In this document: in pieces, positions 1 to 64,000 of the stretch
Layout: every line of letters starts with the position of its first letter
How positions within the stretch are numbered: the stretch's first letter is position 1
Virus record (IMG/VR): IMGVR_UViG_3300021254_000030
From: a virus
Taxonomy: Duplodnaviria > Heunggongvirae > Uroviricota > Caudoviricetes
Strand: one strand, 5' to 3'
DNA length: 64,000 nucleotides
Position numbers and translations under genes: made by a program
The notes under the pieces: generated by a model
What the model was told of the DNA's origin: nothing
Database searches by the model: none
Seen by the model: the letters and a program-made list of their open reading frames with translations, nothing else

Positions 1-194
1 ATCTCTGCAATACAGGCAACCGCCAGATACTTATCCTATGCAGAATCAGATAAACATTTATTTACTTCCTTTTGAATATTTTTAGCTTCAGTTGAACCGA
101 ATGTTTTAGTAAGATTTGCTTTTCTAACATCTCTTTCTCCATATTTTCCAAGTAAAACATCGGAAACTGCAATTATCATTTCTAATCTTGTCAT
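1..194 (-). CDS. hypothetical protein, 3'-partial at window edge
   Basis: ATG at 194 (minus strand) with RBS AGAAGGAGATTAATAAATT upstream. One in-frame TAG at 36-38. Sits immediately downstream of the GH114-like gene in the same orientation. Confidence 0.35.
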
Positions 195-200
195 AATTTA

Positions 201-974
201 TTAATCTCCTTCTAAATCTGTATGTTTACTAATATAAAGTCCTTGCCATCCATGAGATTTACAATAGGCTTTGCATTTTTCAATACCGCTCGCGCTTTTT
301 ACATACTCAATAAGTCTAGTATAAAAACCTTGATTTTTACACCAATCTACATAAGCGGTACGATATTTTCTTTCTTCGGCGGATTGAGGATGAAAGTCTT
401 CATATAAAACACCTTCTTGATTAATGGTTTTTATTAAATTTTTATTTCCTCTAACTACCATTTTCCGCACAAATAGATCTGCCCCGTTTGGCATTACAAT
501 TAATCCCACTTTTTTAACAAGAGTCTTGAATACATTCTATAATGCAAGATAAGTGCTCGTTGCGGAAGGCGCTTTCCGCATCATTTTACTTTTTTCCTAG
601 CGGAAGCCCTATTTACACATATAATAAATATCGGCATTGTCGAAGTATAATCCAATAACACCAAGTTTTTTCATTTTTATAGCTTCATCAATTAAATGCT
701 TTTGCCAACTTTTATTAGTAACATCAATCCAGTATTCTCCTTCCCAGCCACTATATTTGGCGAGACGTAAATGTTTAAACTTTGAATAATAAGAGCGTTC
801 TTTCTATAGGGCGCCCGCATTTAAATAACCGTATATGAGAACTCCGCGGTTAATAGCATTTTTTATAATAGCAGGATCAATTCCATCTGTATCAATAACC
901 GCAAGATCATTTTTTTTACAATTTTTTAATGTTCTTGCTACATATTTTTGTTCAAAACAATATTTAAGAGCCAT
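201..974 (-). CDS. glycoside hydrolase family 114-like (TIM-barrel) protein, read through 4 in-frame TAG codons
   Basis: Track ORFs 804..1022 and 201..509 share one frame (both ends mod 3 = 2). Joined, they give motifs VIDTDGID, GVLIYGYLNAGAL, GWEGEYWIDV and GLYFDNADIY, which match GH114. TAG sits at 804-806, 609-611, 597-599 and 537-539. Likely start is MALKY with RBS AAAGGAAAC. Confidence 0.5.
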
Positions 975-1088
975 TGTGTTTCCTTTCATTATAAAAAAAG
1001 AGTTAATGAAATAAAATTTCATTAACTCAAATTATAGATTCTTTATATAAGATTAAAAAAACTAATAAAGGTTTAAATTAAATTGGCC

Positions 1089-1379
1089 TCAATCATTCCA
1101 AAATTTTTCTAACTCATTCCTTTTGTGATTATTATATCGGTTTGCATATATTTCTGCCTTTTTATCGCCCAACTCTAATAAAATAGGACTTAGATATTCT
1201 TCAATTATATCTATTTCTGGCTGTTCCCCTGAAAACAATAGTCGCTGAGGAATAATTACCGCTTCTCTTAAATTATTATAATGGTCAAATAATTCTACTT
1301 GCAACTGTTCGGCATTTAAAGGCACAAAGCGAACTTCTAACTTTAAATTTCTTATATATTTATTTAAAAAGTAAAACAT
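1089..1379 (-). CDS. hypothetical protein
   Basis: 96-aa ORF from the track, same orientation as the flanking operon. Confidence 0.45.
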   Translation of the reverse strand: MFYFLNKYIRNLKLEVRFVPLNAEQLQVELFDHYNNLREAVIIPQRLLFSGEQPEIDIIEEYLSPILLELGDKKAEIYANRYNNHKRNELEKFWND

Positions 1380-1427
1380 AACTAATCCTTTCTTTTATAT
1401 TTTCTTGAATAGCCTGTTGAAAGGAAA

Positions 1428-1967
1428 TTATTCGTTCACAACTTCAATGCAACAAGATTTCATTACTTCAAGAGCCGCTTTATGTTTCTCGGGGGTGGTT
1501 CCCGCGCAGCAAGAGGCATCTACAATAATTGGAGTGTGAGGAAAAATTGTTCTAAGAATAAGAGCATTGGAAATAACACAAATGTCTGTACATACTCCAA
1601 CAATTTCAATAGAAGCAGGTGGAAATCTTTTAAAAGATAGAGGATCTTCCCAAAGAAGATGACCAAAACTATTCTTTTCTGTTATATTATCAGCAAAAGG
1701 AAAAAGAGTATCTACTATACACCATCCTGGAGTGCCTTTAATACAGTGCGGCGGGACTTTACTCATTTCAATATTTTCTGTTGGATTATCATCATCCCAA
1801 TCTCGCAAATAATGGCTATCTTGAGTAAAAACAATTCTATCTGTTAATAGATTATATTCTTTTTTAATTTTAGTTTCTATCTTGGATACAATTGCGCGGG
1901 CTTCAGGTGTTCCAAGATTACCTGTTACAAAATCGTTTTGCATATCAACTACAATAAGTGCTCTCAT
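1428..1967 (-). CDS. isochorismatase-family cysteine hydrolase (nicotinamidase PncA-like)
   Basis: N-terminal VVDMQNDF motif and conserved Cys (VGVCTDICV) typical of the isochorismatase/PncA fold. 179 aa. Confidence 0.7.
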   Translation of the reverse strand: MRALIVVDMQNDFVTGNLGTPEARAIVSKIETKIKKEYNLLTDRIVFTQDSHYLRDWDDDNPTENIEMSKVPPHCIKGTPGWCIVDTLFPFADNITEKNSFGHLLWEDPLSFKRFPPASIEIVGVCTDICVISNALILRTIFPHTPIIVDASCCAGTTPEKHKAALEVMKSCCIEVVNE

Positions 1968-2037
1968 TTAAATTCCTTTCTTGCGGGCGGTAGGTTATGT
2001 CAGGATTGAAGGTGCCGCCGCATTTTTTATTATTAGA

Positions 2038-2274
2038 TTAATTAAATGAATGAAAAAGTCTTTGAGTAATTTCTCGAATATCAGAATCCGAAATATAGAT
2101 AAAGTTGGGTAAATTTGCAATAGTAAGTGAAGCTAATTGTAAAACAGAAAGGTTTGGAAATTGACTATCCCAATAAATAATTCGATTTTCAAGAGAAAAA
2201 GAATCCTGGGAAGCATTGTGAGCTTCCAAGTAATTTGATACAATTTCAAATGCGCGGGTCTGCTTATAATCCAT
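2038..2274 (-). CDS. hypothetical protein
   Basis: 78-aa track ORF, first gene after the leftward promoter at about 2290-2330. Confidence 0.4.
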   Translation of the reverse strand: MDYKQTRAFEIVSNYLEAHNASQDSFSLENRIIYWDSQFPNLSVLQLASLTIANLPNFIYISDSDIREITQRLFHSFN

Positions 2275-2285
2275 GTTTTTCTTCC

Positions 2286-2375
2286 TTTCCTATTGTTATT
2301 TTATTTTATAAATATATTATATAATAATTTTTTAAAGTTGACAACTTGATTTCATAGAGATTTTTTGTTATAATA
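2286..2375. promoter_or_regulatory. back-to-back divergent sigma70-like promoters
   Basis: Minus strand: TTGTCA-17 nt-TATAAT feeding the gene at 2274. Plus strand: TTGACA (2337-2342) ... TGTTATAAT (2365-2373) feeding the rightward block. Confidence 0.45.
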
Positions 2376-2568
2376 TAAAAAGAAAATAAAAGGAGATATG
2401 AGATGAGAGCAGTCGTATTAATAATAATAGATATAATGTTAGTGTATTGGTCAACGCTTCGCGTTGCCCAACTGGGTGCTTATTCAGCAAATTTGCACTT
2501 CGTGCAAATTCTGCTAAATGTCACCCAGGTAATAAATATAAAATAGAATAAATATAAGGGGGAATAGT

Positions 2569-2703
2569 ATGACAATAGTATGTGAATGTACTGCTTGTCC
2601 ATATAATAGAGGCCGCTTTTGTAGACATAGATTAGTATATATAAATGGAAATGGTGTTTGTAATAGATTAACAAAACCTAACTGGCGGGAGCCAGTTGAT
2701 TAG
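2569..2703 (+). CDS. small Cys-rich protein (DUF1540-like CECxxCxYN...C pattern)
   Basis: RBS AAGGGGGAATAGT before ATG at 2569. 44 aa, MTIVCECTACPYNRGRFCRH. Ends at TAG 2701-2703. Confidence 0.4.
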   Translation: MTIVCECTACPYNRGRFCRHRLVYINGNGVCNRLTKPNWREPVD

Positions 2704-2726
2704 AAATTTATGGAGGGGTATAGACC

Positions 2727-3197
2727 GTGTTAGTAGGAATCACAGGACATAGACCAGAAAGATTAGGAACTAATTGGCCAATAGTTGAAAGATGGATAGC
2801 AGGAAAATTAGGAGAGTATCAAAAGTCAGGAGAAAAAGTCAGTTTAATCACAGGCATGGCGCGCGGTACCGATCAAATTGCGGCAACTACTGCCATTGAT
2901 ATGGGGGTAGGGATAAGATGTTATTATCCTTTTCCGCATAAAATGAGTAATTTAGAAGATTATGTTATGACTCATGCGGAAGTCATTAGGTATGAGGCAA
3001 ATGAATATAGACCCAATGTGTATTTTACCAGGGACCGCCGCATTGTTGATGATTGTGATGTGCTTTTGGTTGTTTGGGATGGTGTTAAAATGGGGGGTAC
3101 TTATTATACTTATAAGTATGCTCTGGAAAAAGGTAAAAAGGTTGAAGTTTTTACGATACCTGTTGTTGGAAGTGATATAAATGGGAGGAAGTTATGA
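2727..3197 (+). CDS. SLOG-superfamily (DprA/Smf-LOG-like Rossmann) protein
   Basis: VGITGHRPERLG near the N-terminus and GMARGTDQIAA, which resembles the DprA/YpsA-type nucleotide-binding motif. 156 aa. Confidence 0.5.
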   Translation: MLVGITGHRPERLGTNWPIVERWIAGKLGEYQKSGEKVSLITGMARGTDQIAATTAIDMGVGIRCYYPFPHKMSNLEDYVMTHAEVIRYEANEYRPNVYFTRDRRIVDDCDVLLVVWDGVKMGGTYYTYKYALEKGKKVEVFTIPVVGSDINGRKL

Positions 3198-3407
3198 TAA
3201 TGCCTTTTGGTGCAATATTGGTTACAATGTTGGAATATGAAAGAACAAGAGAAAAAGAAGATGAGCGGGAAGCAGATGATGAGGAAGATGAGGAGTAGAG
3301 TTAATCTGGAAAAGGAGGGGCCGCCGCATGATTGTTGGAGTTTGGTTTAAAAATAAATAGTGGTGTGAGAAATGGTTTGCAGATTTTTTAAGTAAGATTG
3401 ATTAGGA

Positions 3408-3695
3408 TATGATTCATGGGGTTCGTAGATCTAAAACGCAACCGCCTATAGTAATAATGAAAAATGGTAATTATATTAGAGGTATTTCTGCAAAAGAAAG
3501 TTCCCGGGGACATAAATCAGATGTAGCTTATTTAGAACCGGGGATAAGAGAATCAAAAATATTTGATTATGTAATTTAGCCTACTGTTGTTACTTATGAT
3601 TTTAATTTTGAACGAGGTAGATATAAAAGAGGGGAGATTTATGAAGGTTTTTATGGGGGGTAGGTTAAATTGGATTAGGTTCCCTGAAATTGGGG
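3408..3695 (+). pseudogene. terminase large subunit-like fragment (diverged copy of the TerL ATPase segment)
   Basis: ISAKESSRGHKSDVAYLEPG...YVIQPTVV parallels ILAAKESSRGQRRTGGVMEECVLID...EVIIPTT from the real TerL exon 2 (28168-28500). Only about 95 codons, with 3 in-frame TAGs. Confidence 0.3.
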
Positions 3696-3765
3696 GTAGA
3701 GTAATGAGTGATTAAGGTGCGGATCCCGCATGGGGGAACCTTTTTCTATATTTTGCTTGAGAAAA

Positions 3766-3812
3766 GTTTCATAAAATCGTTGTTTCTTTGGAAACAGGTT
3801 TTATGAAACTTA
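3766..3812. repeat. nested inverted repeat GTTTCATAAAA...TTTTATGAAAC with inner GTTTC..GAAAC
   Basis: Perfect 11-bp arms separated by about 22 nt, directly upstream of the iteron block. Confidence 0.4.
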
Positions 3813-3826
3813 CTTTATTTTTACTT

Positions 3827-3957
3827 AATTGTTAAAAAAAGTTGTTAAATTTTTGGTGCTATATGTAATTTATTTAGTGAAGAAATTGTTAAAAAAAATT
3901 GTTAAAAAATTGGTGCTATATGTAATTGTTAAAAGGGTCAATTTTTTGTTAAAAAGG
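3827..3957 (+). repeat. iteron array, TTGTTAAAA repeated about 6 times (with TTGGTGCTATATGTAATT twice)
   Basis: Direct repeats visible at 3829, 3842, 3887, 3899, 3927 and 3946, in an AT-rich region before the rep-like gene. Confidence 0.5.
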
Positions 3958-4014
3958 GATTAGTTTTTTGAAGTAATAATAGCATATTAAAGATATAGAA
4001 AAGGAGGAAAAAAT

Positions 4015-4713
4015 ATGCAGATTGTAAGTAATTCAAGACAAATTCCTAAAACAAAAGAATATATTGCTAATTCAAGTTATTGTGATAATTTATATGGTTA
4101 TTTACAAGCTATGTCTCATTGGGATGGAGTTCTAACTCATCCTCGCTTTGTATATAAGAAAGAAATAAATTATTCAAAAATAGCAAAAGATCTTAATAGA
4201 AGTCGTCAAACTATTAGTACAAAATTTAAATTGATGTTAGAAGGTACTAAAGAAAATGAAAAAAGCGGGTTGCCGCCCTTAATAAGGAAGAAAGATGATA
4301 TATTTGAATTAATTGCATTAGAATCTAATTTAGCGATGCTTGTTCCGCAGAGTACTTTAGAAGTGTTAGTAAGTGCGTTGAGCGATCATGCGATTTCTAT
4401 TTATGTGTATTTATTTAATAGATATTATGCTAGCGGGAAAAGACCTTTTCGGTTTAGTTATACTTAGTTAAAAAATGCTATTGGAATAGCGGCTAAAAGT
4501 AATGGAAATAATTATATTATAAATAGTATTTTATATGTTTTAGAGAAAATTGGATTAATAAAATATTCTAGTAAGGATGCCGTAAATGAAGTTGGACAGT
4601 TGGTTAAAGTTCATTATATAGAAAAGATGTGGAATGAATTAGAAGATTGTCCAGAAGAATTAGAAAATAATATTCTTTATCGTAAATTATCTCGGCAATC
4701 AAAAATTTGTTAA
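4015..4713 (+). CDS. putative replication initiator / winged-helix DNA-binding protein; one in-frame TAG at 4465-4467
   Basis: HTH-like segment YSKIAKDLNRSRQTISTKFKLM. The track ORF stops at TAG 4465, but the same frame stays open to TAA at 4711-4713 (81 more codons, GLIKY-type C-terminus). Flanked by iterons on both sides. Confidence 0.5.
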
Positions 4714-4763
4714 AATTTTGGTGGTCCTTTGTTAAAAATTTGGTGGTCCTTTGTTAAAAAAAC
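4706..4763 (+). repeat. direct repeats TTTGGTGGTCCTTTGTTAAAAA x2 plus TTGTTAAAA
   Basis: Second iteron-like block, at the 3' end of the rep-like gene. Confidence 0.45.
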
Positions 4764-5082
4764 ATTGATGTATATAATAGAATAATAGAATAAATAATAG
4801 AAAGGCAGTGAAATGATATTAGAAGGAATTGCAATAATATTAACAATAATTTAGGTAGGGATATTAGTTTATGGCCTTTGGAAGAAAAAAGAAGAAAGAG
4901 GAAGAGATAAAGTAAAAGGAGATTGATTAAAAAAGTTTTATGTAATTTAATATAGATAATTATGTAAATTATATAAAATTGAAATAAAATGATGTAAAAT
5001 GATGTAAATTGGGGAGGTGTGGTGGCACCTACCTACCTCCTATATCCCATATAAAATACAAAAAACGATCGTGACTGTACAC

Positions 5083-5115
5083 GGGAGAATTTTTTTTATA
5101 AAAAAAAATTCTCCC
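5083..5115. terminator. bidirectional intrinsic terminator
   Basis: Perfect hairpin GGGAGAATTTTTTTT ATAA AAAAAAATTCTCCC. Confidence 0.5.
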
Positions 5116-5172
5116 TCATTATAATTATAATAAAAAATTAATAAGAAATCAAATACGATTTCTCATTAACCG

Positions 5173-5203
5173 AAACTCGTTTTTTTAAAAAACGAGTTTT
5201 TTT
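5173..5203. terminator. intrinsic terminator hairpin
   Basis: AAACTCGTTTTTTT AAAAAACGAGTTTTTTT. Confidence 0.4.
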
Positions 5204-5376
5204 TAATTTTAACATATTTTTTTATTAAAGTCAAATGACGGTTTGAATAATGAAGCCATATGCGATGGTGCTCTCGGTATCTCGATCTGGACCATATGGC
5301 CCTATGATGCGGGCGGCAGGTGTTTCTAGAATAGGGTGGCCGCCCTCATTTATGTGGATAGATTCACTCTTGTGAA

Positions 5377-5500
5377 TTGTGCAATTTGTACAAAAATTTT
5401 GGGAAAATAGGTGAAAAATTTGTGCAATTTTTTTTGAAAAAAATATTGACAATGGGTAGATTTTGTGGTATAATTGGGCGCGGGTCAGAGACACCGCGCC
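5377..5500 (+). promoter_or_regulatory. rightward operator-promoter-GC-hairpin module (copy 1)
   Basis: Inverted repeat TTGTGCAATTTGTACAAA ... AAATTTGTGCAA, then TTGACA 5446-5451, a 17-nt spacer, TATAAT 5469-5474 and hairpin GGCGCGGGTC..ACCGCGCC at 5477-5500. Antisense to the leftward gene at 5568-5732. Confidence 0.5.
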
Positions 5501-5567
5501 GACGATTGTTAAAATTTTAACAGTATGTAGATATAAAAAAGGCAGGGCTTCCGCCCCGCCTGTATGG

Positions 5568-5732
5568 ATTAAACACTATAAAATTTAAAATCATGTGTCA
5601 CGCACCAGTAAGCAAAAAAGCACTGTCCATTATGATTAAGTAAACACTCTTTGCAATGAGAGTTATTTTTAACAATCTCTTCCAAAATAGCGTTAAGCAT
5701 TTCTGCGGATTGAATAGTTAATGTAGTATTCA
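5568..5732 (-). CDS. small hypothetical protein (54 aa)
   Basis: ATG at 5732, MNTTLTIQSAEMLNAILEEIVKNNSHCKECLLNHNGQCFFAYW. Followed by the terminator CAGGCGGGGCGGAAGCCCTGCC plus a T-run. Confidence 0.35.
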
Positions 5733-5832
5733 TTTTTTAATCTCCCATAAAACATGTACATGACCGAATCGGAAAAGGACTTTGTAAAAGTCCCATCCTA
5801 TTCTGATTTTACCTTTTTCTTTCTCAGGAAGT

Positions 5833-6000
5833 TTAATTATCTTCATCATCATCATCAATATTCCATTCATTGGGGCTTCTATATTCTCCAGAAATCTCAA
5901 AACAATATTTTTCAAAAGGACAGCCACAACAAACCTCTGTCTCCAGACATGCTTTTTTGATAATTTTCATACCTACTCTCATTTTATTTTTCCAATCCAT
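5833..6000 (-). CDS. small Cys-rich acidic protein (55 aa)
   Basis: RBS AGGAGTAAAAA before ATG at 6000. MDWKNKMRVG...CCGCPFEKYC...DDDDEDN. Preferred over the overlapping track ORF 5730..5927 on RBS and composition. Confidence 0.35.
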   Translation of the reverse strand: MDWKNKMRVGMKIIKKACLETEVCCGCPFEKYCFEISGEYRSPNEWNIDDDDEDN

Positions 6001-6003
6001 TTT

Positions 6004-6159
6004 TTACTCCTCTTCATCATCACAAATAGGATTTATATCTATATCATAGGAGGGGTGAGTGTCACAGGCAAACATGCGTTCCGCCTGATTTATTGCATCC
6101 CACTTATCAACTGCATCATCAATAGAATAAGTAATACAGATTGTTACATCATATTTCAT
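6004..6159 (-). CDS. small acidic hypothetical protein (51 aa)
   Basis: ATG at 6159 overlaps the upstream TGA (ATGA). Ends DDEEE. Confidence 0.35.
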   Translation of the reverse strand: MKYDVTICITYSIDDAVDKWDAINQAERMFACDTHPSYDIDINPICDDEEE

Positions 6160-6374
6160 CTTGTTTTCTCCCTTGCCATATCGTTAAATTTCTGCCAAAT
6201 GCCCTCTTCGCCTTCCCAAAATCTCTCAAGGTCATCGTAGGGAAGAAACTTCTGTGCAAACATAACAACGCCGAAAGCCTGCGCGCGGAAGTTTAAAACA
6301 GATTCAGCAGTTGTAGCATCTTTCGCATAGCGGAGCATTTTTTCTACGAAATCCTTTACATCATTCATGGTCAT
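6156..6374 (-). CDS. hypothetical protein
   Basis: 72-aa track ORF with RBS and promoter cassette upstream. Confidence 0.45.
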   Translation of the reverse strand: MTMNDVKDFVEKMLRYAKDATTAESVLNFRAQAFGVVMFAQKFLPYDDLERFWEGEEGIWQKFNDMAREKTR

Positions 6375-6549
6375 TGTCGTTTATCTCCTTTCCTCTTGTT
6401 GATAATATAAGTATACCAAAATATTGGGAAAATGCAATAGGTAATGTTGCACAAAAATGCGATTTGATTTTTGGCGAAGGTGACTATTGACATGATTTTG
6501 GGCGCTGTCTCAATGGACAGCGCCCCGCCCAAAGAAGCGGGGCTTAATA

Positions 6550-6774
6550 TCACTGTTCAAGCAGTCTTTCTGCTATACGCCTTATCACAAATTTTTCTGT
6601 ATTATCAATTTCTTTTTCGTTATTCTCAATAAAAATGTCAGCTTCAGAAAGACAACAAAAAGAACTTAAAATGGCGCCAGTATATTCTTCATATATTACG
6701 GAAAGAACCTCTTCAACGATTTCATCAATATTAATATCAATATTTTTAGAACCAATAACAAAAGCCATAATCAA
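6550..6774 (-). CDS. hypothetical protein
   Basis: 74-aa track ORF. Terminator hairpins GCCCCGC..GCGGGGC downstream. Confidence 0.45.
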   Translation of the reverse strand: MIMAFVIGSKNIDINIDEIVEEVLSVIYEEYTGAILSSFCCLSEADIFIENNEKEIDNTEKFVIRRIAERLLEQ

Positions 6775-6968
6775 AACTCCTTAAAAACTTCTTTTTGACA
6801 ATCAGGGCACAGACCAGAAACAAAGCGTTCGCGGTCAGTAGGTGACATATGCGGGAAAGCATCCTGCACAAGTTCGCCAGACTGGTATGTAAGATACTGT
6901 TCAAAGTCAACAGTAAGTTCATGTTCACAACCGCAGATAGGACAAGTAAAAAGAATTGTAATATCCAT
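6771..6968 (-). CDS. zinc-ribbon protein (CxxC...CxxC)
   Basis: CPICGC...CPDC in 65 aa. ATGA overlap with the next gene. Confidence 0.45.
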   Translation of the reverse strand: MDITILFTCPICGCEHELTVDFEQYLTYQSGELVQDAFPHMSPTDRERFVSGLCPDCQKEVFKEF

Positions 6969-6979
6969 TTTATACTCCT

Positions 6980-7297
6980 TTACTCAAATATAAAACAATT
7001 ACTATTATCCATCTCTAATGTCGTAGAATCACAACCATAGCTATCACTATCAGAGGCTTCACTATAGGCATAATCGGTATTAAACTCATACTTAATTGTA
7101 ACATCAGCATCAACAAGAGCCCGATAGACTTTGATGAAATCAGCAATTAAATGCTGTCGTTTCTGAGCCTTCCTTTTTTCAACTTCCTTTTGTAGAGTAC
7201 CAATAGCAGATTGAAGAGTTGCAATAGAAATGTCAAGGTTGGAATCATCCTGTTTGCAAGCATCATTGATGAAATTGTAAAGAGCTTCATTTTCCAT
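6980..7297 (-). CDS. hypothetical protein
   Basis: 105-aa track ORF. Confidence 0.45.
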   Translation of the reverse strand: MENEALYNFINDACKQDDSNLDISIATLQSAIGTLQKEVEKRKAQKRQHLIADFIKVYRALVDADVTIKYEFNTDYAYSEASDSDSYGCDSTTLEMDNSNCFIFE

Positions 7298-7299
7298 TT

Positions 7300-7464
7300 T
7301 TATTCCCCCTTTTTAATTTTTAAATCATAAAAAATGTAAGAAATTAAATCTAACATAAATTCTTTTTCATCATCGGTTGTGGCTTCATTATTACCCAACT
7401 TAACAAGAGCGTCTAAAAGAGATAAAGAAAAATCTTTACTAAGATTGTATGTTATTTTTTTCAT
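7300..7464 (-). CDS. small hypothetical protein (54 aa)
   Basis: ATG at 7464, MKKITYNLSKDF..., upstream of 6980..7297 in an operon-like arrangement. Confidence 0.3.
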   Translation of the reverse strand: MKKITYNLSKDFSLSLLDALVKLGNNEATTDDEKEFMLDLISYIFYDLKIKKGE

Positions 7465-7530
7465 TTTGTTTTTTCCTTTCCTGTTGATAAGTATAGTATA
7501 TCAGATTATAGGAAAAATACAATAGACAGG

Positions 7531-7620
7531 TTGCACAAAAAGTTAAATGAAAATTTGTTGATTATGTATATTGACACAAAACTTGGCGCGCCTGGGTTGT
7601 AGGCGCGCCAGCCTTAGGAA
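7531..7620 (+). promoter_or_regulatory. rightward promoter-like element with GGCGCGCC hairpin (copy 2, weaker -10)
   Basis: TTGCACAAAA operator half-site, TTGACA 7571-7576, hairpin GGCGCGCC TGGGTTGTA GGCGCGCC at 7584-7608. Confidence 0.35.
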
Positions 7621-7956
7621 GTTATCCTAAAGCCGGCATAGCCTTTTATCTGCTCCATCTTGTAAAGATGAAAGCAAGAACAACAGCAACAAGAATATAA
7701 GCAGTGCCAAGGTGAGGCTGAGAACCAGGGTAATAATAATACAACATTAATCTTCCTCTCTTTCTTTCTTTTCATAGTGGTTACAGGCGAAAACCGTCAT
7801 ATCACCTTTTTCGCAAATGTCGCAGTCACAGCAACCCTCTTTGCGTTTAACGCAATCTTTACAGAGACAGCACATACATGTTATATTATTCATTTTTTTT
7901 TATTTCCTTTCTTTTGATAATATTATTTTATTAAATTTTTTATTTTTTGTCAACTG

Positions 7957-8250
7957 TTACACTGTGGTATCAACACCACAGAGTAACAGAACATAACAAA
8001 TGCAAGTGAAAGCGAACGGCCCCATTTTAGTAGGAATAACATCATAAACATTTGGATATAATTCCTCAATACCTGTTAAGAGCATTCCGCCCCAATTACC
8101 GCCACAAGCTACACAATGACCAAGAAAATCAGTCATAGTACCACGAAAAGGATTAACAGTAAAAGCGGTTTCAATAACTTTTTTACCATTTTCTCCCCAG
8201 TTTTCAACAAGATAATTCTGTGCTTCAATAATCATATCGTAAGTAATCAT
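7957..8250 (-). CDS. hypothetical protein
   Basis: Track ORF trimmed to ATG at 8250 (MITYDMIIEAQ) with RBS AAAGGAAAT. Confidence 0.45.
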   Translation of the reverse strand: MITYDMIIEAQNYLVENWGENGKKVIETAFTVNPFRGTMTDFLGHCVACGGNWGGMLLTGIEELYPNVYDVIPTKMGPFAFTCICYVLLLCGVDTTV

Positions 8251-8349
8251 AATTTTATTTCCTTTCTGTTGTTTTCTTCTTGACAATTATTATTATATCA
8301 AATAATGGGAATAATACAATAGGCAAAATAAACAAAAAATAGATAAAAA

Positions 8350-8408
8350 AATTGTTAAACATTACATATTGACAAAAAAAAATGGCGCGCCTGGGTTGTA
8401 GGCGCGCC
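8350..8408 (+). promoter_or_regulatory. GGCGCGCC hairpin element (copy 3, promoter weak)
   Basis: TTGACA 8371-8376 then hairpin GGCGCGCC TGGGTTGTA GGCGCGCC, with the same loop as copy 2. Confidence 0.3.
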
Positions 8409-8450
8409 AAAAAAGGCTACCACTCTATAAAGGGTGGTAGCCCTGTAAAA

Positions 8451-8855
8451 TTACTCGACATCAGTCTCGCCGTCAGCGTCAGCGTCAGGGGCAACAAAAT
8501 CAATCCCCTGGACGGCGTAGAAAGTCTTTTTCTTAAAGACCTTCTTCTGCACCTGGCCCGCCTTTACAAGCTGACCCAGCAGGGCGCCAACCTTCTGCAC
8601 GCTGTACTCGGCCATGCGGTCATCGTCACGGATAGCAGTCATGGTGACGAACTCTTCAGCCTCGCCAAGGATGTCAAGGATGACCGCCTTCAGCTCCTCG
8701 TTCAGCTTCTGCGTCTTAGTCGGACCGCCCTTGCTTCCACGCTTTGCCAGCTGTGCGGACAGAGCCTTCAGACGCTCGGTAGCCTCTGCATTGGTGTCAC
8801 CGATAGCGGTAAGTGCGATTGCGATTGCCTGTGCGTAAGTCATAGTGTTGGTCAT
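8451..8855 (-). CDS. paralog-family protein 1 (about 130 aa, acidic C-terminus)
   Basis: MTNTMTYAQAIAIALTAIGD...KRGSKGGPTKTQK... Shares about 50-60% identity with 12053..12454 and 14329..14712. Own promoter TTGACA-17 nt-TATAAT on the minus strand (plus coordinates 8908-8936) and terminator GGCTACCACTCTATAAAGGGTGGTAGCC. Confidence 0.55.
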   Translation of the reverse strand: MTNTMTYAQAIAIALTAIGDTNAEATERLKALSAQLAKRGSKGGPTKTQKLNEELKAVILDILGEAEEFVTMTAIRDDDRMAEYSVQKVGALLGQLVKAGQVQKKVFKKKTFYAVQGIDFVAPDADADGETDVE

Positions 8856-9314
8856 AATGAATACCTCTTCCTTTCAAATGCTTTTGTTTTGTTATCTTAT
8901 GTATTTATTATAGCAAAGTTTTTTTTATTTGTCAATAGTTTTTTTATTTTTTTTCGGGCGGATGGCGCGCACATCCTTTTTTAGCCCTACCCATGTATTT
9001 GTGTCATTGCGGATGGGCGTCCGCTCAACTACTAAACTTCATAGGCTTCTCCTTTGCCTAGTCCCTCGTTTCACTGTAATAAGTATATCACAGTGGTTCT
9101 TCCGTGTCAAGCCTTTTTTAGTAATTTTTTAGGTTTCGCTTTGCGGTCGTTCCATGGCACTAACGGCAAAGGTACTTTTCGGGGCTGTGCTAACCGTCTT
9201 GACTTTCGGCTCTCTCCCTCTCTCATTTTGTAATTAAATTATAACAGAATTTTTTTTATTTTGCAAGTACGAATATCGGGAAATTTTTTATCGGAAATTT
9301 GTTTAAAGTTTTAC

Positions 9315-9377
9315 TTGACAAATAGGCTGGAGTTGTGGTATAATGGATTTTTGGCGCGCATCGGTCGATGCGCGCCC
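9315..9377 (+). promoter_or_regulatory. rightward promoter plus GC hairpin (copy 4)
   Basis: TTGACA 9315-9320, TATAAT 9339-9344, hairpin GGCGCGCATCG GTC GATGCGCGCC at 9353-9376. Confidence 0.5.
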
Positions 9378-9408
9378 GACCAGTTTTTTATACCAGTCGG
9401 GCGTATTT

Positions 9409-9603
9409 TTATTTCTTAATTTTAATAGAATCTAAAATACTGTTATATAAATTAGTATAATCATCGTTACTCATAGCCAAAAAAGCCTTTGCTCCAAAAA
9501 AGTTTTCAAGAACTTTATTAACAGCTTCTATTGCTTCGGTGCAAAGGTCTTTTGAATCAAAACTAATTGAAAAGATTTTCTTTTCCGCATCATAATTAAA
9601 CAT
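9409..9603 (-). CDS. hypothetical protein
   Basis: Track ORF. Paralogous C-terminus with 9623..9826 (LYNSILDSIK versus LFNAILDAVK). Terminator CCCGACTGGTATAAAAAACTGGTCGGG. Confidence 0.45.
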   Translation of the reverse strand: MFNYDAEKKIFSISFDSKDLCTEAIEAVNKVLENFFGAKAFLAMSNDDYTNLYNSILDSIKIKK

Positions 9604-9622
9604 TCTTAATCCCCCTTTTCAA

Positions 9623-9826
9623 TCACTCATAATCAAAGTTTTCATTCTTTTCTTTTACGGCATCAAGGATTGCATTGAAGAGTTCTGCGAAGTTATTAGC
9701 AGGAAGATATACATCTGCATGCCCGTAAACGGTTTTAATAGCTACAAGGGCTCGCTCATAAATTTCATCTGTTAATTCATCCGGAATTGTCAGGTTAAGG
9801 TTGTTAAAAGTGATAGTTTTATCCAT
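9623..9826 (-). CDS. hypothetical protein
   Basis: 67-aa track ORF. Confidence 0.45.
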   Translation of the reverse strand: MDKTITFNNLNLTIPDELTDEIYERALVAIKTVYGHADVYLPANNFAELFNAILDAVKEKNENFDYE

Positions 9827-9829
9827 ATG

Positions 9830-10054
9830 TTACTCTCCTTCCTCTTCTTCTTCTGTGAAATCTAATTCTCTTAATTTTTCATAGCCCCATTTATCAAGAG
9901 CATTAGTTACTTCGCCAAGCAAACAAACATAAAAGAAATCAAATGTTTCATTACACTGAAGATTTTCAGGAACTTCAGTATCATAAACTTTAATCATTTC
10001 TAATATAGCTTTAGCACTGGCTTGACGGATATGACGAATTTCAGCAGGTGTCAT
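9830..10054 (-). CDS. hypothetical protein
   Basis: 74-aa track ORF with acidic tail. Confidence 0.45.
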   Translation of the reverse strand: MTPAEIRHIRQASAKAILEMIKVYDTEVPENLQCNETFDFFYVCLLGEVTNALDKWGYEKLRELDFTEEEEEGE

Positions 10055-10100
10055 GTTTTTATCTCCTTTGCTTTTGTTGATGATATTATTATATCATTTT

Positions 10101-10274
10101 TCAATAAGAAGTCAATACCTTTTTTAAAAAAAGTTTGTCTTTTCTGCGGGCGGCCCTGCGGAAACGCTTCTCTAAAGCATTTTTATTAGCATCGTGGGGA
10201 AGAATCTGTCGGCAGTTTAAAGCCCATGCCGTCATGTTTTTTACTGTTAATCTCTTGAAATAATCTTTAGTCAT
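10101..10274 (-). CDS. small basic hypothetical protein (57 aa)
   Basis: ATG at 10274, MTKDYFKRLTVKNM... Confidence 0.3.
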   Translation of the reverse strand: MTKDYFKRLTVKNMTAWALNCRQILPHDANKNALEKRFRRAARRKDKLFLKKVLTSY

Positions 10275-10370
10275 TTTATTTCCCCCTTTCTGAATAAAAG
10301 TATATCAAAAAATAAAGAAAAAGTCAACTATTTTGGGAAAAATATTTTTTATTTTTTTCTGCGGAAAAGC

Positions 10371-10444
10371 CTTGACAAAAAGACACACGTGTGATATAAT
10401 GGAAAACTTGGCGCGCGGCAGAGTGCAACGGCCAGCCGCGCGCC
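10371..10444 (+). promoter_or_regulatory. rightward promoter plus GC hairpin (copy 5)
   Basis: TTGACA 10371-10376, a 17-nt spacer, TATAAT 10394-10399, hairpin TGGCGCGCGGC...GCCGCGCGCCA at 10408-10444. Confidence 0.55.
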
Positions 10445-10465
10445 ATTCACATATATGAACTACAT

Positions 10466-10505
10466 ACGGGTAAAAAATCCAGTAAACTGAAATTCAGTTT
10501 ACTGG
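10466..10505. terminator. intrinsic terminator
   Basis: CCAGTAAACTGAAATTCAGTTTACTGG hairpin with flanking A/T runs. Confidence 0.5.
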
Positions 10506-10515
10506 ATTCAGTGGT

Positions 10516-10902
10516 TTACTTTTTAGGGGGGCGGTGCTTAACCAGTTTGACGGTATACGAATTACCGTTGAAGGTGAAACTGAATTCCGCTTCGTTCTTC
10601 ACACTGGACACCGCACCGCCGAACGCTTCAACGGCTGTTTTGATTGCGGTCAGCAGACCACCCTTTTCCGTATCCACCTTGCGCTCCCTCGTTGTTTTCT
10701 TCCTGGGGGCGTCAGACTTTTCATATCGTCTGTTGGCTTTTGCTTTTTCGGTCATGGCGTCCGCTTCCTCGTTGCTGATGTAATCATGGTCATCGAGCCA
10801 TGTTTCGATAGCCTCTTGAGTGGACAGGTCAAGGCTTGTTTTCAGCTTTTCAATATCCTTGTCAGGGATATTAATATCTTTCCCATTGAAATTGAATTTC
10901 AT
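10516..10902 (-). CDS. hypothetical protein
   Basis: 128-aa track ORF. Confidence 0.5.
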   Translation of the reverse strand: MKFNFNGKDINIPDKDIEKLKTSLDLSTQEAIETWLDDHDYISNEEADAMTEKAKANRRYEKSDAPRKKTTRERKVDTEKGGLLTAIKTAVEAFGGAVSSVKNEAEFSFTFNGNSYTVKLVKHRPPKK

Positions 10903-10971
10903 TTGAAACCCCCTTTAAAAACGGCTTTTTTGTTTTTCTATAAAAAATTTTATCAAAAAATTTTTATTTTG

Positions 10972-11664
10972 TCAAGCGGAAAAAAGCCGTTTTTCCATTT
11001 TCTTGTGCTGTCTAAAGCAATGGGCCATAATTTTAGTTTCGATTAAAACGTCCTCAAGTCCTGTATGGGATTCATCAAAATCATTAATTCCAGAAATATA
11101 TCTGTAAAGAATTTCGGCTGTAAGCCTAACCTGTGGCGTTTTGTGTTTTGTCATGTAGCCGTTGCGGATACAATATCTTTTATAGCTTGCCTGTTTTCCA
11201 ATTGTCTGTCGTGCCATTTTCAAAGTGTCCCAAATTTCCATGTTGTAAGGGAAAAAGAAACGCTTATTGGACTTTGTGACCCATCGGATAGTATTTGTAA
11301 GTGCTTTCCAGTCAAAACGTGCATTATGAGCAAAAATTGCGGAAACGCCATACTCTTTAATGTCAGACCAAAAAGCATTGTACATAGTCTGAAATCTAAC
11401 CAACTTCCGCTGTCCGCTCTTTACCTGCTCCCAATACATGGGAATTTTTTCAGCGTAGTATGCGGACTGCATAACGTCTTTCATGGCGACAAAAACTTCA
11501 TAAATCAGAAATGAGCGTGTCTTATAGATTCTACCTCTTTTGTCGGTAATCGCCCATCCAATATCGTAGACAATAGACTGGGACAGGTCCAGTTTATCAT
11601 CTACCATAATACCATTGCAAGTTTCAGTGTCCAGTCCCATAAGATACTTAATGCGCTTATCCAT
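10972..11664 (-). CDS. DnaQ-like 3'-5' exonuclease (DEDDh family)
   Basis: GLDTET (Exo I), FAHNARFD (Exo II) and HTGLEDV (Exo III). Start trimmed to MDKRIKYLMGLD. Confidence 0.65.
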   Translation of the reverse strand: MDKRIKYLMGLDTETCNGIMVDDKLDLSQSIVYDIGWAITDKRGRIYKTRSFLIYEVFVAMKDVMQSAYYAEKIPMYWEQVKSGQRKLVRFQTMYNAFWSDIKEYGVSAIFAHNARFDWKALTNTIRWVTKSNKRFFFPYNMEIWDTLKMARQTIGKQASYKRYCIRNGYMTKHKTPQVRLTAEILYRYISGINDFDESHTGLEDVLIETKIMAHCFRQHKKMEKRLFSA

Positions 11665-11747
11665 TCTATTTCTTTCCTTTCTGTGCTTTCCTCTTGACAA
11701 TTATTATTATAAGCGATAGGGTGCGGAAAAGCAAGGATTTTTTTCAA

Positions 11748-11866
11748 AAAATCTGCACAAATTTCGGGGGATCTAGTAAATAAAATTTGTGCAGATTTTT
11801 ACTTGACAAAAAGCTGGCAGGTATGGTATAATGGAAATTTCGCCGCGGCCCGGAGGACCGCGGCGC
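11748..11866 (+). promoter_or_regulatory. rightward operator-promoter-GC-hairpin module (copy 6)
   Basis: Inverted repeat CTGCACAAATTTCGGGGGATC...AATTTGTGCAG. TTGACA 11803-11808, TATAAT 11827-11832, hairpin CGCCGCGG CCCGGAGGA CCGCGGCG at 11841-11865. Points into the tRNA and paralog 2. Confidence 0.55.
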
Positions 11867-11937
11867 GAGCAAAAAAATAGGGCCGGTATTTCTACCGACC
11901 CACACACAGAAAGGAGGACAAATAATAGTTAGTCAAG

Positions 11938-12010
11938 CGTGCCCGAGGGGGATTGAACCCCTGACCCTCTGTTTAACAGACAGATGCTCTACCAACTGAG
12001 CTACAGACAC
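11938..12010 (-). tRNA. tRNA-Asn (anticodon GTT)
   Basis: The reverse complement folds as a cloverleaf: acceptor GTGTCTG/CGGGCAC (two G-U pairs), D-arm GCTCAGTTGGTAGAGC, anticodon stem TCTGT/ACAGA with loop CTGTTAA, T-arm AGGGG TTCAATC CCCCT. No CCA encoded. Terminator hairpin downstream. Confidence 0.8.
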
Positions 12011-12052
12011 TTATAAGCGGTTTTAAGGGATGACCGCAAACCCCCGAAAGGA

Positions 12053-12454
12053 TTAAGCGTCCTCGCCCTCGGACGCCTCAGCATCAGGGGCGACAAACTC
12101 TGTACCTGCGATAGCATACAGGGTGCGCTTCTTGTACACAGTCTTTACGACCTGCTCTGCCTTTACAAGCTGACCCAGGAGAGCCCCCATCTTCTGAGTG
12201 GACAGACCCTTGGGCAGACGGCTATCTTCTATCAGGTCAGCCATAGGAACAAAGTCCTCGACCTCTCCCAGAATCTCAAGGATAGTTGCCTTGAGAACCT
12301 CGTTCTCCTTCTGAGCCTTGGTGGGCCCGCCCTTAGAACCACGCTTTGCAAGCTGAGCCTTGAGAGCGGTAAGGCGGTCAGTAGCCTCGGGATTGGAATC
12401 GCCCAGAGCCTTGATTGCGAAGTCGATAGCAACAGCGTAAGTCATGTTAGTCAT
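12053..12454 (-). CDS. paralog-family protein 2
   Basis: MTNMTYAVAIDFAIKALGDSN...KRGSKGGPTKAQKENEVLK. Co-transcribed with the tRNA. Confidence 0.55.
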   Translation of the reverse strand: MTNMTYAVAIDFAIKALGDSNPEATDRLTALKAQLAKRGSKGGPTKAQKENEVLKATILEILGEVEDFVPMADLIEDSRLPKGLSTQKMGALLGQLVKAEQVVKTVYKKRTLYAIAGTEFVAPDAEASEGEDA

Positions 12455-12784
12455 ACTTTTTTCTCCTTTTTGATGATTTGATGTGTTTTTGTTTTCCTTT
12501 ATCTTATGTATTTATTATATCATAAGATTTTTTCTTTGTCAACAATTTTTTTTTATTTTTTTTCGTAAGTATGGCGCCAATGCTTACTACCTTTTATCTC
12601 TTTTCTCGCCAAAGAGAACGGACAGGTAATCCTTGAAACGCCATTTAGTCTATTTCCTTTTCCTTTTAAAGGTGGCTCTCAAATGGTAATCTGCCGAAAC
12701 AAGGAGTTCTTCTTTTAATTCCTCTCTCCCTTGGAACAATTATATTTTATCAAAATTTTTTAAAAAACACAATACCGGAATATT

Positions 12785-12905
12785 ACACAAATTACGGGAT
12801 CTGGACAGAGATAAGTTTGTGCAGTTTTTCGCTTGACAAAATCTCCAGCGTGTGTTATAATTGAAATTTCGCGGCGCGGTCGAGTGAAGCGTACGACCGC
12901 GCCGC
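12785..12905 (+). promoter_or_regulatory. rightward operator-promoter-GC-hairpin module (copy 7)
   Basis: Inverted repeat ACACAAATTACGGGATC...TTTGTGCAG. TTGACA 12833-12838, a 17-nt spacer, TATAAT 12856-12861, hairpin GCGGCGCGGTCG...CGACCGCGCCGC at 12871-12905. The minus-strand terminator GGGGGCTAATAAGCCCCC (12919-12936) follows. Confidence 0.55.
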
Positions 12906-12945
12906 GGGCAAAAAAAATGGGGGCTAATAAGCCCCCTATCTGAAC

Positions 12946-13395
12946 CTACGCAATCAGAGCGGACAGCGCAGGAATGATATTTTCAGTTGCGTTGATAGTG
13001 TCTCCCAGATGCCAACCATTACGGACCTTTTCGTTGTCATCTACCAAAATCTGAAAGCCCCCGAGGTGGCGAGTGCAATTAGCCTTGGTAGTGCCATATT
13101 TGACGAGGTGGAGTTCATCGAAAGGGAAGTCGTAGCGGTCAAGCCATGCCTTTTTTGCGGCTCTCACCTTTGCGTCATATTCAGGGGTAGAATCTTTAGC
13201 AAGCCACGAAGTAACAACGATGCGCCATCCATCATTCCGCAGAACCCACAAGATAGCGGTCAGGAGTACCATGTCATAAAGGGGCTGTGCTTTTTCATAA
13301 GGAGTAGGGTCTTCCGTATTGAGCATCCGAAGCCATCCATCGACACCATACAGGTCAGCGATTGTACCATCCATATCGAATACGAGTGTTTTCAT
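12946..13395 (-). CDS. HAD-superfamily 5'(3')-deoxyribonucleotidase-like
   Basis: FDMDGTIADL (HAD motif I) with later Asp motifs. 149 aa. Confidence 0.6.
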   Translation of the reverse strand: MKTLVFDMDGTIADLYGVDGWLRMLNTEDPTPYEKAQPLYDMVLLTAILWVLRNDGWRIVVTSWLAKDSTPEYDAKVRAAKKAWLDRYDFPFDELHLVKYGTTKANCTRHLGGFQILVDDNEKVRNGWHLGDTINATENIIPALSALIA

Positions 13396-13457
13396 TTTGT
13401 TATCTCCTTTCCTTTTGTTGATTATATATTATCACGTTACATGGAATTTGTCAATAG

Positions 13458-13682
13458 TTATTTTAAAAAATTTATGATTAAAGCAAGTGTCAATCCGCTA
13501 AAAATTGCATCTTTTACTTTGTCCGCAACTGGATTCTTTATGATGAATCCTCTTGTAAACATAATAATATTGGATACAAGATAGCAAGATTGCCCTAAAA
13601 GGTAATATTTACCAATTGTAATTTGAGCAATAGCAAGCAAAGCGATAACAAAATACATAGAATTTTCAGCAATTTTTTTCAT
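13458..13682 (-). CDS. small membrane protein
   Basis: Two hydrophobic helices in 74 aa. Confidence 0.4.
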   Translation of the reverse strand: MKKIAENSMYFVIALLAIAQITIGKYYLLGQSCYLVSNIIMFTRGFIIKNPVADKVKDAIFSGLTLALIINFLK

Positions 13683-13737
13683 TTTATTGTCTCCTTCTCC
13701 TTTGATAATTATATATTATCATACATTGGAGAGGTTG

Positions 13738-14076
13738 TCAAGTAGTTTCTTCCCAATCTTTAGGATTATACTGTAAAGACAACCATACTTGCATAGACAC
13801 ATTGCGCGGTCTGCCTTTCTTTTCCCATTCTCCATTAGGCATATGCCAGTTTTCCCAAAACCAGATAGAAGGATTGTCTTTTATTGTTCTTTTTCCAGAT
13901 TTACAACCTTTTGCCATGTTCCCGGCATTAGGACTAACAGATAACGCCCATTTCTCCCACGCATGATAGACTTTATGGACAAAAGAAGAAAATTCTGGAA
14001 AAGTATAAATAGAAATAAGTAGCGAAGCAATATCTCTTTCAGTCAGATTCTTAGTAATATATTCAAAATTTGTCAT
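13738..14076 (-). CDS. hypothetical protein
   Basis: Track ORF trimmed to MTNFEYITKNL. Confidence 0.45.
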   Translation of the reverse strand: MTNFEYITKNLTERDIASLLISIYTFPEFSSFVHKVYHAWEKWALSVSPNAGNMAKGCKSGKRTIKDNPSIWFWENWHMPNGEWEKKGRPRNVSMQVWLSLQYNPKDWEETT

Positions 14077-14162
14077 TTTGCTATCTCCTTTTATTTTTTG
14101 TGCTTTCCTCTTGACAATTATTATTATAAGGGATAGGCTCAAAAAACACAATAGACAGAATG

Positions 14163-14285
14163 TACAAATTTCGGGATCAAATTTTGTTTATTTTTTTATC
14201 ATTTTTCTCTTGACAAAAAGGCCGGCGGTATGGTATAATGGAATCCCGGCCCGCAGCGGAGCCAAACGCGCAGCCGCGGGCCGGG
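14163..14285 (+). promoter_or_regulatory. rightward operator-promoter-GC-hairpin module (copy 8)
   Basis: TACAAATTTCGGGATC half-site. TTGACA 14210-14215, TATAAT 14234-14239, GC hairpin 14246-14285. Terminator GGGGTAGCAACTTTTAAGGTTGCTACCCC at 14291-14320. Confidence 0.5.
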
Positions 14286-14328
14286 CACAACAGGGGTAGC
14301 AACTTTTAAGGTTGCTACCCCTTTGAGT

Positions 14329-14712
14329 TTATTGGTCAGCATCCTCTGCGGAAGCATCGTCCGCAAGGGAGTAGACCACATGCTTCTTATCCTTGCCCTT
14401 GACGACCTTGCCGTCCTGAGCAAGCTGACGAATCAGTGCCCCGAGTTTCTGGGTGGACATACCGTCAGGCAGTCGGGGGTCAGAAATCAGCTTGGACATG
14501 CCGACAGGCTCTTCCGCCTCTGCGAGAATATCGAGAATCATGCTCTTGAGGACTTCGTTCTCTTTCTGGGTCTTGGTAGGGCCACTCTTGCTTCCACGTT
14601 TTGCCAGCTGTGCCTTGAGGGCTTCCAATCTCTCCTGGGCGTCCTTATGGGAGTCACCCATAACCTCAAGTGCAACGTTGATAGCTTCTGCATAAGTCAT
14701 AACATTTGCCAT
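14329..14712 (-). CDS. paralog-family protein 3
   Basis: MANVMTYAEAINVALEVMGDSH...KRGSKSGPTKTQKENEVLK. Confidence 0.55.
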   Translation of the reverse strand: MANVMTYAEAINVALEVMGDSHKDAQERLEALKAQLAKRGSKSGPTKTQKENEVLKSMILDILAEAEEPVGMSKLISDPRLPDGMSTQKLGALIRQLAQDGKVVKGKDKKHVVYSLADDASAEDADQ

Positions 14713-14943
14713 AGTGTTTTTCTCCTTTTCTGATGTGAAGTTTTGTTTTCCTTTGATGATGTTATTATATCAAAGTTTTAAGTTTCTGTCAAGGCTTTTT
14801 TTGAAAGTTTTTTCAACTTTTTCTATCAAGCATCCCACCAGATACATACGCCCGTAGCGGAATACCTGCCCAGTAAGTGATTTCCTTTCCCTTACCTTGT
14901 AAATACATTATAGCAAAATTTTTTAAAATCCGCAAGTCGGAAT

Positions 14944-15070
14944 ATTGCACAAATTACGGGATCGTAAGTGTTCAAAGTTTGTGCAAATTGCCGATTGATT
15001 TTTTTCTGGTGGGGGTGGTATAATTGAATTTTCGCCGCGCGGTCGCTAGGGACGTACGACCGCGCGGCGG
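14944..15070 (+). promoter_or_regulatory. rightward operator-promoter-GC-hairpin module (copy 9)
   Basis: Inverted repeat TTGCACAAATTACGGGATC...TTTGTGCAA. TTGATT 14994-14999, TATAAT 15018-15023, hairpin CGCCGCGCGGTCG...CGACCGCGCGGCG at 15033-15070. Confidence 0.5.
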
Positions 15071-15114
15071 GCAAAAAAAGGCAGAGGAATTATCCTCTGC
15101 CTTGTGGGGGAAGA

Positions 15115-15288
15115 TTACCTTCCCTGTTTGATGAAGCAACCCAGGCACTCGAAAGTGCCGTCCCCGACCTGCTTAACGCCCGACAGATTCAGAATGAACA
15201 GCCCGCAGGACTCGATAGCCTGACGGATAACAGGAGCCTCGATAGAAGCGGCGTTGATAGTGACAGAGTAGATTGCGAAATTCATCAT
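15115..15288 (-). CDS. small hypothetical protein
   Basis: Track ORF trimmed to MMNFAIYSV. Terminator AAGGCAGAGGAATTATCCTCTGCCTT downstream. Confidence 0.4.
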   Translation of the reverse strand: MMNFAIYSVTINAASIEAPVIRQAIESCGLFILNLSGVKQVGDGTFECLGCFIKQGR

Positions 15289-15713
15289 AGCTTTTTCTCC
15301 TTTTCTGTTGTGGTGTTTTTGATGATTCAATTATACTGTAAAAGATTTGCTTTGTCAATAAATTTTTACTAACACCGCAAAACTTATTAATCGCAGACTA
15401 CGGTATGGCTAACCGACAAGGAATCCAACCTTTACAATTAAAAGCCTGTGCACCGACTTATAATTGCTAATAAGTTTTGCCGTGTTAGTAAAAATTTATT
15501 GCGTCCATCCTACCAGCCTGGGGGTTCCAGACGCTCCCCGCATGTTGCCTCACATTTATATACCGCAAAGTAGGACTTCGACTTGCGGTGGTGGGACTTT
15601 ATCAGGAAGACTTACTGCGACAACTGGGCGTCTTGGGATTCCGTTCCCTTGCTTCCTTCCCTCACCTTATGTATTTATTATAGCACCTTTCGGCAACTAT
15701 GTCAATACCTTTT

Positions 15714-15935
15714 TTATTTTATTATCAAAAGATGATGATTAGGTAAATTGTGATGCCATACTTTAATGACTAAATCGTCACTCCATCCGGAAAAAGTATC
15801 CATAAAGGCGGTTTTATTAAGATAATAGGTTTTAGGAAAAAGTCCCTTTTCTTTATTAGCTTCCTCTGAACGAAGTGCAAAAACAGCTTCTTCATCATTA
15901 CCAAGAAAATCAATCCATTCTTTAACTGTTCTCAT
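15714..15935 (-). CDS. hypothetical protein
   Basis: Track ORF trimmed to MRTVKEWIDF with RBS AGAGGAAAGTAAT. Confidence 0.45.
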   Translation of the reverse strand: MRTVKEWIDFLGNDEEAVFALRSEEANKEKGLFPKTYYLNKTAFMDTFSGWSDDLVIKVWHHNLPNHHLLIIK

Positions 15936-16010
15936 ATTACTTTCCTCTCTGTGCTTTCCTCTTGACAATTATTATTATAGCAGATTTTAATAAAAACACA
16001 AGTGGTAATA

Positions 16011-16133
16011 ATGCACAAATTACGGGATCTAAAAGGATTGATTTTTGTTTATTTTTCCTATTGACAAAAAGGCTGGCGGTATGGTATAATGAAAAGACAC
16101 CCCGCGCTGGCTGAGGGGCGCGCCAGCGCGGGG
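16011..16133 (+). promoter_or_regulatory. rightward operator-promoter-GC-hairpin module (copy 10)
   Basis: ATGCACAAATTACGGGATC half-site. TTGACA 16061-16066, TATAAT 16085-16090, hairpin CCCCGCGCTGGC..GCCAGCGCGGGG at 16100-16133. Confidence 0.55.
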
Positions 16134-16183
16134 CGGGCAAAAATCCATCCCCTATTTTTATAGGGGATGGAACAGAAAGGGGT

Positions 16184-16384
16184 TTACGCCTTAGGAGCGA
16201 CCGCCTTGAAGCGGACAAAGGGATGACGCTTGCCGGACTTGATGGCTTCCGCAAGGTACTTTTCCCTTGCCTCTTTTTCATCAGGGGGAGTGATTTCTAC
16301 AAGCTGAACGTATTTCTCGGGGAAAGGCATGTCCTTAACATCGTCATAGGTGAACAGGCCGCCAGCGTAGATAACTTTTCTCAT
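16184..16384 (-). CDS. hypothetical protein
   Basis: 66-aa track ORF. Early promoter TTGACA-17 nt-TAGAAT and RBS AAAAGGAGAAAATACT upstream. Terminator TCCATCCCCTATAAAAATAGGGGATGGA. Confidence 0.5.
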   Translation of the reverse strand: MRKVIYAGGLFTYDDVKDMPFPEKYVQLVEITPPDEKEAREKYLAEAIKSGKRHPFVRFKAVAPKA

Positions 16385-16447
16385 AGTATTTTCTCCTTTT
16401 CTTTTGATGATTATATTCTATCAGATAGAAAGTCTTTTGTCAATCCC

Positions 16448-16627
16448 TTAATTCATAATATATAAGGTTTTTCCGTCATGGCTCTTCCACAGTTCCCGAT
16501 GGTCCTTAGTAAAGCCCAAAAAAGAGACGGGGATATTCAGAACGGCGATAGTCTTAACCTGAATGTCAGGGTTTAAGTGATGCTTCTTTATAATCTCATT
16601 TTTTTCTTTCTTAGAAATCAGTGCCAT
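16448..16627 (-). CDS. small hypothetical protein
   Basis: Track ORF trimmed to MALISKKEKNEII with RBS AAAGGAGACC. The longer track version runs through the tandem repeats. Confidence 0.35.
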   Translation of the reverse strand: MALISKKEKNEIIKKHHLNPDIQVKTIAVLNIPVSFLGFTKDHRELWKSHDGKTLYIMN

Positions 16628-16649
16628 GTCAGGTCTCCTTTCTATTGTC

Positions 16650-16760
16650 ATATAGGCGGAAAGCACCACAGGTCTGTATGTGGATACCATACTTTCCGCA
16701 TATGAGAGAGCCACAGGTCTGTATGTGGATACCGCATCTCTCTTGGGGAGCACCACTGGT
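16650..16760. repeat. three tandem copies of a roughly 38-bp repeat (CCACAGGTCTGTATGTGGATACC core)
   Basis: Direct repeats at about 16653, 16698 and 16737, upstream of 16448..16627. Confidence 0.5.
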
Positions 16761-16844
16761 CTGTAGGTGGCGGATACCTTAGCTCCCCTCTGTGATTATA
16801 TATTAACATACCCTAGGGCCAAATGCAAGCATTTTTTATAAAAA

Positions 16845-16968
16845 TATTGCACAAAATTATGGGATTTCAACGTCTGACCTTTGTGCAGATTTCCAACTTG
16901 ACAAAATCTCAGCCACATGATATAATGGAACTTCGGGCCGCGGCGGTGAGAAGCAGTCCGCCGCGGCC
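16845..16968 (+). promoter_or_regulatory. rightward operator-promoter-GC-hairpin module (copy 11)
   Basis: Inverted repeat ATTGCACAAAATTATGGGAT...TTTGTGCAG. TTGACA 16897-16902, a 17-nt spacer, TATAAT 16920-16925, hairpin GGGCCGCGGCGG...CCGCCGCGGCCC at 16934-16968. Confidence 0.55.
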
Positions 16969-16994
16969 CGGCCAAATAGCCAGACCGCGGTTTT

Positions 16995-17183
16995 TTATTC
17001 CTCGTCATCCCAATCATCAGCTTCAAGAGCCATAGTCATCAGATGCGTGAGTTTTGTCTCATTCATTTCAGGGTCAAGTTCAACTTCATGGCAGAACCAG
17101 ATCGTGATAGGGTCTTCAAGACCAAGAACCTTTGCTACATTATCCATTGCCATGTTATTTCTATTAGTGATGTAATCTGTCAT
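16995..17183 (-). CDS. small acidic hypothetical protein
   Basis: 62-aa track ORF. Confidence 0.45.
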   Translation of the reverse strand: MTDYITNRNNMAMDNVAKVLGLEDPITIWFCHEVELDPEMNETKLTHLMTMALEADDWDDEE

Positions 17184-17464
17184 TTTTTTTATCTCCTTTC
17201 CTTTACTGTAATTATATTATATCAAAAAATTCTTTTTTTGTCAATAGTCTGGATTGATTTTTTTCATTTTTTGACGATTATAATCCTTTTTAGACTTGTG
17301 CGTGCGGATTCCAGTATTAAAAGGAATCAAAACACGTTTCTGTGCGTTTTTTGCTTTCCGCACCTTTTTGTTTTCGTTAATAGCCATGATCGTTATTCTC
17401 CTTTCTCTTGATGATTATATTATATCAAAGGGCTTGGCTTTTGTCAAGCCCTTTTTTAATTTTT

Positions 17465-17764
17465 TTAAATTTTATTATATCCTGCTTTCATATGCTCCAT
17501 AGCAAGATTGATAATGCTCTGCGGAGCCTCGCCCTCTGCATAGTACCGTCTAATCTGATTCGGTCTTGCAATAAGGATTGTAATCATGATTCCGGTCCTT
17601 TTGTTATATACGAGTACCAATCCGGTAGAAGTAACCTTATGGACTTCCGGCCCGTTCTTGTGGCCACGGTCTACAGTGACCTCTTTTATGATCTGTCCCA
17701 TCCCAATCTGGGCAATGATGTGGCTACGTCTCTGTCTGTCCTCTCTCCAGTGCCTACTTGTCAT
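17465..17764 (-). CDS. hypothetical protein
   Basis: 99-aa track ORF. Confidence 0.4.
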   Translation of the reverse strand: MTSRHWREDRQRRSHIIAQIGMGQIIKEVTVDRGHKNGPEVHKVTSTGLVLVYNKRTGIMITILIARPNQIRRYYAEGEAPQSIINLAMEHMKAGYNKI

Positions 17765-17831
17765 TTTTGTGTACCCCCTTCCTTTATCTTATGTACACAT
17801 TATACACCACAGAGCGGGCGCTGTCAAGCAA

Positions 17832-17962
17832 AATATTGCACAAAATTATGGGATTGTCGCCTCAGATTTTTGTGCAAATTTCCGACTTGATTTTTTTGGC
17901 ACAGTATGTTATAATGGCAACTCGGCGCGGCCTGGTCTGAAATGGCCAAGCGCGCGCCGCGC
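17832..17962 (+). promoter_or_regulatory. rightward operator-promoter-GC-hairpin module (copy 12)
   Basis: Inverted repeat ATTGCACAAAATTATGGGAT...TTTTGTGCAA. TTGATT 17887-17892, TATAAT 17910-17915, GC-rich inverted repeat 17923-17962. Terminator GGGGGAGCGTTTGCTCCCCC. Confidence 0.5.
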
Positions 17963-17995
17963 AAAAAGGGGGAGCGTTTGCTCCCCCTGGCCTCA

Positions 17996-18142
17996 TTACT
18001 GGTGGCTCTTTTTGTAGTTTGCCATGGCGTTTTCGTATACCCACTGGACACCCTCTTTGGAATCTCTCATAAGCCTCTTCGCATTGGCTTCATCCACCAG
18101 TCCGTATGCCTTCAGTTCCTGAACCATTGCTTTCTTTGTCAT
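17996..18142 (-). CDS. small hypothetical protein (48 aa)
   Basis: ATG at 18142, MTKKAMVQELKAYGLVDEANAKRL. Conserved early promoter cassette upstream. Confidence 0.35.
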   Translation of the reverse strand: MTKKAMVQELKAYGLVDEANAKRLMRDSKEGVQWVYENAMANYKKSHQ

Positions 18143-18237
18143 TTTGTGTACCCCTTTCTTTTATGTTGTTTGTTTTCCTTTGATGATTATATTATATCGT
18201 ATGGGGGTTGTTTTGTCAACCCCCTTTTTTAATTTTT

Positions 18238-18426
18238 TTAACGAATTTCTACTTCAGTCCTTGTATATTTATAATCTTTATACATTGCATCGCCTTTTTT
18301 ATGAAAATAAACCTTTACCTTTTCACCATCTTCATAGCAACGAGGGTTGCAACCGTTTACTACGTTGACATTACCATGCTCTTTTTCAATTGCTTCAAGT
18401 GTTTCAATAAGTTCTCTGATAGTCAT
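18238..18426 (-). CDS. hypothetical protein
   Basis: 62-aa track ORF. Confidence 0.45.
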   Translation of the reverse strand: MTIRELIETLEAIEKEHGNVNVVNGCNPRCYEDGEKVKVYFHKKGDAMYKDYKYTRTEVEIR

Positions 18427-18559
18427 TTTAAATCTCCTTTTAATTTGATCGGTTGTTTGTTTTCCTTTGATGATTATATTATAGCATAGTCTGGAATAAA
18501 GTCAATAGTTTTTTTAAAAAAATAAAAAAATTTTTTTGAAAAAAATTTCATTTTTCCTC

Positions 18560-18628
18560 TTGACAATTGGCTGTCACGTGTGGTACAATATTTCGGCCTG
18601 CAGCGGCCGCGCTGGCTGGCTCTGGCCA
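18560..18628 (+). promoter_or_regulatory. rightward promoter plus GC-rich element (copy 13, no operator)
   Basis: TTGACA 18560-18565, an 18-nt spacer, TACAAT 18584-18589, then GGCCTGCAGCGGCCGCGCTGGCTGGCTCTGGCC, which contains a NotI site. Confidence 0.45.
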
Positions 18629-18714
18629 CAAGATTGTTTGTTAATTAACTAACAAAGTCTGTGCATTAAAAAACCAGTTTTTTATAGTTGACTGGAAACA
18701 ACTGTTGTGAGTTA

Positions 18715-18927
18715 TTATCTTGCAAGATACTTGAGAACAATGATTAAGCTGTTGTAGTCAAGTGCGATTAACTCGATCGGTTCACCATTCTGAAGTCTAT
18801 CTTTGAAGCCGAAAAAGTCTCGCCTCAAATCTTCAATCTCCTCTTTTGTCCATGTCTTTGCGCTCTTTTCGAGGGTATTAAGATTGGCTTTGTAAAGGTC
18901 CTTGCAATTAGCTGTTGTGAATGTCAT
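18715..18927 (-). CDS. hypothetical protein
   Basis: 70-aa track ORF. Confidence 0.45.
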   Translation of the reverse strand: MTFTTANCKDLYKANLNTLEKSAKTWTKEEIEDLRRDFFGFKDRLQNGEPIELIALDYNSLIIVLKYLAR

Positions 18928-19040
18928 TTTTTTATCTCCTTTTTTGTTGTGTGTGTTTTGTTTTCCTTTGTTGATTATATATTACATCATTATTAGATAA
19001 ATTGCAATAGGTAAAATGAAAGTTTTTATCATTCTCTGTT

Positions 19041-19121
19041 TTGCACAAAAATAGGACTTTTCAGGTTGTTTATTTTGTGCAATTTTCCCTCTTGATAATA
19101 GCAGGTCATATAATGTATACT
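19041..19121 (+). promoter_or_regulatory. operator-promoter module without GC hairpin
   Basis: Inverted repeat TTGCACAAAAATAGG...TTTTGTGCAA, then TTGATA 19092-19097 ... TATACT 19116-19121. Confidence 0.4.
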
Positions 19122-19204
19122 AGCTAGGCAAACAGTCGTTCTATTTCGTAGGTTACGTAATACATTATTATTATGATACATTGTTATGTTAATATCTTAA
19201 CAAT

Positions 19205-19302
<98 letters not shown>

Positions 19303-19399
19303 CTTTGTTGTGTCAATGCGTTAGTGCGCTAAAGCGTGCTTTGCCACTTTAGCACTTCCCTACTGTGCCGCTTTACTGCGGCGAAGCGATCCATTAATC

Positions 19400-19690
19400 T
19401 GAAATTCACATTAATGAATATTGTTAATTCTTTAACAATTCATCTATCTGGATTGACAATTTATTAACAATCCAGCTATCTGGATCCAGATCAATGAATC
19501 AACAAATCTGAATCCAGAAAAATGTATCGTGTTAAATTTTTAACAATTCAGATAGCTGGATCGTAGATTCACACGTATGAATTCACGTATGTGAATCCAC
19601 ATAGATGAATCATTTTAGGATGTTCTCCAATCTTTTAGAATACAGATTTGTGAATCCAAAAAGCTGGATCGTGAAATATTTAACAAAACT
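19400..19690. repeat. cluster of inverted and direct repeats (TTAACAAT, AGCTGGATC, GATTCACA...TGTGAATC); candidate origin or packaging region
   Basis: Non-coding region between the two early gene blocks. GATTCACACGTATGAATTCACGTATGTGAATCC is a near-palindrome. Several TTAACAAT and (A)GCTGGATC copies. Confidence 0.4.
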
Positions 19691-20119
19691 TGGCGCGCAG
19701 TGAACCAGCGCGCGCCAAGCAAATATTGACTAAAATGGAATTGCAAGCAAAAGAAAAAGACTTAACAAATTATTTATTATAATTTGTTAAGTCTTTGTTT
19801 ATTCACGGGTATTATCTTATTATATTATTTTTGGGGCAGTCTATTCTACGCAGTGTTTATTTAAACTTTTTCTCTCTACAGAACATTCCCGAAAGTTTTT
19901 CGGGGGGGATATATTTCGGGAAAAAATTTTTTTAATTTTAGAAAAATTTTATGCCCTCCACATTCCCTGTACCAAAAATTTTTAAGTTTTCAAATAACGG
20001 AAAAATTAATTCCCCGTACCAAAAAAGCCATAAATCATTTCTGATATATCAATCTTCCTATCGAAAAACCTATAGCAGCACCGCTTAAAAATACTGAAAT
20101 TATTACAAAACAATCCATT

Positions 20120-21052
20120 TTATTCTTTATTACTCATATTCACAATAGGAGTAGCATCTCCCTGAATCTGAGGAACCGCGCCATTCCACTTTTCAATCTT
20201 TCTCTGCTCAATAAGTTCAGGAGTCAGCGACCCCGCAATCTTCTTATTAGCTTCCGCCTCAGCCTCAGCCGCAATTCTCTTAGCTTCCGCATCACCTTCA
20301 GCCTTAATCTTTGCCTTTTCCGCATTAATCTTTGCGGCCTCTTTTTCCTTTTCAGCGTTAATAATGGCAACTTCTTTTTCCTTATTAGCCTCAACCTTAG
20401 CCTGCTCCGCAGTTACCTTAGCGGTCTCAAGTTTTTCCTGAGCCTTAATCTTTTCTTTGATTGCTTTATCAGTATCCTTATCAGGACGAATATCAGCAAG
20501 AGCAACGTTATCAATAATAATACCATACTTATCAAATCGCTCCTTCATCCTCTTAGTAAGTGTAGCGTTAACCTGTCCGCGCTGCTTACTAACAATATCA
20601 ATCATAGAAAAGGCGGGAGTCTCTTCTTTAATCCAAGCCTGCATCTTTGGCTTAATAAAGCTACCCAAAATCTCCTTACCGCTCTGGCCTCTAAATCTAG
20701 TAAAGACTTCAGGGACGCGCGCCTCATCAAAAGAATATGAAAAAGCTACGTCCGTTTCCAATGAAGCGCCCTCCTTAGTAGGAATTTCAAAACTTTCATC
20801 ATTAGGTGAATCGCCTACATCACCCTTTGTCATATAAGACTGCTCAAGCGCAATAGAATAAAGCGTAATAGTCTTAGTAGGTGAGACTAGCTTCCAACCC
20901 TGGCGGAGAACATCCTTCTCAATTCCGCCATTCATATTATAAACAACACCTACATAACCTGCGGGAATCCTCTCGGTGCACTTAAAGCTACAAACGATAA
21001 CCATAAAGATAATAATAGCCGTACCAACGCCGCCAACTAAACCTTTTCTCAT
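20120..21052 (-). CDS. SPFH/band-7 (prohibitin/stomatin-like) membrane protein
   Basis: N-terminal TM helix, then PAGYVGVVYNMNGGIEKDVLRQGWKLVSP and a long KE-rich coiled coil. 310 aa. Confidence 0.6.
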   Translation of the reverse strand: MRKGLVGGVGTAIIIFMVIVCSFKCTERIPAGYVGVVYNMNGGIEKDVLRQGWKLVSPTKTITLYSIALEQSYMTKGDVGDSPNDESFEIPTKEGASLETDVAFSYSFDEARVPEVFTRFRGQSGKEILGSFIKPKMQAWIKEETPAFSMIDIVSKQRGQVNATLTKRMKERFDKYGIIIDNVALADIRPDKDTDKAIKEKIKAQEKLETAKVTAEQAKVEANKEKEVAIINAEKEKEAAKINAEKAKIKAEGDAEAKRIAAEAEAEANKKIAGSLTPELIEQRKIEKWNGAVPQIQGDATPIVNMSNKE

Positions 21053-21159
21053 TTACTTATTTCTCCTTTTGTTTTTATTCATTCATTCATTTCCAAACAG
21101 CATAATAGTCGCGCCCACCACCACTCCCGCTACAAAGCCTAATAAAAATAATCCCATAA

Positions 21160-21309
21160 TTTTAATTTTTTAATCCTCATCTTCTTTCTTATTTAAATTT
21201 CTTTTAATATCTCTATACATATCTACAAGGATGGCGCCAATTATTGGGAAAAATATATTAAGTAATGCCCATAATGCGGTGCCCGCCAGAATAACTAAAA
21301 ATAAAAATA
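21160..21309 (-). CDS. small membrane protein (49 aa)
   Basis: ATG at 21309, MNPVFLFLVILAGTALWALL... Confidence 0.3.
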
Positions 21310-21315
21310 CTGGAT

Positions 21316-21903
21316 TCATTTCTTTTCTTCTTCTTTCTTTTGTTTTATTGCTTTTAAGACTGAAAGAAACTCAGAATAGGTTTTACCTGTTTTCTTAATG
21401 GCGGTCTTGTCCCACCATGCGGAAGTCTGCTGGTCATCGCCGGGATTAACAAGAACAAGTATCTGCGAAGAGTGAGAACATGGATTGATTACACATGCTC
21501 TTGTTCCACTCTCAGTTTCTACCTCATCTGCAATCTTAATTTCTGCGGCCTTTTCTTGCTCATACTGTTTAAGTTTTTCTATGGCCCCAGCAGCGGTATG
21601 AGCCTTCATAACTTCCTTTGTATACCACTCACCAAAAACTTTTTCACTGGTATCGGCATCCATGTTAATAATATCTCTCGCCGCATCCCACGCGTCGTTG
21701 AGACCGTCAGTATGCCCAACTTTATATCCCACATCATGGCCCTTTGTATATGCATCATCTATAATTTGTTCAAGATCAGGCTCAACATAAGGAGTCAAGT
21801 CTTTTACTTGTTTAAATTCAACGTTTGCTTTATTTCCTTTAATTTGTACACATTCAACCCACTGAGTGTTCTCGTCCAATTCAATAATATATTTTTTTGA
21901 CAT
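21316..21903 (-). CDS. hypothetical protein
   Basis: 195-aa track ORF. Confidence 0.5.
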   Translation of the reverse strand: MSKKYIIELDENTQWVECVQIKGNKANVEFKQVKDLTPYVEPDLEQIIDDAYTKGHDVGYKVGHTDGLNDAWDAARDIINMDADTSEKVFGEWYTKEVMKAHTAAGAIEKLKQYEQEKAAEIKIADEVETESGTRACVINPCSHSSQILVLVNPGDDQQTSAWWDKTAIKKTGKTYSEFLSVLKAIKQKKEEEKK

Positions 21904-21907
21904 ATTT

Positions 21908-22096
21908 TTACCTCATTTGATATAAAATTGTAAAAGTGATTCCGTATACAACAATTGCAACAAGCCATGCGACAATTGGAAAGTCATACTCATCAAAATC
22001 AGTAACAACGCCGCCAACTATTCCAGTTCCAAGTGCAAAGAAAAATGCTGATACAAAGAATAATCCGATATGGGCAAAGTCATTAACATTTATCAT
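21908..22096 (-). CDS. small membrane protein
   Basis: 62 aa, two TM helices. Confidence 0.4.
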   Translation of the reverse strand: MINVNDFAHIGLFFVSAFFFALGTGIVGGVVTDFDEYDFPIVAWLVAIVVYGITFTILYQMR

Positions 22097-22112
22097 ACTC
22101 TTGCTCCTTTTT

Positions 22113-22274
22113 TCATGTAATCACCAAACATGCTGCAACTACAAAACATGTAAGTGCCCAGATGCAAGTTTTTGGATTAGTTTCTGATATAGCGTCATAC
22201 ATCAGTGCACCAGCTACAAATCCAAGTATTGTATGGGCGTGAGATGCTATAAATATAGCAATATCCATATTCAT
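22113..22274 (-). CDS. small membrane protein
   Basis: Track ORF trimmed to MNMDIAIF with RBS GAAGGAGTGAGAAT. Confidence 0.35.
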   Translation of the reverse strand: MNMDIAIFIASHAHTILGFVAGALMYDAISETNPKTCIWALTCFVVAACLVIT

Positions 22275-22278
22275 ATTC

Positions 22279-22575
22279 TCACTCCTTCCTTTCACCACGA
22301 CAGCAAAAATCATTAGGATCAGGACAAGTAAGAACTTCTCGCCTACATTCATACACTTGTCCGAATTTTCTCGCGGATTCTTCAGAACGCCACTTGATTA
22401 CATACTTACACTTCCAGCACCTAACCACAGGAACAACATCTGCGGCGGGAATGGCTTTAATTTTTCCTTTATCACAAGACATCTGGCTTATCATTCCACG
22501 CTCGAAATCTGTATGTGGAACATACTCTTCTCCGATTGCCTCTACCGCATCCTCTCTGCGGATATACTCAACCAT
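22279..22575 (-). CDS. Cys-rich (zinc-finger-like) protein
   Basis: 98 aa, CWKCKY...C..C. Confidence 0.45.
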   Translation of the reverse strand: MVEYIRREDAVEAIGEEYVPHTDFERGMISQMSCDKGKIKAIPAADVVPVVRCWKCKYVIKWRSEESARKFGQVYECRREVLTCPDPNDFCCRGERKE

Positions 22576-22605
22576 CGTATTTCTCCTTCATTATAATTCT
22601 CGTGG

Positions 22606-22839
22606 TTATACCCTGAAGTAAGTCTGACTAGATTTTTCTGTGTACATTACATGCCACGGTTCCTTATCAATTCTTGTTCCGCAATAACAGCACGATGGAT
22701 ACGACTCTTTTGCAAACTGTTTGCTACCGCACTTTGGGCAGTAAGTATACCAATTATATTCAGAGTCAATATTGTACATACGTTGTAACCAAAGGGTGTA
22801 ATCCCACGGTTCTTTATTGATTGTGCTAATCTCGCTCAC
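22606..22839 (-). CDS. zinc-ribbon protein
   Basis: CPKCG...CCYCG, 77 aa. Confidence 0.45.
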   Translation of the reverse strand: MSEISTINKEPWDYTLWLQRMYNIDSEYNWYTYCPKCGSKQFAKESYPSCCYCGTRIDKEPWHVMYTEKSSQTYFRV

Positions 22840-22845
22840 CCCCTT

Positions 22846-23052
22846 TTAAAAAAGACATTCAAAAACCATTATTGTTGCTAATATGGCAAGACCTAAAAGA
22901 AAAATTATTTCAAATTCTTCTGAATCAAAGAATGTTTTTTTCTCATATTCAGGGCAAGAATCAAAAGGATTTACATCATAAATATACTCAGGGTGCGCGC
23001 AACAGCATGAATCCCGCCATATATAATACTTACAATCTTCACATTTTTTCAT
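22846..23052 (-). CDS. Cys-rich protein with C-terminal TM helix
   Basis: 68-aa track ORF. Confidence 0.4.
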   Translation of the reverse strand: MKKCEDCKYYIWRDSCCCAHPEYIYDVNPFDSCPEYEKKTFFDSEEFEIIFLLGLAILATIMVFECLF

Positions 23053-23324
23053 ACGTTATCTCAATCGCTAAAACATTAAATTTTGGAAAATATCCAACCT
23101 ATCTACGATAATATCTATCTACTTGAATTATCTTATATTCACCACTATATTGTTCTATAGTGTATTTTTTATCATCTGTCTCTTTAAAAGAAAAACACAA
23201 GTTTTCTTTTGTTCGTACAGTTATACTCATTTGTTATTCTCCCATCCAATCTAACACAAAACATATGCAGAAACCCATCCAAATACCACAAAGATATATA
23301 CCAAGAGCACCTATCCAATCCATA

Positions 23325-23513
23325 TTATTTTCCTTCATTACCATTTTCATAAAACGGGCAATTATATCTTACCAATTGCCCAGGCTTAGGTTCATACTTA
23401 CATACCTTTCTTGCGCAATGATTACAATCTCCCGTTTGGGAAATTCTCCTATATGCAATCAATGTATCTAGGATGTATGCCACATCTGCTATTACATTGT
23501 CTAATTTATCCAT
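23325..23513 (-). CDS. hypothetical Cys-containing protein
   Basis: Track ORF trimmed to MDKLDNVIADV. Confidence 0.4.
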   Translation of the reverse strand: MDKLDNVIADVAYILDTLIAYRRISQTGDCNHCARKVCKYEPKPGQLVRYNCPFYENGNEGK

Positions 23514-23658
23514 ACTCACTCCTTTAATGCATCTATAAATATTTTAGCAACGGCGCAAAGAAAGAGGACACACCCAATACTAAAGCTATACTTAATAAGT
23601 ATGTGTCCGTAAATTATCCCAATAAGCGCATACCACCAAGCATTTAATGTACGTTTCA

Positions 23659-23868
23659 TTACAATCTCCTATTTTCTGTTCTCTTGTGATGCTCTTGTTT
23701 CCATCTTTTTATATCTTGATGATTTTTATAAATAAAAATAAAAATAATAATAAAAGCAATACAAAAGCAAAAGACTCCAATCAATAGAAGAATTGAATAG
23801 AATTTAACGAGCGGGATACCATACTTTTCAAAAATTTCGATTATCGCTTCTATCTTTTGACTATACAT
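23659..23868 (-). CDS. small membrane protein
   Basis: 69-aa track ORF with a hydrophobic core. Confidence 0.4.
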   Translation of the reverse strand: MYSQKIEAIIEIFEKYGIPLVKFYSILLLIGVFCFCIAFIIIFIFIYKNHQDIKRWKQEHHKRTENRRL

Positions 23869-23884
23869 TATCGCTTATCTCCAC

Positions 23885-24145
23885 TCATTTTTCTTCTTTT
23901 TTAAAATAGTTATTCCACCATTCTATTGCTTTTTTCAAACTGTAAAGACGGTCGGAAAGTTGCTCTACTTTAAATTCATCATCTAGACATGCTCCCACAA
24001 TAACTTCATACCATACATTATCTTTAAAAGGCTCTGCACAAAAGATTAAATCAATCTCCTTATCCAACCCATTCTCTTTAAAACGTTCCCATTTAAGGGT
24101 TTCTTCATAAATTCCATAATCTTTAAAATCATCTATTTTTAACAT
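23885..24145 (-). CDS. hypothetical protein
   Basis: 86-aa track ORF. Confidence 0.45.
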   Translation of the reverse strand: MLKIDDFKDYGIYEETLKWERFKENGLDKEIDLIFCAEPFKDNVWYEVIVGACLDDEFKVEQLSDRLYSLKKAIEWWNNYFKKEEK

Positions 24146-24527
24146 GCGCGAGCGCCTCCTTAATCTTCGCTTTATCTACGTCATGGATATGAATAACCTG
24201 GTCCGCTTTTACATCTCCAGCTATATCTCCAAAAACCACTACAACAGATTTTTCACCTTTTGCAACTATATTTCCATTGCTATCACCATAAATAACAACG
24301 TTATTACCAAAAATACTACCGACATGGTCGCCGCGCACTATTTTCATTTCGTCCTTTTGTTCTTCCTCAGGGATAGGTTGCCAGTAATAAGCATGGGCAT
24401 AAGGATAGTACATCATATTACAGATACGACATTGATAAAATTTATCATTGTACTGTACGCAATCACCCTCTTTATATAATCTATAATAATCATAAGGAGT
24501 AATTTTATGTCCACGGTAAAAAAGCAT
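24129..24527 (-). CDS. hypothetical protein (first gene of the leftward early block)
   Basis: 132-aa track ORF. Divergent from the late promoter. Confidence 0.5.
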   Translation of the reverse strand: MLFYRGHKITPYDYYRLYKEGDCVQYNDKFYQCRICNMMYYPYAHAYYWQPIPEEEQKDEMKIVRGDHVGSIFGNNVVIYGDSNGNIVAKGEKSVVVVFGDIAGDVKADQVIHIHDVDKAKIKEALAHVKNR

Positions 24528-24618
24528 TTTTATTTTTCCTTTCTTTCTCTCTTCATCTTATAAATATATTATATCAAAAAAATTTCAAAAAAACAAGTTA
24601 TTTTGCTATGAGGCTACT

Positions 24619-24647
24619 TTGACTTGTACAAAAAATTTTGGTATACT
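24619..24647 (+). promoter_or_regulatory. promoter of the rightward late/structural operon
   Basis: TTGACT-17 nt-TATACT, then RBS AAGGAGAATC before ATG at 24682. Confidence 0.45.
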
Positions 24648-24681
24648 TAAAATATAAGGTCAAGAAAGGAGAATCTTATAA

Positions 24682-25797
24682 ATGGAAAATTCAACACAAT
24701 TAAAGTTAGATTATACCATTTAGTCTCCCCAATAGCGAACAGCATTGGTACAACAAATTGTTGATTCTTTACCTCCTGAAAAATTAACAAACCGATATTT
24801 AGAAATAATGTCAGATTATATAATTTTTGCAATGACAAAAGAGGAACGAAAAAATAAAAATATAAATACAACAAATAGAATGGTGACAGTTAATAAGCGG
24901 GAAAGATCCTTTGAAGGGCTGGTAGAGAAATTTGAAAATGGAGAAGATGGTATTTATAATTTAATAACGGAAGATAAAAATATTATTTTTACTCCAAAAA
25001 TTTCTATTACTGCGGAAGATGTGTAGACTATCCCTGGCCTCAAGCAATTACAGGAAGCTATAGCGGAAGTAGAAGCCCGCGAGAAAAAAGCAAAAGGAAG
25101 AAAACGATTTCTTTTAAAACAACAAATCATACAATTAAGACAGGATCAATATGTTTTAAAAAATTCTTATAAACAACCTATAAACTGTTTAAATGGAATA
25201 AAAAATTTCTATACCATGAACTTTGATGATAATATTTTTATAAAAGAAAATGGTTAGATAGAAGATAAAAGTCTTATTTCTTTTATGAATCCTAAACACA
25301 TTTCTGCTCTTTTGTGTCATTATTCTCAATTAAAGGAGAATTGTTACGGAAAATTTTACGCTGACGGTTATTTTTTAATGGAGTCTTTAGATAAGATAGT
25401 TGATTAGACTTTTAAAAAAAAGTACCCTTTATATTATACTTTGCTTATTTATAAAATTGATGGGAAAACAAATTTATAGATTCAAAGTCTTTTAGAAAAA
25501 GAGCATGGCGTCCACTATTCTGTTGAGCATATATCCGCCTTGTGGCGTAATAAAATTCCTAAGATGGTTGCGGAAACTGCCAAGAAGAATTTTTTAACAT
25601 GGTATTATACGGAAAAGGCACGCGGGAAATGGAAAAAATGTTCACGCTGTGGATAGATAAAATTGGCGCATAATATTTATTTTTCTAAAAATAATTCAAG
25701 TAAAGATGGCTTTTATTCTATTTGTAAGGATTGCCGCAATAAAAAGAAAGACAAAGTAGTAAAAATAGTAAAAAGGATTCCGTACAAAGGAGATTAA
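24682..25797 (+). CDS. hypothetical late protein (371 aa, 7 in-frame TAG)
   Basis: Continuous frame through track ORF 24745..25026 to TAA at 25795-25797, interrupted only by TAG. Confidence 0.45.
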
Positions 25798-25798
25798 T

Positions 25799-27055
25799 AT
25801 GGCTAAAAGAACATGTTAGAAATGCGGGCGAACTATGGAAGATTTAAAGTTTTATTCTTACCGTAATGGTGAAAAAACTTAGATGTGTAAATAGTGTTTA
25901 ACCATGCATGTAGATAATTTTGATCCAGATACCTTCTTATGGATTCTTTAGAAACTTGATGTGCCGTGGGTTCCTATTTTTTGGAATAAAATTAGAGACA
26001 GAGAATATGCAAAACATGGTAATAAGTTAAAAGGAACTTCTGTAATTGGTAAATATCTATCTCAAGTAAAATTAAAACAATATAAAGAATATACATGGGC
26101 AAGAAGCGAAGAATTACAAAAAATAGTTTCCCAAAACAAAAATGTTGATAAAGAGGCGGAACTCTTTCGTCAGGAACAATTAAAAAAACAATTTGAAAAT
26201 GGTGAAATTAACGAAGCACAGTATAGGACTTTAACTGGCTCTGATTTTCAAAAGGAAAATGAATATATTGTTTTACCAAAACCTCCTGAGCAAGATGCAA
26301 TAGGTAAAGATAATGCTTTTAATGAAAATGATTTCTTCCCCGAGGAAGAGTTGCCTGATCTAGCGGCAGACCTTACTTTAGAAGATAAAAAATATCTTGT
26401 TATGAAATGGGGTCGTACATACAAAATGAGTCAATTAATTGAATTATAGCAAAAATATGTTGAAATGACAAATTCTTTTGACATACAAGATGCAGATAGT
26501 AAAAATTCTTTAATTCTTATTTGTAAAACATATCTTAAAATGAACGAAGCCTTGGATTGCGGAGATGTAGAAGGATATGGTAAATATAGTAGAACCTATG
26601 ATATGTTAAGGAAGTCCGCCAAGTTTACCGCAGCGCAAAATAAAGAAGAAAAGGGTGATGTCGTTGATTCAGTTGGTGAATTAGTTGCCTTTTGTTAGAA
26701 AAATGGCGGAAGGATACCTAGGTTTTAGATTAAACAACCTGATGCTATTGATAAAATTATTGATGATTTAAAAGCATATAATAGAAGTCTTATTTATGAA
26801 GATTCTGCTCTTGCAAGACAGATTTAGGATTTTTTGAAACAAGCAAGAGCACAACAAATGAAAAAAGAAGATATTAAAACGGCTAAAGAACAAGGCTTTG
26901 ATGTACCTCAATTAACAGAAGAAGATACATTAGCTTATAAAGAGTTTTTAAGACAGTAGGCAAGTGAAACTGATAAAATTACAAGAGGCCAAAGAGACCT
27001 CACTAATCCTATTGATGATATGCTCTTTGATGATACGGGAGGGCATCAAGAATGA
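25799..27055 (+). CDS. putative terminase small subunit / zinc-ribbon DNA-binding protein (419 aa, about 10 TAG)
   Basis: N-terminal CQKCG...CKQC ribbon. Same frame as track ORFs 25961..26449 and 26465..26698. Sits immediately upstream of terL and overlaps its ATG (ATGA). Confidence 0.35.
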
Positions 27056-27297
27056 GTTTACAAACATTATTAGATAATTCTCTTGCTTATGAAGGTAAAA
27101 AACAAGGTATATCAGAATAGAGATTACTTTAGCAATTAGATAATATAAGAGATAAAATTGCTTTTTTTAGATAGTATCCTGATTTATTTATTGATTTTAT
27201 ACAAGGTCCAGAAGGTACTTTTAAATTTCTTTATTACCAGCGGATTTTCTTACGAATTGTTATGCGGCATCGGTATGTTTATGCGACATTCCCCCGT
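27052..27297 (+). CDS. terL: terminase large subunit, exon 1
   Basis: MSLQTLLDNS...PDLFIDFIQGPEGTFKFLYYQRIFLRIVMRHRYVYATFPR is a typical TerL N-terminus. The frame then breaks where the intron begins. The exact 5' splice site is not determined. Confidence 0.45.
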
Positions 27298-28170
27298 AGA
27301 ATATGTGCGGGGTGAGAATAGTAATATTCTCAAAGGAAACCTATTGAATTGCTGGGAAGTCCAGAACGGATTATCAGCAGCTAAGTTATTTATAAGGAGA
27401 TTTTTATGGAGAAGAGAATTAGCGATCTCTACCCTGATATTAAAGATTGTTATATTATTGATGACATGGGTAAAATTCGTAATATTAATACAGGAAATTA
27501 TATAAAAATAAATAAAAATCATAACGGTTATATGAGAGTAAGTTTAATGAAAAAAAGTGGAGGAACAACTTCTATTCAATATCATAGATTATTAATGATG
27601 TTATTTAAGCCAGTAAAAGGAATGGAAAAATTACAAATAAATCATATAGATGGCAATAAAGAAAATAATACATTAGATAACTTATAGTGGGTGACTCCCC
27701 AAGAAAATATACATCATGCAATTAAAACTGGATTAACTAATTTTTCATATTTACAGGGAGAAAAAACTAATTTTTCTCATTATACTGAAAAAGATGCAAA
27801 ATTAGTAATAGATTTATTAAAGAGTAATAAATATACTGATAAAGAAATTTCTAAAATTACTGGTTTTCCTGTAAGAAGTTTTATAGCTAAAATAAGACGT
27901 AAAGAAACTTGGACTTATCTTACTAAAGATATAGATACTCCGTTAGGAAAAGCGGAAAGAAAAACTTTTACTTATAAATAAAAAGTTCAACGACTATCTC
28001 AGAAGAGAGTAGAGGAAAAGTTTCCTCGAAGCGGTAGGCTCCTTTAGTTCCAAGCTAAAGGATGATGATATAGTCTAATCTCTATGGGAACATAGAGCAC
28101 ACTTATGTGAATATAATTTAACGAATTATATTAAATATAAATAGCATATTCAAAATCATTTCTTTCCATG
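27298..28170 (+). mobile_element. group I intron in terL carrying an HNH homing endonuclease ORF
   Basis: P-like AATTGCTGGGAAG (27347-27359), Q-like ATCAGCAGC, R element GTTCAACGACTA (27985-27996), S element GATATAGTC (28068-28076). TerL exon frames are interrupted exactly here. Boundaries approximate. Confidence 0.5.
27406..27981 (+). CDS. HNH homing endonuclease (intron-encoded), one in-frame TAG
   Basis: GYMRVSL...QYHRLLMMLF...INHIDGNKENN then NL-[TAG]-WVTPQENIHHA. The conserved NLEWVTPKEN-type motif is split by TAG at 27688-27690. Confidence 0.6.
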
Positions 28171-29637
28171 ATGGCGTTGATGATTAGATGCGTTCTTTAT
28201 CCTGGTGCCGATTTGTTTGTAACAACTGGAGGCAAAGAGCAAGCTGCTTCAATTACGGTAGCGAAAATAGAAGAAATTTGCCGTTTGATTCCCGCACTTG
28301 CAAATGAGATTAACTGGGAAAGAGGAAAAACTAAAAAATCAAGAGATGACGTAAATTATGTATTTAAAAATGGTTCAAGAATTAGTATCCTTGCCGCAAA
28401 AGAATCTTCAAGAGGACAAAGAAGAACTGGCGGAGTCATGGAAGAATGTGTATTAATTGATCAGACAATGTTGAATGAAGTTATTATTCCTACTACGAAC
28501 GTTAATAGACAACTTGCCGATGGAACCCGTGATAGTAAAGAAGTAGTTAATAAATCTCAGATTTACATTACTACTGCTGGATGGAAGAACTCCTTTGCCT
28601 ATGATAAACTTATTGAGCTATTGATAAGGAGTTTAATTTAGCCGGATGAAGTTATGATAATGGGAGGAACTTATGAAACTCCTATTTTAGAAGGACTATT
28701 AGATGAGGACTTCGTAGAACAATTAAAATTATCTGGCACTTTTAATGAGGATTCTTTTGATAGATAGTATAGATCGTTATGGAGCGGCGATGCTTAGAAC
28801 GCATTTTTCTCTTCTTAGACTTTTGATAAACATAGAGTATTGCGGCAGCCGGAAGGAGAATATAGCGGCAGGTCTAGTCGATCAGCGTATTATGTTTTAG
28901 GAGTTGACGTTGGACGTATAGGATGTACATCAGAAGTTATGGTATTTAAATGTACACCACAGCCGCAAGGTGCATCAATAAAATCATTAGTTAATCTTTA
29001 TACTTTTGAAGCATAGCACTTTTAGCAGCAAGCTATTCATATAAAGAAAATTTATTATAAGTATAAAGCAAGAAAGATAGCTTTGGATACAAACGGTTTA
29101 GGTATTGGTCTTTTAGACTTTATGGTGCTTGCTCAAGAAACAGATGATGGAGATTATCTTCCTCCTTTTGGAGTTTAGAATGATGATGAGGGAGTATATA
29201 AAAAAATTTTTAAAGGAGTAAGTTAGTATTAGAAAGACGCAATATTCCAGATAAAAGCTAACGCTCCAATAAATACAGAAGCATATTCTTATACTCAAAC
29301 TCAAATGTCCAGCGGGAAAATAAAATTTTTAATTGATTAGGCATAGGCAAAAGCTAAACTTATGTAGACACGAACCGGTCAAAATATGACAGTTGATAAA
29401 AGGAATGATTATCTTCGTCCTTTTGTTTTAACAACTATTTTAAGAGAACAAATGTTAAATTTAGTAGAAGATAACGAGGGAGTAAATATTATTTTAAAAC
29501 AAGATAGCCGCGGAATTAAAAAGGATAAATTTTCTGCTTTTGTTTATGGATTATATTATATAAAACAAGAGGAAGAACGTAGTAGAAAAAAGAAGAAGAG
29601 AGATTTAAGTAAAATGTGTTTATTTACTCCATTTTAA
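28171..29637 (+). CDS. terL: terminase large subunit, exon 2 (ATPase C-terminal part plus nuclease domain), many in-frame TAG
   Basis: ...NGSRISILAAKESSRGQRRTGGVMEECVLID... Track ORFs 28168..28641 and 29386..29637 share one frame with only TAG between them. Exon start approximate. Confidence 0.5.
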
Positions 29638-29723
29638 TTTTTAATAAAATAAGGACAAAATTTTATAAAAATATTTTTTTAATTTTTATATATAAATAGT
29701 TAAAGAAAGGAGATTATATTTTT

Positions 29724-30083
29724 ATGAGATCTTCTCGTGCAGAAATAAAGATAGAATAGATTCTGCGATAGGCAGGATTAGATTTTAAGGAAGAATATAG
29801 TTTTCCTGATTTAATAGGACGAGGCGGGCATGCCTTACGTTTTGATTTTGCTGTGTTTAGTGATGATGAAGAACTTTGGTTTCTAATAGAATACCAAGGT
29901 ATTCAACATTATAAAGCAAAGAGTATTTTTGGCGGAATGTCTGGATTACATCAACAGCAATTTTATGATATGCAAAAAAGAGAATATTGTAAAAAACATG
30001 GTATCAAGTTAATTTTAATCCCTTATTGGGATGAATCTTTAATCAATTATGATTATATTATGAATTTAGTCGGAATAGGCTAG
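29724..30083 (+). CDS. PD-(D/E)xK-like (DUF559/Vsr-like) endonuclease-fold protein, 2 TAG
   Basis: RFDFAV...WFLIEYQGIQH...KREYCKKHGIKLILIPYW. RBS AAAGGAGATTATATTTTT. Confidence 0.4.
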
Positions 30084-30132
30084 TAAAAACAGGAGGCGGT
30101 AAAAATTGGTAAATAGAAAAGAAGAAATAAAG

Positions 30133-31764
30133 ATGAAGGGTTTTAAAATGGCCCCTTCAATGGAAACCAATGAATCCTACTCTCCTTCAACAGATTTTTC
30201 AAAAATAAAAGTAGGGGTAAAAACTCTTGCCGATGCTATTGTTAATTTAGGCTAGTTTAAAAGAATTAACCCAAAATTAGGAGATAAAACTGAAGTCTTA
30301 AAAGCTATTAACACTGGTAATATAAATAGAATGATAGATATTTCTAATTTCTTTTATAAAACAAGTGGTATTTATGCTAGACTTTGTCGTTATATGGCGT
30401 ATCTATATAAATATGATTGGTTTATTACTCCTTATGTAAAAGGTTGCGAGGGACTCTTAGACCCTGATAGCGGACTGGGAAGTATTGAAACAAGTGAAGA
30501 AGATAAAGAAAAAAAGAAGCAATTTACAAATTTCTTTAAAGTATTAAGATTCTTTGAGGCTTTTGAAGTTAAGAAATTTTGCGGAGAAGTTGCTTTAAAA
30601 GTAATTCGTAATGGTAGTTACTATGGATATTTGATTCCACAAAATAATAAAGTAGTTGTTCAATAGTTACCCGTAAAATATTGTCGTTCGCGCTTTAAAA
30701 TAAATAATAGACCAGTTATAGAATTTAATATGAAATATTTTAAAGATGCGTATCCTGATGAAACTCAACGATACCGCATAATTAAATTATTTCCTAAAGA
30801 TTTTCAAAAGGGATATAGACTATATATAAATGGAAAATTAATGCCTGATTTTCCAGGAGATGAGTCTGGATGGTATGTTTTAGACCCTCAAAGCACTATC
30901 AAGTTTAATATAAACGATGAAGATTATCCTGCTTTTATTGCTGTAATTCCTGCAATTATTGATCTGGATGCCGCGCAAGAATTAGATAGAAAGAAAATGG
31001 CGCAGAAATTATTAAAAATAATTATTCAAAAGATGCCATTAGATAAGAATGGAGATTTAGTATTTGATGTTGATGAAGCGCAAGAGCTACATAATAATGC
31101 GGTTCAAATGGTAAGCCGCGCGATTGGCGTAGATATACTTACTACTTTTGCAGATGTTGAAGTAGCAGATATGTCAGATAGAGGTACTACTACTACTGTT
31201 GATGATTTGGAAAAGGTAGAAAGAACAGTATTTAATGAGGCGGGTGTTTCTCAATTACAATTTAACAGTGATGGAAATATAGCTTTAAATAATTCTATTG
31301 CAAATGATGAGGCTTCTATGTATAATTTATTAACACAGTTTGAGTCGTTTTTAAATTTATTATTAGAACCTTTTAATAAATCTCCTAAACGTTGTTATTA
31401 TCAAGCGCAGTTTTTACCAACTACAATTTATAATTATAAAGATTTAGCAAAGCTATATAAAGAGCAGGCGCAAATGGGTTATACTAAAATGTTGCCGCCC
31501 GTTGCTTTAGGGCAGACCCAAAGTTCAGTTTTAGCTAATGCGTTCTTTGAAAATGATATATTAGATCTTGTTAGAGTCTTTGTTCCTCCGCTTACTTCTA
31601 ATACTATGAACGCGGAAGCCTTACAACAAAGATCGGCAGTAAATAAAGGAGATAGTGGTAACGCAAGCGGTACAAATAGCAACGGTAAAGAAGGCGTCGG
31701 CCGCCCAGAGAAGGATGATAAAGAAAAATCAGAAAAAACTATATTAAATAAATAGAGTATGTAA
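30133..31764 (+). CDS. portal protein (about 540 aa, 2 internal TAG plus TAG-N3-TAA at the end)
   Basis: Position after terL, size, and YKTSGIYARLCRYMAYLYKYDWFITPY. Track ORFs 30331..30666 and 30730..31755 are in one frame. Confidence 0.55.
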
Positions 31765-31773
31765 GGAGAAAAA

Positions 31774-33126
31774 ATGGCATTAACACATCAAAGCATTGCT
31801 ACGATAAATTCTCCAGAGTTTATAAACTTACAACCACTAGATATAAATCCTTTAATGTCCTCTTGTGAAATTAAAGTTTTTTATTTAGGAGAAAATCGTA
31901 ATGGTAGTTTTATATCTAAATAGGTTGCCGCGGAAATGGCAAAAACATTACGAGGAGCACCTATTGTAGGATATTATAAAAAAGATAAAAAAGATTTCGC
32001 TGACCATGGAGATCAAATGATATGGGATGATGAAGGAGTCCATTTCAATTGTTTAACAAAACCATACGGTTTTGTCTCTCCTAACGCAAAGGTTTGGTTT
32101 CAAGACTTTGAAGATACCGATGATTTTGGGAACACTGTTGTCAGAACTTATATGGTTACTTCAGGGTACCTTTGGACTGGTCAATTTGAAGAAGCAAAAC
32201 AAGTGTTTGAAGAAGGCGGAAAGCCTCATTCTATGGAACTTGATGAAAAAAGTTTACAAGGTCATTGGGCAAAAAATATAAAAAATGAAATGGAATTTTT
32301 CATTATAAATGACGCAATTTTTTCTAAGTTATGTATTTTAGGAGATGATGTAGAACCTTGCTTTGAAGGCTCTTCTATAACTGAACCATCTAATACATTT
32401 AATTTAGATAAAGATTTTTCAAACACTTTATTTAGTATGATGAAAGATTTAAAATATGCCTTAGAAAAAGGAGGACCAGAAATGGCAGTAAATAAAAAAG
32501 AAACTCCTGAAGAAGTAAAGGACACTTTTATTGAATCAACTTTTGAGAAAAAAGAAGAAGAAAAGAAGGAAGAAACTAATTCTAATTCTAATGAAAATGC
32601 ATCAAAAGAAAATGACAAGGAAGAAGAGAAGAAAGATAAGAAAGAATATTCTGCAAAAGATGATAAAGAAGATAAAGAAGAAGATAAGGAAAACAAGGAT
32701 TCTTCTGATGATAAGGAAGATGATAAAGAAGATGAAGATGAAAAGAAAAAATTCACTGCTTTATCTGCGGAATATCAGTCTTTATCTTAGAAATATGCAA
32801 AGTTAGAGGAAGAAATTACTTCTTTAAGAGAGTTCAAACAGAATATTGAAGATAAAGAAAAAGATGAATTAATTAGTCAATTCTTTATGCTAACAGATGA
32901 AGATAAGAAAGATGTTATTGAAAACAAATCTAAATATACTATTGATGAAATTAAATCAAAGTTAGCAGTAATTTGTTTTGATAAAAAGGTCAATTTTAAT
33001 TTAGAAGAATCTTCTGAAAATGAAGATAAATAGAAAGAAATAACAACTTTCAATGTAGTTGATACAGAAGATTCAACCCCAGATTGGGTGAAAGCTGTTG
33101 AATCTACTATGAATAGTAAATTTTAA
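31774..33126 (+). CDS. putative prohead protease/scaffold protein with KE-rich low-complexity tail (450 aa, 3 TAG)
   Basis: Gene order (portal, this gene, major capsid). Long D/E/K repeat region 32520-32760. Coiled-coil C-terminus. Confidence 0.4.
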
Positions 33127-33143
33127 TAGGAGGGAAACCAAAT

Positions 33144-33752
33144 ATGGCTGTAGAAAAGAAAAGAAAAGGTTTCGGTCAAGTAGAACCTAACCACCTTTCA
33201 GCTAGATATACTGGACAAATTTATGCTCAGCTACCTGCAAGACATGCTGACGGTACAGCAATTACTCAGCTGGAAAATGGTCAGTTTTTAAAATATGATT
33301 ATGCGGCAGGTTGTGCAAGCGATAACAAAGATTCCGCAGGAGAGTGGATGTTAGTTTTTAATGAGGAAAAACTATATGATGAACGTTATCAGAATCACAG
33401 ATATTTTGCCTTAAAGAATACAGATTTTACTGATAAATTAATTTATCCTCGTCTTTTAAAGACAAATATCGGTGATATTTTCACAACTAATACCTTTAGA
33501 ACAGTGGCGGCATCAGCTGGTGATACACCTAAAACAGTAACTACTGGAGATTAGGTTATTGATTTACCTGCAGGCCTTGTAGTTGGCGCTACTGTTGTTA
33601 TTGATGATAACGGTTGGTTAAAATTAGGAACTCCCGCAGATGGAGAAATGGCTTTTAAGGTAGTTCCTCATTTTACTCAAATTGGCACTACTGGTGTAGA
33701 TTATACTCTTGGAGATATGCAGTTCGCTGTTAAACTTCAGAGAGTACAATAA
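33144..33752 (+). CDS. putative head decoration/capsid-associated protein (202 aa, 1 TAG)
   Basis: Lies between scaffold and major capsid protein. Track ORF extended through TAG 33552-33554 to TAA 33750. Confidence 0.35.
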
Positions 33753-33772
33753 TAAAATAGGAGGATAGAAAT

Positions 33773-34864
33773 ATGGCTTTAGATAGAAAAGAATTACAAG
33801 CATTAGCTAGAGCTACTGCTAAGGCTTCATTGAATCCTTCTGTTGCTTTTGCTTTTGGTGATAAGAAACTTGCCTATGAGGCATTAGATGAAACTTTTAG
33901 AAACGAAATGAATAACCTTGCGGGAACTTATGCTGAATACCGTGAGAATAAGAATCTTATTTTCAATTTAATTGAAATTGGATTAGATGAAATTCTTCCT
34001 GCAAAAGTTATGCAGAATTATGGTCAGTTCGCAGATGTGAAGACTTATGGTCAAGGAGACAAGCCTATTTTCCGTGTAAGAATTAGTGAAGCATCAAAGA
34101 AACGTGCTAAGAGTTTTGTAACAAGAGTTGGTCTAGCTGGTAGATATGAAGTCTTCAAGCTAGATGGATACACACTTGAAGTTCCTACCGCAGCATACGG
34201 CGGAGCAGCTTCTATCGGATTCGAGGAATTCCTTGATGGTCATATCACAATGAGTGATGTTTATGACTTAGTTTTAGAAGGACTTGATGAAGCTGTTTAT
34301 CGTGAAATTGCTAAGGCTCTTGTAGCAATGGCTCAAGATAGTGAATTTAATTCTTACAATAAAGCAAGCGTAGCAGGTTTTGATGAAGATGAATTTGACC
34401 GTTTAATTGCTACCGCGGATGCTTATGGTCAAAGTACTATTTATTGTACTTTTGAATTTGCGGCAACTATGCGTCCTAAGAATACAGCTATGTATTCAGA
34501 AGGTATGAAAGAGGATATTTGGAATAATGGTTATTTCGCAACTTATAAGAGACATAGAGTAATCGTTCTTCCTCAGAGCTTTGAAGATGCTACAAATGCA
34601 ATGAAGGTTCTTGATCCTCGTTATGCTTATATTATTCCTACTGGCGCAGAAAAGCCTGTTAAGGTTGCTTTTGAAGGTCAGACCGCAGTAAGAGAGCATG
34701 AAAATGCAGATTGGTCAAGAGAGATTCAGACTTATAAGAAATTAGGTGTTGCTGTTTATAATGTAAATCCTGGTATTTGCGTATATAAGAATACCGTTCT
34801 AAAGAAAGATAACGCTTCAAGATCTACTGGCGATCCTACTATTAGTAAGGTTATGACTGACTAA
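33773..34864 (+). CDS. major capsid protein (363 aa, no TAG)
   Basis: Position, size, strong RBS AGGAGGATAGAAAT, complete absence of TAG, strong terminator immediately downstream. Confidence 0.55.
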   Translation: MALDRKELQALARATAKASLNPSVAFAFGDKKLAYEALDETFRNEMNNLAGTYAEYRENKNLIFNLIEIGLDEILPAKVMQNYGQFADVKTYGQGDKPIFRVRISEASKKRAKSFVTRVGLAGRYEVFKLDGYTLEVPTAAYGGAASIGFEEFLDGHITMSDVYDLVLEGLDEAVYREIAKALVAMAQDSEFNSYNKASVAGFDEDEFDRLIATADAYGQSTIYCTFEFAATMRPKNTAMYSEGMKEDIWNNGYFATYKRHRVIVLPQSFEDATNAMKVLDPRYAYIIPTGAEKPVKVAFEGQTAVREHENADWSREIQTYKKLGVAVYNVNPGICVYKNTVLKKDNASRSTGDPTISKVMTD

Positions 34865-34877
34865 TAAAATTTAATAT

Positions 34878-34907
34878 GGGGAAGAGGTTTTCTTCCCCAT
34901 TATTTTT
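34878..34907 (+). terminator. intrinsic terminator after the major capsid gene
   Basis: GGGGAAGAGGTTTTCTTCCCC plus a T-run. Confidence 0.6.
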
Positions 34908-34937
34908 ATATTACAGGAGTTACAAGGAGAATTTAAT

Positions 34938-35477
34938 ATGGAAAAATCTACATTAGTAAAAGTTTTAAATAGAGATAATGGTTCTGTTGTTTATTCTATT
35001 CCAGAAATGAATGGACTACGAAGAGTTTTTCAGGCGGGAGAGACTAAGGAAGTTACTTTTGAAGAACTAGAAAAGTTATCTTTTATTCCTGGCGGCAAGC
35101 CATTACTAGAAGATAGTTTAGTTATTTTAGATAAGTAGGCAGTTCGAGCACTTTTAGGAACGGTAGAGCAAGAATATTCTTACACTAGAGACGATATAAT
35201 TAATTTAATGAAAACAGGTTCTTTAGATGAATTTTTAGATTGTTTGGATTTTGCTCCAGAAGGAGTTACTGATTTAATTAAAACATTAGCGGTTGAACTT
35301 CCTTTAAATGACGTTGCAAAAAGATAGGCTATTTACAACAAATTAGGTTTTAACGTTGATAATGCTATTAGAATAAAGAAAGAGTCCGAAGAGCCAACGG
35401 AAGCAAAATCTACAACTGCAAGAAGAAGAGTTCAAAAAACTGCCGATAAAACTCCTAGCCGCCGCGTTACTAAATAA
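34938..35477 (+). CDS. hypothetical structural protein (179 aa, 2 TAG)
   Basis: Track ORF 34938..35138 continues in frame to TAA 35475. Confidence 0.4.
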
Positions 35478-35491
35478 TAGGAGGTGTATTA

Positions 35492-35848
35492 ATGAGTATG
35501 AATTATACACCCTTTTCAGATGTTTATAATAATTTTTTATCAAAAATTACAGATGATATGTTTATGGAATTAACTTTATAGGATACCGAAAAAATTTTAT
35601 ACGAATTACTGGTTGCCGCCGTTCCTAAATTTGAATTTCCAAGGCAAGATTTATCTTATCAACAAATTTTTATTGAAGGGTAGGATGAAGATGACGAAGG
35701 GGATTTTATTTGGGCTTTTGTAAATAAACTAACTCCATAGGAAATAAATATAATTTCTACATATATGATTGTAGAATGGATTGGTCAGCAATTAGCTTCT
35801 ATTGAAAATACTCGTATGAAATATAGCGGGTCAAATCTGGCCCTTTAA
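35492..35848 (+). CDS. hypothetical head-tail joining candidate (118 aa, 3 TAG)
   Basis: RBS AGGAGGTGTATTA. Single frame ending at TAA 35846. Confidence 0.35.
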
Positions 35849-35964
35849 TGTTACACAATAACAAAATAATTTTAGGAAAATCGGGAAGGCTGAGATGCTA
35901 ACCCGAGCGGAAGTTGTCTTTTAAAAGAGATAACACGCGCAGAGCATAGGAGAGAAAACTTATT

Positions 35965-36981
35965 ATGGCAAACAAAAAAATAGTTCCAAAAGAACACCAA
36001 GATATTATTATTGATTTTTATGTAAATAAACAATATGGAATACAAAAGGTTATAAAAGAATTAAAAAAAATAGGTTTAAGTTATGGAGAAAGAGTAATAA
36101 AAAGGATTCTTCAAGAAAATAATATCCATATTCGTAATTTTAATGAAGCTAAAGTAGGAAGATATAAAATGGAAGTTCCTAAACAGCTTTAGCAAGAAAT
36201 TATTGAATTATATTAGAGAGGATATGGATTAGAAAAAATTGTAGAAATTTTAAATACATCTTTTTCTTTTGATAAAGTAAAATCTATTTTAATTGAAAAT
36301 GGTATTCATATTAGAAATTTACAAGAAGCCTCTTAGATAAAGGTTATGCCTGACTTGAGAAAATATTCTATTAATGATAATTATAATTTTCAAAGTCATA
36401 ATGGAGCATGGATTTTAGGAATATTTGCTTCAGATGGTTATCTACCAATTACCAAAGGAGCTAAGAATCGAATGATTTTAACATTACAAAGAAGAGATGA
36501 AGATTGTTTATCTTTAATAAAAGAAGAATTATAGTATACAGGACCTATTAATCAATATAATTCAACTTTAGGATACCCTAATTCTTCTCTTGCTTTTACT
36601 TCTTATAAAATTAGAAAAGAATTTGAAAGTTTTGGTATTGTAAATGCTAAAACTTTTAAATTAAAACATCTTCCATAGAATATAAAAGATGAATATATAT
36701 TAGATTTTATTCGAGGTTATTTTGATGGGGATGGAAGTGTTTATGAAAAAAGAGGATCTATAGCTTCAAGTTTTACTTGTGCTAATGAAACTTTTTTAGA
36801 AGATATAAAGAAAGTTTTATGTTAGAAGTTAAAGTTAGAAGGAGGGTCTATTTCTTTAAATCATAATGCATATTCTTTAAAATATGGAAAAGAAGATACT
36901 CTAAAAATGTGTTCTTTTTTTTATGATAATAATTATTTATCCCTTCCTCGAAAAAAGAAAAAATTTAATGCTTTAAGATAA
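35965..36981 (+). CDS. free-standing LAGLIDADG homing endonuclease with N-terminal NUMOD-like HTH repeats (338 aa, 7 TAG)
   Basis: GIFASDGYL and GYFDGDGSVY motifs. Tandem HTH modules at the N-terminus. Track ORFs 35965..36192 and 36346..36534 are in one frame. Confidence 0.6.
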
Positions 36982-37274
36982 TATCTCCCACGAGCCTAAA
37001 TATCCCAAAAGGATAAAAAGATATGCCGAACTTATACGAAAAAGAAGTATAAGAAGTAAAGATAAAAAACTTTACGATAACAAAAATTTGCAGATTTCAA
37101 ATTTACATCGCAAGCTAATCATATGCAAAAACTTTTACAAATGAAAAAAGATTATGAGCGGGAAGGATTTCATTTACAACGTCTATATAAAAGAAGAAAA
37201 AAGGATGAAGCAGGTGTTTATAGATCTACTTTTGGATCTATAATGCAGAATCATCCAGAAGGAGGGGCATCAGT

Positions 37275-37607
37275 ATGGCACAATTATTTTTAAAATACGG
37301 TGTCTCAATAGACAAAAAAGATTTTTCTGTAAACATAAAAAGAATTATAAATCAATTATATAAAATATTACCTATGCGCGAATAGGGTAAAGATTGGAAA
37401 AAACCTTTAGAAACTTTAATTGAATAGCTATGTGGCATGAAGAGACTGATCGGAAATCAAGATAGTCTCTTTTTTACAATAATATGTAAAATGGAGGGGC
37501 TATTTAATTTAACTGATGATGAAATAGATATGCCGTTATATAGACGGACAATATTTGAATGTCTTAGTTTATTAAATAGTTTAAATAGAAATGAAGTTGA
37601 ATCTTGA
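37275..37607 (+). CDS. hypothetical protein (110 aa, 2 TAG)
   Basis: RBS GGAGGGGCATCAGT. Ends TGA followed by TAG. Confidence 0.35.
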
Positions 37608-38892
37608 TAGTTTAAGGAGCAGAGCTACGTTTAAAGATGATAACTAGCATCTCTATGGAGAATAGCATTTTGGTCTTAATACTTTGCAATCAAGATTGAA
37701 TATAAGAGGCGGACATGACCAATGGACAAGAATGAGATAGGATAAACTACGAAGTTTATATGGTGCTTTATTCTCATCTTATCAACGAGCGATTGTTCAA
37801 AAATATGATGTTAAAAAAGATAGTTTAGCAAATAATATTATTTCAATAATTACTATATTACAAGATAAAGGTGATTTATCTGATAATCAAAGTCAAATTT
37901 TAAACACAATTGAAGAATAGTATAATTTTTCAGATATAGATAGAGATTCTTCTCAATATATAAATAAGTTATAGAATATCGTTAACTCTTTAGTGGATAG
38001 TGAACCTTTATTTAGATGTTTGATTAACCATGATAAATTAAAAGTAGATTATTAGGATAAGATTATATCTATACCATTTATGTAGCCGCCGCTTGGATAT
38101 ATAGAACCTATTGAAACAAATTTTCATAATGGAACTGTTTTTAAATGGGTGCATGGAAATAAAGAAGAATGGACTCCTGATACTTATTGGATAGTATATA
38201 TGCAGTATTCAGAAGAAACGGCTTATTTTAGAGCGGAAATTAGAAAAGCGGATGAAGAGATTGAAATTATAACAATAGATGATGAAGGTAATGAAAATAC
38301 TGTTACGTATCATGGTTGGATGACAGGCCCAAATGAAACAACTGCTCTGTGGAATGTAAAAAAAGGTGTTATTTGGAATGATATGAATTATACTAAACTC
38401 TTATATATTACAAAAGATGAAGACACCTTAGCTTTCTTCCAACGTTTTGATAGAATTATTATTAATGGAAAACCTTGGTAGGTACAAGCCTATAACGAGA
38501 GTTATAGCACAAATAAAAATGGTGATAATGAAAGTGGTATTATAAGAGTTGCTTTAAAAGAGACTTATACAAATACGCCACAATTTGTAAAATAGAAAAT
38601 TCAAGAATTAGATTAGCAATAGATAAAGAAGTAGGAACAAGATAGTCTTTTAACAGAACCTTTAATTGATGGACCTGCGGCAGCCGCACCTTATGACAGA
38701 TTGACGTACGTAGCAAAGAATGTGGAGCCCGCAGAATGGTCTGTATCTGATCCTTCTCTTGCTAGAATTGTTTCAGTGTCGGAAGATAAAAAAACTGTTA
38801 TTATTGATATTGTGACAGGATTTTCTAATGAAGAGGGATTTGAAATTAATTACGGAGATTTAAAAATGAAAGTTTCTATTTATTCTTTATGA
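37591..38892 (+). CDS. structural protein with C-terminal Big_2-like Ig domain (433 aa, about 16 TAG including a Gln-rich linker QKIQELDQQIKKQEQ)
   Basis: Single frame from ATG 37591 through track ORFs 38149..38481 and 38701..38892. C-terminal EPAEWSVSDPSLARIVSV...TGFSNEEGF resembles Big_2. Confidence 0.4.
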
Positions 38893-38909
38893 GATAAAAG
38901 GAGTATTGC

Positions 38910-39545
38910 ATGAGAAAAGATTTAATATCGTTAAAACCTATTTATTCTACATTTTTATCATGCGATAAAGACATATAGGCAATTTTAAAAAAACTTTTTA
39001 TTTCTAGCCGGCCTTATAGTGATATATTAAAGAAATTATTAATTATAAACTCTAAAGATTGCTTAGAGAATAATCCAGAATATCAACGAGTTATTGATAG
39101 CTATTCTCTAAAAGATTTAATAGATCATGGTTATATTCGATTAAATCCTAAAATATCACGTGGTACACATTAGGAAGTAAAAAGCTATATTCTAATTTCT
39201 TTAGATAATTTTTCAGATAATGTTATGAATCCTGAGTTTAGGGATTATACAATATCATTTGATATTGTATGTTATAATGATACGTGGGTATTAAATGATT
39301 ATAAAATTAGACCGTTATTAATTTGTGGATATATCGAAGGGATATTAAAAAGTTTATCTGATAATCCTATTGATAAAAAAACTTTTAGATCTACGATAAA
39401 ATTATCTGGAATAGGTGAGTATGAACTTGTTGGATGTAAACAAGTGGTTTTAAATGAAGATTTATCTATGTATACATTAACATTTAAAGGGATGCATTTT
39501 ATTGAAGATATTTCTAAAATTGGAGAAATAAAAGATGGAGAATGA
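38910..39545 (+). CDS. hypothetical tail-assembly-region protein (211 aa, 2 TAG)
   Basis: RBS AAAGGAGTATTGC. Frame shared with track ORF 39225..39545. Confidence 0.4.
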
Positions 39546-40278
39546 ATTACTTTATTTATCTGGAAATGATATTCCCTTTAAATAGGCTAAGTTAATAATT
39601 CATCAACCTAAGATAAAAGAAATTGCTTATATAGGAGAGAAAAGTTTTTTTACAGGATGTTAGTTTTTAAATTTTTCTAAAGAAAAAAATTTACAAGACA
39701 AGGACAAAATTCTTTTAGAAGAAACAAATGATTTTAAAATATTAATGACAATGATAAGACAAAATAATGCAATAACTAATTATTATAAAGTCTGTATGGA
39801 TATGGTTTTAACATTACTTTTTCCATAGTATAAAATTGATTTTTTACCTTTGAGTATTAGATTACTTAAAGATAAAGAATCTTTTTTTATAGATGAAAAT
39901 AATTTTAATGAATTTAAAATTATTCTTCAAAAAATGTTTTGTTTACAGGGCAACAGCGGAGGATCTAAATATAATCCTGCTGGACCTCAAGCCGCCGCAA
40001 TAGTTAAAAAACTTTAGTAGCGGGCTAAAAAGTTAGCTAAATTGAAAGGAGAGAAAGAAGATGAAGTAAATGTTTTATCTTAGTATATCTCTATTTTAAC
40101 CGTTGGCGAACAAAAAGATATGAATTAGTTATTGCAATATACCGTTTATCAATTATAGAATGAAATTTGCCGTTTTAGAATGAAAATAAATTATGATATG
40201 TATTTTTCAGCTAAATTGGCGGGTGCTCAAAATTTATAGGAAGTTAAAAATTGGATGGAAAAAATTTCCACCGATTAA
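39535..40278 (+). CDS. hypothetical protein (247 aa, about 12 TAG)
   Basis: ATG overlaps the end of the previous gene. One frame to TAA 40276. Confidence 0.35.
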
Positions 40279-40298
40279 AATTTTAAGGAGGAAAAAAC

Positions 40299-41339
40299 AT
40301 GAAGTTTGGTGTACGCGAATGTGCAAATATTGTTTTCCGTGCAAAACAAGAGACTGTTATTGGAACTTCAAGATTCCATGTTGGTCAGCCAGTACTTTAT
40401 ATTGATACAGCTACTACATCTTCAATGGAGCAAGCTAGTTCAACCGTGTATGCGCAAGGTGGCCGCGGTAACTCACGTTTAATTGCTTGGGAAGGTGATA
40501 AAACTCTTACATTTACTGTTACTGATGCTCTTATTTCACCAGTTTCTCTAAGTATGTTATCAGGTGCGGGCCTTGTAAAAGAAAGTAATCAAACTGTGCA
40601 CGTACATGCTACCACTGCAGCAACTATGACAGTATCTGGAACAACTAATACTATTGGTACTATTGATTTAACTGATGCTCTTGTTGAATTTGGTCCTTTA
40701 ACAGGAGAGAACGCTATTTCTATTGATGCTGGTACTGATGCACCTATTTTTATTATTAGAACAGAAGATGATGGTTCTATTACAGGAGATATTGTTGTTT
40801 CTGGAAATACTCAAGAAAAGCAAGTTTCATATAAATATGATACTAGTTCTGGAAAAGCTACATTACAGATCGGCGATCCTAAATGGAATTCTGCTAGCGG
40901 AACAGCTATTACAGAAAATGTAAATGTATTAGTTGATTACTATGTAATTAAGAAATCTGAAAAAGTTTCTGAAATTCAGCTTACTCCTGCGGACTTTGCT
41001 GGTTATTACTATGTTGAGGCTGACACTCTATTTAGATCACAGTCTACTGGTATTGATATGCCTGCTAACTTAACATTCCCTAATGTTAAAGTTCAGTCTG
41101 GATTTACTATTGCGATGGCAGGTACTGGTGATCCTTCTACATTTGATTTTACAATGGATGCTTTCCCTGGATACACTTATTTTGATAAGACTAAACAGGT
41201 TCTTTGCGTAATTCAAATTGTTGAAGATAGCTTAGCTGCTACTACTGCGGGACATAGCGTAATGAGAAATGAAGCTCCTGTTGAACATCCTGATGTTTTA
41301 GCAGGTGACAGTGATTTATTTGAAAATGTTTCAGGCTAA
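40299..41339 (+). CDS. major tail (tube) protein (346 aa, no TAG)
   Basis: RBS AAGGAGGAAAAAAC. Sits upstream of the chaperone-like genes and the tape measure. TAG-free. Terminator downstream. Confidence 0.5.
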   Translation: MKFGVRECANIVFRAKQETVIGTSRFHVGQPVLYIDTATTSSMEQASSTVYAQGGRGNSRLIAWEGDKTLTFTVTDALISPVSLSMLSGAGLVKESNQTVHVHATTAATMTVSGTTNTIGTIDLTDALVEFGPLTGENAISIDAGTDAPIFIIRTEDDGSITGDIVVSGNTQEKQVSYKYDTSSGKATLQIGDPKWNSASGTAITENVNVLVDYYVIKKSEKVSEIQLTPADFAGYYYVEADTLFRSQSTGIDMPANLTFPNVKVQSGFTIAMAGTGDPSTFDFTMDAFPGYTYFDKTKQVLCVIQIVEDSLAATTAGHSVMRNEAPVEHPDVLAGDSDLFENVSG

Positions 41340-41361
41340 TAATTAATGAATATTGAATTAT

Positions 41362-41400
41362 GGGGAGGGATGTAGAATATATATCCTTCCCCATTTTTTT
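41362..41400 (+). terminator. intrinsic terminator after the major tail gene
   Basis: GGGGAGGGATGTAGAATATATATCCTTCCCC plus a T-run. Confidence 0.55.
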
Positions 41401-41420
41401 TATTATAGGAGGAAAATAAT

Positions 41421-42422
41421 ATGCCTTCTTCTTATTCAATAATAGAAAATTCTATATTAGATTATTTTAAAACAGCAACAAAAGCAACAAAAAAACAGAA
41501 GTTTGAAAAAATAATTGTTGAATTAAAAAAATTATATGATGAAATGACTCCCCTTAATAGGAATTTAAAAGATACTTTTTTATTATTAAGTAATTTACAA
41601 AGATTTTATGGAATGGATAGGTATCCTGCTTTGTATTATATTTATAATAGTAGTAGTTGGAATTATATTGAAAATGATATAAAAGAAAAAGAAGATATTT
41701 TATTTAAAGATGCTTTAATAGCTTATCATAGAATGAATTAGATTAGAACTTTATTAACTGGAGAAAAAATAACTTATCGAGTTGCCGCAGGTTCACAAAA
41801 AAGAGAATATTTATTATAGGCAGACCTTACATATAAAGAAATTTAGAATAATTTATATTTATAGAGACGTGCAAATGGATATACTATACGATTAAAAGTA
41901 TCTCAATCAGGATTAAAAGAACTCGCTGGAGATAAAATTTAGGAAATTTCAGATCAAAATCCTTCTTCTCTATATTCCGCAGTTTACCGTTATTATACAA
42001 GAGAAAAATTAGCAAGCGGAGGAGTAGGAAACTGGGGAAATTTTTATGAAGCATATCGTTATTTATATTTTAAATATGATGGAGATAATACTAGAATACC
42101 TTCTGACGCAGATTTGTTAGAATCTTTCAAAGCTGTTTTAGGGGGAGGTGGAAAAAGCGGCAGCTTTATAAGAGGAGGCGACGTAGGCTCTGAACAGGAT
42201 AAAGCTTCTTTTGGTAGTTATCCAACTTTAACAAATATTGATACTATTTTAACTACTTTAAAAGAAATTATAGAAATGCTAACAGAATTTATAAATGGAG
42301 ATAGTTAGGGATTAATTTCATTATTAGTAAATAAAAGTATTGATTAGAAAGTTATAAATATAGCAAGACAGTCTGGAGTTGAAGAACTTACTAAAAATAT
42401 AAAAGCCTTTTTGACAACTTAA
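41421..42422 (+). CDS. hypothetical tail protein (333 aa, 7 TAG)
   Basis: Track ORFs 41421..41741 and 42114..42308 are in one frame, ending at TAA 42420. Confidence 0.4.
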
Positions 42423-42478
42423 AAAATTTTTGTTATACTATAAAAAATATGAATTTTAAATTCAAAGGAGATAAAAGG

Positions 42479-43018
42479 ATGAATTATAAAGATTTAGGAT
42501 TACGTCTTAATACAGATACTTATTTTATTGATGTATAGGGAACTAGAATTAATATTAAAAAATATCTCCCTATCAATGATAAAAAGGATTTAATTGAAAT
42601 TACACTACAAAAAGCAGAATAGACAGATGGTACATACAATGAGATATTAATTGATATGTATTTTAATTTATATCTTGTTTATCTATATTCAGATATTGTT
42701 TTTTCTGACGAAGATAGAGAAGATGAAATGAGACTTTATGATGAATTAGAAAGCAGCGGACTGCTTGAAAGAATTGTTGATAAAATACCGGATTCAGAAT
42801 ATAATATTTTAATTAAATATCTGGAAGATATGGAAAAGAGCAGTCTTTCATATAAACATAGCGCAGCAGCTATGGTACAAAAGTTGATTGTAGATTTGCC
42901 GAAAAATGCAGAAGCGGCCGCAAAAATTGTACAAGATTTTGATCCAGAAAAATATAAGGAAGTTGTATCTTTTGCACAACATGCAAATAACAATAGGCCA
43001 ATTCCTATAAATCAATAA
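42479..43018 (+). CDS. putative tail assembly chaperone (179 aa, 2 TAG)
   Basis: Acidic protein immediately upstream of the tape measure. RBS AAAGGAGATAAAAGG. Confidence 0.4.
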
Positions 43019-43041
43019 TAGGTCTAAATAATATAATTTTA

Positions 43042-43088
43042 ATCGCTCTCTTTGTATATTATTACAAAGAGAGCGATTTTTTTATTTT
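43042..43088 (+). terminator. hairpin/terminator before the tape measure gene
   Basis: ATCGCTCTCTTTGTA...TACAAAGAGAGCGAT plus a T-run. Confidence 0.45.
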
Positions 43089-43117
43089 ATTTAGAGACAT
43101 AAGGAGGAAGATAAATA

Positions 43118-46100
43118 ATGGCTCAACAAGGAGGAAGAATTGATTTTCAAATTGGGTTTAAAGCCGATAAATCTGGTATTTAGGATTTAAAGAAATCTTT
43201 ACAATAGATACAAAAAATTAAACCTGCAAATTTCGATGGAACTAAAGAAGATTTGCGGGAAGTGAAAAGTGTTGCGGCGGATGTAGAATCTGCCTTAACA
43301 AAGGCTTTTAATCCTAATATTAATTCTATTAATTTAAAAACATTTGATAATGAATTAAAAACGTCAAAAAGATCAATTGACGATATATATGCCAGTTTTT
43401 CTAAGGCGGGCGCTCAAGGCTAGGTCGCATTTAGTCAAATGGCAAGATCTGTTTTAACTACTAATCAACAGTTAAAATAGACACATAGCTTAATTAACTA
43501 GATGGGAACCACAATGGTGAATACTGTTAAGTGGGGAATCGCATCTAGCGTAATGAATACTTTTACATCAAGTGTTCAAAGTGCTTTTAAATATGTTGAA
43601 AGTTTAGAGAAATCATTAACTAATATTAGAATTGTTACGGGTGATTCTCAAGAGAAGATGTAGCAATTTGCGGCGTCCGCTAATCGTGCTGCGCAGGAAC
43701 TAGGTCGTAGTACTATGGATTATAGCAAGGCCGCATTAACTTTCTACCAGCAAGGTTTGGATGAGGATGCTGTTTAGGCTAGAACACAGGCTGTATTAAA
43801 AGCGCAGAATATTACTGGCGCAGGGTCTGAGATGGCCGACTATATGACATCTGTATGGAATGGTTATAAAGTTGCCAACGAATAGGCGTAGCTCTATGTC
43901 GATAAACTGGCCGCAGTTGCAGATAGCAGCGCATCTGACATGAGTTAGTTAGCTGTTGCTATGTCTAAAGTTGCATCTACCGCAAGTACCTTGGGTGTTG
44001 ATGCAGACCAATTAAATGCTCAACTTGCTACTGTTATTGCTACTACGAGACAGGCTCCAGAGGCGGTCGGTACTGCTTTTAAAACTATTTATACTCGTAT
44101 GAATGATATAAAAGCTGGAACAGATGATGCATAGATTAGTTTAGGTAACTACTCAGGAAAAATGGCAGAATTAGGTTTTAATGTACTTGATGCTACAGGT
44201 CATTTAAGAGATACTGGGTAGGTTATGTAGGAAATAGGTTCCCGCTGGGATACTTTAACGAAAGAGCAACAAATCTATTTAGCTACCACTATGGGTGGTC
44301 AGAGACAAGTCAACCAGTTAATTGCTTTGTTTGATAACTGGACTACTTATAGCGAATTATTAAATACCTCTCTAGAATCTGAAGGTACTCTTGCACAGAA
44401 AAATTCTGTTTATCTTGAGTCTCTTGGTGCTAAGATGGAACAGCTAGGCGCTGCAGGAGAACGTGTTAAAGCTAGTTTAATTGATAGTGAAAGTTTTGGT
44501 AATGTTATTGATCTATTGACTACTGGGACTAATTTACTTGGTACTTTTATTTAGAGTATTGGCGGCGGTGGCGCTGCATTACTTGGATTAGGCGGTATCG
44601 CTACACAAGTGTTTGGCGGAGTAATTTCTAAAGAGATTAATACGGCTATTACTAATTTCCAAAATATGAGATTTAATATTGAGCAAGGCAAAAAAGAAAT
44701 GGCTTTAACTCAATAGTTTGGAGAATCTCAAGGTTATCAACAAGGTGCTATTAATGAGATGCTTGATGCTAAACGATAGATGCAAGAATTTTATTCTGTT
44801 ATGTCTGTTGAATAGCGTAAATCTTATAATGCTATTGTTGAACAAATCGGCGCTGCAAAAGAGCAAGTTATTTTAGAACAAGAAAAAGTTGATAGAGCAA
44901 AAGAATATGAAAGAGCTTTAACATAGGCTGGAAAAATAAATAAAACTGATTTTTAGGGACAGTAGGATTTAATTGCAGAAGATATAAAAACTATTATTAC
45001 TTCTATTGAATCTTTGCAGTAGGCTACTTCAAATGCTGATAAACTTGAATATTTTGATAGAATGATCGACCAGGTTGATCAATTAAAATTTAGCCTAGGC
45101 GATTTAAATGATAAAGATATTAATAAAGCCTTTTCAAATTTAGAAGATTTAAAACAAAGAAGAGAAAAACTTATTAATGATAGAAATGATGTAGCAGTAG
45201 TAGATTAGTTTGGCCAGCAAGAATATGATAATTATACCAAACAAATAGATGCTGTTGAAGAAAAAATTCAAAAAGCAGTAATTAATATAAAAAATGCTAT
45301 TTAGAGTGTTGCAAATCTTCATATAGATATGGAAGTTAATGAAGATAACGTGACTTAGGCACAAAAGAAATTAGAGGATTTAAAGAAAACTGCTGCTTAG
45401 GTTCAACAGCAAATGTCTCAAGGTCTTACTGTATCAAATATAGTACAAGGTATTGGTGCATTAGGTCAAGCAACATCAGCTTTAATGGCATTTGGAAATA
45501 GTATAAAAACTATTTTTGATGATAGTGTACCTCCAGCATAGAAATTCTTTAAAGTAATTTTAAGTGGTTCTTATGCTATTCCTACGCTAGTAACAAGTAT
45601 ACAAAAATTAAATACTATTACTAAAGCTGTGTCTGCGGCAACTATAAATGCTACAAAAATTCAAGCTGCTAAAAATGCTATTCAACAAGCCTAGGTTACA
45701 GTTGAACAGGAGGCTGCGGCTGCTAAAGGTGCAAATGCGGCAGCAGCTGGTGGAGAGGCTGCAGCTACAGCAGGAAGCACTGCGGCAACAGGAGCAGATA
45801 CCGTAGCGAAAGAAGCAGATAATGCGGTAACAACGCGATTAACAATTGCACAAGACGCATTAAACGCTGCAATGGCTGCAAATCCAATAGGATTGGCCTT
45901 AGCTGTTATGGCGGGGCTTGTCGTAGCTGTGACGGCAGCGACTGCCGCGTATGACCATTTCCATATGTCTACTGAGTAGGCAGGTTAGGCTATTGATAAT
46001 TTTAATCAAAAAGCAGAACAAACTAAAAATACTGTTAAGCAATATAATTCTGATTTATCTAATTTAGATAGCGCAAAAGATGAGTGGGAAAAGTTATCTA

Positions 46101-49100
46101 ACCGTGCGGGAAGTTATAATTCTACTATTGATAATTTAACCGAAGATGAGAAAGCGCGTTATTTTGAATTAAGTAATTTAATTGCTCAATATAATGAGGG
46201 TGCTGTTGCAGGTTATGATGAACAAGGCAATGCTATTATTGCTAATAATGATGCTCTAAAAGAGACTATTTAGTTATTAAAAGAAAAACGTCGAGCATAG
46301 TTAGATTCTACTTATGATAGTGAAGAGTTTAGAAACGCAGAAAAAGGTAAACAAGTTCTTTACGATAACGCAAAAGACAAAAAAGAATTGAATGAAGGCC
46401 TGCTTGAAGATACTACTTCACATTTAACTAATCAATTATAGGCAAGAGGTCGCTCATTAACCGCAGCATTTGAAACCGCAGATAAAGATACTCAAGAGCA
46501 ACTATCAGCATATAATGAGCAATTAACAGAAATTCTTGCTGGTGGAGCAAAATAGATCTTTGAGAAACGAGAATAGTTAATTAAAATTTTTGAGCAATTT
46601 CAAGATAAAGGTTTACTTCCAGCAGATTTTACAGTAGCTTCTATTAATGAATTAAAAACTTTTAATGATTCTATAAAAGATATAGAAGGTAATATAAGTG
46701 ATGCATAGAAATAGATAAAAAATCTTGAAAGACTTAATATTCAAGAAATTACCAATATACTTCAAACTTCTAATTATGACAAATATTATTCTTAGTTAGA
46801 AGCAGCAGGTAATCAAAATATAAATGCAATTATAGCCGCTTATGCATCAGGAATGGATTCTGTTGATGAAAATGGAATACGGCTTACATCAGAGGCGGCC
46901 GCCCAAAAAATAAATGATGATTTTCTTTCAGTCTTTTCTGAAACGTTAGGTAAAGTTGATGAAGATACTGGTGTATCAATTTATCAAGGTTTTCTTGATA
47001 AAATTGCTAATGACGAAAATTTACAAAAAAATAATTTTTCATCATTACAAGAAAAAAATGCTTATATAAAATAGCAATTAGAGAATTTCTTTAAAGAAAA
47101 TCAAGATATGTTAAAAGGATTTGAAGGAGCTTCAGATAAATCTAAAGAAGCTATTTAGAAACTTTTAGCGAACGCTTTTAATATTTAGGATATTAATATT
47201 GATTTTAATACGGGAAAAATAGAATCTATAGCTAATGAGCGAATGTCTGCTCTTCACGATAGAATTAAAGAAATAGTTTAGAACGAGCGAGGAAAAGGTG
47301 CTGCAGGGTTATCTAATGATATTATTTCTTCATTATTACCTTCTGATATAGATGAAGCGTAGTTTGATTATATAATAGAGAATTTTGAAAGATTTTATAA
47401 AAAAATAGGAGATGCAAAGAAGGCTCTTGAAGAAGCTACTTCTTAGTCTTTAACTACATCAAATCTTTCTTAGAACTTAGGCACTTTAGGTTTAGCGAGT
47501 CGACAAAATCAAGGCTAGAATTTATCTCAAAAATAGACTGATAGTTTATTGCAAGGATTAGAATAGTTAGGAAGAATTTATCCATAGCTAGATTAGGCAG
47601 CTAATATTTTAGCTCAAGATCAGCTCGCAGGTACAGCACAATATCAAGCAGCTTTACAAGATGTTAATAATACTTTAATATAGAGTACTCTTCATGCTAT
47701 AGAAATGGCAGATGATGGAGGGGAAGCAATAAAAACAGCTTATACTGAAGGTCTTTCTACTGCTGCACAAGCTATTGACGCTTTTGAAGCTGGTATTTTA
47801 ACATCTGGAGATAAAATAAACGAATCTTTAGCTTTTACTGCAACAAAATTATCTGAACTAGATGATTTATTAGGATACGGGGCTATTTCAGGAGAAACTT
47901 TTGGGGCTGCTTTACAATCAGTATCTGACACAGAAGCTGCATCTTATGGATTAAATATTGATGAATATTAGAGTTATGTTGATCTTCTTCGTGCCACTAA
48001 TGAAGAATATGCAAATAATGAATTTTTAGCAAGACAAGTTGCTATTGCTAATGAGAGAATTGCAAAAGGAACAGAAGACTTAATAGATAATTGGAAAGAT
48101 TGGAATGATGCTATTTCTGATTATATTAATTCAGGTGATGATGTTTTAGCATTAGCTGATGACTGGGGAGAGTTGAAAGAAGCTATTGCCAATACTTTTA
48201 ATATGTAGCCTGAAGCGGTAGATATGTTAGGCCCCAATTTTGTAGCAGACAACTGGGATAAAATTCAACAAGTTAAAGATGGTGTTGAAGGAGCCTGGGA
48301 AGAGTTAGATGCTTTAATGAGTCAAACTCTAGTTCTTAATGCTTATGGAGTCGCAGATTTTTCTGAATTAGATCAAAATATACAAGATGCTTATAATGCT
48401 ATACAAGAATTAGATGGAACTAACGTTTCTATCGTGGCGGGTATGGAAGGTACTGATGATATATTAAATGCTTTCCAAACGATTGCAGACGGAGCCCATT
48501 GGACATCATCTGAAGCACAAGCTGCTTTTAGCCAAATGGGATATAGTGTAGAAGTTCAAGAAAAGCCTGATGCAATGCATAGTCAGACTGAAGAGACTCA
48601 ATACTATGTACCACCTACTTACACAATGGAGTCAGTGCCTTTTACTTTAGGCCCTTTTGGAACAACGGGAAGTATATCTTATCCTACAATTTCTCAAGAA
48701 GCTCACTATGAATCTGCCGGGGGAGGAACAAAATAGAGTTATGAGCCTGGAGCTTATACTATAAAATCAGTAACTTCTAACGGTAAATCTTCTGGTGGTA
48801 AAATATCCCGGAAAACAGTCGGCAATCATGGAGGAGGAAAATCTTCTGGTGGCAAAGGCGGAAGAGGTAAAAAAGGAAAGGGAGGAAAAGGTAAGAAAGG
48901 TAAATCTTCTACTCCTAAAACTCCGAAAACTTAGAAGTCGGTAAAAGATACTCAAGATCGTTACCATGATGTTAATATAAAATTAAAAGATATTGATAAT
49001 GAATTATCAAAAGTCAATAAAGAACAAAGCAAATTAACGGGTCCAGAGTTATTAAAAAATCTTGAATAGCAACAAAAACTATTAGATAAACAAGTTGCTA

Positions 49101-52027
49101 CCTATAAAGAAAAATTAGAATTAGAAAAACAATAGAGGGATTAGGTACGAAATAGATTAGCTAAATAGGGAGTTACTTTTGATCCTAGTGGTAATATCGC
49201 TAACTATTCTAATGCTCTTTCAAAAGCACTTGCCGATTATAATGCCGTAATAGCTAAATATAATCAGATGAGTGCGGAAGATCAATAGAAGAACAAGAAT
49301 ATGTTAGATAATGCTAAATAGAAATATGAAACTATTAAAAAAGATATTTAGCGTTATGATAAAATTGTTTCAGAAGAAATTCCTGGTCTTGAAAAATCTG
49401 TACAAGAGGCAATTGATAAACAAACTGAAATTAATATTGAAAAATTTAAAATAAAAGTTGATTTATAGCTAGATTTGTCTGAAGCATAGCGTGAATTTAA
49501 TTAGTTCCAAAATAAAGTTAAAAAACAGTTAAGAGACGATGACGTATTAGGTCAGGCCAAGGCTTCATTTAAAAACTTATCTTCTTATTACAAGAACGGA
49601 TATGACGTTATACAAAGTTTAACAGACCAAGTTCGTAATACGTTAACAGAAATTAATCAAATTGATAGCAGAGGGTATTCTGCGGTATACGGTAACAATA
49701 AGGCGGCCGCCCTTGAAGATTTAAAAAACTATATGAAATAGTTAATGAGCAATCTTTAGGACGTAGAAGATATAGTCAATAATATTAAAAATTCTATTTT
49801 TGATGCTATTGATAAAGCACAAGAGGCTTTTGATGAACAATAGAAAGAATATGAACAAATTACAGATTTAATTGACCATAATAAACAGGTTGTTTAGCTG
49901 TTACGCGGAGATGATGCCTATAAAGAATTAGAAAAGTATTATAAGTTACAATAGACGAATAATAATAAAGAATTAGATTTCTTACGTCAACAAAAAGATT
50001 TATGGTACAGTCGTATGAAAGAATAGGAAGTTCGCATGAAACAACTTCCTGAAGATTCTAACGAATGGAAATAGGCAAATGATAGATTTAAAGAATATGA
50101 AAAACATTGGTTAGATTCTTTAGATTCTTTAAACGATAAAGTTGAAGATGCTATTGAAAATATTATTGATAAATATACCAATGCTATTGATAAAGCCTTT
50201 GATAAATTAGAAAATAAATTAACTAAAAATAAAGGTTTAGAAAATATTTCTGAAGAATGGGAATTAATTAATAAGCAGGCGGACATGTATTTAGATCAAG
50301 TAAATTCTATGTATGAAATAGATAAACTTGAAAATGCATATCGTGATGCTATTAAAGACAATGATGGTAATTTAAAGGCTCAGAAATCATTAAATAATAT
50401 GATGAATGAGCAATTAAAGTTTTTACGAGATAAAGATAAATTAACTCAATATGATGTTGATAGAGCAAACGCTTTATTACAAATTGAAATAAAACGTTTA
50501 GCATTATAGCAGCAAAGACAAAGTAAAACTAAGTTAAGACTAAGACGTGACGCGCAAGGTAACTATACTTATCAATATACTGCGGATGAGGAAGCTAGCC
50601 AACAGGCTCAGCAAGAACTAGCGGACGCTGAAAACAGTTTATATAATATGACTAAATAGGCTTATAAAAATAACCTAGATTCATATTATGATACAGTAGA
50701 GGATTGGCAAGATAAAGTCAAAGATGTTTATAAAGATACTACATTAACTGTTGATTAGCAGCAAAAGAAAGTTGCAATGCTAAATGAATATTACGGCGAC
50801 ATTATTAATGGTCTAACTCAGAATAATGAAGATTTAAAGAAATACATGATGGAAGATACATTTAATGAAATGGCTAAAATGTATGATACCAATGTTGATA
50901 ACTTTAAAGCTATGACACAGGCTGAGAAAGATATTATAATGAAAGATATGGTTCCTTACTGGAAATCTGGTATCCAAGAAATGGCGGACGTGGTTGCGAA
51001 ATCTGATGGCGGATTCTTACCAGTAACGAAAAATGCTTTCAAAGAATTAGATAATGCCACTAAAGAATATGTTAATTCCTTAGATGATATATAGGCGGCC
51101 GCGCAGGTTAATTTCGATGCTGTTGCTAATGGAGTGGATAACAATATCGCAAAAACTGAAAATCTTTTAGATACTAATAATAAATTAATAGATGGCTATG
51201 ATAAAGAATTAGACAGAGTGCAAGCCGTAATCAATGAAGTTCAAAATTTAGTAGATACTTATAAACTTGCTAAAGATGAGGCTCTTGAAGCAACAAATGC
51301 CGCATATAAATTCATCCAAGCCGATTCAAAAAAGACTAAAACAGAAGCAAATAATAATAATTATTATGGCGGCAGTGGTGGCAGCACGGGAGGAAATAGT
51401 GGAAGCTCTTCTTCTGGTAACGGGAATAGTACAAGTAGCAACGGAGGAAGTAAGGCTAATAATACTTCTTCAGCTTCAGGAAACAAAACAAATAGTAGTA
51501 ATAATTAGAATGTGCTGTTTAGCGGAGCAGGATCAAAGATTACAAATGGAACTATTTTTAAAGTGAATGACCCAGAAGATCAAGGTATTTTAGCAGGTTC
51601 CGCGGCGTTGTAGGAATTAAAGAAGAAAAAGAATAGCAATAAGATTTCTCTTGTTGATTTAAAGAGCGGAAAGATTTCTTCTTATGCTTCTGGCGGATAT
51701 ACTGGAGACTGGGGTAACGACGGAAGATTAGCAATTTTACATTAGAAAGAATTAGTTCTAAACAAAGATGATACTTAGAACATCTTATCTGCAATCCAAA
51801 TCGTTAATCATTTAGATGATATATTAAATAGTTTTAAAATTAATACAAATTAGCAAACAGGTCTTTTAAATGAATTTACTCGTCGTTCAAGTGAACAGGA
51901 CGGAATTGGTCAAAATATTATAATCAACGCTGATTTCCCGGCCGCAAAAGACCATATGTAGATTGAAGCTGCTTTTGATAATCTCATTAATCGAGCAAGT
52001 CAATTCGCTTTTAAAAATAGACGATAA
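43118..52027 (+). CDS. tape measure protein (about 2969 aa; on the order of 100 in-frame TAG, no TAA/TGA)
   Basis: Track ORFs 44291, 46853, 47705, 48224, 50285, 50777 and 51134 all sit in frame 2 with ATG 43118. Hand translation of 43118-46900 shows only TAG interruptions. Hydrophobic segment at about 45840-45960. G/S/N-rich tract 51361-51508. Ends TAA TAA at 52025. Confidence 0.6.
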
Positions 52028-52157
52028 TAAAATAAGTAAGTTACAATTCTAATAAGATTGTAACTTACTTATAATTAATTATAATAAGGTCATTTTTTTA
52101 TAATTAATTATATGTTTTTTTAATTTTCTTTAAAAGAGGAAAAAGGAGAATTTATCA

Positions 52158-55100
52158 ATGGGAAGATAGAAGTATTAGGACGCACTTTTGTAGTCTATGT
52201 CAATCATCGCGGAAAATAGCGTTAAAAAAGCGTAGTATGATAAGACTATACAAGCTACTATTGTTAAATGTGTAGATCCTACTATATAGCAATATCAAGT
52301 AAAATATCAAGATAGCCATTGGTATGCTTATGGTAATGGGGCGGGTATTGCTTATCCCGTAGGGTCAAATGTATATATATTAGTTCCTAAAGGGGATATG
52401 TCTCAAATTAAAACTATTTTAGGAACAGTTGAAAAATTAGGAATTAATTATGTTAATCCTATTGCAGAAGAAAATAAATATGAAGAAACAGGTAATAACG
52501 TTGCAGAAAGTTTAATAGAAGGGTAGGAGTTTGGATTATGTTCTTATAAGACTACCGATAGTATAGTATTATATGGCGGAAAAAAAGATAAAATTACTAT
52601 TAACAATACAACTATGAAGCAATATATAAGAACTGCTACTCATATTTGTTGTTCTTTTGATATTAGAACTAATTTAAATTTTGAACAAAGATATAAAGGA
52701 AAATATGGAATAAGGTTTACAATAGAGGTTACAGATAAAACTACTCAAGCGAAAACTAATATAACTAGAACGTATACAATAGATACAGATGTAATGACTG
52801 GTAATCCTTATTTATTCTCAACTCCTATTAATCAAAAAATCTTTTTATAGATAGATGAAACTAATGCCAATAATTTTCAAAGGATAAGTAAAGTTGAATT
52901 ATTTTCTGAAGGATTTCCTATTACATCAAAAGAACAGAAGCCCGCAGACATATTTTTCTCTAATATTTCTTTCCAAGGAATGAAAAGATTAACTTAGGAA
53001 GAAATGAATACTGTAGCTTTATCTTTTGTTGCAAAAAAGGGTTATATCTTTTAGGAAAAGACTACTTTAAAAGAACTTCCTATATAGGCTGTTGTAAGAG
53101 CTAACGGGAAAGTTGTAAATAATGCTTCACAAAATATTAAATATTATTGGTTTATAAAAAATATAGGCGTTACCGCCAGTAGCCCAGAATATACTAAAGA
53201 AGGCGGGCAGGGTTGGTTATGTTTAAATTCTTACAAAAAAGTAGGAAATAATCGTGAATATAATTCTGGAAAGAAAAATTTTACCGTTAAAATAGAAGAT
53301 GTAAAAACAGAAGAAACTGTTTATAAATGTGTTATTATATATGGAGATTCTAAGTTTTCAAAAACTTTTAAAATTATAAATAAAAATGCAAAATATGTAA
53401 TTAAAATTACTTCTAATAAAGGTACAGAATTTTAGTATGGCATTGGTACACCAATTTTAACATGTCAAGTAAAAAATGAAAACAAGAATGTAACTTCGGG
53501 TATCGCATATATATGGTCTGTAAGTGATAAAATGGGTGTGTCAACTCCATTAACAGCATCGGGTAATCATATAGAATATGATGTTAGAAATATTATAGGT
53601 TTTAATACTATCTCTTGTACTGTTTGTACAGAAATAAAAGGTAAGTTGGGTGATGTTATTGGTACGGCGGAAATTACTTTGGTCAATAAAAAAACTTCAG
53701 ATGGTGGTTTTACTTTATTAATTAATAATGGTTAGCAAGTTTTTAATTATAATGAACAAGGATTAAGCCCTTGTAAAAATAAAACAGTTAATTTCACAAT
53801 TCCAAATTTAAGTTTTACATTATATGATAAAAAAGGACAGATAGTGCCGTTATAGAATATTCCTAAGTAGAATATAACTTGGTCAAGAACTAATACAAAT
53901 AGTAATAGCGCAATGATTGAATCATTAACTTTTAACGATAGACGTACTTAGGCTTATTATACGATTAGAGATTATTATAGAAGTAATACTAGCCATGATA
54001 ATATTAGATTAAGAATTATTTATGCAGGATATGAACTTACTGCAATGACTAATTTTTTATTTACTCGTTAGGGATACGCAGGAACAAATGGCACAGGTAT
54101 TGTTGCAAGAATTAATGTTCAATATAATAGTAATGTAATTAATAATAACTATGTTCCAATTATATATAAAAATTCTAAAAATTTTACTAGGTTAATTGCT
54201 TAGTTATGGGTAAATGGAGAGAAAATAAATACTAGTAAAATTACAACAGTTTGGTCAATTTTAAAGAATCCTACAGAAGAAACTTATATTAGAGTAAAGC
54301 AAGAAACAGAAGAAATTGGGAAAACAATTACACACCTTAATTCAGCAATAGTAAATAGACTTAAAGATGCAGAAAGTGGTGATGTAATACCTATTTCGCA
54401 ATATAAACAAAATTTTTCTAACATTGTACAAGTTACAATAATTTATGAAAGTAAAAGATATTATGCTACTTTACCAATAATAACGGCAGATTAGAATGGT
54501 AGCTATAAAATTTATTTAAAAGAAAATACTGGTTTTGATGAAGTCTTATATATGGATGATGGAACGTATCCCAGTTATACCAATAGACCTTTTTCTTTTG
54601 TTATTGTAGATAATAATAATGATGTTGTAACTGAAAATACACATTTTTATTATATTCATGACGACAATAGCAGTACAAAAGATGGAAAAACTTTAAAATT
54701 AATAAATATTGGACAGAACAATACTTGGAAAACCTGGATGGTTTATGGAGAAAATCGTAATTATACTCCTTCTCAAACTTTTGATGGACAAAGTACAGCA
54801 AAATATATAAATTGCAAAGCTATAATAACAAAAGATGGAGAAATTTCTAAAACTTTTTATATTAATGTTCCTATTTATCACCATTTAAATTTATATGGAC
54901 ATGCCGCAATTAATGAATGGAATGGTAATTCTATATAGATTAATGATAAGCATGATATTATTTTATCTCCTCAAATCGGCGCAGGAGGTAAAGATAAAGA
55001 TACAAATTCATTTACAGGAATTGTAATGGGTGCTGTTAAAAATAGTGAAGGAACACGCACCGGGCTTTTTGGATATAGTAAAGGTGCGCAATCAATTTTT

Positions 55101-56615
55101 TTAGATGCTAAAACGGGAAATGCTACTTTTGGACAAAGAGAAACTGGACAAATAGTAATAACCCCTAAATCTGGCACTATTACAGGAGGGGATTATAATT
55201 GGAGCAGTAAGACAAGCGGAGATGACCGTGGTAAAGGTATGCAAATTAATTTAGGCGAAAATCCTTATATTCGTTTTGGCTCACAAAAGTTTTATGTCAC
55301 ATCTGAAGGGAAATTATATGCTCAAGGCGGTGGTGAGATTGCTGGTTGGAATATAGGTGATAAAGATTTATCTAAAGTTATAAGAGATAAAGATAAAAAG
55401 ATAATAACTTCAGTAGGAATGAGTTCAAATCCAATTGATGCAAAAGATCCAAAAAAATATAATTTTGGGAATAGGGCTTTTTGGGCTGGTGACCAATTTA
55501 GAGTAGATTTTGATGGCAATACGAGAATGACAAGCTGTGAAGTGGGAGGAAATGTCCATATTAAAAAAGGTACAATCTATAGCGGAGAACATACAAAGCT
55601 TGATAGTGCTGAAAATGGATTCTTTTTATCTCAATCTGGAATTAGTTTAGGAGAGAATTTTAAAGTAACTTCAACAGGAAAAATGCTTGCAAGGAGCGGG
55701 TATATTGGAAATTCTACAAAAGGTTTTACAATTACAGATAACGCTATTACAAACGGAAAGTCAACAGCAGAAGATAAAAATAATGGTATTTATTTAGGAG
55801 TTGATGCTATTGCTTTAGGCCCAAAGCAAAATTTTTATGTAGATAATACAGGCGCATTAACTTCTCGAAAAGGAAAAATTGGTGGTTGGAATATTGCACC
55901 AAATGCTATTTATAACGATGCTGTTACAAATGTTGCATATGGAGATAAAAATGGAGTTTATAAAAGAGGTATTTATTTTGGAAGCGGCGGACTTCGTATG
56001 GGAGAACACTTCCACGTAGATTCAAATGGTAATTTATATGCAAATAATGGTCATTTTGAAGGATTCTTAAAAACAGGAGAAGGACAAATTGCAGGATGGG
56101 AAATTAAAACTGATCGTTTAAAGGGTGGCAATATTGAAATTAATTCTAACGGTTCTATGAAGGGGTCAAGATGGAATATTGATACTAATGGTAAAGCGAC
56201 TTTTTCAGATATAAATGTTACTGGCGGAAATTGGAAGAATGGTACTATATCTGGTGGAAGTAGAACTGGCGGCAGTATTTCTGGAGGAAGTATTAGTCCA
56301 AGCAATGTAAAATGTGGTAATCAAACTATGAATCAATGGTGTAGCAATACTGCCGATACTAGAATAAAAGCTCTTTTTGTAGATCAGTTAGATGCACATA
56401 AAGCTCATATTGTTGATCTTGTCGCTAATTCTGTTAAAACAAAAATTTTGAAAGTTAATGGGACACAAGCGAAATGGCGTAGTTTAAGTGTTGTAACAAA
56501 AGTAGTAATAACACCTCATTATGGAAATACTCCCACTGGACAAACTTTTCTTACCTCAGTGTCTCCCAATGTAAGTAAACAAACTATAATGTTCTTAGGA
56601 TTAAAAATTAGTTAA
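52158..56615 (+). CDS. distal tail protein and tail-associated host-specificity/fibre protein, read as a single 1485-codon ORF (about 30 TAG)
   Basis: Track ORFs 52614, 53532, 54552 and 55026..56615 all share frame 0 with ATG 52158. GGW-containing repeats (KIGGWNI, EIAGWNIG, QIAGWEIK) are typical of tail fibre/Tal proteins. May be two genes not separable here. Confidence 0.45.
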
Positions 56616-56630
56616 TGGAGAAAATTATAT

Positions 56631-56861
56631 ATGGAAAATATAAATTTAAAATCTGAAGCATTTAGGCAAGCTATTTATGATTTAATTAATAAAAGTAATC
56701 TTCCAGTTTCTAATATTTATTTTATCCTTACTTTATTACAAAAATAGATAGAATTACAGTACTATGGTTCTTTAAATGAATTATTACTAAAAGAAGGATA
56801 GATAAATTAGCAGACAGGAGAAGAATTTCAAAGCTAGAATGAAACAAAAGGAGAATAGTAA
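56631..56861 (+). CDS. small hypothetical protein (76 aa, TAG near the end then TAA)
   Basis: RBS GGAGAAAATTATAT. Confidence 0.3.
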
Positions 56862-57886
56862 TGGCAAAACGAATGACTGAATTTTATCAAAAAGAGGTCA
56901 CGGGCTAGTTTACAGGACCTATTAAGATAGGGTCTTCCGCAGAATATATAACAATGGAAGATACAGATTCCGCAGAGACTTTAAAAGATTTTTCTGGAAG
57001 AGTAGGAGACCCAAGTAATTTATATAATAATGTAGATAAAGAAAAAGACTAGCAAAAAGATTTAGTAACAACTGTAAATGAATTAACTGCGGCAGTTGCA
57101 GCTGGTGCAAAAATATAGGATAAAAGTATTTAGCAAAGTAAGCTAAAAGATATAAAAATTGTAGATTCTACTGCTAGTTATCCTGCAATTACTGATGGAC
57201 CATTAGGTAATATTCTTGGAAAAATAAAGAAATTTCTAAATGATTTAAAAAATAATAAAGTTTCTAAAACAGGTGACACAATGACAAGTTCATTAAGTAT
57301 TAAAGGAGGATATATTTTAGCAAGCCGCGATGATAGTTGGTGCTATCTTGAAGCTAAAGGAGCAGGCGAAACAAGGGCACGATTAATGTCTGCACAAAAT
57401 GGTGATAGTGGACTCTATAGCGCCAAAATAATTAATAATAGTACTATTGGAAGATGGATAGTTAAACATTTCTGGAATACAGAAAAAACTATAATTCCCA
57501 CTTTATCTTTTGACGAAAATTTTGGAATTGTAGGAAAAATAGGAGATTCAACTGTAACAGCAATAGGAGTAAGATATTCTAATGCTATAGCTGATACCAA
57601 TGTAAAATATTGTTTTATTAAACAATTAGGTAATACTATTTTCATGACTATGAGTATTGCTTATACAACTACAGATGGGACAATTCCTACTGGCACAACT
57701 TTACTTACTGTTCCCAAAATATACGCGCCAGCTTCTACTCAAAGGTTGCCCGCCTTTTTTGCATTTAAAAATTCAACTACTCCACACGGCGCAATGATTT
57801 CTATTGACTCTAATGGAGCAATCCAACAGGGTCATTCTAGTTCTACTAATAGTATTTATTGTGTAGGTATGTGGGAAAAGAAATAA
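56861..57886 (+). CDS. tail fibre / receptor-binding protein (341 aa, 5 TAG)
   Basis: NKVSKTGDTMTSSLSIKGG motif typical of phage tail fibre proteins. Same frame as track ORF 57281..57886. Confidence 0.5.
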
Positions 57887-57901
57887 TTTAATTATAAAAA
57901 A

Positions 57902-57936
57902 ATAACCCTTACATTTTTACATGTAAGGGTTATTTT
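57902..57936. terminator. bidirectional terminator between the late operon and the leftward ruvC-like gene
   Basis: TAACCCTTACATTTTTACATGTAAGGGTTA. Confidence 0.5.
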
Positions 57937-58412
57937 TATTTTAAATTTTCTTTTATATAAGCAATACCTAGACAGATAGCGTCACTTATATCATCATTAA
58001 CATTTATATTATAAATTATTTTAACTAGACGTTGACTTGCTGCTTTTAAAGTTTCTCTTTTTACACCTGGCCCAGTATGTATTCCACATATTCTTCGCCA
58101 ATGTCCAACTACATATAAATCTACTTTATAACCTAAAACACCTAATTTTGTAATTGTTTCTCCTTGAAGATATATTAATGCTTTATATACTGATTGATTT
58201 TGTCTAACATCCTATGGTAAGACTTCTTCCATTACAATATTAGTAGGTTTATATTTTTTACATATTTCTACAATTCTATTACTCATATTATCAATTCTTT
58301 TATAAACGTTTCGATCATTCTATATTAAACATTCATAATGAATTAATTTGCCCTACTAAAATATTGCAATTCCGCTAGATTTAGTAGAGGCATCTATCGC
58401 TAAAGTTTTCAT
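57936..58412 (-). CDS. RuvC-like Holliday junction resolvase (158 aa, 4 TAG)
   Basis: MKTLAIDASTKSSGIAIF...MEEV...DDISDAICLGIAYI. Strong RBS AAGGAGGTAAATTCAACG. Hand-translated codon by codon. Confidence 0.6.
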
Positions 58413-58474
58413 CGTTGAATTTACCTCCTTCAATCTAACTAGAGTATAACAAAAATTTTTAAAAAAGTCAAAAA

Positions 58475-58510
58475 AAATGGGATGAGTTTAATTACTCATC
58501 CCATTTTTTT
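58475..58510. terminator. terminator hairpin
   Basis: ATGGGATGAGTTTAATTACTCATCCCAT flanked by A/T runs. Confidence 0.45.
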
Positions 58511-58952
58511 ATTTACTTCCGCTACTACCAAATCCGCCTTCTCCGCGAGAGGTATCTGTTAATTCATCTACTTCTTCAAAAGTAAGACTATATTTAGGCA
58601 ATAAAGCAAATTGCGCGATTCTTTCTTGAGGTTCTACTTTGCGGACATTACTTGAATCGTTATGTACCGCTACAATTACCTATCCTCTATAATCAGAATC
58701 AATAACGCCAACACAGTTAGCAGGGCGGAGACCCTTCTTTGAAGCAAGGCCGCTTCGAGGGAAAATTCCTCCCCAATATTCTTTAGGGATCTCCATTGCC
58801 AGACCCGTTCCAATCATCTATGTCATATGTGGTAAAATATAGGTAGTTTTATTTATATTAGCATATAGATCACACATGGCGGCATCCTAACTCCCAAGGA
58901 AAGGCAACTTCGCCGTTTCATTTAATTTTTTAATTTTAATATTAATACTCAT
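58509..58952 (-). CDS. dut: dUTPase (147 aa, 3 TAG)
   Basis: MSINIKIKKLNETAKLPFLGS..., PRSGLASKKG, GVIDSDYRG-[TAG]-VIV, RIAQFALL, RGEGGFGSSG. All five dUTPase motifs are present. A TAG sits where Glu is usual in motif III. Confidence 0.65.
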
Positions 58953-59211
58953 TCTCGTCTCCATCTATTCCATCAGTATAAACTGGCATTAATTCACAAT
59001 CAGGTTCTTTCTCTTGACAAAATTCTTTTGTAATAATAACTCGTCTCCATTCATCAATAATTTCACCTTTTTGCTTTTGTGTTTTAATTTCATTACTAGA
59101 TTTTGTTACAGTATATTGAGAACTTTTTTTTGCTTCTTCAATAAGTTTCATTGCCTCTTGTTCTGAATCGCAACGATATTGTTCTGTTACCTTTATTAAA
59201 TATCTACTCAT
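58942..59211 (-). CDS. hypothetical protein
   Basis: 89-aa track ORF. Confidence 0.45.
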   Translation of the reverse strand: MSRYLIKVTEQYRCDSEQEAMKLIEEAKKSSQYTVTKSSNEIKTQKQKGEIIDEWRRVIITKEFCQEKEPDCELMPVYTDGIDGDENEY

Positions 59212-59224
59212 TAATATTTCTCCT

Positions 59225-59500
59225 TTAAAATTGAGAGTATATAAAAACTATTGGTTTTTTATCTGTATTAGCGTATAAAATCTATTCTTTTTGCTTTACA
59301 TCTTTTTCTATTTTCTATAAAAAATCTTTAGGACCGCCGCTTATATAAACTTTACTAATCTACTTATCATTAGTCAGAAAGGTAGGTAAATCTTGTAATG
59401 AAATTTTTTCTTCTCGTGGAGCGGAAAAAGGATCATTTTTAATAAATAATGTTTGTTTTAAATCTCCCATTTTTATTCTACAATAAACTGTTTTATTCAT
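59225..59500 (-). CDS. hypothetical protein (91 aa if 3 TAG are read through)
   Basis: MNKTVYCRIKMGDL... Extends past the TAG that ends track ORF 59360..59566. True start and end uncertain. Confidence 0.3.
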
Positions 59501-59659
59501 TTCATTTCCTCTTAATGTTCGTATGCTTGATAATGTAAAGGTTTCCCATAACAGGAAAGTAAACAAACGCTATGCAGAGGATTATTACTAACGGCCGCAT
59601 GAGATAATCTTTCATAGTATTTACTTTCTGCCTTTTGTAAAACTACAGTAGAATCCGTA

Positions 59660-60043
59660 TCACACCTCTATTACTGCATTGTCATAAGGAAAAAGATAAT
59701 ACGCAAAAGGTTCATCATTAATTCTTATCCAAATTTCAAAATTTCCATCAGGCTGTTCTTCAATTGACAGTAGCTCTCCTCTGTTTACACAGCAATCTAA
59801 ACATTCTTTTGCGGCGATTGCTGGAGGATTTGGGTTTTGATTTTCATACATGTGAAAAATAGTAAAATCGCTTCTATCCTTACAATATAACATTCCATAT
59901 GAATCACATTTCATATTAAAAAAATTTTCAATCTTATTTTGCGCGGCAGCCTTTTCAAGATGATTCATAGGTTTAAACAACTATTTATTTGACATAAGTT
60001 GTTTATTTGCAGTATATAATGTTCCCATATTAAGTTCTGCCAT
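59660..60043 (-). CDS. hypothetical protein (one TAG read through)
   Basis: RBS GGAGAAAATAATG. MAELNMGTLYTANKQLMSNK-[TAG]-LFKPMNHLEK joins in frame to track ORF 59660..59980. Confidence 0.4.
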
Positions 60044-60053
60044 TATTTTCTCC

Positions 60054-60188
60054 TTATAATTCTATCTTTTTATATAATCCGCAATGACATTCCCCTAACC
60101 CTTGGTCTCGGAATTCTTTGCATATACATTTAGTATCTTCGTTTTTTATAGTTTTACAAGGGCAATACCCATTATTATTTTTGAGCAT
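60054..60188 (-). CDS. small Cys-rich protein (44 aa)
   Basis: MLKNNNGYCPCKTIKNEDTKCICKEFRDQGLGECHCGLYKKIEL, between nrdG and the next gene. Confidence 0.35.
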   Translation of the reverse strand: MLKNNNGYCPCKTIKNEDTKCICKEFRDQGLGECHCGLYKKIEL

Positions 60189-60235
60189 TGCCCTAATCTA
60201 ATTAGCAAGTTCTTTATTTTCAGTTACTTTTATTA

Positions 60236-60712
60236 TCACAGTTTTAACCTTTCCGCATATTGATTATCACTAGCTAATGAAACTCCTAATTCTTTATCAA
60301 AGTGTGTTTCTTGGTTAGGAATAAATCTGCCATACTTAATAATAATATTATCAAAATCTTTTAAGAAAGTCAAATACCATTGAATTTCTTCTTTGTTATA
60401 ACCTGTATATATTACAATATCATCACTAGATACATCACGAAACTTTTTTATAAAATTTAATAGTTGATAAAAAGAATCCATAGGTTCTAATCCTTGGAAT
60501 ACAATAGCTTCTGAAATAGGATTATTTAAATACCTTTGTATAATTTTTTTTGTTGGTATATCTATCTTCTGTGCGGAAGCTAGGTCTGAATTCTGACAAA
60601 CCTGCTCCCCACACTCTTTATCACACTTAAAAGTACAGAAGGGCATCATTATAACCATACATGGTTTTTTATAATTAATAAAATCTTCATCTATAATATC
60701 AATTATTTTCAT
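60236..60712 (-). CDS. nrdG: anaerobic ribonucleotide reductase activating protein
   Basis: Cys cluster FCTFKCDKECGEQVC. Immediately downstream of nrdD with a 4-nt overlap. Confidence 0.6.
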   Translation of the reverse strand: MKIIDIIDEDFINYKKPCMVIMMPFCTFKCDKECGEQVCQNSDLASAQKIDIPTKKIIQRYLNNPISEAIVFQGLEPMDSFYQLLNFIKKFRDVSSDDIVIYTGYNKEEIQWYLTFLKDFDNIIIKYGRFIPNQETHFDKELGVSLASDNQYAERLKL

Positions 60713-62664
60713 ATGGCCTCCGCAGTACTATTTATTGGTTCCCATCTACGCATCTTATATTCTTTTACTCTTGAACTAGACCAAGTATTAATAGGAGTGT
60801 AAAAACCTACTACTCTAGTATATTCTGTTTCAACAGGCTTCCCGCAAATTGGACATGTTCTGCCATAAAAAGCATGGTTTTCCTCACATGCTTGAATCTT
60901 AGTATTAAAAGCAAAATAGGTAACGCCAGCGTCTGCAATGTATTTTACCATTTTCCATGCTTTATCAAAACTGTCAAAAGGAGAATCTATATTAGCATGA
61001 AGAATGGAACCTCCATTACAAAAACTATCAAATAAAGCCTGTACTCTAACTCTCTCTTGTAAAGTAGTCTTTATACCTAAAGGAATAAATTGATTTCCAT
61101 ATAAAGGTAAATCATAAATATCCGCATTAGGATAGAAAAATAAATCTTTTTTCATAAGTTTTGCGGCAGCTGTCTCGCCAGGAATTTGTTCCGTATTTAC
61201 CATATAGTCACATTCATATTGTACTATGAATTGATCTGCGACTTTTCTCATTGTTTTAAAGATTTTTTCTCCAAATGCGCTAGCTTCTTCAGTATAAAAA
61301 CTATTTCCTAGCTAATCTTTTGTAACGTAGCCAAATCGTTTCATTGTTTCATAGATACCAATAAAACCAATTGTATTATATAAATGTTCAAAATCTACTA
61401 ATCCATAAGAAAAATTAGGAAGTAATCCTTTTTCAACGTTCCGTTTAATAATATTACGAACTACATCAAGAACTTTTAAATCTAAAAGAGTTCTTTTTTC
61501 TAATTCTTTTAAATATTCTTCTTCTGAATTAGTATCTAACGCCAAACGTGCTAAATTAATAGTAGAAACTTTTACACTTCCTACTTTTAAAGCAGTTCCG
61601 CCTATTGAATTAAAATAACCAAGATCTCTTATATCGCTTTTCAATCGACAACAATTACTTAAACTGTTTACACTATCGTCAACAAAAATATTACTATCTG
61701 ACCATTGCATATTATGACGAATAGCCCATTCCGCAAACTCTGGGTCAACGAACTCTTTATTTTGATAAAGTAATGAAATGGTATTTACTGGAAATGTAAA
61801 CATGTTTTCTTTTCTCGTTTCCGCCATTTCCTCCATATACCATTTTTGAAAGTTGATAATTTCATCTTCATAATCAATCATAAAGGTTCCATCAGGAAAC
61901 TCTGCTCCACCAAAAAGGGCTTCAAAATAAGGTTTATCAAAAATAGAAGTATTTGTAAAAGCAGATTGTTGTCCATCACGAACGTAAGGCTGATTTACGG
62001 CATAAATAAAATGCTGAAAATTTTGTCTAGCATAACTTTCTGTAGAGTTAGAAGTTGTAATACCAAGATAATTATTCTCTTTATCTTTATTCCAAAAATA
62101 AAACATGTATGGAATTAAATTTGGCAAACCGATTGCTCCACTACTTCGATTGCTAGCAAAACCAATAAATTCTTTTACAAAATCAACAAAAGTAGTTAAA
62201 TGTTTTGCAGGTTTAGAATTAAATGGATCTCCAATAAAATAAAGACCCTTCTCCGCCAAATCTTTAAGATCATACGCAAAACAATAATGTTTAAAAGTAG
62301 AAGTATCGGAATCGTGTAAATATAATTCTCCAATCCATTCCGCCCTTAACCATTCATTAGCTGTCTTAAAACCATATTTCTTTTGAATCTCATAATAAAT
62401 TTTATTAAAAGCTAAAAGTTTTCTATGTGGTTTTGGCATTTCAGAAAGTAATGTTACTATATCTTTACGTCGTACATTACTATTACCATCTATTGAAACA
62501 TTAGCTACTGTTTTTTCATCAATAAAATTATCAATAAAATCGGTGTAGCTTAATTGATCGTCATCAAAGCCATTAATTCTTGCAATTTCAGTTCCAAACT
62601 ATCCTTGTAGTTTATTATATTGTGTCGTAAAATTTTTACCAAGTCTAATATTAATATTAGCCAT
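60709..62664 (-). CDS. nrdD: anaerobic (class III) ribonucleoside-triphosphate reductase (651 aa, 2 in-frame TAG)
   Basis: Track ORFs 60709..61251 and 61312..62439 are in one frame, joined across TAG 61312-61314. C-terminal Zn ribbon CPICGKP and Gly-radical region TRVVGFY. True ATG at 62664 (MANINIRLGKNF), with another TAG at about 62598. Confidence 0.65.
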
Positions 62665-62873
62665 TAATTATAATTCTCCTTTAACCATTTGATTGCTTGT
62701 CCAAAATCTAAAATTTCTCCGTTAATTCCAAGGGCGGGCGCCGTTTGAATACCTAAAGATAACATCTTTTCTACATCTTCACAGATATTATATGTAAGTC
62801 CTACAGCATCCATTTTAGATTTTAAAACTTTACATTTTGGACAATGTGTTGTATATAATGTAATATTCATCAT
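62664..62873 (-). CDS. nrdH: glutaredoxin-like protein NrdH
   Basis: ITLYTTHCPKCKVLKSKMD thioredoxin-fold CxxC. Stop overlaps the nrdD start. Confidence 0.6.
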   Translation of the reverse strand: MMNITLYTTHCPKCKVLKSKMDAVGLTYNICEDVEKMLSLGIQTAPALGINGEILDFGQAIKWLKENYN

Positions 62874-62940
62874 TATATTTTCCTCCTATATCTATATTTT
62901 AAAATGATAAAAACTGAATGAAATAATTCTGCCCTTATCA

Positions 62941-63516
62941 TTAAAACTAAGTTGGATCATCTTTAATAATATGAATTAGGTCTGTGACAACAGGCTAAAT
63001 TTCATCAGTAAAATTTTCAAGAACCTTATAAGAAAAAGGAAGATTTAAAAAATCTTTACTATCTGCAAGAAATCTTCTACAAATTTCATTACAATTAGGA
63101 GAATCTTCTCTTTTTAATTGTCTTAAAAGTCTAATTTTATCAGGACACCAAATTAATATAGGAGTACAATCAATTTCATCATTCTATAATAATTGTTTAA
63201 TTGAATTAGGAGAAAAAACACCTACATTGATTTTATCTTTTACTAAAGTATCAATAGATGTACCATACCACCAATTATTAAAGCAAGAAAATTCTATCCA
63301 CTTTTTTAAATTTTCTCCACTCATAAACTCATTTGCTGTATTAATAAAGTGATAATGGATTCCATCCGCCTAATAAGGTCTGGGCGGACGGGTAGTAGAT
63401 GTAATAATTTTATTTAATTGAGTCTTTCCATAAATAGTTTGAAAAAGGTGGGAAAGGAGATAATCCTTTCCCGAGCCAGCAGGACCAAACAATGCTATAA
63501 CTTTATATTTATCCAT
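62941..63516 (-). CDS. guanylate kinase-like dNMP kinase (3 internal TAG, TAG-N2-TAA end)
   Basis: GPAGSGKDYL P-loop and TTRPPRPY-[TAG]-ADGIHYHF, the guanylate kinase signature TTRxPRxGExDGxxYxF. Here the TAG again sits at the position where Glu is usual. Confidence 0.55.
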
Positions 63517-64000
63517 TATCTTCCTCCATTCCATATCGTGTGGAAGTTAGTTCAATTCTTCTTCCATTTACATTCGTTATCAAATAAAGCTGGTGCCCGC
63601 TTGTACTTTTATATTTCTTAGCTACAAAAGTATCATCCCTTCTATATCCTGTAACTAACAATTTATTACCACGAGTAAACCAACCTTTTTCTTTTACTTT
63701 TTTTATACCTTCATTATTCACTTCGCTAATCTGTCTATTGAACATTGCATAATAATCACGGGTGAATTTAACATTAACAGTTCCTGTTGTTGTTAATAAA
63801 GTTACAATATGACGAGTATCATTTTTACCAATAACTGTTCCCGCAATTTTTTGAAGTTTATAAATGGGAATTTGTTTACCGTTACGTTTAAAGAAATAAT
63901 CAACTGTGGGAGAAGAAGAAAGACTATTAAAATCAACAATACCATAAAATTTATTATCAACATTTTTTAACTCATGGTCGTGATAATAAAAACATAAAGA
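63509..64000 (-). CDS. hypothetical protein, 5'-partial (runs off the window)
   Basis: Open frame from the window edge to TAA at 63509, ...CFYYHDHELKN...YGMEEDNG. Overlaps the ATG of the kinase-like gene. Confidence 0.4.
   Translation of the reverse strand, partial: SLCFYYHDHELKNVDNKFYGIVDFNSLSSSPTVDYFFKRNGKQIPIYKLQKIAGTVIGKNDTRHIVTLLTTTGTVNVKFTRDYYAMFNRQISEVNNEGIKKVKEKGWFTRGNKLLVTGYRRDDTFVAKKYKSTSGHQLYLITNVNGRRIELTSTRYGMEEDNG

Follow-up and report, generated by a model that had tools for sequence, protein, structure and literature searches.

Initiation of antisense transcripts close to intrinsic terminators is found in both E. coli and B. subtilis (PMC6978322). When a unidirectional terminator is paired synthetically with an antisense promoter, the gene upstream is repressed to a degree proportional to the strength of that promoter, and this repression acts via collisions and antisense RNA (PMC4731013). 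A further point of comparison is provided by the PeSLs, 'mobile regulatory cassettes' of T4-like phages (PMC2839356, PMC4122927). Here, we describe a promoter-hairpin cassette that is kept across a clade of related phages, a design with no earlier description, and that looks like a built-in antisense brake, one per early operon.

The source is an uncultured gut siphophage of Firmicutes, about 130-140 kb in size, with TAG recoded in its late genes. In the stretch analysed (the window, 64 kb), the early genes between 5.4 and 19.1 kb all run leftward, and rightward genes are absent from this region. Its GC content is 35-42%, rather than the 30% given for the genome in a preliminary description of the sequence. 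That description counted about 13 complete rightward modules of operator, promoter and hairpin. The core module proves to be real, non-random and conserved, but the three-part completeness of every copy was overstated: the region holds 12 rightward sigma-A-type promoters, 10 with a robust GC hairpin, one with a weak hairpin and one with none. Beyond these lie three GC hairpins that lack a -10 box and one orphan.

Antisense promoters and GC-rich hairpins

The rightward units are as follows, with promoters given from the start of the -35 box to the end of the -10 box.

Unit 1, 5446-5500, plus strand: TTGACA-17-TATAAT at 5446-5474, GC hairpin 5477-5500
Unit 2, 9315-9415, plus strand: promoter 9315-9344, GC hairpin 9353-9376, plus-strand terminator hairpin 9374-9402 with T-run; predicted RNA about 60 nt
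Unit 3, 10372-10445, plus strand: promoter 10372-10400, GC hairpin 10409-10445; no upstream palindromic site
Unit 4, 11803-11865, plus strand: promoter 11803-11832, GC hairpin 11841-11865; directed into the tRNA-Asn gene and paralogue B
Unit 5, 12833-12906, plus strand: promoter 12833-12861, GC hairpin 12870-12906 with 13-bp stem; 5' domain -44.9 kcal/mol, z -6.3
Unit 6, 14210-14321, plus strand: promoter 14210-14239, imperfect GC hairpin 14245-14285, terminator-like plus-strand hairpin 14293-14321; predicted RNA about 80 nt
Unit 7, 14995-15069, plus strand: promoter 14995-15024 (-35 box TTGATT), GC hairpin 15033-15069; z -9.0
Unit 8, 16061-16133, plus strand: promoter 16061-16090, GC hairpin 16100-16133
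Unit 9, 16898-16991, plus strand: promoter 16898-16926, GC hairpin 16934-16970, whose right arm competes with an alternative plus-strand terminator hairpin, 16960-16991, with T6
Unit 10, 17887-17959, plus strand: promoter 17887-17915, imperfect GC hairpin 17923-17959
Unit 11, 18560-18627, plus strand: promoter 18560-18589, poorly folding GC-rich segment 18595-18627; no palindromic site
Unit 12, 19092-19121, plus strand: promoter with palindromic site, no hairpin; directed into AT-rich repeats and iterons

The promoters bear out the expected TTGACA-N17/18-TATAAT pattern: eight of the 12 match the consensus at all 12 positions, and all but the one at 19092 carry an extended -10 TG. They are on the other strand from the early genes and are kept in about 17 related phages. 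Promoter-like sites followed by sequence of at least 65% GC are confined to the plus strand (9 of 28, versus 0 of 31 on the minus strand), and perfect GC stems of 7 bp or more occur in the whole 64 kb only between 5477 and 19719, so the earlier view that these hairpins are not a product of chance stands. Fold z-scores, computed on the hairpin or the 5' domain, are -2.0 for the unit at 11841 and between -3.1 and -9.0 for the other nine, versus -0.2 for the segment at 18595. Perfect palindromes are present in many copies, though not in each as had been claimed: those of units 6 and 10 are imperfect, that of unit 11 is poor, and unit 12 has none. Likewise, the hairpin usually starts 7-8 nt past the -10 box, close to the 6-8 nt first described, but the range in the window is 2-9 nt. 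The 2-nt case is unit 1, and its orthologues in the related loci L002, L003 and L006 are equally short. With a hairpin only 0-2 nt past the -10 box, the RNA from these leftmost units could not hold the whole stem, which counts against an antisense RNA capped by the hairpin.

Four GC hairpins stand apart from the rightward promoters. The first three are preceded by TATTGACA alone.

6500-6525, unstranded: TATTGACA before it, no -10 box; this type recurs in relatives with a sense-strand promoter on its other side
7584-7610, unstranded: TATTGACA before it, no -10 box; AGTTTTGT follows on the minus strand, so it may be a leftward terminator
8383-8409, unstranded: TATTGACA before it, no -10 box; T9 follows on the minus strand, so it can serve as a second leftward terminator
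19689-19719, unstranded: orphan in an ori-like region, leftward terminator-like, TTTTGTTAA following on the minus strand; counterpart in L003 at 19909

Palindromic sites upstream of the promoters

The preliminary description took the upstream operator to be one long inverted repeat. Instead, there are two separate sites per full cassette, each a 16-bp near-palindrome (AAATTTG-TG-CAAATTT) that precedes a -35 box by 8-9 bp. One copy belongs to the antisense promoter and the other to the sense promoter that diverges from it and serves the next operon, and TTTGTGCAA stands at this distance ahead of -35 boxes on both strands. The window has 11 exact copies of TTTGTGCAA, all of them between 5.4 and 19.1 kb.

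5376-5427, unstranded: site cluster at the left edge of the region, with sites at 5376, 5385/5386 and 5419
6447-6455, minus strand: single site 8 nt upstream of a sense promoter, at the boundary of promoter-less hairpin 6500
7531-7539, minus strand: single site 8 nt upstream of a sense promoter, at the boundary of promoter-less hairpin 7584
11753-11794, unstranded: site pair between divergent promoters, TTTGTGCAG on each strand, 33 bp apart
12783-12824, unstranded: site pair, ACGGGATC beside the left site
14160-14191, unstranded: degenerate site pair, TGTACAAA with TTCGGGATC, and TTTGTTTAT
14945-14986, unstranded: site pair, exact TTTGTGCAA, ACGGGATC beside the left site
16011-16052, unstranded: site pair, right arm degenerate (TTTGTTTAT)
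16847-16888, unstranded: palindromic site pair
17836-17877, unstranded: site pair, exact TTTGTGCAA; consensus sense promoter 17827-17799 lies 8 nt downstream of the left site
19041-19082, unstranded: site pair, exact TTTGTGCAA

The inverted repeat is thus not a feature of every copy. Both arms occur in six modules (11841, 12870, 15033, 16934, 17925 and 19121), whereas module 5477 has an irregular cluster of site copies, the right arm is degenerate in modules 14247 and 16100, module 9353 is weak, and no inverted repeat was found upstream of modules 10409 and 18595.

Sense promoters and terminators in both directions

On the leftward strand the cassettes adjoin the sense promoters and intrinsic terminators of the early operons, and a few terminators face the other way.

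14907-14935, minus strand: divergent sense promoter, TTGCGG-17-TATAAT, with its site 9 nt upstream
7495-7522, 12744-12772, 14123-14151, 15974-16001 and 17799-17827, minus strand: other divergent sense promoters
12919-12936, minus strand: unidirectional sense terminator adjoining a GC hairpin
5540-5561, 8414-8443, 10477-10507, 11880-11901, 15078-15103, 16144-16171 and 17968-17987, minus strand: other sense terminators adjoining GC hairpins
17427-17454, plus strand: rightward intrinsic terminator; its hairpin contains the -35 box of sense promoter 17447-17419
18203-18224, plus strand: rightward intrinsic terminator enclosing the -35 box of sense promoter 18219-18191
8960-8976, plus strand: weaker rightward terminator just right of sense promoter 8935-8907
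10974-10992, plus strand: weaker rightward terminator similar to that at 8960

The sense terminators beside the hairpins are called on the minus strand only. A canonical leftward terminator adjoins seven modules (5477, 10409, 11841, 12870, 15033, 16100 and 17925), which upholds for these the earlier placement of every copy just outside such a terminator; none adjoins modules 9353, 14247, 16934 and 18595. Leaders from the sense promoters are unstructured and polypurine: their first 45 nt fold in most cases at about 0 kcal/mol, a few being exceptions, in contrast to the antisense 5' hairpins, which fold at about -17 to -35 kcal/mol. The terminator at 18203 would stop the RNA of unit 10 after about 300 nt, and the design seen at 17427, a rightward terminator enclosing a sense -35 box, also occurs in L004, L005, L006 and L008. 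Rightward terminators inside sense promoters indicate that at least some antisense RNAs would be discrete units.

Conservation and selection on structure

Across the window and 24 related IMG/VR loci there are 78 antisense promoter-hairpin units, and only 11 hairpins have a sense-strand promoter. The gap from the -10 box to the hairpin is 7-8 nt in 63% of the 78 units and 6-9 nt in 88%, so the hairpin begins at about the expected RNA start. Stems differ among copies and orthologues yet remain paired: in a set of 13 sequences, both sides have changed in 10 of 13 pairs, and 96% of cells are paired versus 74% in shuffles. Pairs of G with U are nearly absent, with neither strand favored (46 versus 39 of about 1190 pairs), and folding energy is equal on both strands; the stems alone are therefore silent on which strand is read. 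The loops do differ by strand, with 62% purine on the antisense strand versus a background of 47%, a bias found on that strand only (57 units above 50% and 13 below; Wilcoxon p = 5e-9).

A ribosome-binding site plus open reading frame lies downstream in just two of the 78 units. A plus-strand terminator lies within 900 nt in 44 units, 13 of these within 125 nt; in the remaining 34, no recognisable rightward terminator was found within 900 nt. The antisense RNA with a 5' stabilising stem-loop that was first proposed fits the conserved opposite-strand promoters, the hairpin at the expected 5' end, the covarying stems, the purine loops and the rightward terminators in a region without rightward genes, although some units would yield RNAs of only 50-125 nt.

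A proposed antisense brake and its alternatives

On balance, we somewhat favor the view that the cassettes are regulated terminator/antisense-promoter units, making hairpin-capped antisense RNAs that damp or insulate single early operons. Each boundary between two leftward early operons would be a composite regulatory cassette. Its parts, in rightward order on the plus strand, are a leftward sense promoter that serves the next operon; a palindromic, putative protein-binding site of 16 bp, 8-9 bp upstream of the sense -35 box; a second site copy, 8-9 bp upstream of a rightward consensus promoter of the host sigma-A type with extended -10; a GC-rich hairpin starting at about the expected start of the rightward transcript; and, directly after it, the unidirectional intrinsic terminator of the preceding operon. 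Host RNA polymerase would use the rightward promoter, and a hairpin would form immediately at the 5' terminus of the RNA, leaving hardly any unpaired leader or none, which in Firmicutes is expected to block 5'-end-dependent decay of untranslated RNA. Rightward, the sense terminator has no U-tract, so polymerase would read through it, antisense into the operon, and the transcript would end either after 50-125 nt or at a terminator lying within the promoter of that same operon. Expression of this one operon would be lowered or insulated by colliding polymerases or an occluded promoter, and by the stable antisense RNA pairing with the mRNA in its 3' portion, and a factor bound at the shared site would couple the brake to the next operon's promoter. 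Against a brake, consensus antisense promoters would be expected to be active as soon as infection starts and then to oppose early expression. The three hairpins with no -10 box, the 34 units with no recognisable rightward terminator within 900 nt and the 28 of 78 in which the A-run of an adjacent sense terminator is missing also count against it.

An unlikely alternative is that the hairpins are boundary elements of the leftward transcripts (a back-up terminator, 3'-end protection or a GC clamp past the U-tract), with promoter-bound polymerase mainly a termination-enforcing roadblock and the antisense RNA irrelevant. Watson-Crick stems with almost no G-U and no strand bias would suit this role, as would the T-rich minus-strand tails at hairpins 8383, 7584, 10409, 16100 and 19689, the three window hairpins that lack a -10 box, the overlap of the leftmost hairpin with its predicted start site, and, in 38 of 78 units, an A-run for the sense U-tract that begins no more than 6 nt from the hairpin. 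However, most units continue on the minus strand after the hairpin with A-rich AAATTTCC or AAAATCC rather than a U-tract, and in 28 of 78 the A-run of the adjacent sense terminator is missing. Moreover, the position of the hairpin varies less with respect to the antisense -10 box than with respect to the terminator, the purine bias of the loops is confined to the antisense strand, and plus-strand terminators would be pointless without rightward transcripts.

The short hairpin RNA could itself be the product, a dozen abundant, very stable 5'-triphosphate GC hairpins of 50-130 nt that titrate a host factor (an RNase, a double-stranded RNA binder or an RNA-sensing defence) or act in trans, the overlap with neighboring genes being incidental. 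Promoter and hairpin are indeed the only invariant features, the 13 units with a rightward terminator within 125 nt include 9353, 14247 and 16934 of the window, and a unit RNA of about 130 nt in L004, L005 and L006 overlaps no coding sequence. We nonetheless consider this improbable, since the hairpins share no common motif for one partner to recognise, most units lack a nearby terminator, and placement at operon 3' ends with terminators at sense promoters argues for cis action.

Equally improbable as the chief role is recombination, in which the cassettes, likened to PeSLs, would be repeats of about 100-190 bp that let early gene modules swap, duplicate or vanish, any antisense effect being secondary. 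The cassettes form a family of repeats with cross-matches at many positions in relatives, differences in gene content from L002 and L003 stop at promoter cassettes (9619|10320 and 13473|14055 among them), and a cassette stands ahead of each of three paralogous genes. Recombination needs sequence identity, whereas the hairpins keep structure rather than sequence, and it leaves the fixed -10/hairpin spacing, the consensus antisense promoter and the strand-specific loops unexplained; it is compatible with the antisense brake rather than an alternative to it.

In phage T7, DNA entry is driven by host polymerase. That rightward transcription acts here on the DNA, by pulling the genome into the cell, by boosting the divergent sense promoter through negative supercoiling or by activating a nearby origin, is very improbable: strong rightward promoters do recur every ~1 kb in a region without rightward genes, each back-to-back with a sense promoter of weaker -35 box, and the rightmost, at 19092, faces the AT-rich repeats and iterons, but terminators that end transcripts after 50-900 nt run directly counter to DNA pulling, and no variant requires the RNA to start with a palindromic hairpin.

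The phage and its early region

Between 24.6 and 58 kb, hardly any long ORFs are found with the standard code, and the late module is restored when TAG is read as sense. Across the window, 29 ORFs of at least 200 aa are obtained with TAG translated versus 13 with the standard code. The late module recovered in this way encodes a terminase, a portal and a sigma-like protein, and has a 2970-aa ORF that is probably the tape-measure protein. At 44-45% identity, the terminase matches its counterparts in phAss-1, Enterococcus phage H1 and Enterococcus phage EF1; SPbeta YonF is also related to it. Given this kinship and the recoding of TAG, the window is classed as a large Firmicutes siphophage among the 'code 15' gut phages. 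No known phage matched the window at the DNA level, no suppressor tRNA was found within its 64 kb, and the published account of the 'code 15' group (phAss-1) does not treat promoters or hairpins.

The region from 5.4 to 19.1 kb is a block of small leftward genes that uses the standard code and contains one tRNA-Asn gene, on the minus strand. Pfam searches with ten early proteins returned nothing useful. Elsewhere, iterons of 13-22 nt (TTTGTTAAAAATTTGGTGGTCC) at 3883-3970 and 4706-4760 flank an ORF with an in-frame TAG, at 3991-4713; the ORF and its flanking iterons look like an initiator gene with its binding sites.

Rightward promoters and GC hairpins

A consensus scan of the early block uncovered 12 rightward promoter-like sites, each matching 10-12 of the 12 consensus positions. 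Eight have TTGACA-17/18-TATAAT at all 12 positions, and all but the one at 19092 carry the extended -10 TG. All of the neighbouring genes run in the opposite direction; judged by sequence, the 12 sites, which are kept in relatives, thus lie on the strand opposite their target genes. When all 64 kb were searched for perfect stems with 7 bp or more and a GC content of 80% or higher, 13 GC hairpins were found, every one of them within 5477-19719, and folding detected three more that are imperfect. A robust hairpin follows 10 of the 12 promoters, with fold z-scores (computed on the hairpin or 5' domain) of -2.0 for the unit at 11841 and -3.1 to -9.0 for the others.

Chance and low complexity are ruled out as the source of these hairpins. 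The GC stems are confined to 22% of the window, and sequence of at least 65% GC comes right after 9 of 28 promoter-like sites on the plus strand versus 0 of 31 on the minus strand. The preliminary description, which had the rightward promoter-hairpin module repeating beyond chance, was right on this point and right that the repeated module is real, but it overstated the uniformity of the copies. Promoter 18560 is followed by a GC-rich segment that folds poorly, promoter 19092 has no hairpin, hairpins 6500, 7584 and 8383 are preceded by TATTGACA without a -10 box, and hairpin 19689 stands alone.

That orphan hairpin (19689-19719) is located inside an origin-like region, 19170-19720, with (TAT)n and (TTAT)n runs at 19206-19301 and GGATC/GAATC-containing iterons at 19400-19700. 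The sole cassette promoter without a hairpin (19092-19121) points into the same region. The promoter-less hairpin 7584, in turn, adjoins the end of a minus-strand gene, 7654-7755, for a 33-aa hydrophobic peptide (MLYYYYPGSQPHLGTAYILVAVVLAFIFTRWSR) similar to type I toxins. Toxins of that type are controlled by 3'-overlapping antisense RNAs.

Conservation in related loci

Relatives were collected with a putative exonuclease, an early protein encoded at 10972-11664, as the query; this gave 25 IMG/VR loci at 39-88% identity (given L numbers here and turned to the orientation of the window). One further early protein used as a query gave no relatives in IMG/VR. The same arrangement is present in L002-L013, L015 and L022-L025, and the window and relatives together contain 78 GC hairpins with a promoter in front on the antisense (plus, rightward) strand. 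A sense-strand promoter is found at only 11 hairpins, usually 4 nt off.

The spacing between antisense promoter and hairpin is tight. Of the 78 units, 63% have the hairpin foot 7-8 nt beyond the end of the -10 box, and a range of 6-9 nt covers 88%. A 5' stabiliser was taken to be a stable hairpin no more than about 4 nt from the 5' end of the RNA, with that end placed from the -10 box, and the predicted leader is 0-3 nt in 88% of the 78 units. The leftmost unit falls outside this limit, its hairpin beginning 2 nt after the -10 box and overlapping the predicted start site. A ribosome-binding site (RBS), start codon and ORF (at least 30 aa within 150 nt) occur downstream in only 2 of the 78 units, so the predicted RNAs are almost all without a protein product.

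The module is absent from the more distant loci L014, L016, L017 and L019-L021, the phAss-1 locus has no such hairpins, and the cultured Enterococcus phage H1 has one comparable unit only. Since the nearer loci have the module, the distant ones lack it and H1 has a single unit, it is on this comparison a lineage-specific, conserved trait. Indels between the window and L002 or L003 end at cassettes.

The hairpin as a probable part of a rightward RNA

Hairpin sequences vary among all copies and among orthologous positions, and complementarity is kept. A gap-free set of 13 hairpins (37 nt) had both sides changed in 10 of 13 pairs and no one-sided pair changes. Paired cells made up 96% of this set versus 74% in shuffles and at most 51% with the partner slid, a result toward which the set is biased by having been taken from perfect palindromes. 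A folding census of 99 units, with no perfect-palindrome filter, found about 4% G-U pairs and equal energies for the two strands. The G-U pairs are split 46 versus 39 by strand, which is uninformative as a strand indicator. With stems symmetric in both G-U pairs and energy, the folded strand is therefore not readable from the stems themselves.

Which strand, then, is folded? Loops on the antisense (plus) strand are 62% purine (G 38%, T 12%) versus 47% for that strand regionally, and loop purine is above 50% in 57 units and below it in 13 (Wilcoxon p = 5e-9, with orthologues not independent). The covariation and the plus-strand loop bias together indicate that structure is kept over sequence on the transcribed strand. 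We take the hairpin to belong to the rightward RNA, mainly because of this strand-specific loop bias and the tight spacing from the -10 box. The predicted 5' hairpins of the rightward RNAs have energies of about -17 to -35 kcal/mol. The sense leaders are unstructured and purine-rich, e.g. ATAATCATCAAAGGAAAACAAA...AAAGGAGA; the first 45 nt of most are at about 0 kcal/mol, with a few exceptions, and the start codon is 24-59 nt away.

Rfam 15, at gathering and E-value thresholds, identified only the tRNA-Asn, and the sub-threshold matches were generic hairpin shapes. Hairpin promoters of the kind used by N4-like virion RNA polymerase, and mimics of CRISPR repeats, are ruled out by sequences that differ in each copy and by the canonical -35 and -10 boxes that precede them.

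Terminators on both strands

Intrinsic termination at the GC hairpin was also considered, and is ruled out for most copies by the lack of a U-tract after the hairpin. The plus strand continues with GGGCAAAAAAA-type sequence and the minus strand mostly with AAATTTCC-type sequence; T-rich minus-strand tails occur only at hairpins 8383, 7584, 10409, 16100 and 19689. Canonical leftward terminators, with hairpin and T-run, abut 7 units of the window and were called on the minus strand only. Because these sense terminators, which end the preceding operon, have no U-tract in the plus direction, rightward polymerases should read through them. In 50 of 78 units the GC hairpin is followed by an A-run, which is the sense U-tract seen on the opposite strand. 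It begins no more than 6 nt away in 38 units, and a second hairpin comes after it in 47.

Rightward terminators are present even though the region has no rightward genes. One lies within 900 nt in 44 of the 78 units and within 125 nt in 13 of these. In units 9353 and 14247, terminators are 60-80 nt from the predicted start, and the RNAs may end before coding sequence; an alternative rightward terminator is possible for unit 16934. At two places, 17427-17454 and 18203-18224, a sense promoter has its -35 box inside the rightward terminator hairpin, and the same design, GGGG-TTGTCAA-CCCC plus a T-run, is found in L004, L005, L006 and L008.

A palindromic site shared by opposed promoters

Analysis of k-mer enrichment upstream of 93 antisense promoters revealed three elements. 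Counted from the first base of the -35 box, TTTGTGCA lies some 20 nt upstream, TTTYGGGA some 41 nt and TGCACAA some 49 nt.

With one mismatch allowed, TTTGTGCAA is found 8-9 nt upstream of the -35 box on the plus strand and 8-10 nt upstream on the minus strand, where 7 of the 12 copies in the window sit 8-10 nt upstream of a sense promoter. Together with its flanks it forms a 16-bp near-palindrome, AAATTTG-TG-CAAATTT. The window has 11 exact copies, all within the early region. The preliminary description had treated the repeat upstream of the rightward promoters as one long inverted repeat, an operator, and in this form the claim does not hold. The spacing of the two copies is 33 bp in the window versus 12-25 nt in relatives, with each site at a constant distance from its -35 box; the copies are therefore two separate sites, each of which probably serves one dimer. 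An exact operator string used as a query was not found in IMG/VR. What the sequence does contain is an operator-type feature, a conserved palindrome at a fixed promoter distance, with one site tied to the antisense promoter and the other to the next operon's sense promoter, the two promoters standing back to back. Because the site keeps its sequence while the hairpins keep structure only, it points to recognition by a protein. The shared site is also the obvious candidate for a control that would keep consensus antisense promoters from crippling early expression at time zero.

In L004 (5326-5500), L005 (1195-1380) and L006 (9387-9570), two consensus promoters are positioned face to face across one shared GC hairpin, with about 45 bp between the -10 boxes. 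Next comes a bidirectional terminator that has TTTGTGCAA-like sequence in its loop. In the GC-richer, distant loci L025, L015, L024 and L026, other repeated motifs are located before the hairpins, e.g. TTAACAC-N4-TTAACAC, TGCATAATTATGCA and TTGTAAC repeats. These motifs stand in for TTTGTGCAA, and sometimes also for the sigma-A boxes, with TTTCGGGAT retained. This pattern suggests an exchange of the regulator site with the cassette design unchanged.

One candidate considered for the regulator is the protein encoded by three paralogous early genes, which are 54-64% identical:

8451-8855, minus strand, winged-helix paralogue
12053-12454, minus strand, winged-helix paralogue
14329-14712, minus strand, winged-helix paralogue

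These genes have GC content above that of their surroundings, and each is preceded by an untranslated leader of 120-280 nt, transcribed from a second promoter further upstream. Structure prediction gives the protein a helical N-terminal part, a winged helix at the C-terminal end and a tail of acidic residues; two or three copies of the gene are present in nearly all of the related loci. The winged-helix fold is supported, but the protein is also present in relatives without the site; its distribution among the loci does not follow that of the site, and the assignment as cognate regulator was not adopted. A Z-alpha-like reading was dropped: fold-search matches were weak (E about 1e-2), winged helix-turn-helix matches were not family-specific, and the Z-alpha recognition pattern was not seen by eye.

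A proposed antisense layer

The cassette is most likely a natural module of unidirectional terminator plus antisense promoter. Host polymerase would begin at the foot of the hairpin and produce a hairpin-capped non-coding RNA, which would run convergently into the preceding early operon, at times up to its promoter. It is probable that the promoters are real and yield RNAs with a 5' hairpin. We are more tentative about the selected function, which may be operon-specific down-regulation or insulation. The fullest version of the model strikes us as rather doubtful. Here the phage would encode an antisense layer that controls operons singly: each early super-operon would be mirrored by a hairpin-capped unit, and one palindrome-binding factor would switch all units plus the next sense promoter. 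The layer would be built operon by operon, with an antisense promoter at the sense terminator and an antisense terminator inside the sense promoter.

If this model is true, it amounts to genome-wide shut-off of early genes, or feedback against their over-expression, in a clade of gut phages and with host RNA polymerase only. To our knowledge, the switching off or balancing of early genes in lytic phages that use host polymerase is known for only a few model phages, where it is protein-based. Our literature search found no account of an iterated, hairpin-capped, factor-linked antisense unit at every early operon. The function of bacterial antisense promoters is disputed because they are usually weak and poorly conserved. 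The antisense promoters described here have consensus strength and are structurally elaborated, and a phage clade has conserved about 100 copies of them. They therefore offer a natural test bed for asking if selection has shaped terminator/antisense-promoter modules as regulatory devices. In addition, the cassettes give Firmicute synthetic biology a small, transferable set of parts: promoter, 5' stabiliser and unidirectional terminator.

Comparison with known systems

Brophy and Voigt (2016) combined a terminator with an antisense promoter in synthetic E. coli constructs and found that the upstream gene is repressed in proportion to the strength of the antisense promoter; collisions contributed about as much as antisense RNA, and unidirectional terminators were needed (PMC4731013). 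Harden et al. (2020) reported antisense initiation beside intrinsic terminators in E. coli and B. subtilis, possibly by recycled polymerase, and noted that bacterial antisense promoters are poorly conserved (PMC6978322). The cassettes resemble the synthetic parts in having an antisense promoter just past a terminator that stops the sense direction only. Unlike the synthetic parts they are natural, and they number about 12 per genome and are conserved in a phage clade. They add consensus promoters, a 5' GC hairpin, a predicted shared protein-binding site and, in some units, an antisense terminator inside the sense promoter.

Short convergent non-coding RNAs with stable hairpins, which overlap the 3' end of their target and promote its decay, include lambda OOP (against cII) and the B. 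subtilis pairs RatA/txpA and SR4/bsrG. By analogy, the cassettes would likewise produce a convergent, hairpin-bearing non-coding RNA over the 3' end of the target. The known examples, however, are single loci serving one gene each, whereas there is one cassette per early super-operon and the RNAs are maybe much longer. OOP and the Firmicute 3'-overlap antisense RNAs, together with the PeSL cassettes described below, are the closest natural analogues. OOP is mentioned in PMC4933390. Antisense RNAs have also been reported for virulent phages such as PAK_P3, where early in infection they are directed at late genes (PMC4933390).

PeSLs (promoter-early stem-loops) of T4-like phages are repeats of a strong host-type promoter with a G/C-rich stem-loop, located in a plastic region between early genes that are small and for the most part of unknown function, and indels there are cassette-bounded (PMC2839356, PMC4122927). 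The PeSL promoter is codirectional with the genes and ends in a Shine-Dalgarno sequence, and the stem-loop mostly overlaps the promoter and terminates upstream transcription (PMC2839356, PMC4122927). The cassettes share the repeated host-type promoter and stem-loop, the intergenic placement in a plastic early region and the tie to modular exchange; indeed, they may account for modular gene exchange in TAG-recoded gut phages. They differ in orientation and in the terminator role, with an antisense promoter, no RBS and mostly no U-tract on either strand. Moreover, the hairpin here is at about +1, whereas the PeSL stem-loop usually overlaps the promoter.

Stem-loops at the 5' terminus, as in the ermC and aprE leaders, shield Firmicute RNAs from RNase J1 and RNase Y. 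Translated RNAs are guarded by ribosome binding near the 5' end, and untranslated ones need a 5'-terminal structure. Like these stabilisers, the cassettes place a very stable hairpin within a few nt of a predicted 5' end (positioned from the -10 box), in an untranslated RNA, but the stems are much longer and more GC-rich than stabilisation needs. The apparent division of labour, hairpins on antisense RNAs versus polypurine, RBS-rich sense leaders, fits the Firmicute decay rule by analogy.

In phi29, with p4 at A2c/A3, and at the face-to-face pR/pL promoters of coliphage 186, a regulator sits between or across opposed promoters; the 186 arrangement was reportedly treated by Callen in 2004, a study cited in PMC4731013. 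The cassettes similarly have predicted regulator sites between back-to-back promoters on opposite strands, and the face-to-face promoters about 45 bp apart in L004, L005 and L006 recall 186 pR/pL. Unlike either switch region, the arrangement is repeated at every operon boundary, and the site is centred near -50, which is no classical activator or operator position.

Other features of the early region

A non-coding stretch on the minus strand, 15356-15716, lies downstream of the sense promoter at 15705-15677 and may be a new structured RNA; it had no match in Rfam. Within it, 15500-15716 is 91-92% identical to L002 and L003, versus about 70-80% for neighbouring DNA, and a 34-nt inverted repeat (15356-15389 / 15468-15501) adjoins this conserved part. 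On the minus strand 3' of the tRNA-Asn gene (11903-11916), the tRNA transcript runs on into CCTCCTTTCT before its terminator. This sequence is the same as the anti-Shine-Dalgarno end of Firmicute 16S rRNA, and L003-L008 keep its complement, 'agaaaggagga', at the corresponding position. The sequence could be an anti-Shine-Dalgarno mimic, or just an RBS on the other strand. Finally, three direct repeats of about 30 nt, with core CCACAGGTCTGTATGTGGATACC and a spacing of 42-45 nt, are found at 16659-16775, in the leader of the operon beginning at the 16847 boundary.

Follow-up and report, generated by a model that had tools for sequence, protein, structure and literature searches.

Eight-base GC palindromes in a TAG-recoded phage genome are probably by-products of early-region hairpins and of GC-run completion in coding DNA

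Stem-loops at the 5' terminus stabilise bacterial and phage RNAs, as in the ompA, ermC and SP82 leaders. In T4-type phages, promoter-early stem-loop (PeSL) cassettes have been described in which one subclass carries its stem-loop just past the -10 box (Arbiol et al. 2010, PMC2839356; Comeau et al. 2014, PMC4122927). A described point of comparison for the phage studied here is phAss-1 (GenBank OQ749652): the abstract and section 2.1 of Babkin et al. (2023, PMC10607447) present it, with the proposed Phassvirus group, as TAG-recoded gut phages, and make no mention of hairpin promoters or GC-run bias. The window—by which we mean the whole 64,000-nt stretch of DNA that was analysed (33.2% GC)—belongs to a TAG-recoded phage distantly related to phAss-1. 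The major capsid proteins of the two are 51% identical; phAss-1 is a large tailed phage of 136 kb, and relatives of the window reach 142 kb; and both have structural genes in which TAG is sense, so that the tape measure protein (TMP) gene of the window (43118..52027, plus strand, 2969 codons) is a single ORF only under this reading. Both also show the same arrangement of a GCGCGCC...GGCGCGC hairpin adjoining a TGCACAAA motif. They differ in GC content (44.5% in phAss-1 versus 33% in the window), and megablast gave no DNA-level match.

A sequence-only reading of this DNA had claimed at least five NotI and five AscI sites where composition predicts fewer than 0.1, and had proposed that they were selected at the DNA or RNA level. 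All ten exist, 0-9 nt from where it had placed them: NotI (GCGGCCGC) at 18603, 42914, 46895, 49703, and 51095, and AscI (GGCGCGCC) at 7585, 7602, 8384, 8401, and 16117. The earlier coordinates were 18604, 42913, 46886, 49706, and 51087 for NotI, and 7584, 7601, 8384, 8401, and 16119 for AscI. The compositional expectation is also borne out, at 0.036 per word under an order-0 Markov model and 0.088 under order 1. Higher orders absorb much of the excess—across the whole window, order 3 predicts 1.04 NotI and 0.42 AscI sites and order 5 predicts 3.2 and 2.5, and in the late region, where four NotI sites are observed, the expectation rises from 0.56 (order 3) through 0.93 (order 4) to 3.1 (order 5). 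Synonymous shuffling within genes predicts 0.21-0.22 late NotI sites, with four or more in 0 of 2000 shuffles. Finally, Ala codon frequencies conditional on the next codon beginning with GC (GCG 0.24, GCC 0.26) yield a context-aware, hand-estimated expectation of ~0.6-0.8 (conditional codon usage multiplied by 13 AAA positions), and because four sites are seen, the excess over this null is approximately 5-fold.

The enrichment is not specific to the NotI and AscI words, whether in the late region of the window, in the late regions of relatives or in the clade. GC-only 8-mers in the late region of the window number 31 against 5.6 expected from synonymous shuffling, and GCCGCCGC (3 against 0.12) is enriched equally with NotI (4 against 0.22). 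Comparisons with relatives drew on 202 kb of late regions and on 1.15 Mb around the sigma gene in 80 relatives, samples in which counts are not phylogenetically independent. With 10 occurrences, NotI leads the GC-only 8-mers when late regions of the window and of nine relatives are pooled, and in the 1.15 Mb of clade sequence CGGCGCGC occurs 84 times, GCCGCCGC 64 times and CGCGCCGC 61 times; once strands are merged, AscI ties for 4th place (listed 5th) and NotI for 18th (listed 19th) among GC-only 8-mers. As AscI (37) and NotI (23) are the two commonest GC-only palindromes in this sample, some word-specific preference may exist.

We examined the two groups of sites separately, beginning with the four NotI sites in late genes. 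All four lie in frame 0 and, as had been claimed, write Ala-Ala-Ala as GCG GCC GCN, in the peptide contexts EAAAK, EAAAQ, KAAAL, and QAAAQ (TAG read as sense), in a region whose Ala codons overall comprise 261 GCA, 289 GCT, 92 GCG, and 66 GCC. The site at 42914..42921 (plus strand, GCG GCC GCA) is found in an ORF just upstream of the TMP gene (42449-43018); its position would suit a chaperone, and its PHROG matches are families without known function. The other three, also on the plus strand, fall within the TMP gene: those at 46895..46902 (GCG GCC GCC, residue ~1260) and 49703..49710 (GCG GCC GCC, residue ~2196) each lie inside a 10-bp palindrome, GGCGGCCGCC, and that at 51095..51102 (GCG GCC GCG, residue ~2660) stands immediately 3' of an in-frame TAG codon. 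Only one of the four is shared at a homologous position, with one of nine relatives, the rest being one-off variants or unrelated codons. Specifically, the 49703 site is present in relative L004 and one change away in L003 (GCT GCC GCA); relatives have ACG GCC GCA, ACC GCC GCA, or AAT GCC GCG at the 46895 position, and none of those compared has Ala-Ala-Ala at the 51095 position. Near-misses separated from a site by a single change recur among relatives (GGT GGC CGC versus GGC GGC CGC; GCT GCC GCA versus GCG GCC GCC). By eye, AG precedes five of the nine distinct late-region NotI sites in the window and relatives, in one case in another frame; we read this as the run-extension effect again, though it could mark a longer DNA motif.

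The late NotI group stems from an excess of G/C at third codon positions that depends on the flanking bases. Fourfold third positions are G/C at a frequency of 0.34 when G/C dinucleotides stand on both sides and at 0.08-0.14 beside A/T, whereas in a control genome of similar composition, Enterococcus phage EF1 (33.5% GC), the same measure is flat at 0.09-0.15. Correspondingly, GC-only 6-mers in late genes of the window number 120 against 38.5 +/- 8 expected (z ~10), while EF1 shows no excess of GC-only runs (6-mers, 40 versus 39.4 expected; 8-mers, 5 versus 4.2). The effect is not restricted to late genes or to Ala codons. GC-only 6-mers are also in excess in the minus-strand genes at 20-24.6 kb (31 versus 13.3 expected) and in those of the 0-5 and 58-64 kb segments (34 versus 12.2), with no significant excess in the higher-GC early genes (38 versus 30.1 +/- 6.1). 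Among 64,779 codons of the clade, the pairs GGC CGC (26x), GCC GCC (7.5x), GCC GCA (5.4x), and GCG GCC (4.9x) are overrepresented, as are NCC GCN pairs (4-8x). The best junction words—GC before GG (z 6.9) and CC before GC (z 6.7)—are reverse complements of one another, and GC-only runs in coding DNA of the phage and its relatives are overall 3-5.5 times commoner than synonymous shuffling predicts. Because the bias is symmetric under reverse complementation and present in most gene classes, a DNA-level cause is indicated. The earlier proposal of selection at the DNA or RNA level hence stands in part: the protein level fails as an explanation, since synonymous shuffles do not reproduce the excess, but the dedicated enzyme that it offered as one option is not supported.

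In the mechanism that we favour for the late sites, third codon positions would be filled with G/C far more often when both flanks are G/C dinucleotides, completing GC-only runs, such that Ala-Ala-Ala would become GCG GCC GCN, Gly-Gly-Arg GGC GGC CGC, and Ser-Gly-Arg AGC GGC CGC. NotI would then be one among several GC-only words, gained and lost by single synonymous changes. The context bias itself was observed in this analysis; for its cause we infer that either G/C pairs within GC runs mutate more slowly to A/T, or selection acts against short W-centred and CCGG-type sites. The window does display the short-palindrome depletion that is classic for restriction-site avoidance in phages (GATATC, 0 versus 16.2 expected; AAGCTT, 2 versus 17.9; GAATTC, 6 versus 20.3; CCGG, 27 versus 90; GATC, 88 versus 175), although the present finding differs from it in being an enrichment, of 8-bp palindromes. 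Avoidance of CCGG raises CCGC and GCGG, the two NotI halves, under Markov models, but this alone does not account for the bias at the codon level.

The remaining six sites fall in GC-rich hairpins within the early region. The window has 11 perfect GC hairpins whose stems reach 8 bp or more, all within 6.5-19.7 kb, and 7 of these lie directly 3' of a plus-strand -10 box. AscI 16117 spans the loop and 3' arm of a 12-bp GC hairpin (16100-16133) that follows a 12/12 consensus promoter (16061-16090); this element (16061..16133, plus strand) faces the terminator at 16171..16144 and the 3' end of the minus-strand gene 16184..16384. NotI 18603 lies inside the imperfect GC hairpin of a second plus-strand element (18560..18627) with an 11/12 promoter (TTGACA-N18-TACAAT, 18560-18589), and the homologue of this element in L015 likewise contains NotI (L015 position 3913). 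Both hairpins are found 6-10 nt past their sigma-70-type promoters. Further plus-strand consensus promoters are joined to a 5'-proximal GC hairpin in an element that fires antisense to minus-strand genes (5446..5501), to a 24-nt GC palindrome, GGCGCGCATCGGTCGATGCGCGCC (9315..9376), to an 11-bp GC hairpin (10372..10445), to a GC hairpin facing the terminator of a minus-strand tRNA-Asn gene at 11937-12010 (11803..11865), to another GC hairpin (14210..14286), and to 13-bp GC hairpins (12833..12906 and 16898..16970), while plus-strand 10/12 promoters precede a 13-bp GC hairpin (14995..15069) and an imperfect one (17887..17962). The elements at 12833..12906 and 14995-15069 are paralogues that differ by a compensatory G-C to C-G swap, and that at 16898..16970 has orthologues in L015 and L019 with compensatory stem changes. 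Stems of orthologous promoter hairpins read CGGGCCGCGGCGG, CGGCCCGCGGCG, CGGTCCGCGGCGG, and CGGGCCGCAGCGG, and the partner arm matches in each. The suggestion that the palindromes are structured elements is therefore right for the six early-region sites, which lie in hairpins with compensatory stem changes. The refuting outcome that the sequence-only reading had named is half borne out: hairpins hold every AscI site and a single NotI site, whereas the four late NotI sites lie outside them.

Across the clade, promoters of this kind point against the neighbouring genes. Of 744 unique near-consensus promoters in the clade, 48 have a hairpin of -20 kcal/mol or lower within the first 60 nt, and a ribosome-binding site (RBS) and start codon within 70 nt accompany just 2 of these 48, compared to 323 of the 696 others. 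Downstream of hairpin promoters, the promoter strand is 44.5% purine, with RBS+ATG at 0.21 on the same strand and 0.77 on the opposite strand; downstream of mRNA promoters, these values are 58.3%, 1.52, and 0.07. The minus-strand genes of the window are real, including three paralogues and one gene with a DMDGT motif like that of HAD (haloacid dehalogenase-like) hydrolases.

Three likenesses to PeSLs were borne out on testing: strong sigma-70-like consensus promoters (17 at 12/12 within 5-25 kb of the window), an adjoining stable G/C-rich stem-loop (folding energies of -17 to -37 kcal/mol for the first 60 nt), and a location between small variable ORFs, with cassettes conserved and intervening genes different among relatives. 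As in PeSLs, the cassettes are also repeated many times in an early, plastic region. On the other hand, the gene driven by a PeSL has its Shine-Dalgarno sequence and start codon at the end of the cassette, an arrangement almost absent from the hairpin promoters of the window and clade (the 2 of 48 above), and these promoters point against neighbouring genes; their 8-13-bp stems mix G and C instead of pairing a polyG run with a polyC run, and the host promoter type, with its TG-extended -10 box, resembles that of Firmicutes. The short many-to-many homologies would be compatible with recombination between cassettes. The likeness to 5'-terminal stabilisers, a strong hairpin a few nucleotides from the predicted transcript start, is similarly partial. 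The transcripts, from start sites that are predicted, would be antisense or non-coding, and although the stem begins 2-10 nt past the -10 box across the window and relatives, in some relatives it follows after just 2-3 nt, too near for transcription to cover the complete 5' arm, and a start inside that arm would block the full RNA hairpin.

In our proposal, the early region (~5-20 kb) consists of small minus-strand genes, each with its own consensus sigma-70/sigma-A-type promoter and terminator, and is rich in GC-only stem-loops of two classes: the 27-nt hairpin described below, and perfect GC stems of 8-13 bp placed 2-10 nt past the -10 box of oppositely pointing consensus promoters. The latter promoters would fire antisense into the terminators and 3' ends of adjacent small early genes, and the hairpins, folding at the 5' ends of these antisense or convergent RNAs, would stabilise the RNA—a role that we infer from their placement. 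Alternatively, they may serve as attenuators and insulators between cassettes.

The four remaining AscI sites do not belong to promoter hairpins, but to two copies of a 27-nt, terminator-like GC hairpin on the minus strand. One copy, TGGCGCGCCT-gggttgt-AGGCGCGCCA (7584..7610, AscI 7585 and 7602, one per arm), has a 10-pair stem followed on the minus strand by AGTTTTGTGT, a weaker T-run, and is located immediately past a few small minus-strand ORFs whose ends fall at ~7614-7650. The other (8383..8409, AscI 8384 and 8401) is followed on the minus strand by a strong T-run, ATTTTTTTTT, and is the top-listed terminator-like site in our scan; it lies downstream of the minus-strand gene 8451..8855 and of an earlier hairpin with a T-run, GGCTACCAC...GTGGTAGCC. 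The two are the top terminator-like sites of that strand. Both are members of a family found across the clade, CGGCGCG-N13-CGCGCCG; its outer stem is conserved, and 33 of 40 pattern matches are exactly 27 nt long (22-32 nt allowed). Inner pairs 7-9 covary (0 of 500 shuffles attained the observed score, and 82% of cells pair versus 20-49% with partners slid), with compensatory changes at five pairs, each altered on both sides; the outer six pairs are set by the search pattern and hence uninformative for covariation. As in intrinsic terminators, the two hairpins of the window combine GC stems with T-runs just 3' of co-oriented small genes. Unlike them, the family occurs in both orientations in relatives, where -35-like TTGACA or TGTCAA repeats often border it and a T-run is often missing, and has a conserved outer stem that plain terminators do not need. 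CGGCGCGCCG is a palindrome in its own right, and because GC-only arms often carry such self-complementary 8-mers, the five AscI sites and NotI 18603 are accounted for.

We therefore consider, with a probability of about 0.65, that the ten palindromes are by-products, six of GC hairpins in the early region and four of GC-run completion, with no recognition-site system involved. It is very unlikely that GCGGCCGC and GGCGCGCC were instead selected as targets of a sequence-specific enzyme, be it a methyltransferase of phage or host, an endonuclease of the nicking or homing kind, or a factor for packaging or repair. They do occur 60-140 times more often than base composition predicts, in window and clade alike; the strong avoidance of 4-6-bp palindromes marks a genome that is clearly nuclease-shaped; and the phage carries several homing endonucleases (HNH, 27406-27981; LAGLIDADG, 35965-36981; and a nuclease domain at 29724-30086 listed with them). 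However, non-palindromic GC-only words are equally enriched (GCCGCCGC in the window; CGGCGCGC, GCCGCCGC, and CGCGCCGC in the clade), late NotI sites lack positional conservation, with single synonymous changes separating relatives, and the enzyme look-up that the sequence-only reading had suggested yielded no methyltransferase or restriction enzyme, only homing endonucleases, among ~30 window proteins scanned against Pfam and PHROG, nor any annotated in phAss-1, where most genes are "hypothetical." Its recognition-site claim is accordingly not supported: the two words are not special, the late sites are not conserved in position, and no cognate enzyme was found in these proteins. Somewhat less improbable, but still unlikely, is chance alone, in which ten occurrences of two words in an uneven genome reflect a look-elsewhere effect. 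The words were picked after being seen, four of the five AscI sites come from a single duplicated hairpin, and the order-5 Markov expectations approach the observed counts, yet just one synonymous shuffle in 1000 gave four occurrences of any single GC-only 8-mer, the excess of GC-only runs in late genes is absent in the equal-GC control phage, and the hairpins covary and are conserved across the clade. Chance is thus largely refuted for GC-only runs as a class, and for the two words survives within the by-product explanation.

That the palindromes mark recombination hotspots or module junctions—hairpins shuffling early genes and NotI sites marking mosaic joints in the TMP gene—is unlikely, though not as remote as chance. 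Comparison of the early region with L015 and L019 by blastn gave chiefly short many-to-many matches of 25-190 nt that fall on regulatory cassettes, with the intervening gene bodies mostly unrelated, the pattern reported for PeSLs (PMC2839356). In L001 and L002, furthermore, a NotI site coincides exactly with the point where a hypervariable low-complexity stretch meets the conserved C-terminal domain, inside an 18-bp palindrome (CAAAGGCGGCCGCCTTTG), and the 51095 site is near a drop in identity. On the contrary, 49703 lies in a uniformly conserved block and 46895 in a uniformly divergent one, the GC-run bias is spread diffusely over the genome and not bound to joints, and no recombinant junctions or mini-circles were observed. 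A recombination role for the early hairpins can coexist with the by-product explanation, but not replace it. Lastly, cloning routinely uses NotI and AscI as 8-cutters, and many vectors and linkers carry their sites, which might suggest a cloning, linker, or assembly artefact or an engineered genome; this we regard as practically negligible, given that the late sites keep the frame of the 2969-codon ORF, their flanks are ordinary phage sequence, and independent metagenome contigs contain the same sites at homologous positions (49703 in L004, 18603 in L015).

Two further readings are possible but, even taken jointly, tentative. Hairpin-capped promoters may be a functional regulatory unit in this clade of TAG-recoded phages; here a fixed 38-nt inverted repeat, GCACAAA-N24-TTTGTGC, would stand ahead of each promoter, a phage protein would recognise the conserved CGGCGCG stem, and the system would shut off or insulate early cassettes. 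In the second reading, a lineage-specific DNA-level process may fill GC runs genome-wide and strand-symmetrically through neighbour-dependent mutation or repair, or defence-driven selection may act against A/T bases flanked by G/C; to our knowledge, such GC-run filling has not been described for phages.

Taken as stated, the original claim would imply rare positive selection for 8-bp restriction-type palindromes, which the evidence does not support, and no enzyme hunt is therefore warranted. Since third positions depend on their flanks, expectations derived from base composition miss the frequency of GC-rich words in these genomes by one to two orders of magnitude, an error that matters for any motif-enrichment scan of them. 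The clade comprises large, mostly undescribed TAG-recoded phages with hundreds of near-consensus promoters, and its subclass of GC-hairpin-capped promoters that point against genes offers a testable model of antisense or insulator control.

All ten of the NotI and AscI sites that the sequence-only reading had singled out are present in the window, 0–9 nt from where it had placed them: five for NotI (18603, 42914, 46895, 49703, and 51095) and five for AscI (7585, 7602, 8384, 8401, and 16117). At a GC content of 33.2%, these counts are well above the simple expectation from base composition of 0.036 per word; an order-3 Markov model expects 1.04 for NotI and 0.42 for AscI, and under Markov models a large share of the excess is already held in 4–6-mers. 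Across 1.15 Mb sampled around the sigma gene of related phages, AscI occurs 37 times, and CGGCGCGC/GCGCGCCG is the most frequent class of GC-only 8-mers (n = 84 in 38 loci).

Read with the standard code, the region at 24.7–57.9 kb fragments into short ORFs, whereas with TAG as sense it forms an unbroken plus-strand block that includes ORFs of 2971 codons (43115–52027) and 1494 codons (52134–56615). In-frame TAG codons number 188 in the late ORFs (24682–57886), 25 in genes at 0–5 and 58–64 kb, and zero in the early minus-strand genes (38 tested; 5000–24600). The sole tRNA is tRNA-Asn (11937–12010, minus strand), which is also the only match of an Rfam search at gathering thresholds; a suppressor tRNA is not present in the window. 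Matches to PHROGs include a sigma factor (24682–25797), an HNH endonuclease, a portal protein, a virion protein, and part of the terminase large subunit. Because the terminase ORF (28168–29637) matches terminase-related PHROGs over their C-terminal parts only, this gene may be split or interrupted. Megablast against GenBank phages gave no match. In IMG/VR, contigs as long as 142 kb represent relatives that share the recoding, and the sigma gene as query recovers 80 related loci (contigs up to 156 kb). The closest named phage, phAss-1 (major capsid protein 51% identical), is described as a TAG-recoded gut phage (PMC10607447); at a greater distance, the capsid protein matches those of Enterococcus phages of roughly 140 kb and of SPbeta-like phages.

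The early region is richer in GC than the late one (35–43% at 6000–18000 vs. 26–36%) and carries, at 5–20 kb, small minus-strand genes with good ribosome-binding sites (RBS), each with its own consensus promoter and terminator; 17 promoters agree with the consensus at all 12 positions. One of these genes encodes the DMDGT motif of HAD (haloacid dehalogenase-like) hydrolase type, and three others (8451..8855, 12053..12454, and 14329..14712, minus strand) encode paralogous proteins of ~130 aa with acidic C-terminal tails and a common motif, ...LKAQLAKRGSKGGPTK(T/A)QKENE..., for which Pfam returned no match; their ~2.4 kb spacing is that of the repeated regulatory cassettes. Many long plus-strand shadow ORFs lie opposite real minus-strand genes (e.g., 8382..8984 and 13009..13584) and could be mis-annotated as genes. 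Downstream of a minus-strand promoter at 9110..9082 lie a mini-ORF of five codons and GC-rich hairpins but no protein gene; the transcript of this promoter may be a small non-coding RNA, and the element (8955–9110) has no match in Rfam. The boundary between the hairpin-rich region and the gene block at 20–24.6 kb is marked by a long (ATT)n/(TTA)n microsatellite (19160–19300), in which inverted repeats are embedded.

Six of the ten sites fall within hairpins of this region. One 27-nt hairpin, TGGCGCGCCT-gggttgt-AGGCGCGCCA, occurs twice and supplies four of the AscI sites, one in each arm (7585/7602 in one copy, 8384/8401 in the other); the two copies rank highest among the terminator-like sites of the scan. 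We considered them as promoter hairpins and rejected this assignment, as the plus-strand TTGACA found 8–9 nt upstream is not followed by a −10 box and it is the minus strand that carries the T-runs. AscI 16117 and NotI 18603 instead lie inside hairpins that start 6–10 nt past the −10 box of plus-strand promoters. At least 11 such plus-strand hairpin promoters are present (5446, 9315, 10372, 11803, 12833, 14210, 14995, 16061, 16898, 17887, and 18560), all pointing toward the 3′ ends of minus-strand genes and their terminators, and every one of the 11 perfect GC hairpins in the window is within 6.5–19.7 kb. A 38-nt inverted repeat, GCACAAA-N24-TTTGTGC, occurs in five exact copies (11755–11792, 14947–14984, 16849–16886, 17838–17875, and 19043–19080; 0.02 expected). 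Each copy ends upstream of a plus-strand hairpin promoter, 10–13 nt before its −35 box, and an internal TTACGGGAT is frequent; this repeat looks like an operator. In phAss-1, likewise, a TGCACAAA motif adjoins a GC hairpin.

The early hairpins are selected structures throughout the clade. A loose search for the 27-nt family ([CG]GGCGC-N10-20-GCGCC[CG]) yielded 40 distinct elements, 33 of them exactly 27 nt long, with covariation at inner pairs. A compensatory swap distinguishes the paralogous hairpins at 12870 and 15033, and orthologues of the promoter hairpins in the window and two related loci (L015 and L019) change in both arms with pairing kept. Stem and loop sequences vary between copies, and mimicry of CRISPR repeats was set aside on this ground. 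By blastn, the early region matches L015 and L019 mostly in short, many-to-many stretches at regulatory cassettes, the gene bodies between them being mostly unrelated. Palindromic 8-mers arise in the stems because these are G/C-only runs and CGGCGCGCCG, the family consensus, is palindromic.

We surveyed 744 unique near-consensus promoters in related loci, taking −20 kcal/mol or stronger as the hairpin class and judging orientation by purine skew and RBS counts, as the longest-ORF test is confounded by shadow ORFs. An RBS and start within 70 nt followed only 2 of 48 hairpin promoters, compared with 323 of the 696 others. Downstream purine content on the promoter strand was 44.5% for the hairpin class, with RBS+ATG signals at 0.21 on the same and 0.77 on the opposite strand; for promoters defined by an RBS and start within 70 nt (n = 308), the values were 58.3%, 1.52, and 0.07. 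Together, these figures set hairpin-capped promoters apart as a distinct class that is oriented antisense or convergently relative to genes. Among described systems, the closest analogue is the PeSL (promoter-early stem-loop) cassette of T4-type phages (PMC2839356), although PeSLs drive the gene downstream and these hairpin promoters do not. Other arrangements were also seen: in some relatives (L033, about 2079, and L086, about 1496), two facing consensus promoters share one GC hairpin, with TATAAT on each strand 2–10 nt from the stem, and in more distant relatives (L052, L066, L072, L077, and L078), tandem GTGTCAAGTAA and TGTAAA/TTTACA repeats, which look like arrays of −35-like boxes, flank 27-nt CGGCGCG hairpins.

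The four late NotI sites are all in frame as GCG GCC GCN. Within-gene synonymous shuffling predicts 0.21 NotI sites and gave four or more in 0 of 2000 shuffles; GC-only 8-mers, however, are enriched as a class (31 observed vs. 5.6), and GCCGCCGC as much as NotI (3 vs. 0.12). Counts over the late regions of the window and nine relatives (202 kb) are 10 for NotI and 13 for GCCGCCGC taken together with its complement. The sites also turn over: NotI 49703 is common to the window and the related locus L004 and reads GCT GCC GCA in L003, the NotI site of L006 (GGC GGC CGC) is GGT GGC CGC in four relatives, and none of the relatives compared has a counterpart of NotI 51095.

Codon pairs are strongly non-independent over 64,779 clade codons, with GGC CGC at 26 times and NCC GCN pairs at 4–8 times expectation. 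In the window's late genes, G/C at fourfold third positions reaches 0.34 with G/C dinucleotides on both flanks, compared with 0.08–0.14 next to A/T. A generic trait of AT-rich phages would predict the same elsewhere, but Enterococcus phage EF1 (33.5% GC) shows 0.14 and 0.11–0.15, respectively, and lacks the GC-run excess. Large mosaic patches of higher GC are likewise disfavored, as GC3 autocorrelation is weak and lost by lag 4, making the effect local. A tie of NotI to late genes or to translation with phage tRNAs was rejected because the GC-run excess extends to minus-strand genes at 20–24.6 kb and nucleotide-metabolism genes at 58–64 kb; among early genes, which are higher in GC, the excess is not significant, though flank dependence can still be seen. 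Avoidance of GCWGC (TseI-type), which could have favored GCS GCN for Ala-Ala, is countered by late GCAGC (25 vs. 22.3) and GCTGC (19 vs. 16.7), neither depleted under a maximal-order Markov model, and by an NCC|GCN enrichment that also covers codons for Ser, Thr, and Pro, none of which creates GCWGC. A Chi-like oriented motif might be read into the strand bias of GGCCGC (45 vs. 17), yet this stems from the frame NNG GCC GCN, and junction words are reverse-complement symmetric, the most over-represented, GC|GG and CC|GC, being mutual reverse complements.

Short palindromes are strongly avoided across the window, as is typical under restriction pressure: GATATC (0 vs. 16.2), AAGCTT (2 vs. 17.9), GTTAAC (3 vs. 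13.2), and GAATTC (6 vs. 20.3), together with CCGG (27 vs. 90.4), CCAGG (9 vs. 23.8), and GATC (88 vs. 175); at codon junctions, depletion extends to TC|GA and C|AT words. Pfam and PHROG scans of about 30 window proteins turned up no methyltransferase or restriction enzyme, which argues against NotI and AscI as specific recognition sites, and none is annotated in the sparse annotation of phAss-1. The window's nucleases are homing-type and all sit in the head and packaging module; they comprise an HNH endonuclease (27406–27981), a PD-(D/E)xK-like domain matching a PHROG "homing endonuclease" family (29724–30086), and a LAGLIDADG endonuclease (35965–36981).

Thus, of the interpretation first offered for these sites, a DNA-level cause and the placement of early-region sites in structured elements hold. 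The evidence does not support the specificity proposed, be it for recognition sites, for alanine codons of late genes, or for these two palindromes in particular. The third-position bias points to a DNA-level, strand-symmetric, lineage-specific process that is not tied to translation, late genes, alanine, or palindromes, and NotI as GCG|GCC|GC is assembled from favored junctions. Candidate causes are a slower G/C-to-A/T decay within GC runs and selection against short sites of the W-centred or CCGG type; CCGG stands at 0.26–0.30 of expectation, and no 4-mers are more inflated than its one-off neighbors CCGC and GCGG. The ten sites are best filed as a by-product of PeSL-like hairpin cassettes and of this lineage's flank-dependent GC3 bias.

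Follow-up and report, generated by a model that had tools for sequence, protein, structure and literature searches.

What the amber codon means in the late genes of this phage is the question raised by the long rightward operon at positions 24682-57886, whose genes break into fragments under the standard code (42 calls, median 87 aa). The window, the 64,000-nt stretch of DNA that was analysed, belongs to a siphovirus-like phage with a genome of ~140 kb, of which ~91 kb was read. This phage is a distant relative of phAss-1 and Enterococcus phage EF1, its major capsid-like protein being 51% identical to that of the former and 35% to that of the latter (tblastn). A preliminary description had predicted the fragmentation and ascribed it to a reassignment of TAG in late genes of the kind found in translation table 15. 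As discussed below, UAG has very probably been reassigned in this phage from stop to glutamate, an amino acid read from substitution patterns only. Glutamine has so far been assumed for all TAG-recoding phages, and a literature search found no report of TAG decoded as glutamate in phages. If TAG is glutamate and not glutamine here, standard tools therefore mistranslate the proteins of this phage, which come out wrong.

TAG as a sense codon in the rightward operon

The preliminary description held that frames in this operon are broken by TAG only, and the counts bear this out: the 25 plus-strand genes contain 185 in-frame TAG codons and not one TAA or TGA in 10,143 codons. Off-frames of the same DNA have TAA and TGA at 8.6% of codons, so ~875 would be expected were the frames non-coding. 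The longest frame free of both codons is 8,910 nt, against a maximum of 615 nt over 100 shuffles, and the probability of meeting neither in 2,969 codons is ~1e-116. When genes were predicted again with TAG as sense, coding density rose from 0.44 (code 11) to 0.92. Genuine stops right of 24.6 kb are, as had been proposed, TAA (28 of 36) or TGA (8 of 36), and a TAG lies 1-3 codons ahead of the TAA or TGA in five window genes; the portal gene ends with its last TAG, two further codons and a TAA. TAG makes up ~22% of the Glu-type codons in the late operon and 29% of those in the tape measure gene.

Homologue alignments continue across the TAG codons. This is so for family matches (phrog_5767, residues 24-355; portal phrog_2739, 121-540; tape measure phrog_4211, 74-534) and for PDB alignments of the dUTPase, the guanylate-kinase-like protein and NrdD. 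Relatives have the same frames, likewise without TAA or TGA, with TAGs at different positions. By these measures structural genes, packaging genes and several genes of nucleotide metabolism use TAG as a sense codon, and those that carry it are not pseudogenes.

Table 1. Features discussed in the text (window positions unless another contig is named)
Feature	Position	Strand	Size	In-frame TAG	Basis or remark
Suppressor tRNA(CUA)	L028 15473-15548	-			~13.5 kb left of window position 1
Glyco_hydro_114-like protein	201..974	-	257 aa	4	
Early-type region	5500..24600	nearly all -	~37 small genes	none convincing	
tRNA-Asn(GUU)	11937..12010	-			sole tRNA within the window
Early gene	12946..13395	-	149 aa		genuine TAG stop
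Sigma-factor-like protein	24682..25797	+	371 aa	7	first operon gene; phrog_5767 'sigma factor', E 1.8e-48, match across TAGs
418-aa protein	25799..27055	+	418 aa	9	phrog_3314, E 8.6e-40
TerL exon 1	27052..27297	+	82 codons	3	exon end ...YVYATFPR
TerL insert	27298..28143	+	~846 nt		contains HNH endonuclease ORF
HNH endonuclease ORF	27406-27981	+		1	NL-TAG-WVTPQEN; Pfam HNH_3, NUMOD4
TerL exon 2	28144..29637	+		12	phrog_24618, phrog_15503, phrog_5909 terminase large subunit
Portal protein	30106..31764	+		3	phrog_2739, E 6.4e-73
Acidic scaffold-like protein	31774..33126	+		3	between portal and capsid genes
Major capsid-like protein	33773..34864	+	363 aa	none	phrog_4088
LAGLIDADG endonuclease ORF	35965..36981	+		6	Pfam LAGLIDADG_3, E 4.1e-10
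Virion structural protein	40299..41339	+	346 aa	none	phrog_2729, E 4.8e-51
Tail tape measure protein	43118..52027	+	2,969 aa	81	phrog_4211, phrog_34405 and others, labelled 'tail length tape measure protein'
Putative large distal tail or fibre protein	52158..56615	+	1,485 aa	19	
Last operon gene	56861..57886	+	341 aa	4	
dUTPase	58509..58952	-		3	PDB dUTPases, E 3e-32, alignment across all three TAGs
NrdD, anaerobic ribonucleotide reductase	60709..62664	-	651 aa	2	PF13597 (database gene call)
Guanylate-kinase-like protein	62941..63516	-		4	PF00625

The tape measure gene is one frame, as had been described, with 81 TAGs in place of the roughly 100 that had been guessed, and the single frame reported for the putative distal tail gene was found as well. 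The product of the latter had no match in a PHROG search, and its position points to a distal tail or fibre function; the acidic protein may act as a scaffold. The same TAG pattern had been attributed to TerL, portal, scaffold and the LAGLIDADG endonuclease, and each has it (15 TAGs in TerL), but TerL is not a single frame: an insert carrying an HNH ORF splits it into two exons. The insert is probably a group I intron. A local search with Rfam Intron_gpI matched 27912-28097 at 36.7 bits (E 1.6e-7), under the gathering score of 50, and the insert boundaries, taken from protein alignment, may be a few bases off. The spliced product has 579 aa, in line with the 574-592 aa of 120 matched homologues, and is 100% identical to P0001 except at TAG sites. 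An Rfam search around the LAGLIDADG ORF gave no intron match.

The amino acid at TAG

Codon-by-codon alignment of 158 TAG positions with relatives gave GAA or GAG as the partner in 79 columns and Gln in 6. TerL was aligned with 19 relatives; TAG occurs in 38 columns, 35 of which also hold GAA or GAG and 4 CAA or CAG. Across these relatives GAR plus TAG stays at 47.1±1.6, as against 36.6±8.1 for CAR plus TAG, the correlation of TAG with GAR is -0.97, and the TerL of the TAG-free relatives L011 and L008 has 47-48 Glu and 19 Gln. For 22 window proteins near TerL, the partners of TAG (E.46, TAG.17, D.08, K.05, A.05, Q.04) have a profile that resembles that of E, not that of Q, and at column level Glu is ahead of Asp by 49 and of Gln by 70 log-likelihood units. 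An independent set, the tape measure and distal tail genes compared with 11 other loci, contributed 99 TAG columns, with Glu over Asp by 53 and over Gln by 67. When the tape measure was aligned by codon with 11 relatives, 78 TAG columns had a non-TAG partner, and E was the majority in 40. In about half of TAG columns the majority partner is not E but D, K, A or another residue, and ordinary E columns of these fast-evolving proteins likewise often have a non-E majority. GAA and GAG are, judging from these comparisons, the evolutionary exchange partners of TAG. As a control, the same method placed the TAGs of phAss-1 on invariant Gln columns (5) and Lys columns (5), and therefore yielded Gln, as published (PMC10607447).

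The motifs that had been listed as spanning TAG are real, though those of dUTPase, guanylate kinase and NrdD lie on the minus strand, outside the operon to which they had been assigned. One of them counts against table 15: in the kinase motif TTRPPRPY-TAG-ADG, the TAG stands opposite the conserved E of PRPGE/PRPSE in all four PDB kinase alignments shown. Of the four alignments shown for dUTPase, two have E opposite the TAG of motif III and two have T; the NrdD TAG is opposite I in the alignment to 4coi.

The suppressor tRNA

One tRNA(CUA) was found in the ~91 kb of genome read, and its body appears to be of the tRNA-Glu type. It has G1, A73, a GUC/GAC D stem, an 11-nt D loop, a 4-nt variable loop and a 5-bp anticodon stem, and its first pair is G1·U72, not G1-C72. 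The 122 tabulated IMG/VR matches to its D-arm pattern carry the anticodon UUC or CUC (112), UUU (9) or CUA (1), and none of the 122 has a Gln anticodon. A naive-Bayes isotype classifier (leave-one-out accuracy 0.84) called the suppressor Glu by 20 nats over Gln, with a tRNA-Glu reference set enriched by the D-arm pattern drawn from the suppressor itself; without D-arm features the difference was still 15 nats. The same classifier assigned phAss-1 suppressor #2 to Gln. Whole-sequence similarity is barely better for tRNA-Glu (0.73) than for Arg (0.72).

Positions U34 and C36 are strong determinants for E. coli GluRS. The CUA anticodon changes both, and charging by the host enzyme is therefore only plausible. 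Host glutamyl-tRNA synthetase would charge the suppressor with Glu by way of features that it keeps, namely U35, A37, the U11-A24 pair, a short variable loop and a long D loop; both U11-A24 and a missing nucleotide 47 are recognised by GluRS (PMC9976931). GatCAB would not be expected to convert this Glu to Gln because G1 replaces U1-A72 and the D loop is enlarged, the enzyme requiring U1-A72 and rejecting the extra D-loop base of tRNA-Glu (PMC2811023).

Distribution of TAG and a possible timing role

Small early genes behind consensus host-type promoters avoid TAG, and at least one stops at it. The stretch from 8 to 19 kb has a GC content of 39-43% and 16 perfect sigma-70 consensus promoters. 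The early gene that stops at TAG has homologues in L011 and L027 whose ends coincide with its own or differ from it by no more than 3 residues, and no homologue was found for the 61 codons past that stop. The proposal of late-gene-specific recoding thus stands as module-specific use, supported by the early genes without convincing TAG and the one real TAG stop; it fails as a rule for late genes only, TAG being used also by genes left of 5 kb and by those for nucleotide metabolism on the minus strand. Neither of the two structural genes with the highest expression, which encode the major capsid-like protein and the 346-aa virion structural protein, has a TAG.

The gene layout suggests that TAG could hold back late functions in the manner of a translational timer or lock. 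Early in infection TAG would still terminate, and full translation of TAG-containing genes would become possible once the tRNA cluster is expressed, beginning with the first gene of the late operon, that of the sigma-like factor.

Alternative readings of TAG

Glutamine, which crAss-like phages, Lak phages and phAss-1 insert at TAG by means of a Gln-accepting amber suppressor, is the sole TAG reassignment that has been reported for phages (PMC9523058). It is also the assignment for the related phAss-1 and the residue that the public protein database puts at TAG in these very genes, and E. coli often glutaminylates amber suppressors. Yet the codons found opposite TAG are GAA/GAG far more often than CAA/CAG, in TerL and over all sets, Gln falls 67-70 log-likelihood units below Glu in two independent sets, and the sum that is conserved among relatives is GAR plus TAG, while CAR plus TAG varies. 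The suppressor, moreover, has neither U1-A72 nor G73, its D arm is not of the Gln type found in phAss-1 suppressor #2, and the identical method does return Gln for phAss-1. The glutamine reading is thus very unlikely, and the table 15 label is not supported. Mixed decoding, in which the CUA tRNA carries part Glu and part Gln (through partial transamidation or GlnRS) or UAG is partially read through to give protein mixtures, is unlikely. In its favour, E/Q exchanges are usually tolerated, the absence of TAG from the highly expressed capsid and virion genes would fit a costly or imperfect decoding, and a terminal TAG is followed within a few codons by a TAA or TGA in several genes. Weighing against it, true Glu codons have a substitution profile no more Glu-like than that of TAG, the PRPGE motif of the kinase has a TAG at its conserved Glu, and 81 TAGs in a gene of 2,969 codons would need very efficient read-through.

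Decay of a prophage or misassembly of a contig, with the TAGs as real stops, has a negligible probability. Fragmentation of the late genes under the standard code is what such decay would give, but the missing TAA and TGA codons refute it, more than 30 related contigs from other samples have the same frames intact, with TAG positions that differ from contig to contig, a matching suppressor tRNA is present, and several data sets yielded this genome in independent assemblies. Just as remote is pyrrolysine, suggested by the 'tRNA-Pyl' label that ARAGORN gives the CUA tRNA by anticodon only. The suppressor is an ordinary cloverleaf, and its D loop, anticodon stem and variable loop are of lengths unlike those of tRNA-Pyl; TAG columns pair with Glu, and no pyl genes occur in the ~91 kb read.

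Relation to other recoded systems

The probable reading of TAG as glutamate sets this phage apart from the code-15 phages, in which TAG encodes Gln, namely crAss-like phages, Lak megaphages and phAss-1/'Phassvirus' (10.1101/2021.08.26.457843; PMC9523058; PMC10607447). In both, it is mainly the structural, packaging and lysis-type genes that carry in-frame TAG, early genes fit the standard code, a phage-encoded tRNA(CUA) lies inside a large tRNA cluster, and no dedicated synthetase is seen (here in ~91 kb read). The suppressor body differs, being of tRNA-Gln type there and apparently tRNA-Glu here. A true distant relative, phAss-1 has a tape measure of more than 3,000 aa and a similar genome size; in contrast, it has three CUA tRNAs, one clearly of Gln type, where one was found in the sequence read here, and its TAGs fall on conserved Gln columns, those of the present phage on Glu columns.

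The code-4 phages Jade and Agate (TGA to Trp) likewise have one stop reassigned in a virus-specific manner with a phage suppressor tRNA, and a role in the timing of late and lytic genes has been proposed there too. Codon and amino acid are different, and some of these phages carry their own TrpRS and RF1, none of which was seen in the ~91 kb read.

UAG encodes glutamate in the nuclear codes of peritrich ciliates (NCBI table 30) and Blastocrithidia (table 31), through a tRNA-Glu derivative with a stop-cognate anticodon. Those codes are genome-wide and nuclear, with UAA also Glu, whereas UAA is the main stop here and the recoding would be virus-confined, in a host whose own code is presumably the standard one, with TAG still ending at least one early gene. 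E. coli suppressor collections include laboratory amber suppressors derived from tRNA-Glu, with the same combination of tRNA-Glu body and CUA anticodon. In E. coli these engineered tRNAs are in part mischarged with Gln; selection has evidently shaped the natural suppressor, unlike them, to insert a residue equivalent to Glu.

Use of TAG as a sense codon

The 25 plus-strand genes of the late operon contain 185 in-frame TAG codons and neither a TAA nor a TGA among their 10,143 codons, where some 875 of the latter two would be expected from their share (8.6%) of the codons in the operon's own off-frames. The preliminary description had remarked that TAG alone interrupts the frames of this operon and had read the pattern as stop-codon recoding, and both the observation and the interpretation are borne out: PHROG and Pfam matches, along with alignments to homologues, continue through the TAG codons, and the phage has a cognate tRNA(CUA). 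It is virtually certain that TAG is a sense codon in the recoded genes of the window. The window is 33% GC. The longest frame free of TAA and TGA runs to 8,910 nt, and no such frame exceeded 615 nt when 100 shuffles were examined. In a simple gene call, treating TAG as sense raises the coding density of 24682-57886 from 0.44 (code 11) to 0.92 and that of 57900-64000 from 0.58 to 0.90, while the stretch from 8 to 24.6 kb does not change (0.50 versus 0.52).

Other readings of the interrupted frames fare poorly. Decay of the TAG-bearing late genes into pseudogenes would call for in-frame TAA or TGA at comparable density, and it is rejected. Nor does the effect extend to the other stop codons. Plus-strand ORFs of at least 200 codons total 8.5 kb with three stops and 33.6 kb with TAG as sense, but this total is nearly unchanged when TGA is freed, and the gain when TAA is freed is no larger than AT-rich DNA predicts. 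Recoding of TGA or TAA in the ORF-poor stretch from 8 to 19 kb is likewise rejected, as the gain there is at the chance level for AT-rich DNA; this stretch merely contains small minus-strand genes.

TAG-bearing genes and the interrupted terminase gene

The two longest frames of the preliminary description, the tape measure gene and the distal tail/fibre region, each hold as a single gene, and its account of TAG in the terminase large subunit (TerL), portal, scaffold-like, LAGLIDADG and HNH genes also stands (see table). Its dUTPase, guanylate kinase and NrdD examples are real, though they lie on the minus strand at 58.5-63.5 kb, outside the range 24682-57886 to which they had been assigned.

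Features of the window and of related loci, with counts of in-frame TAG
Feature	Position	Strand	TAG codons	Remarks
Sigma-like factor			7	opening gene of late operon
TerL		+	15	579 aa when spliced
TerL insert	27298-28143			about 846 nt
HNH ORF			1	inside TerL insert
Group I intron match	27912-28097			Rfam, sub-threshold; within TerL insert
Portal	30106-31764	+	3
Scaffold-like protein			3
LAGLIDADG endonuclease ORF	35965-36981		6	between head-completion genes
Capsid protein			0
Virion protein	40299-41339		0
Tape measure gene	43118-52027	+	81
Distal tail/fibre-region frame	52158-56615	+	19
RecJ			3
NrdD			2
dUTPase			3
Gmk-like gene			4
DnaE			0	1,310 aa
Helicase			0
Suppressor tRNA(CUA)	L028 15473-15548	minus		L028, locus left of the window in the same genome
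tRNA(UCA)	L089 2186-2257			L089, IMGVR_UViG_3300001487_000194, close relative
tRNA(UUA)	L027 18079-18154			L027, IMGVR_UViG_3300021431_000113, more distant relative

TerL is broken by an insert that bears the HNH endonuclease ORF and contains a sub-threshold match to a group I intron. The spliced protein is as long as its 120 homologues in the database, and one of these differs from it at the TAG sites only. The insert is evidently polymorphic, since a near-identical database phage has an uninterrupted gene. An Rfam search around the LAGLIDADG ORF gave no intron match, and relatives align to that ORF from end to end.

In five genes (29724-30086, 30106-31764, 56631-56861, 62941-63516 and 3328-3687) a TAG lies 1-3 codons ahead of the final TAA or TGA. 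These near-terminal codons may be former TAG stops that have since been backed up by a second stop.

The amino acid inserted at UAG

The preliminary description had likened the code to translation table 15, in which TAG is read as Gln. This part was wrong, and in an interesting way. At the 15 TAG positions most residues in the TerL homologues are E, and across these homologues the total count of Q falls as that of E rises, a hint that TAG had been rendered as Q in the database. Among the full-length TerL proteins of the clade (P0001-P0120), Q ranges from 30 to 50 and E from 21 to 41, the one trading off against the other; this is the signature of table 15 mistranslation, with Q placed at TAG.

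TerL DNA from 19 relatives was then aligned codon by codon. Among the 38 columns that contain TAG, other sequences have GAA or GAG in 35 and CAA or CAG in only 4. Across 13 full-length TerL genes the sum of TAG and Glu codons is nearly constant (47.1±1.6), whereas the sum of TAG and Gln codons ranges from 19 to 43, and the TAG and Glu codon counts correlate at -0.97. Two relatives whose TerL is free of TAG have 47-48 Glu and 19 Gln codons.

The same picture emerges from wider sets of genes. Over 22 window proteins, the partners of TAG have the same profile as those of Glu codons and a different one from those of Gln codons. When each of 59 window TAG columns is counted a single time, Glu leads Asp by 49 log-likelihood units and Gln by 70; an independent set of 99 further columns, drawn from the tape measure and distal tail genes of 11 other contigs, gives 53 and 67. 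The majority partner at the 158 window TAG columns is E in 79 and Q in 6. As a control, TAG positions of phAss-1 sit on invariant Gln columns and on Lys columns, a Gln pattern that agrees with the published TAG→Gln assignment for that phage, which has three tRNA-Sup(CTA) genes (PMC10607447). The column comparison speaks against code 15 here and returns Gln for phAss-1.

In the guanylate kinase motif TTRPPRPY-TAG-ADG, a highly conserved site, the sequence aligns with PRPGE or PRPSE in all four solved kinases shown, and the TAG replaces a conserved Glu. The TAGs of dUTPase and NrdD occupy variable positions; they support read-through only and are of no use for the identity of the amino acid. With TAG counted as Glu, late genes contain about 8.3% Glu and early genes 8.1%. 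About 22% of the operon's Glu codons would then be TAG, which seems to have displaced GAG. Judged by these codon comparisons, UAG is very probably decoded as Glu in this phage. Pyrrolysine decoding of UAG is rejected: the suppressor is an ordinary cloverleaf tRNA, and no pyl genes were found in the roughly 91 kb read of the 140 kb genome (the window plus about 27 kb outside it).

The suppressor tRNA

The window is part of a 140,477-bp ENA contig (ERZ1756110 scaffold_1573790) whose sequence is circularly permuted with respect to the window. The suppressor lies on this contig, 13.5 kb left of the window, and is the only tRNA(CUA) in a cluster of 29 tRNAs. The cluster is encoded on the minus strand, as are nearly all early genes, at a distance of 5-17 kb left of the window. 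Within the window the only tRNA is a tRNA-Asn. ARAGORN and Rfam at the gathering score returned it plus noise and no tRNA(CUA), as did relaxed searches (Rfam by E-value over 6-24.7 kb, and ARAGORN allowing introns at lowered thresholds).

A suppressor of the Gln type would be expected to show U1-A72, G73 and a Gln-type D arm; the phage's own tRNA-Gln has U1 and the D stem GCGU/GCGC. The suppressor has instead G1·U72 and A73, a D stem of G10-U11-C12 paired with G23-A24-C25, an 11-nt D loop, a 4-nt variable loop, and U35 and A37, and is not of the Gln type. Its first five acceptor pairs and its D stem are common to the phage's tRNA-Glu(UUC). When the D-arm pattern was searched for in IMG/VR with any anticodon allowed, the 122 matches listed carried the anticodons UUC (88), CUC (24), UUU (9) and CUA (1), and none had a Gln anticodon. 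The exact 18-nt D arm had 54 matches in bacterial genomes, all in coding DNA and none in a tRNA. No CUA tRNA was found in relatives' segments around a small tRNA-cluster protein (P0134, P0148, P0127).

A naive-Bayes isotype classifier built on 522 phage tRNAs and 22 structural features (leave-one-out accuracy 0.84) assigned both suppressors of the clade to Glu, by 20 and 18 nats over Gln, and still by 15 and 13 nats with the D-arm features removed; it called phAss-1 suppressor #2 Gln. Nearest neighbours by whole-tRNA identity were non-discriminating, with Glu best by a negligible margin (0.73 versus 0.72).

[quoted passage not shown] The E. coli GluRS also depends strongly on positions 34 and 36, both of which are altered in the suppressor. 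The proposed route is that host GluRS would charge the suppressor with Glu and that the charged tRNA would escape amidation. This tRNA-Glu/GluRS mechanism of UAG decoding is likely.

Relation to known phages and codes

The phage resembles the large siphoviruses phAss-1 and EF1, sharing capsid, portal, TerL and a very long tape measure protein (TMP) in the same order. Its capsid is 51% identical to that of phAss-1 (OQ749652), 61% to that of a 12 kb faecal fragment and 35% to those of Enterococcus phages such as EF1. TerL and the proteins encoded next to it align to the phAss-1 locus, and the TMP has 2,969 aa here versus 3,149 aa in phAss-1. A megablast search with 21 kb of the operon gave no nucleotide-level match among GenBank phages.

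Recoding of stop codons by phages is itself already known, and the new part would be the Glu outcome: UAG is Gln in phAss-1 and, from the comparisons made here, appears to be Glu in this phage. UAG→Glu is not otherwise known outside the nuclear codes of eukaryotes (NCBI tables 30 and 31), which also reassign UAA. By comparative inference the meaning of UAG is the same here, but TAA, also sense in those tables, is never in frame in the operon and is the commonest stop. According to the main survey, phages that do not share the code of their host showed TAG→Gln or TGA→Trp and nothing else, and searches of full texts outside subscription journals yielded no report of TAG→Glu in phages or bacteria.

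If true, natural UAG→Glu in a bacterial virus would be a third outcome beside these two, and the reassigned amino acid, Glu or Gln, would be set by which tRNA supplies the suppressor. It would offer a testable case of a suppressor that sits in the shared Glu/Gln charging pathway yet escapes amidation. Gene calling with table 15 would misplace Gln for Glu at about 1.8% of late-protein residues and 2.7% of the tape measure protein, and such mistranslated sequences of the clade would already be present in the public protein collection. A natural amber suppressor that inserts Glu could serve genetic-code engineering; the host is probably a member of the Bacillota.

Candidate suppressors in other viruses

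One close relative (L089) has a tRNA(UCA) in place of tRNA-Arg(UCG). The two are the same tRNA except for the anticodon loop, which reads CTTCAAA in L089 and CTTCGGA in the phage studied here; the classifier places the tRNA(UCA) with Arg, and it may be an opal suppressor that inserts Arg. A more distant relative (L027) has a tRNA(UUA), adjoined by a tmRNA gene, with a body resembling tRNA-Glu; its D arm is GTC-AAGTGGTCTAA-GAC, with a D loop identical to that of a tRNA-Glu from another locus (L032). These two tRNAs, which come from short, AT-rich loci without late genes, could point to bacterial viruses whose codes read UGA as Arg and even UAA as Glu. An unrelated IMG/VR contig of 51% GC (L205) carries a tRNA(CUA) with a tRNA-Glu-type D arm, GGTCAAGCGGTTAAGAC, whose placement by the classifier is not clear; Glu-type amber suppressors may thus occur in other viruses as well. 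It is a rather doubtful proposition that the phage family is a hotspot of genetic-code change, with UAG as Gln in one sister (phAss-1) and as Glu in another, a different tRNA having been converted each time by a one-base anticodon change at position 36.

Distribution of TAG and the early region

The preliminary description had confined recoding to late genes, which is too narrow: RecJ, NrdD, dUTPase and Gmk-like genes carry TAG, and the capsid gene and the virion gene at 40299-41339 do not. None of the 37 small early genes at 5.5-24.6 kb shows a convincing in-frame TAG, and 35 of them stop at TAA or TGA; this part of the genome stays readable under the standard code of the host. Two calls end in TAG, one of them genuine and common to homologues; this gene, 12946-13395 on the minus strand, ends where its homologues end, exactly or within 3 residues, so TAG is still a stop there. 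Recoding has been proposed to delay or lock late functions until the suppressor is made. The gene layout fits this idea, and we regard the case for a timing role of TAG as evenly balanced.

The early region from 8000 to 19000 is 39-43% GC versus about 30% elsewhere, and its two strands together carry 16 perfect sigma-70 consensus promoters (12/12). Eight promoter-like sites lie on the plus strand (seven perfect and one 10/12), at 9315, 10372, 11803, 12833, 14210, 14995, 16061 and 16898. Nearly all genes of this region are on the minus strand, so these eight sites would give short convergent or antisense RNAs. After each site, within about 8 nt, there is a GC-rich hairpin of about 13 bp and then GGCAAAAAA. 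The hairpin stems vary between the eight copies yet stay paired, with compensatory changes in 6 of 11 pairs.

Follow-up and report, generated by a model that had tools for sequence, protein, structure and literature searches.

A predicted mobile group I intron in the P-loop codons of terL in a phage clade with in-frame TAG codons

The introns of the SPO1 DNA-polymerase gene and of T4 td, which we take to be of the IA2 type with the td open reading frame (ORF) in the P6a loop, are the systems closest in anatomy to the element described here. A terL gene with a group I intron is known from Bacillus megaterium phage Silence (PMC4599081). In the likewise cultured Enterococcus phages EF1/EF5 (MF001358) terL is also interrupted by group I introns, the EF1 gene lying in three pieces with an annotation that reads 'HNH homing endonuclease # Phage intron'. 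In-frame reassigned stops occur in a group I intron endonuclease of the Agate phages, where they were read as delaying the enzyme until late infection (Borges et al., bioRxiv 10.1101/2021.08.26.457843). The TerL described below belongs to the same YonF-type family as that of EF1, with 46% identity between the two.

The interrupted terL gene and its insertion point

All features given here are on the plus strand of the window, i.e. the whole 64-kb stretch of DNA that was analysed. Exon 1 of terL (27052–27297) has 82 codons, including three in-frame TAG, ends with TTC CCC CGT (FPR) and is collinear with positions 2576–2821 of an intron-less relative, L001. Past CGT at 27297, the frame of ...RHRYVYATFPR runs into TAG/TGA-containing sequence. 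Exon 2 (28144–29637; 497 codons plus TAA, with 12 in-frame TAG) opens with GCA TAT TCA AAA TCA (AYSKS), and removal of the insert gives a spliced TerL of 579 aa with the P-loop FPR|AYSKS restored.

The interrupted gene is the large terminase subunit, of the SPbeta YonF type. Its protein shares 46% identity with the annotated large terminase subunit of Enterococcus phage H1 and also matches Geobacillus E3, SPbeta-type YonF and Phass-1, and it is flanked upstream by a YonG-like gene (YonG_N domain) and downstream by a portal gene (phrog_2739, 2e-73). Neither the spliced TerL in Pfam, NCBIfam and PDB sequence searches nor a 12-sequence TerL profile against PDB returned a match. The best fold matches of a modelled TerL homologue were large-terminase ATPases only (T4 gp17, T7 and P74-26), the model being a low-confidence one (pLDDT 59) of a 96%-identical N-terminal homologue that covers terL residues 1–292 plus a read-through tail. 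Homology, the YonG-like/portal synteny and this low-confidence ATPase match bear out a preliminary description of the locus, which had named the gene terL.

The intron sits in the Walker-A (P-loop) codons of terL, between CGT (Arg82) and GCA (Ala83). By blastn, window positions 27297|28144 join seamlessly as 2821|2822 of L001, all 47 relatives that are uninterrupted at the insertion point read FPRAYSKS there, and, judged by the intron-less homologues, precise removal of the intron gives back the uninterrupted host gene. The insert occupies 27298–28143 (846 nt; alternative register 27299–28144). The preliminary description was right that the frame is lost at about 27298, exon 1 ending at 27297. 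It had placed the resumption at about 28170 and the length at 870 nt; exon 2 in fact resumes at 28144, 26 nt upstream. The alignment to intron-less TerL homologues that it proposed fixed both boundaries, at 27297|28144. A start of exon 2 at the ATG of 28168–70 was rejected, as it would lose AYSKSFLSM (residues 83–91), including the Walker-A Lys-Ser.

Group I anatomy of the insert

We consider the insert, with a probability of about 0.93, to be a mobile phage-type (IA2-like) group I intron in the terL P-loop codons, which its sequence predicts to be self-splicing. A search for Rfam families over the whole window, at the gathering score and at E ≤ 0.01, returned tRNA-Asn only. When 27100–28400 was searched alone, two Intron_gpI half matches appeared (27912–28097, 37.3 bits, E 1.3e-7; 27288–27493, 14.9 bits, E 0.67), both below the 50-bit gathering threshold of RF00028, which is operational and not a biological definition. 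The match is split because the 576-nt ORF divides the ribozyme. Inserted at the identical site, a sister intron without the ORF (L036) scored 89 bits against the same cut-off of 50; from a second sister intron, L038, it differs solely by the HNH ORF that fills the L038 P6a loop, the L036 loop having a few nucleotides and no ORF. Thus the Rfam check suggested in the preliminary description was negative for the whole window at the gathering score, and positive for the shorter region in the form of two sub-threshold halves.

In a 95-pair structure model, 92.5% of pair cells are paired, compared to 37–50% when the partners are slid by 1–3 columns, a control that favours the model, since the window sequence served to draw the structure. 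Both-sided (compensatory) changes are seen at 14 pairs, on a basis of two intron lineages with four distinct sequences. With its ORF deleted, the intron has a minimum free energy (MFE) of -91 kcal/mol (z -6.5), and the corresponding fold recovers P1, P2, P4–P6a, P7.1, P7.2, P8 and P9–P9.2. The conserved core is complete, with P3–P8, P/Q (P4), R/S (P7) and the P3/P7 pseudoknot all drawable; every P/Q-like, R and S element on which the preliminary description had based its call of a group I intron is present.

At the 5′ end, the P1 hairpin (27292–27312) pairs exon CCCCGU (27292–97) with GCGGGG (27307–12) and is conserved in 4/4 sequences. It carries a U27297·G27307 wobble at the 5′ splice site, kept in all four aligned sequences, which is the splice site in the favoured register only. 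The P1 loop contains the P10 guide sequence GAAUAUGU (27299–27306), whose partner is the P10 3′ strand GCAUAUUC (28144–28151; 8 bp, 100% paired in four sequences, with one U-A to U-G change, in L077). P2 (27313–27332; 8 bp, GUAA loop) is 100% paired, has one compensatory pair relative to L036/L038 and is recovered by the MFE fold. P3 joins CCUAUUG (27340–27346) to CGGUAGG (28032–28038), 100% paired with two compensatory pairs. J3/4, P4 (UGCUGG/UCAGCA, the 'P' and 'Q' elements) and P5 follow at 27347–27379, with the P element AATTGCTGGGAA at 27347–58 and the Q element TTATCAGCAGC at 27371–81; the P4 region agrees with the Rfam consensus AAUUGCGGGAAA...AAUCCGCAGC. Next, at 27380–27396, come P6, of 3 bp, and the 5′ strand of P6a, UUAUUUAUAAG; their partner is 27971–27986, again 100% paired, with three compensatory pairs, and the P6a loop houses the HNH gene.

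Downstream of that gene, the R element (27985–27997) includes the P7 5′ strand (GACUAU, 27992–97) and aligns to the Rfam consensus UCAaAGACUA. Its sequence GTTCAACGACTA (27985–27996) occurs once in the 64-kb window, and 0.13 chance matches are expected with at most one mismatch. P7.1 (27998–28007) and P7.2 (28012–28027) together span 27998–28027 and form the pair of peripheral hairpins that is typical for introns of the phage IA2 type; 2/3 pairs are compensatory in one helix, and the MFE fold recovers both hairpins. P8 (28040–28062; 8 bp) is drawn from the alignment pairing count and the MFE fold. The S element GATATAGTC (28067–28075) includes the P7 3′ strand (AUAGUC, 28070–75), giving P7 six invariant pairs, and by likeness to Tetrahymena G264-C311, G27992-C28075 would be the usual guanosine-binding pair. 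P9 (28080–97), P9.1 (28098–109) and P9.2 (28110–32) complete the 3′ domain (28080–28132), with a C-G to U-A swap in P9.1 between the window and L077.

The 3′ junction and competing readings

A terminal guanosine (omega-G) before the 3′ splice site is near-universal in group I introns, with rare natural exceptions. At the junction A28143|G28144, a single G stands where both an omega-G and an exon G are needed. In a MAFFT alignment A28143 falls opposite the terminal G of the sister intron, the window junction having one G fewer. This irregularity was overlooked in the preliminary description. An assembly error was rejected, as the same single G is present in the JGI, ENA and Logan assemblies.

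G28144 either opens exon 2, the register we favour, or is the terminal G of the intron. If Ala83 and the U·G wobble are both kept, the intron closes with A28143, whereas the other in-frame register closes it with G28144. The sequence comparisons suggest that the intron probably ends in A28143 (an omega-A) instead of the near-universal G. TerL residue 83 is Ala in 151 of the 153 relatives and Gly in the other two, with all four GCN codons in use, and the sister intron, whose canonical junction is CGU|GCA, has an identical P1/guide sequence. A terminal A should, however, dock poorly because the guanosine-binding pair in P7 is unchanged, and the adjoining G28144 could be used in its place, giving a frameshifted mRNA. 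Alternatively, both splice sites may be shifted by one base in the 3′ direction, to follow A27298 and G28144, giving Thr83, which we regard as distinctly the less likely arrangement. This register stays in frame, has an A-U pair at the 5′ site in place of the U·G wobble and keeps a canonical terminal G, which would dock in the unchanged site; P1 (7 bp, CCCCGUA/UGCGGGG) and P10 (7 bp, CAUAUUC/GAAUAUG) then adjoin without a gap, and it is the 7-bp P1 that the MFE fold shows. After U27297 the window lineage has an A, pairable with U27306, where the sister has a C, and a tRNA intron class with a non-U at -1 is on record (bioRxiv 10.1101/2020.01.27.920355). However, the U·G wobble, the usual mark of the cleavage site, persists one pair away; no relative among the 153 has Thr at residue 83; and the sister intron uses CGU|GCA with the same P1/guide sequence. 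The shifted sites need two irregularities, compared to one for the omega-A. The junction is a testable natural case, in which either a terminal A is tolerated or cleavage occurs at a Watson-Crick pair.

The out-of-frame pairing of the two canonical sites, and a 3′ junction one G short of that in the sister intron, would also suit a decayed intron that no longer splices correctly, making terL a pseudogene and the phage genome a defective one; for example, use of U27297 with G28144 would shift the frame and reach a stop after nine codons. We consider such decay very improbable, as the same junction occurs in independent assemblies with terL exons differing by up to 12%, the ribozyme part is 98–100% conserved, there is no damage to the HNH ORF or to either exon, and terL is essential and surrounded by an otherwise intact late operon. 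That the insert is not an intron at all, TerL being made as two polypeptides or the insert being an intein or a free-standing endonuclease cassette, is hardly credible. Exon 2 does contain an ATG (28168), at which gene callers begin a protein (P0087, P0090), but the break falls inside the P-loop (Arg82/Ala83) and a protein starting at Met91 would be without AYSKS. Furthermore, the insert carries stops in the terL frame and is therefore not an intein, the 47 relatives are uninterrupted at exactly the break, and the insert contains a complete group I core.

The endonuclease gene, the meaning of TAG and mobility

The P6a loop carries an ORF of 191 codons plus TAA (27406–27981), preceded by a ribosome-binding site AAGGAG (27394–27399) that lies half in the P6a stem, 6 nt upstream of the ATG at 27406. 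By its sequence the product is an I-HmuI-like HNH homing endonuclease with NUMOD4 and HNH_3 domains: it matches Pfam PF13392 HNH_3 (8e-9, 35.4 bits, cut-off 24.8), PF07463 NUMOD4 (1e-5, 25.8 bits, cut-off 23.4), phrog_59 (2e-37) and I-HmuI itself, the enzyme of the SPO1 intron (PDB 1U3E, 3.7e-12), and its His80 and Asn101 fall opposite the catalytic His and metal-ligand Asn in ...DHKDGN...KIN of I-HmuI. These domain and residue matches hold only if the single in-frame TAG, codon 94 (27685–27687; ...DNL-TAG-WVTPQEN, motif DNL-x-WVT), is read through. The codon is TAG in four copies (L069, L077, L087 and L089) and GAG (Glu) in the sister copy L038, and all full-length copies, as well as the available parts of two truncated ones, have an intact ORF. 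The preliminary description had seen both the HNH ORF in the loop and the TAG in its NL(E)WVTP motif, and its guess that this TAG stands for Glu fits the TAG/Glu alignments and codon swaps given below. The further proposal that the element is adapted to a recoded background is reasonable, but one TAG in 191 codons says little for it, and this TAG could equally reflect neutral GAG-to-TAG drift where TAG is sense.

In the clade of the window, TAG seems, from alignments, to behave as a glutamate codon. Across 429 cells of TAG columns the fraction of E is.51 and that of Q.08, the same profile as true Glu codons; in TerL alone TAG stands opposite E 186 times and Q 12 times, and codon swaps with close relatives are to GAA/GAG in 614 cases and to CAA/CAG in 43. 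TAG is a sense codon that aligns with Glu, not with Gln as in genetic code 15, in contrast to the Phass-1 control (39 Q versus 5 E). No suppressor tRNA was found in the window, within 4 kb of terL in 60 relatives or within 10 kb beyond the right end of the window, and a search from the leftmost gene yielded a single locus that was uninformative. The suppressor was located by a leftward walk from the nicotinamidase gene, as a Glu-type tRNA(CUA) in a close relative; whole-tRNA identity gave no assignment of its isotype, the D-arm comparison alone being informative. The literature searched contained no report of TAG as Glu in phages. Our tentative overall picture, slightly short of an even chance, is of a clade in which TAG means Glu through a tRNA(CUA) built on a tRNA-Glu body, with the terL intron resident in this code and splicing with a terminal adenosine. 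If TAG is Glu, a translation with table 15 turns about 200 conserved Glu positions into Gln in this window's late genes alone, and phage amber reassignment would have arisen with different amino-acid meanings within one TerL family.

Copies of the intron were found in six other assemblies, and it is absent from seven relatives with 92–95% TerL identity. The L077 copy is 98.8% identical in the intron and 88–95% in the exons, and near-identical HNH/intron copies reside in more divergent terL alleles from other samples. The intron is more conserved than its exons and polymorphic in presence, and near-identical copies in divergent alleles, together with close relatives without it, indicate mobility, the HNH enzyme presumably homing into intron-less terL alleles. 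An IMG/VR scan with a 3′-domain pattern gave unrelated IA2 introns in other genes, in which CATATTC matched by chance, and a 5′-junction pattern in metagenomes gave mostly chance matches in GC-rich DNA, the real ones being L072 and L077 only. Among the uncultured relatives examined, YonF-type terL has at least 10 insertion sites, of which several fall within or beside catalytic motifs, making this gene in gut/rumen phages an intron hot spot and a natural system for competition of homing elements over an essential gene.

In the mechanism we propose, the late terL transcript would fold into P1-P2, the P3/P7 pseudoknot, P4-P6, P7.1/P7.2, P8 and P9-P9.2, and free guanosine would attack after U27297 in the U·G wobble of P1. 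The guide GAAUAUGU would then hold exon 2 through P10, and the exons would ligate to ...FPR|AYSKS... and the full TerL. The P6a loop would encode an I-HmuI-like nicking endonuclease from a Shine-Dalgarno sequence half buried in the stem. Its TAG, between His80 and Asn101, would be readable only with the phage amber suppressor active, so the full-length enzyme would be expected late, like the products of other TAG-rich late genes. The enzyme would cut the intron-less terL of co-infecting relatives, and repair would copy the intron in. For annotation, without splicing and TAG read-through terL, a standard phylogenetic marker, is called as at least four fragments, and public gene calls show it fragmented.

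Compared to the SPO1 and td introns, the window intron shares P7.1/P7.2, R/S sequences GUUCAACGACUA / GAUAUAGUC and an endonuclease ORF placed in the peripheral P6a loop, whose stem carries the ribosome-binding site, but it lies in the terL P-loop, has a sense TAG in the endonuclease and is without the usual G|N 3′ junction. A natural group I intron in the 23S rRNA of Coxiella burnetii is reportedly self-splicing although it has no terminal G. For that intron and its missing canonical omega-G, PMC5423948 cites Raghavan et al. 2007 (J Bacteriol 189:6572). The Coxiella case concerns a bacterial rRNA intron from another subgroup, whereas the terminal A here is deduced from frame and conservation. 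Silence and EF1/EF5 use the standard code, in contrast to the TAG-recoded phage of the window; in the Agate phages TGA is Trp and the intron is in an early gene, whereas here the codon is TAG and the gene a late, TAG-rich one. The TerL of Phass-1 ('Caudoviricetes code 15 clade', PMC10607447) is of the same family (44.5% identity), and that phage resembles the window clade in its ~136 kb genome, ~3000-codon tape-measure gene, late genes rich in TAG and a cluster of tRNAs that includes tRNA(CUA) and adjoins NAD-salvage genes. The Phass-1 paper reports no terL intron, the word 'intron' having 0 occurrences in it, and TAG in Phass-1 aligns with Gln, as published, whereas in the window clade it aligns with Glu. 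The arrangement of a group I intron with an HNH gene is already well known in phages, and what seems unusual in this locus is the 3′ junction and the reading of TAG as Glu.

Group I intron and HNH gene within terL

Comparison with relatives upholds the overall finding of the preliminary description, that terL in this TAG-recoded phage is split by a group I intron with an HNH homing endonuclease, and indicates that the intron is mobile. The terL exons lie on the + strand at 27052-27297, where the translation ends in ...RHRYVYATFPR and then meets stops, and at 28144-29637, where the frame opens AYSKSFLSMMALMIR. Joined, they encode a 579-aa TerL that shares 46% identity with the protein annotated as terminase large subunit in Enterococcus phage H1 and also matches Geobacillus virus E3, the recoded phage Phass-1 and SPbeta-type YonF proteins, and the gene is flanked by a YonG_N-domain gene on one side and a portal gene (phrog_2739, 2e-73) on the other. 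Searches of the spliced TerL against Pfam, NCBIfam and PDB sequences gave no match, so the family is poorly covered by curated models. An AlphaFold model was made for P0001, a homologue (96% identity) comprising terL residues 1-292 and an 18-residue read-through tail; the best PDB matches of this low-confidence model (pLDDT 59) were the terminase ATPases of T4 gp17, T7 and P74-26.

Alignment with intron-less homologues, proposed earlier as a check, fixed the insertion point. The non-recoded, intron-less relative L001 (MT836163.1) aligns to 27052-27297 and from 28144 onward, gapless between its positions 2821 and 2822, and FPRAYSKS is read in 47/47 IMG/VR relatives that are uninterrupted at the site; the L004/L005-type intron-less allele has the sequence TTCCCGCGTGCATATTCAAAATC. 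This places the insert at 27298-28143 (846 nt). The frame of the TerL N-terminus is indeed lost after 27297, but the true restart is 28144, 26 nt before the one previously placed at about 28170, which would delete the Walker-A Lys-Ser.

Judged by its sequence and predicted fold, the insert is a group I intron, as had been claimed. It contains both conserved elements named in the preliminary description, R (GTTCAACGACTA, + strand, a single occurrence in the window) and S (GATATAGTC, + strand). The suggested Rfam search found no Intron_gpI match at gathering score in the whole window, but on 27100-28400 it returned two half matches, the 3′ half (P7 5′ strand, P3′, P8, P7′, P9) at 37.3 bits (E 1.3e-7) and the 5′ half (P1-P6) at 14.9 bits, with the HNH ORF standing between them. 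A sister intron occupies the identical terL site in two more distant relatives, L036 and L038. The L038 copy (4259-5124) has a homologue of the HNH gene in the corresponding loop, whereas the L036 copy (4259-4546) is the same intron without it and scores 89 bits on Intron_gpI (cut-off 50); because the ORF-less copy retains only a short P6a hairpin, the HNH gene was lost from L036 and the ribozyme kept.

Helices P1-P9 with P6a, P7.1, P7.2, P9.1, P9.2 and P10 were drawn from the window sequence, and their pairs were counted across the window, L077 (a window-type copy), L036 and L038 in a MAFFT alignment. Standard pairs occupied 92.5% of 372 pair cells, compared to 37-50% with 3′ partners slid by 1-3 columns, a control that is generous to the structure because one of the aligned sequences served to derive it. 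Both-sided changes were found in 14 pairs across P2, P3, P5, P6a, P7.1, P7.2, P8, P9 and P9.1, a count that covers two intron lineages only; despite the generous control, these compensatory changes are real. The ORF-deleted intron folded with an MFE of -91 kcal/mol (z -6.5), and most of the drawn helices were recovered. These pairing and folding results, together with the Rfam half matches and the L036 score, support the intron assignment.

The HNH ORF (27406-27981, +) is whole only when its in-frame TAG at 27685-87 is read through, which confirms the earlier description. Its 191-aa product has NUMOD4 and HNH_3 domains exceeding the Pfam cut-offs, matches phrog_59 and can be aligned to I-HmuI (PDB 1U3E, E 3.7e-12); the catalytic His and Asn are both retained. 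The AAGGAG ribosome-binding site lies half within the P6a stem, and the stop codon is in the P6a 3′ strand. This TAG, codon 94, falls between His80 and Asn101, so that a stop there would leave an inactive stub. It is kept in every window-type copy covering that codon; L038 has GAG there and TAGs elsewhere, one of them at a GAA codon of the window. Recoding of an intron endonuclease is known from the TGA-recoded Agate phages, where the stops were proposed to delay synthesis (bioRxiv 10.1101/2021.08.26.457843), so the recoded HNH gene is not new in kind. In the relative L087 (ENA ERZ28612952) the ribozyme is 100% identical to window 27298-28143 and the exons 97.6-99.4%, but the HNH ORF, still intact, is just 93.9% identical (35 differences in 576 nt), which suggests independent evolution or recombination of the endonuclease gene relative to its own ribozyme.

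Irregular 3′ junction

The sister intron reads CCCCGU/C GAAUAUGU GCGGGA ... AAAAAAUG/GCAUAUUCC (slashes mark splice sites): its 5′ site is a U.G wobble, its last base is G, and its P10 is 8 bp long. In the window lineage P1 and the guide sequence are the same, but the 3′ junction is ...AAAUAUAAAUA G CAUAUUC, with a single G. An assembly error is ruled out, since the single G is present in every copy whose sequence reaches the junction. Used together, the canonical sites (after U27297 and after G28144) would be out of frame, joining CCCCGU/CAUAUUC.

We favour, with a probability of about 0.6, splicing after U27297 and before G28144, which would make A28143 the last intron base and the junction CCCCGU/GCAUAUUC, with Ala83 as the first residue of exon 2. 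Residue 83, in the P-loop, is Ala in 151/153 relatives, encoded by all four GCN codons, Gly in 2/153 and Thr in none. The first step is expected after the retained U.G wobble, where the sister intron also has it. In the alignment A28143 faces the terminal G of the sister, which amounts to a simple G-to-A transition. Counting against this reading, the presumed guanosine-binding pair of P7 is unchanged. Splicing after A27298 and before C28145 (CCCCGUA/CAUAUUC) would keep the terminal G, but at the price of cleavage at an A-U pair and of Thr in place of Ala83, and is the less favoured of the two. Natural precedents appear to exist for both irregularities. A Coxiella rRNA intron reportedly 'lacks the canonical omegaG', in the words of a paper's title. 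In one class of tRNA introns, the base at -1 is C (bioRxiv 10.1101/2020.01.27.920355).

Amber codons in the late genes

The window is AT-rich (33% GC), and stop-to-stop ORFs showed that its + strand at ~24.6-58 kb is readable only with TAG as a sense codon. Read in this way, late genes tile the + strand, the longest ORF having 2970 codons with 81 in-frame TAGs (43115-52027, +); by size and position alone it is presumably the tape-measure gene, which in Phass-1 encodes ~3150 aa (PMC10607447). In-frame TAGs are nearly absent from the ORFs of 1-24000 and frequent in the late structural block 24600-58000, which is the early/late split known from other recoded phages (bioRxiv 10.1101/2021.08.26.457843).

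Codon comparisons suggest that TAG in the window clade acts as a glutamate codon, not glutamine. The 15 terL TAGs align with 186 E and 12 Q among 305 cells in non-recoded relatives. Across six late genes, the residues aligned in 429 TAG cells (E.51, D.09, K.08, Q.08, A.06) show the profile of true GAA/GAG codons (E.51, D.10, Q.06), not that of CAA/CAG codons (Q.51, K.14, E.09). Between the window and recoded relatives (TerL 76-99% identical), 614 TAG swaps involve GAA/GAG and 43 involve CAA/CAG; the late genes themselves use GAA 570, GAG 123 and TAG 196 times. As a control, the terL TAGs of Phass-1, published as Gln (PMC10607447), align with Q 39 versus E 5 in the same homologue set, so that Phass-1 TAG aligns with Gln whereas that of the window clade aligns with Glu. 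In a relative with 92% identity, a cluster of 28 tRNAs includes a single tRNA(CUA) (L257 4917-4993, -), whose D arm appears to be of tRNA-Glu type: among 71 tRNAs examined, only three tRNA-Glu and this tRNA(CUA) have a GUC...GAC D stem and a long D loop, and the Phass-1 suppressor is without this stem. Phage TAG reassignment has been treated as Gln in published work (bioRxiv 10.1101/2021.08.26.457843; PMC10607447), and we found no report of phage TAG as Glu in the literature searched.

The sole tRNA in the window is tRNA-Asn(GTT) (11937-12010, -), and a nicotinamidase-like gene lies at 1431-1967 (-). In relatives, the nicotinamidase gene is ~7.5 kb from a ~28-tRNA cluster, a position just beyond the window's left end; the cluster is near this gene in Phass-1 as well. 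In the cluster of one recoded relative, ARAGORN reported a tRNA with a four-base anticodon 'tttg' (Lys/Gln; L176 18191-18262), perhaps just tRNA-Gln(UUG) with a loop of 8 nt.

Mobility and terL as an intron target

The distribution of the intron points to mobility. Window-type copies occur in other samples and pipelines (L077, L087, L088, L089, L091), an identical 3-kb JGI contig (L069) also carries the intron, and the intron is absent in relatives with TerL 92-95% identical. Between L077 and the window, the intron is 98.8% identical, exon 1 94.7% and exon 2 88.3%. Across the family, terL is interrupted at at least 10 sites (near residues 68, 83, 84, 113, 178, 197, 224, 292, 401 and 520; interrupted loci include L017, L018, L023, L034, L035, L039, L042, L043, L047, L050, L054, L058, L077 and L087).

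A second intron family lies 4 nt downstream of the window's site (GCG U/AU) in L035, L023 and L042, with Rfam scores of 90 bits for L035 and 71.5 bits for L023. A second terL intron, at residue 292 and with a 251-aa HNH_3/NUMOD1/I-HmuI-like gene, is present in close relatives (L077 ~2286-3248; L087 3664-4938; L039 4877-5857); it is absent from the window, and the TerL of its carriers is 94-99% identical. Between terL and the portal gene, a free-standing gene (29724-30086, +; 120 aa, four in-frame TAGs) matches phrog_9084 'homing endonuclease' (1.6e-26) and phrog_7140 'intron encoded nuclease', a second selfish-nuclease gene adjoining terL.

The value added by the window intron lies in its irregular 3′ junction and in the evidence for amber as glutamate in the clade. 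In its terL location and its homing endonuclease, it resembles the introns already known from Bacillus phage Silence (PMC4599081) and Enterococcus phage EF1 (MF001358), and is therefore not new in kind.
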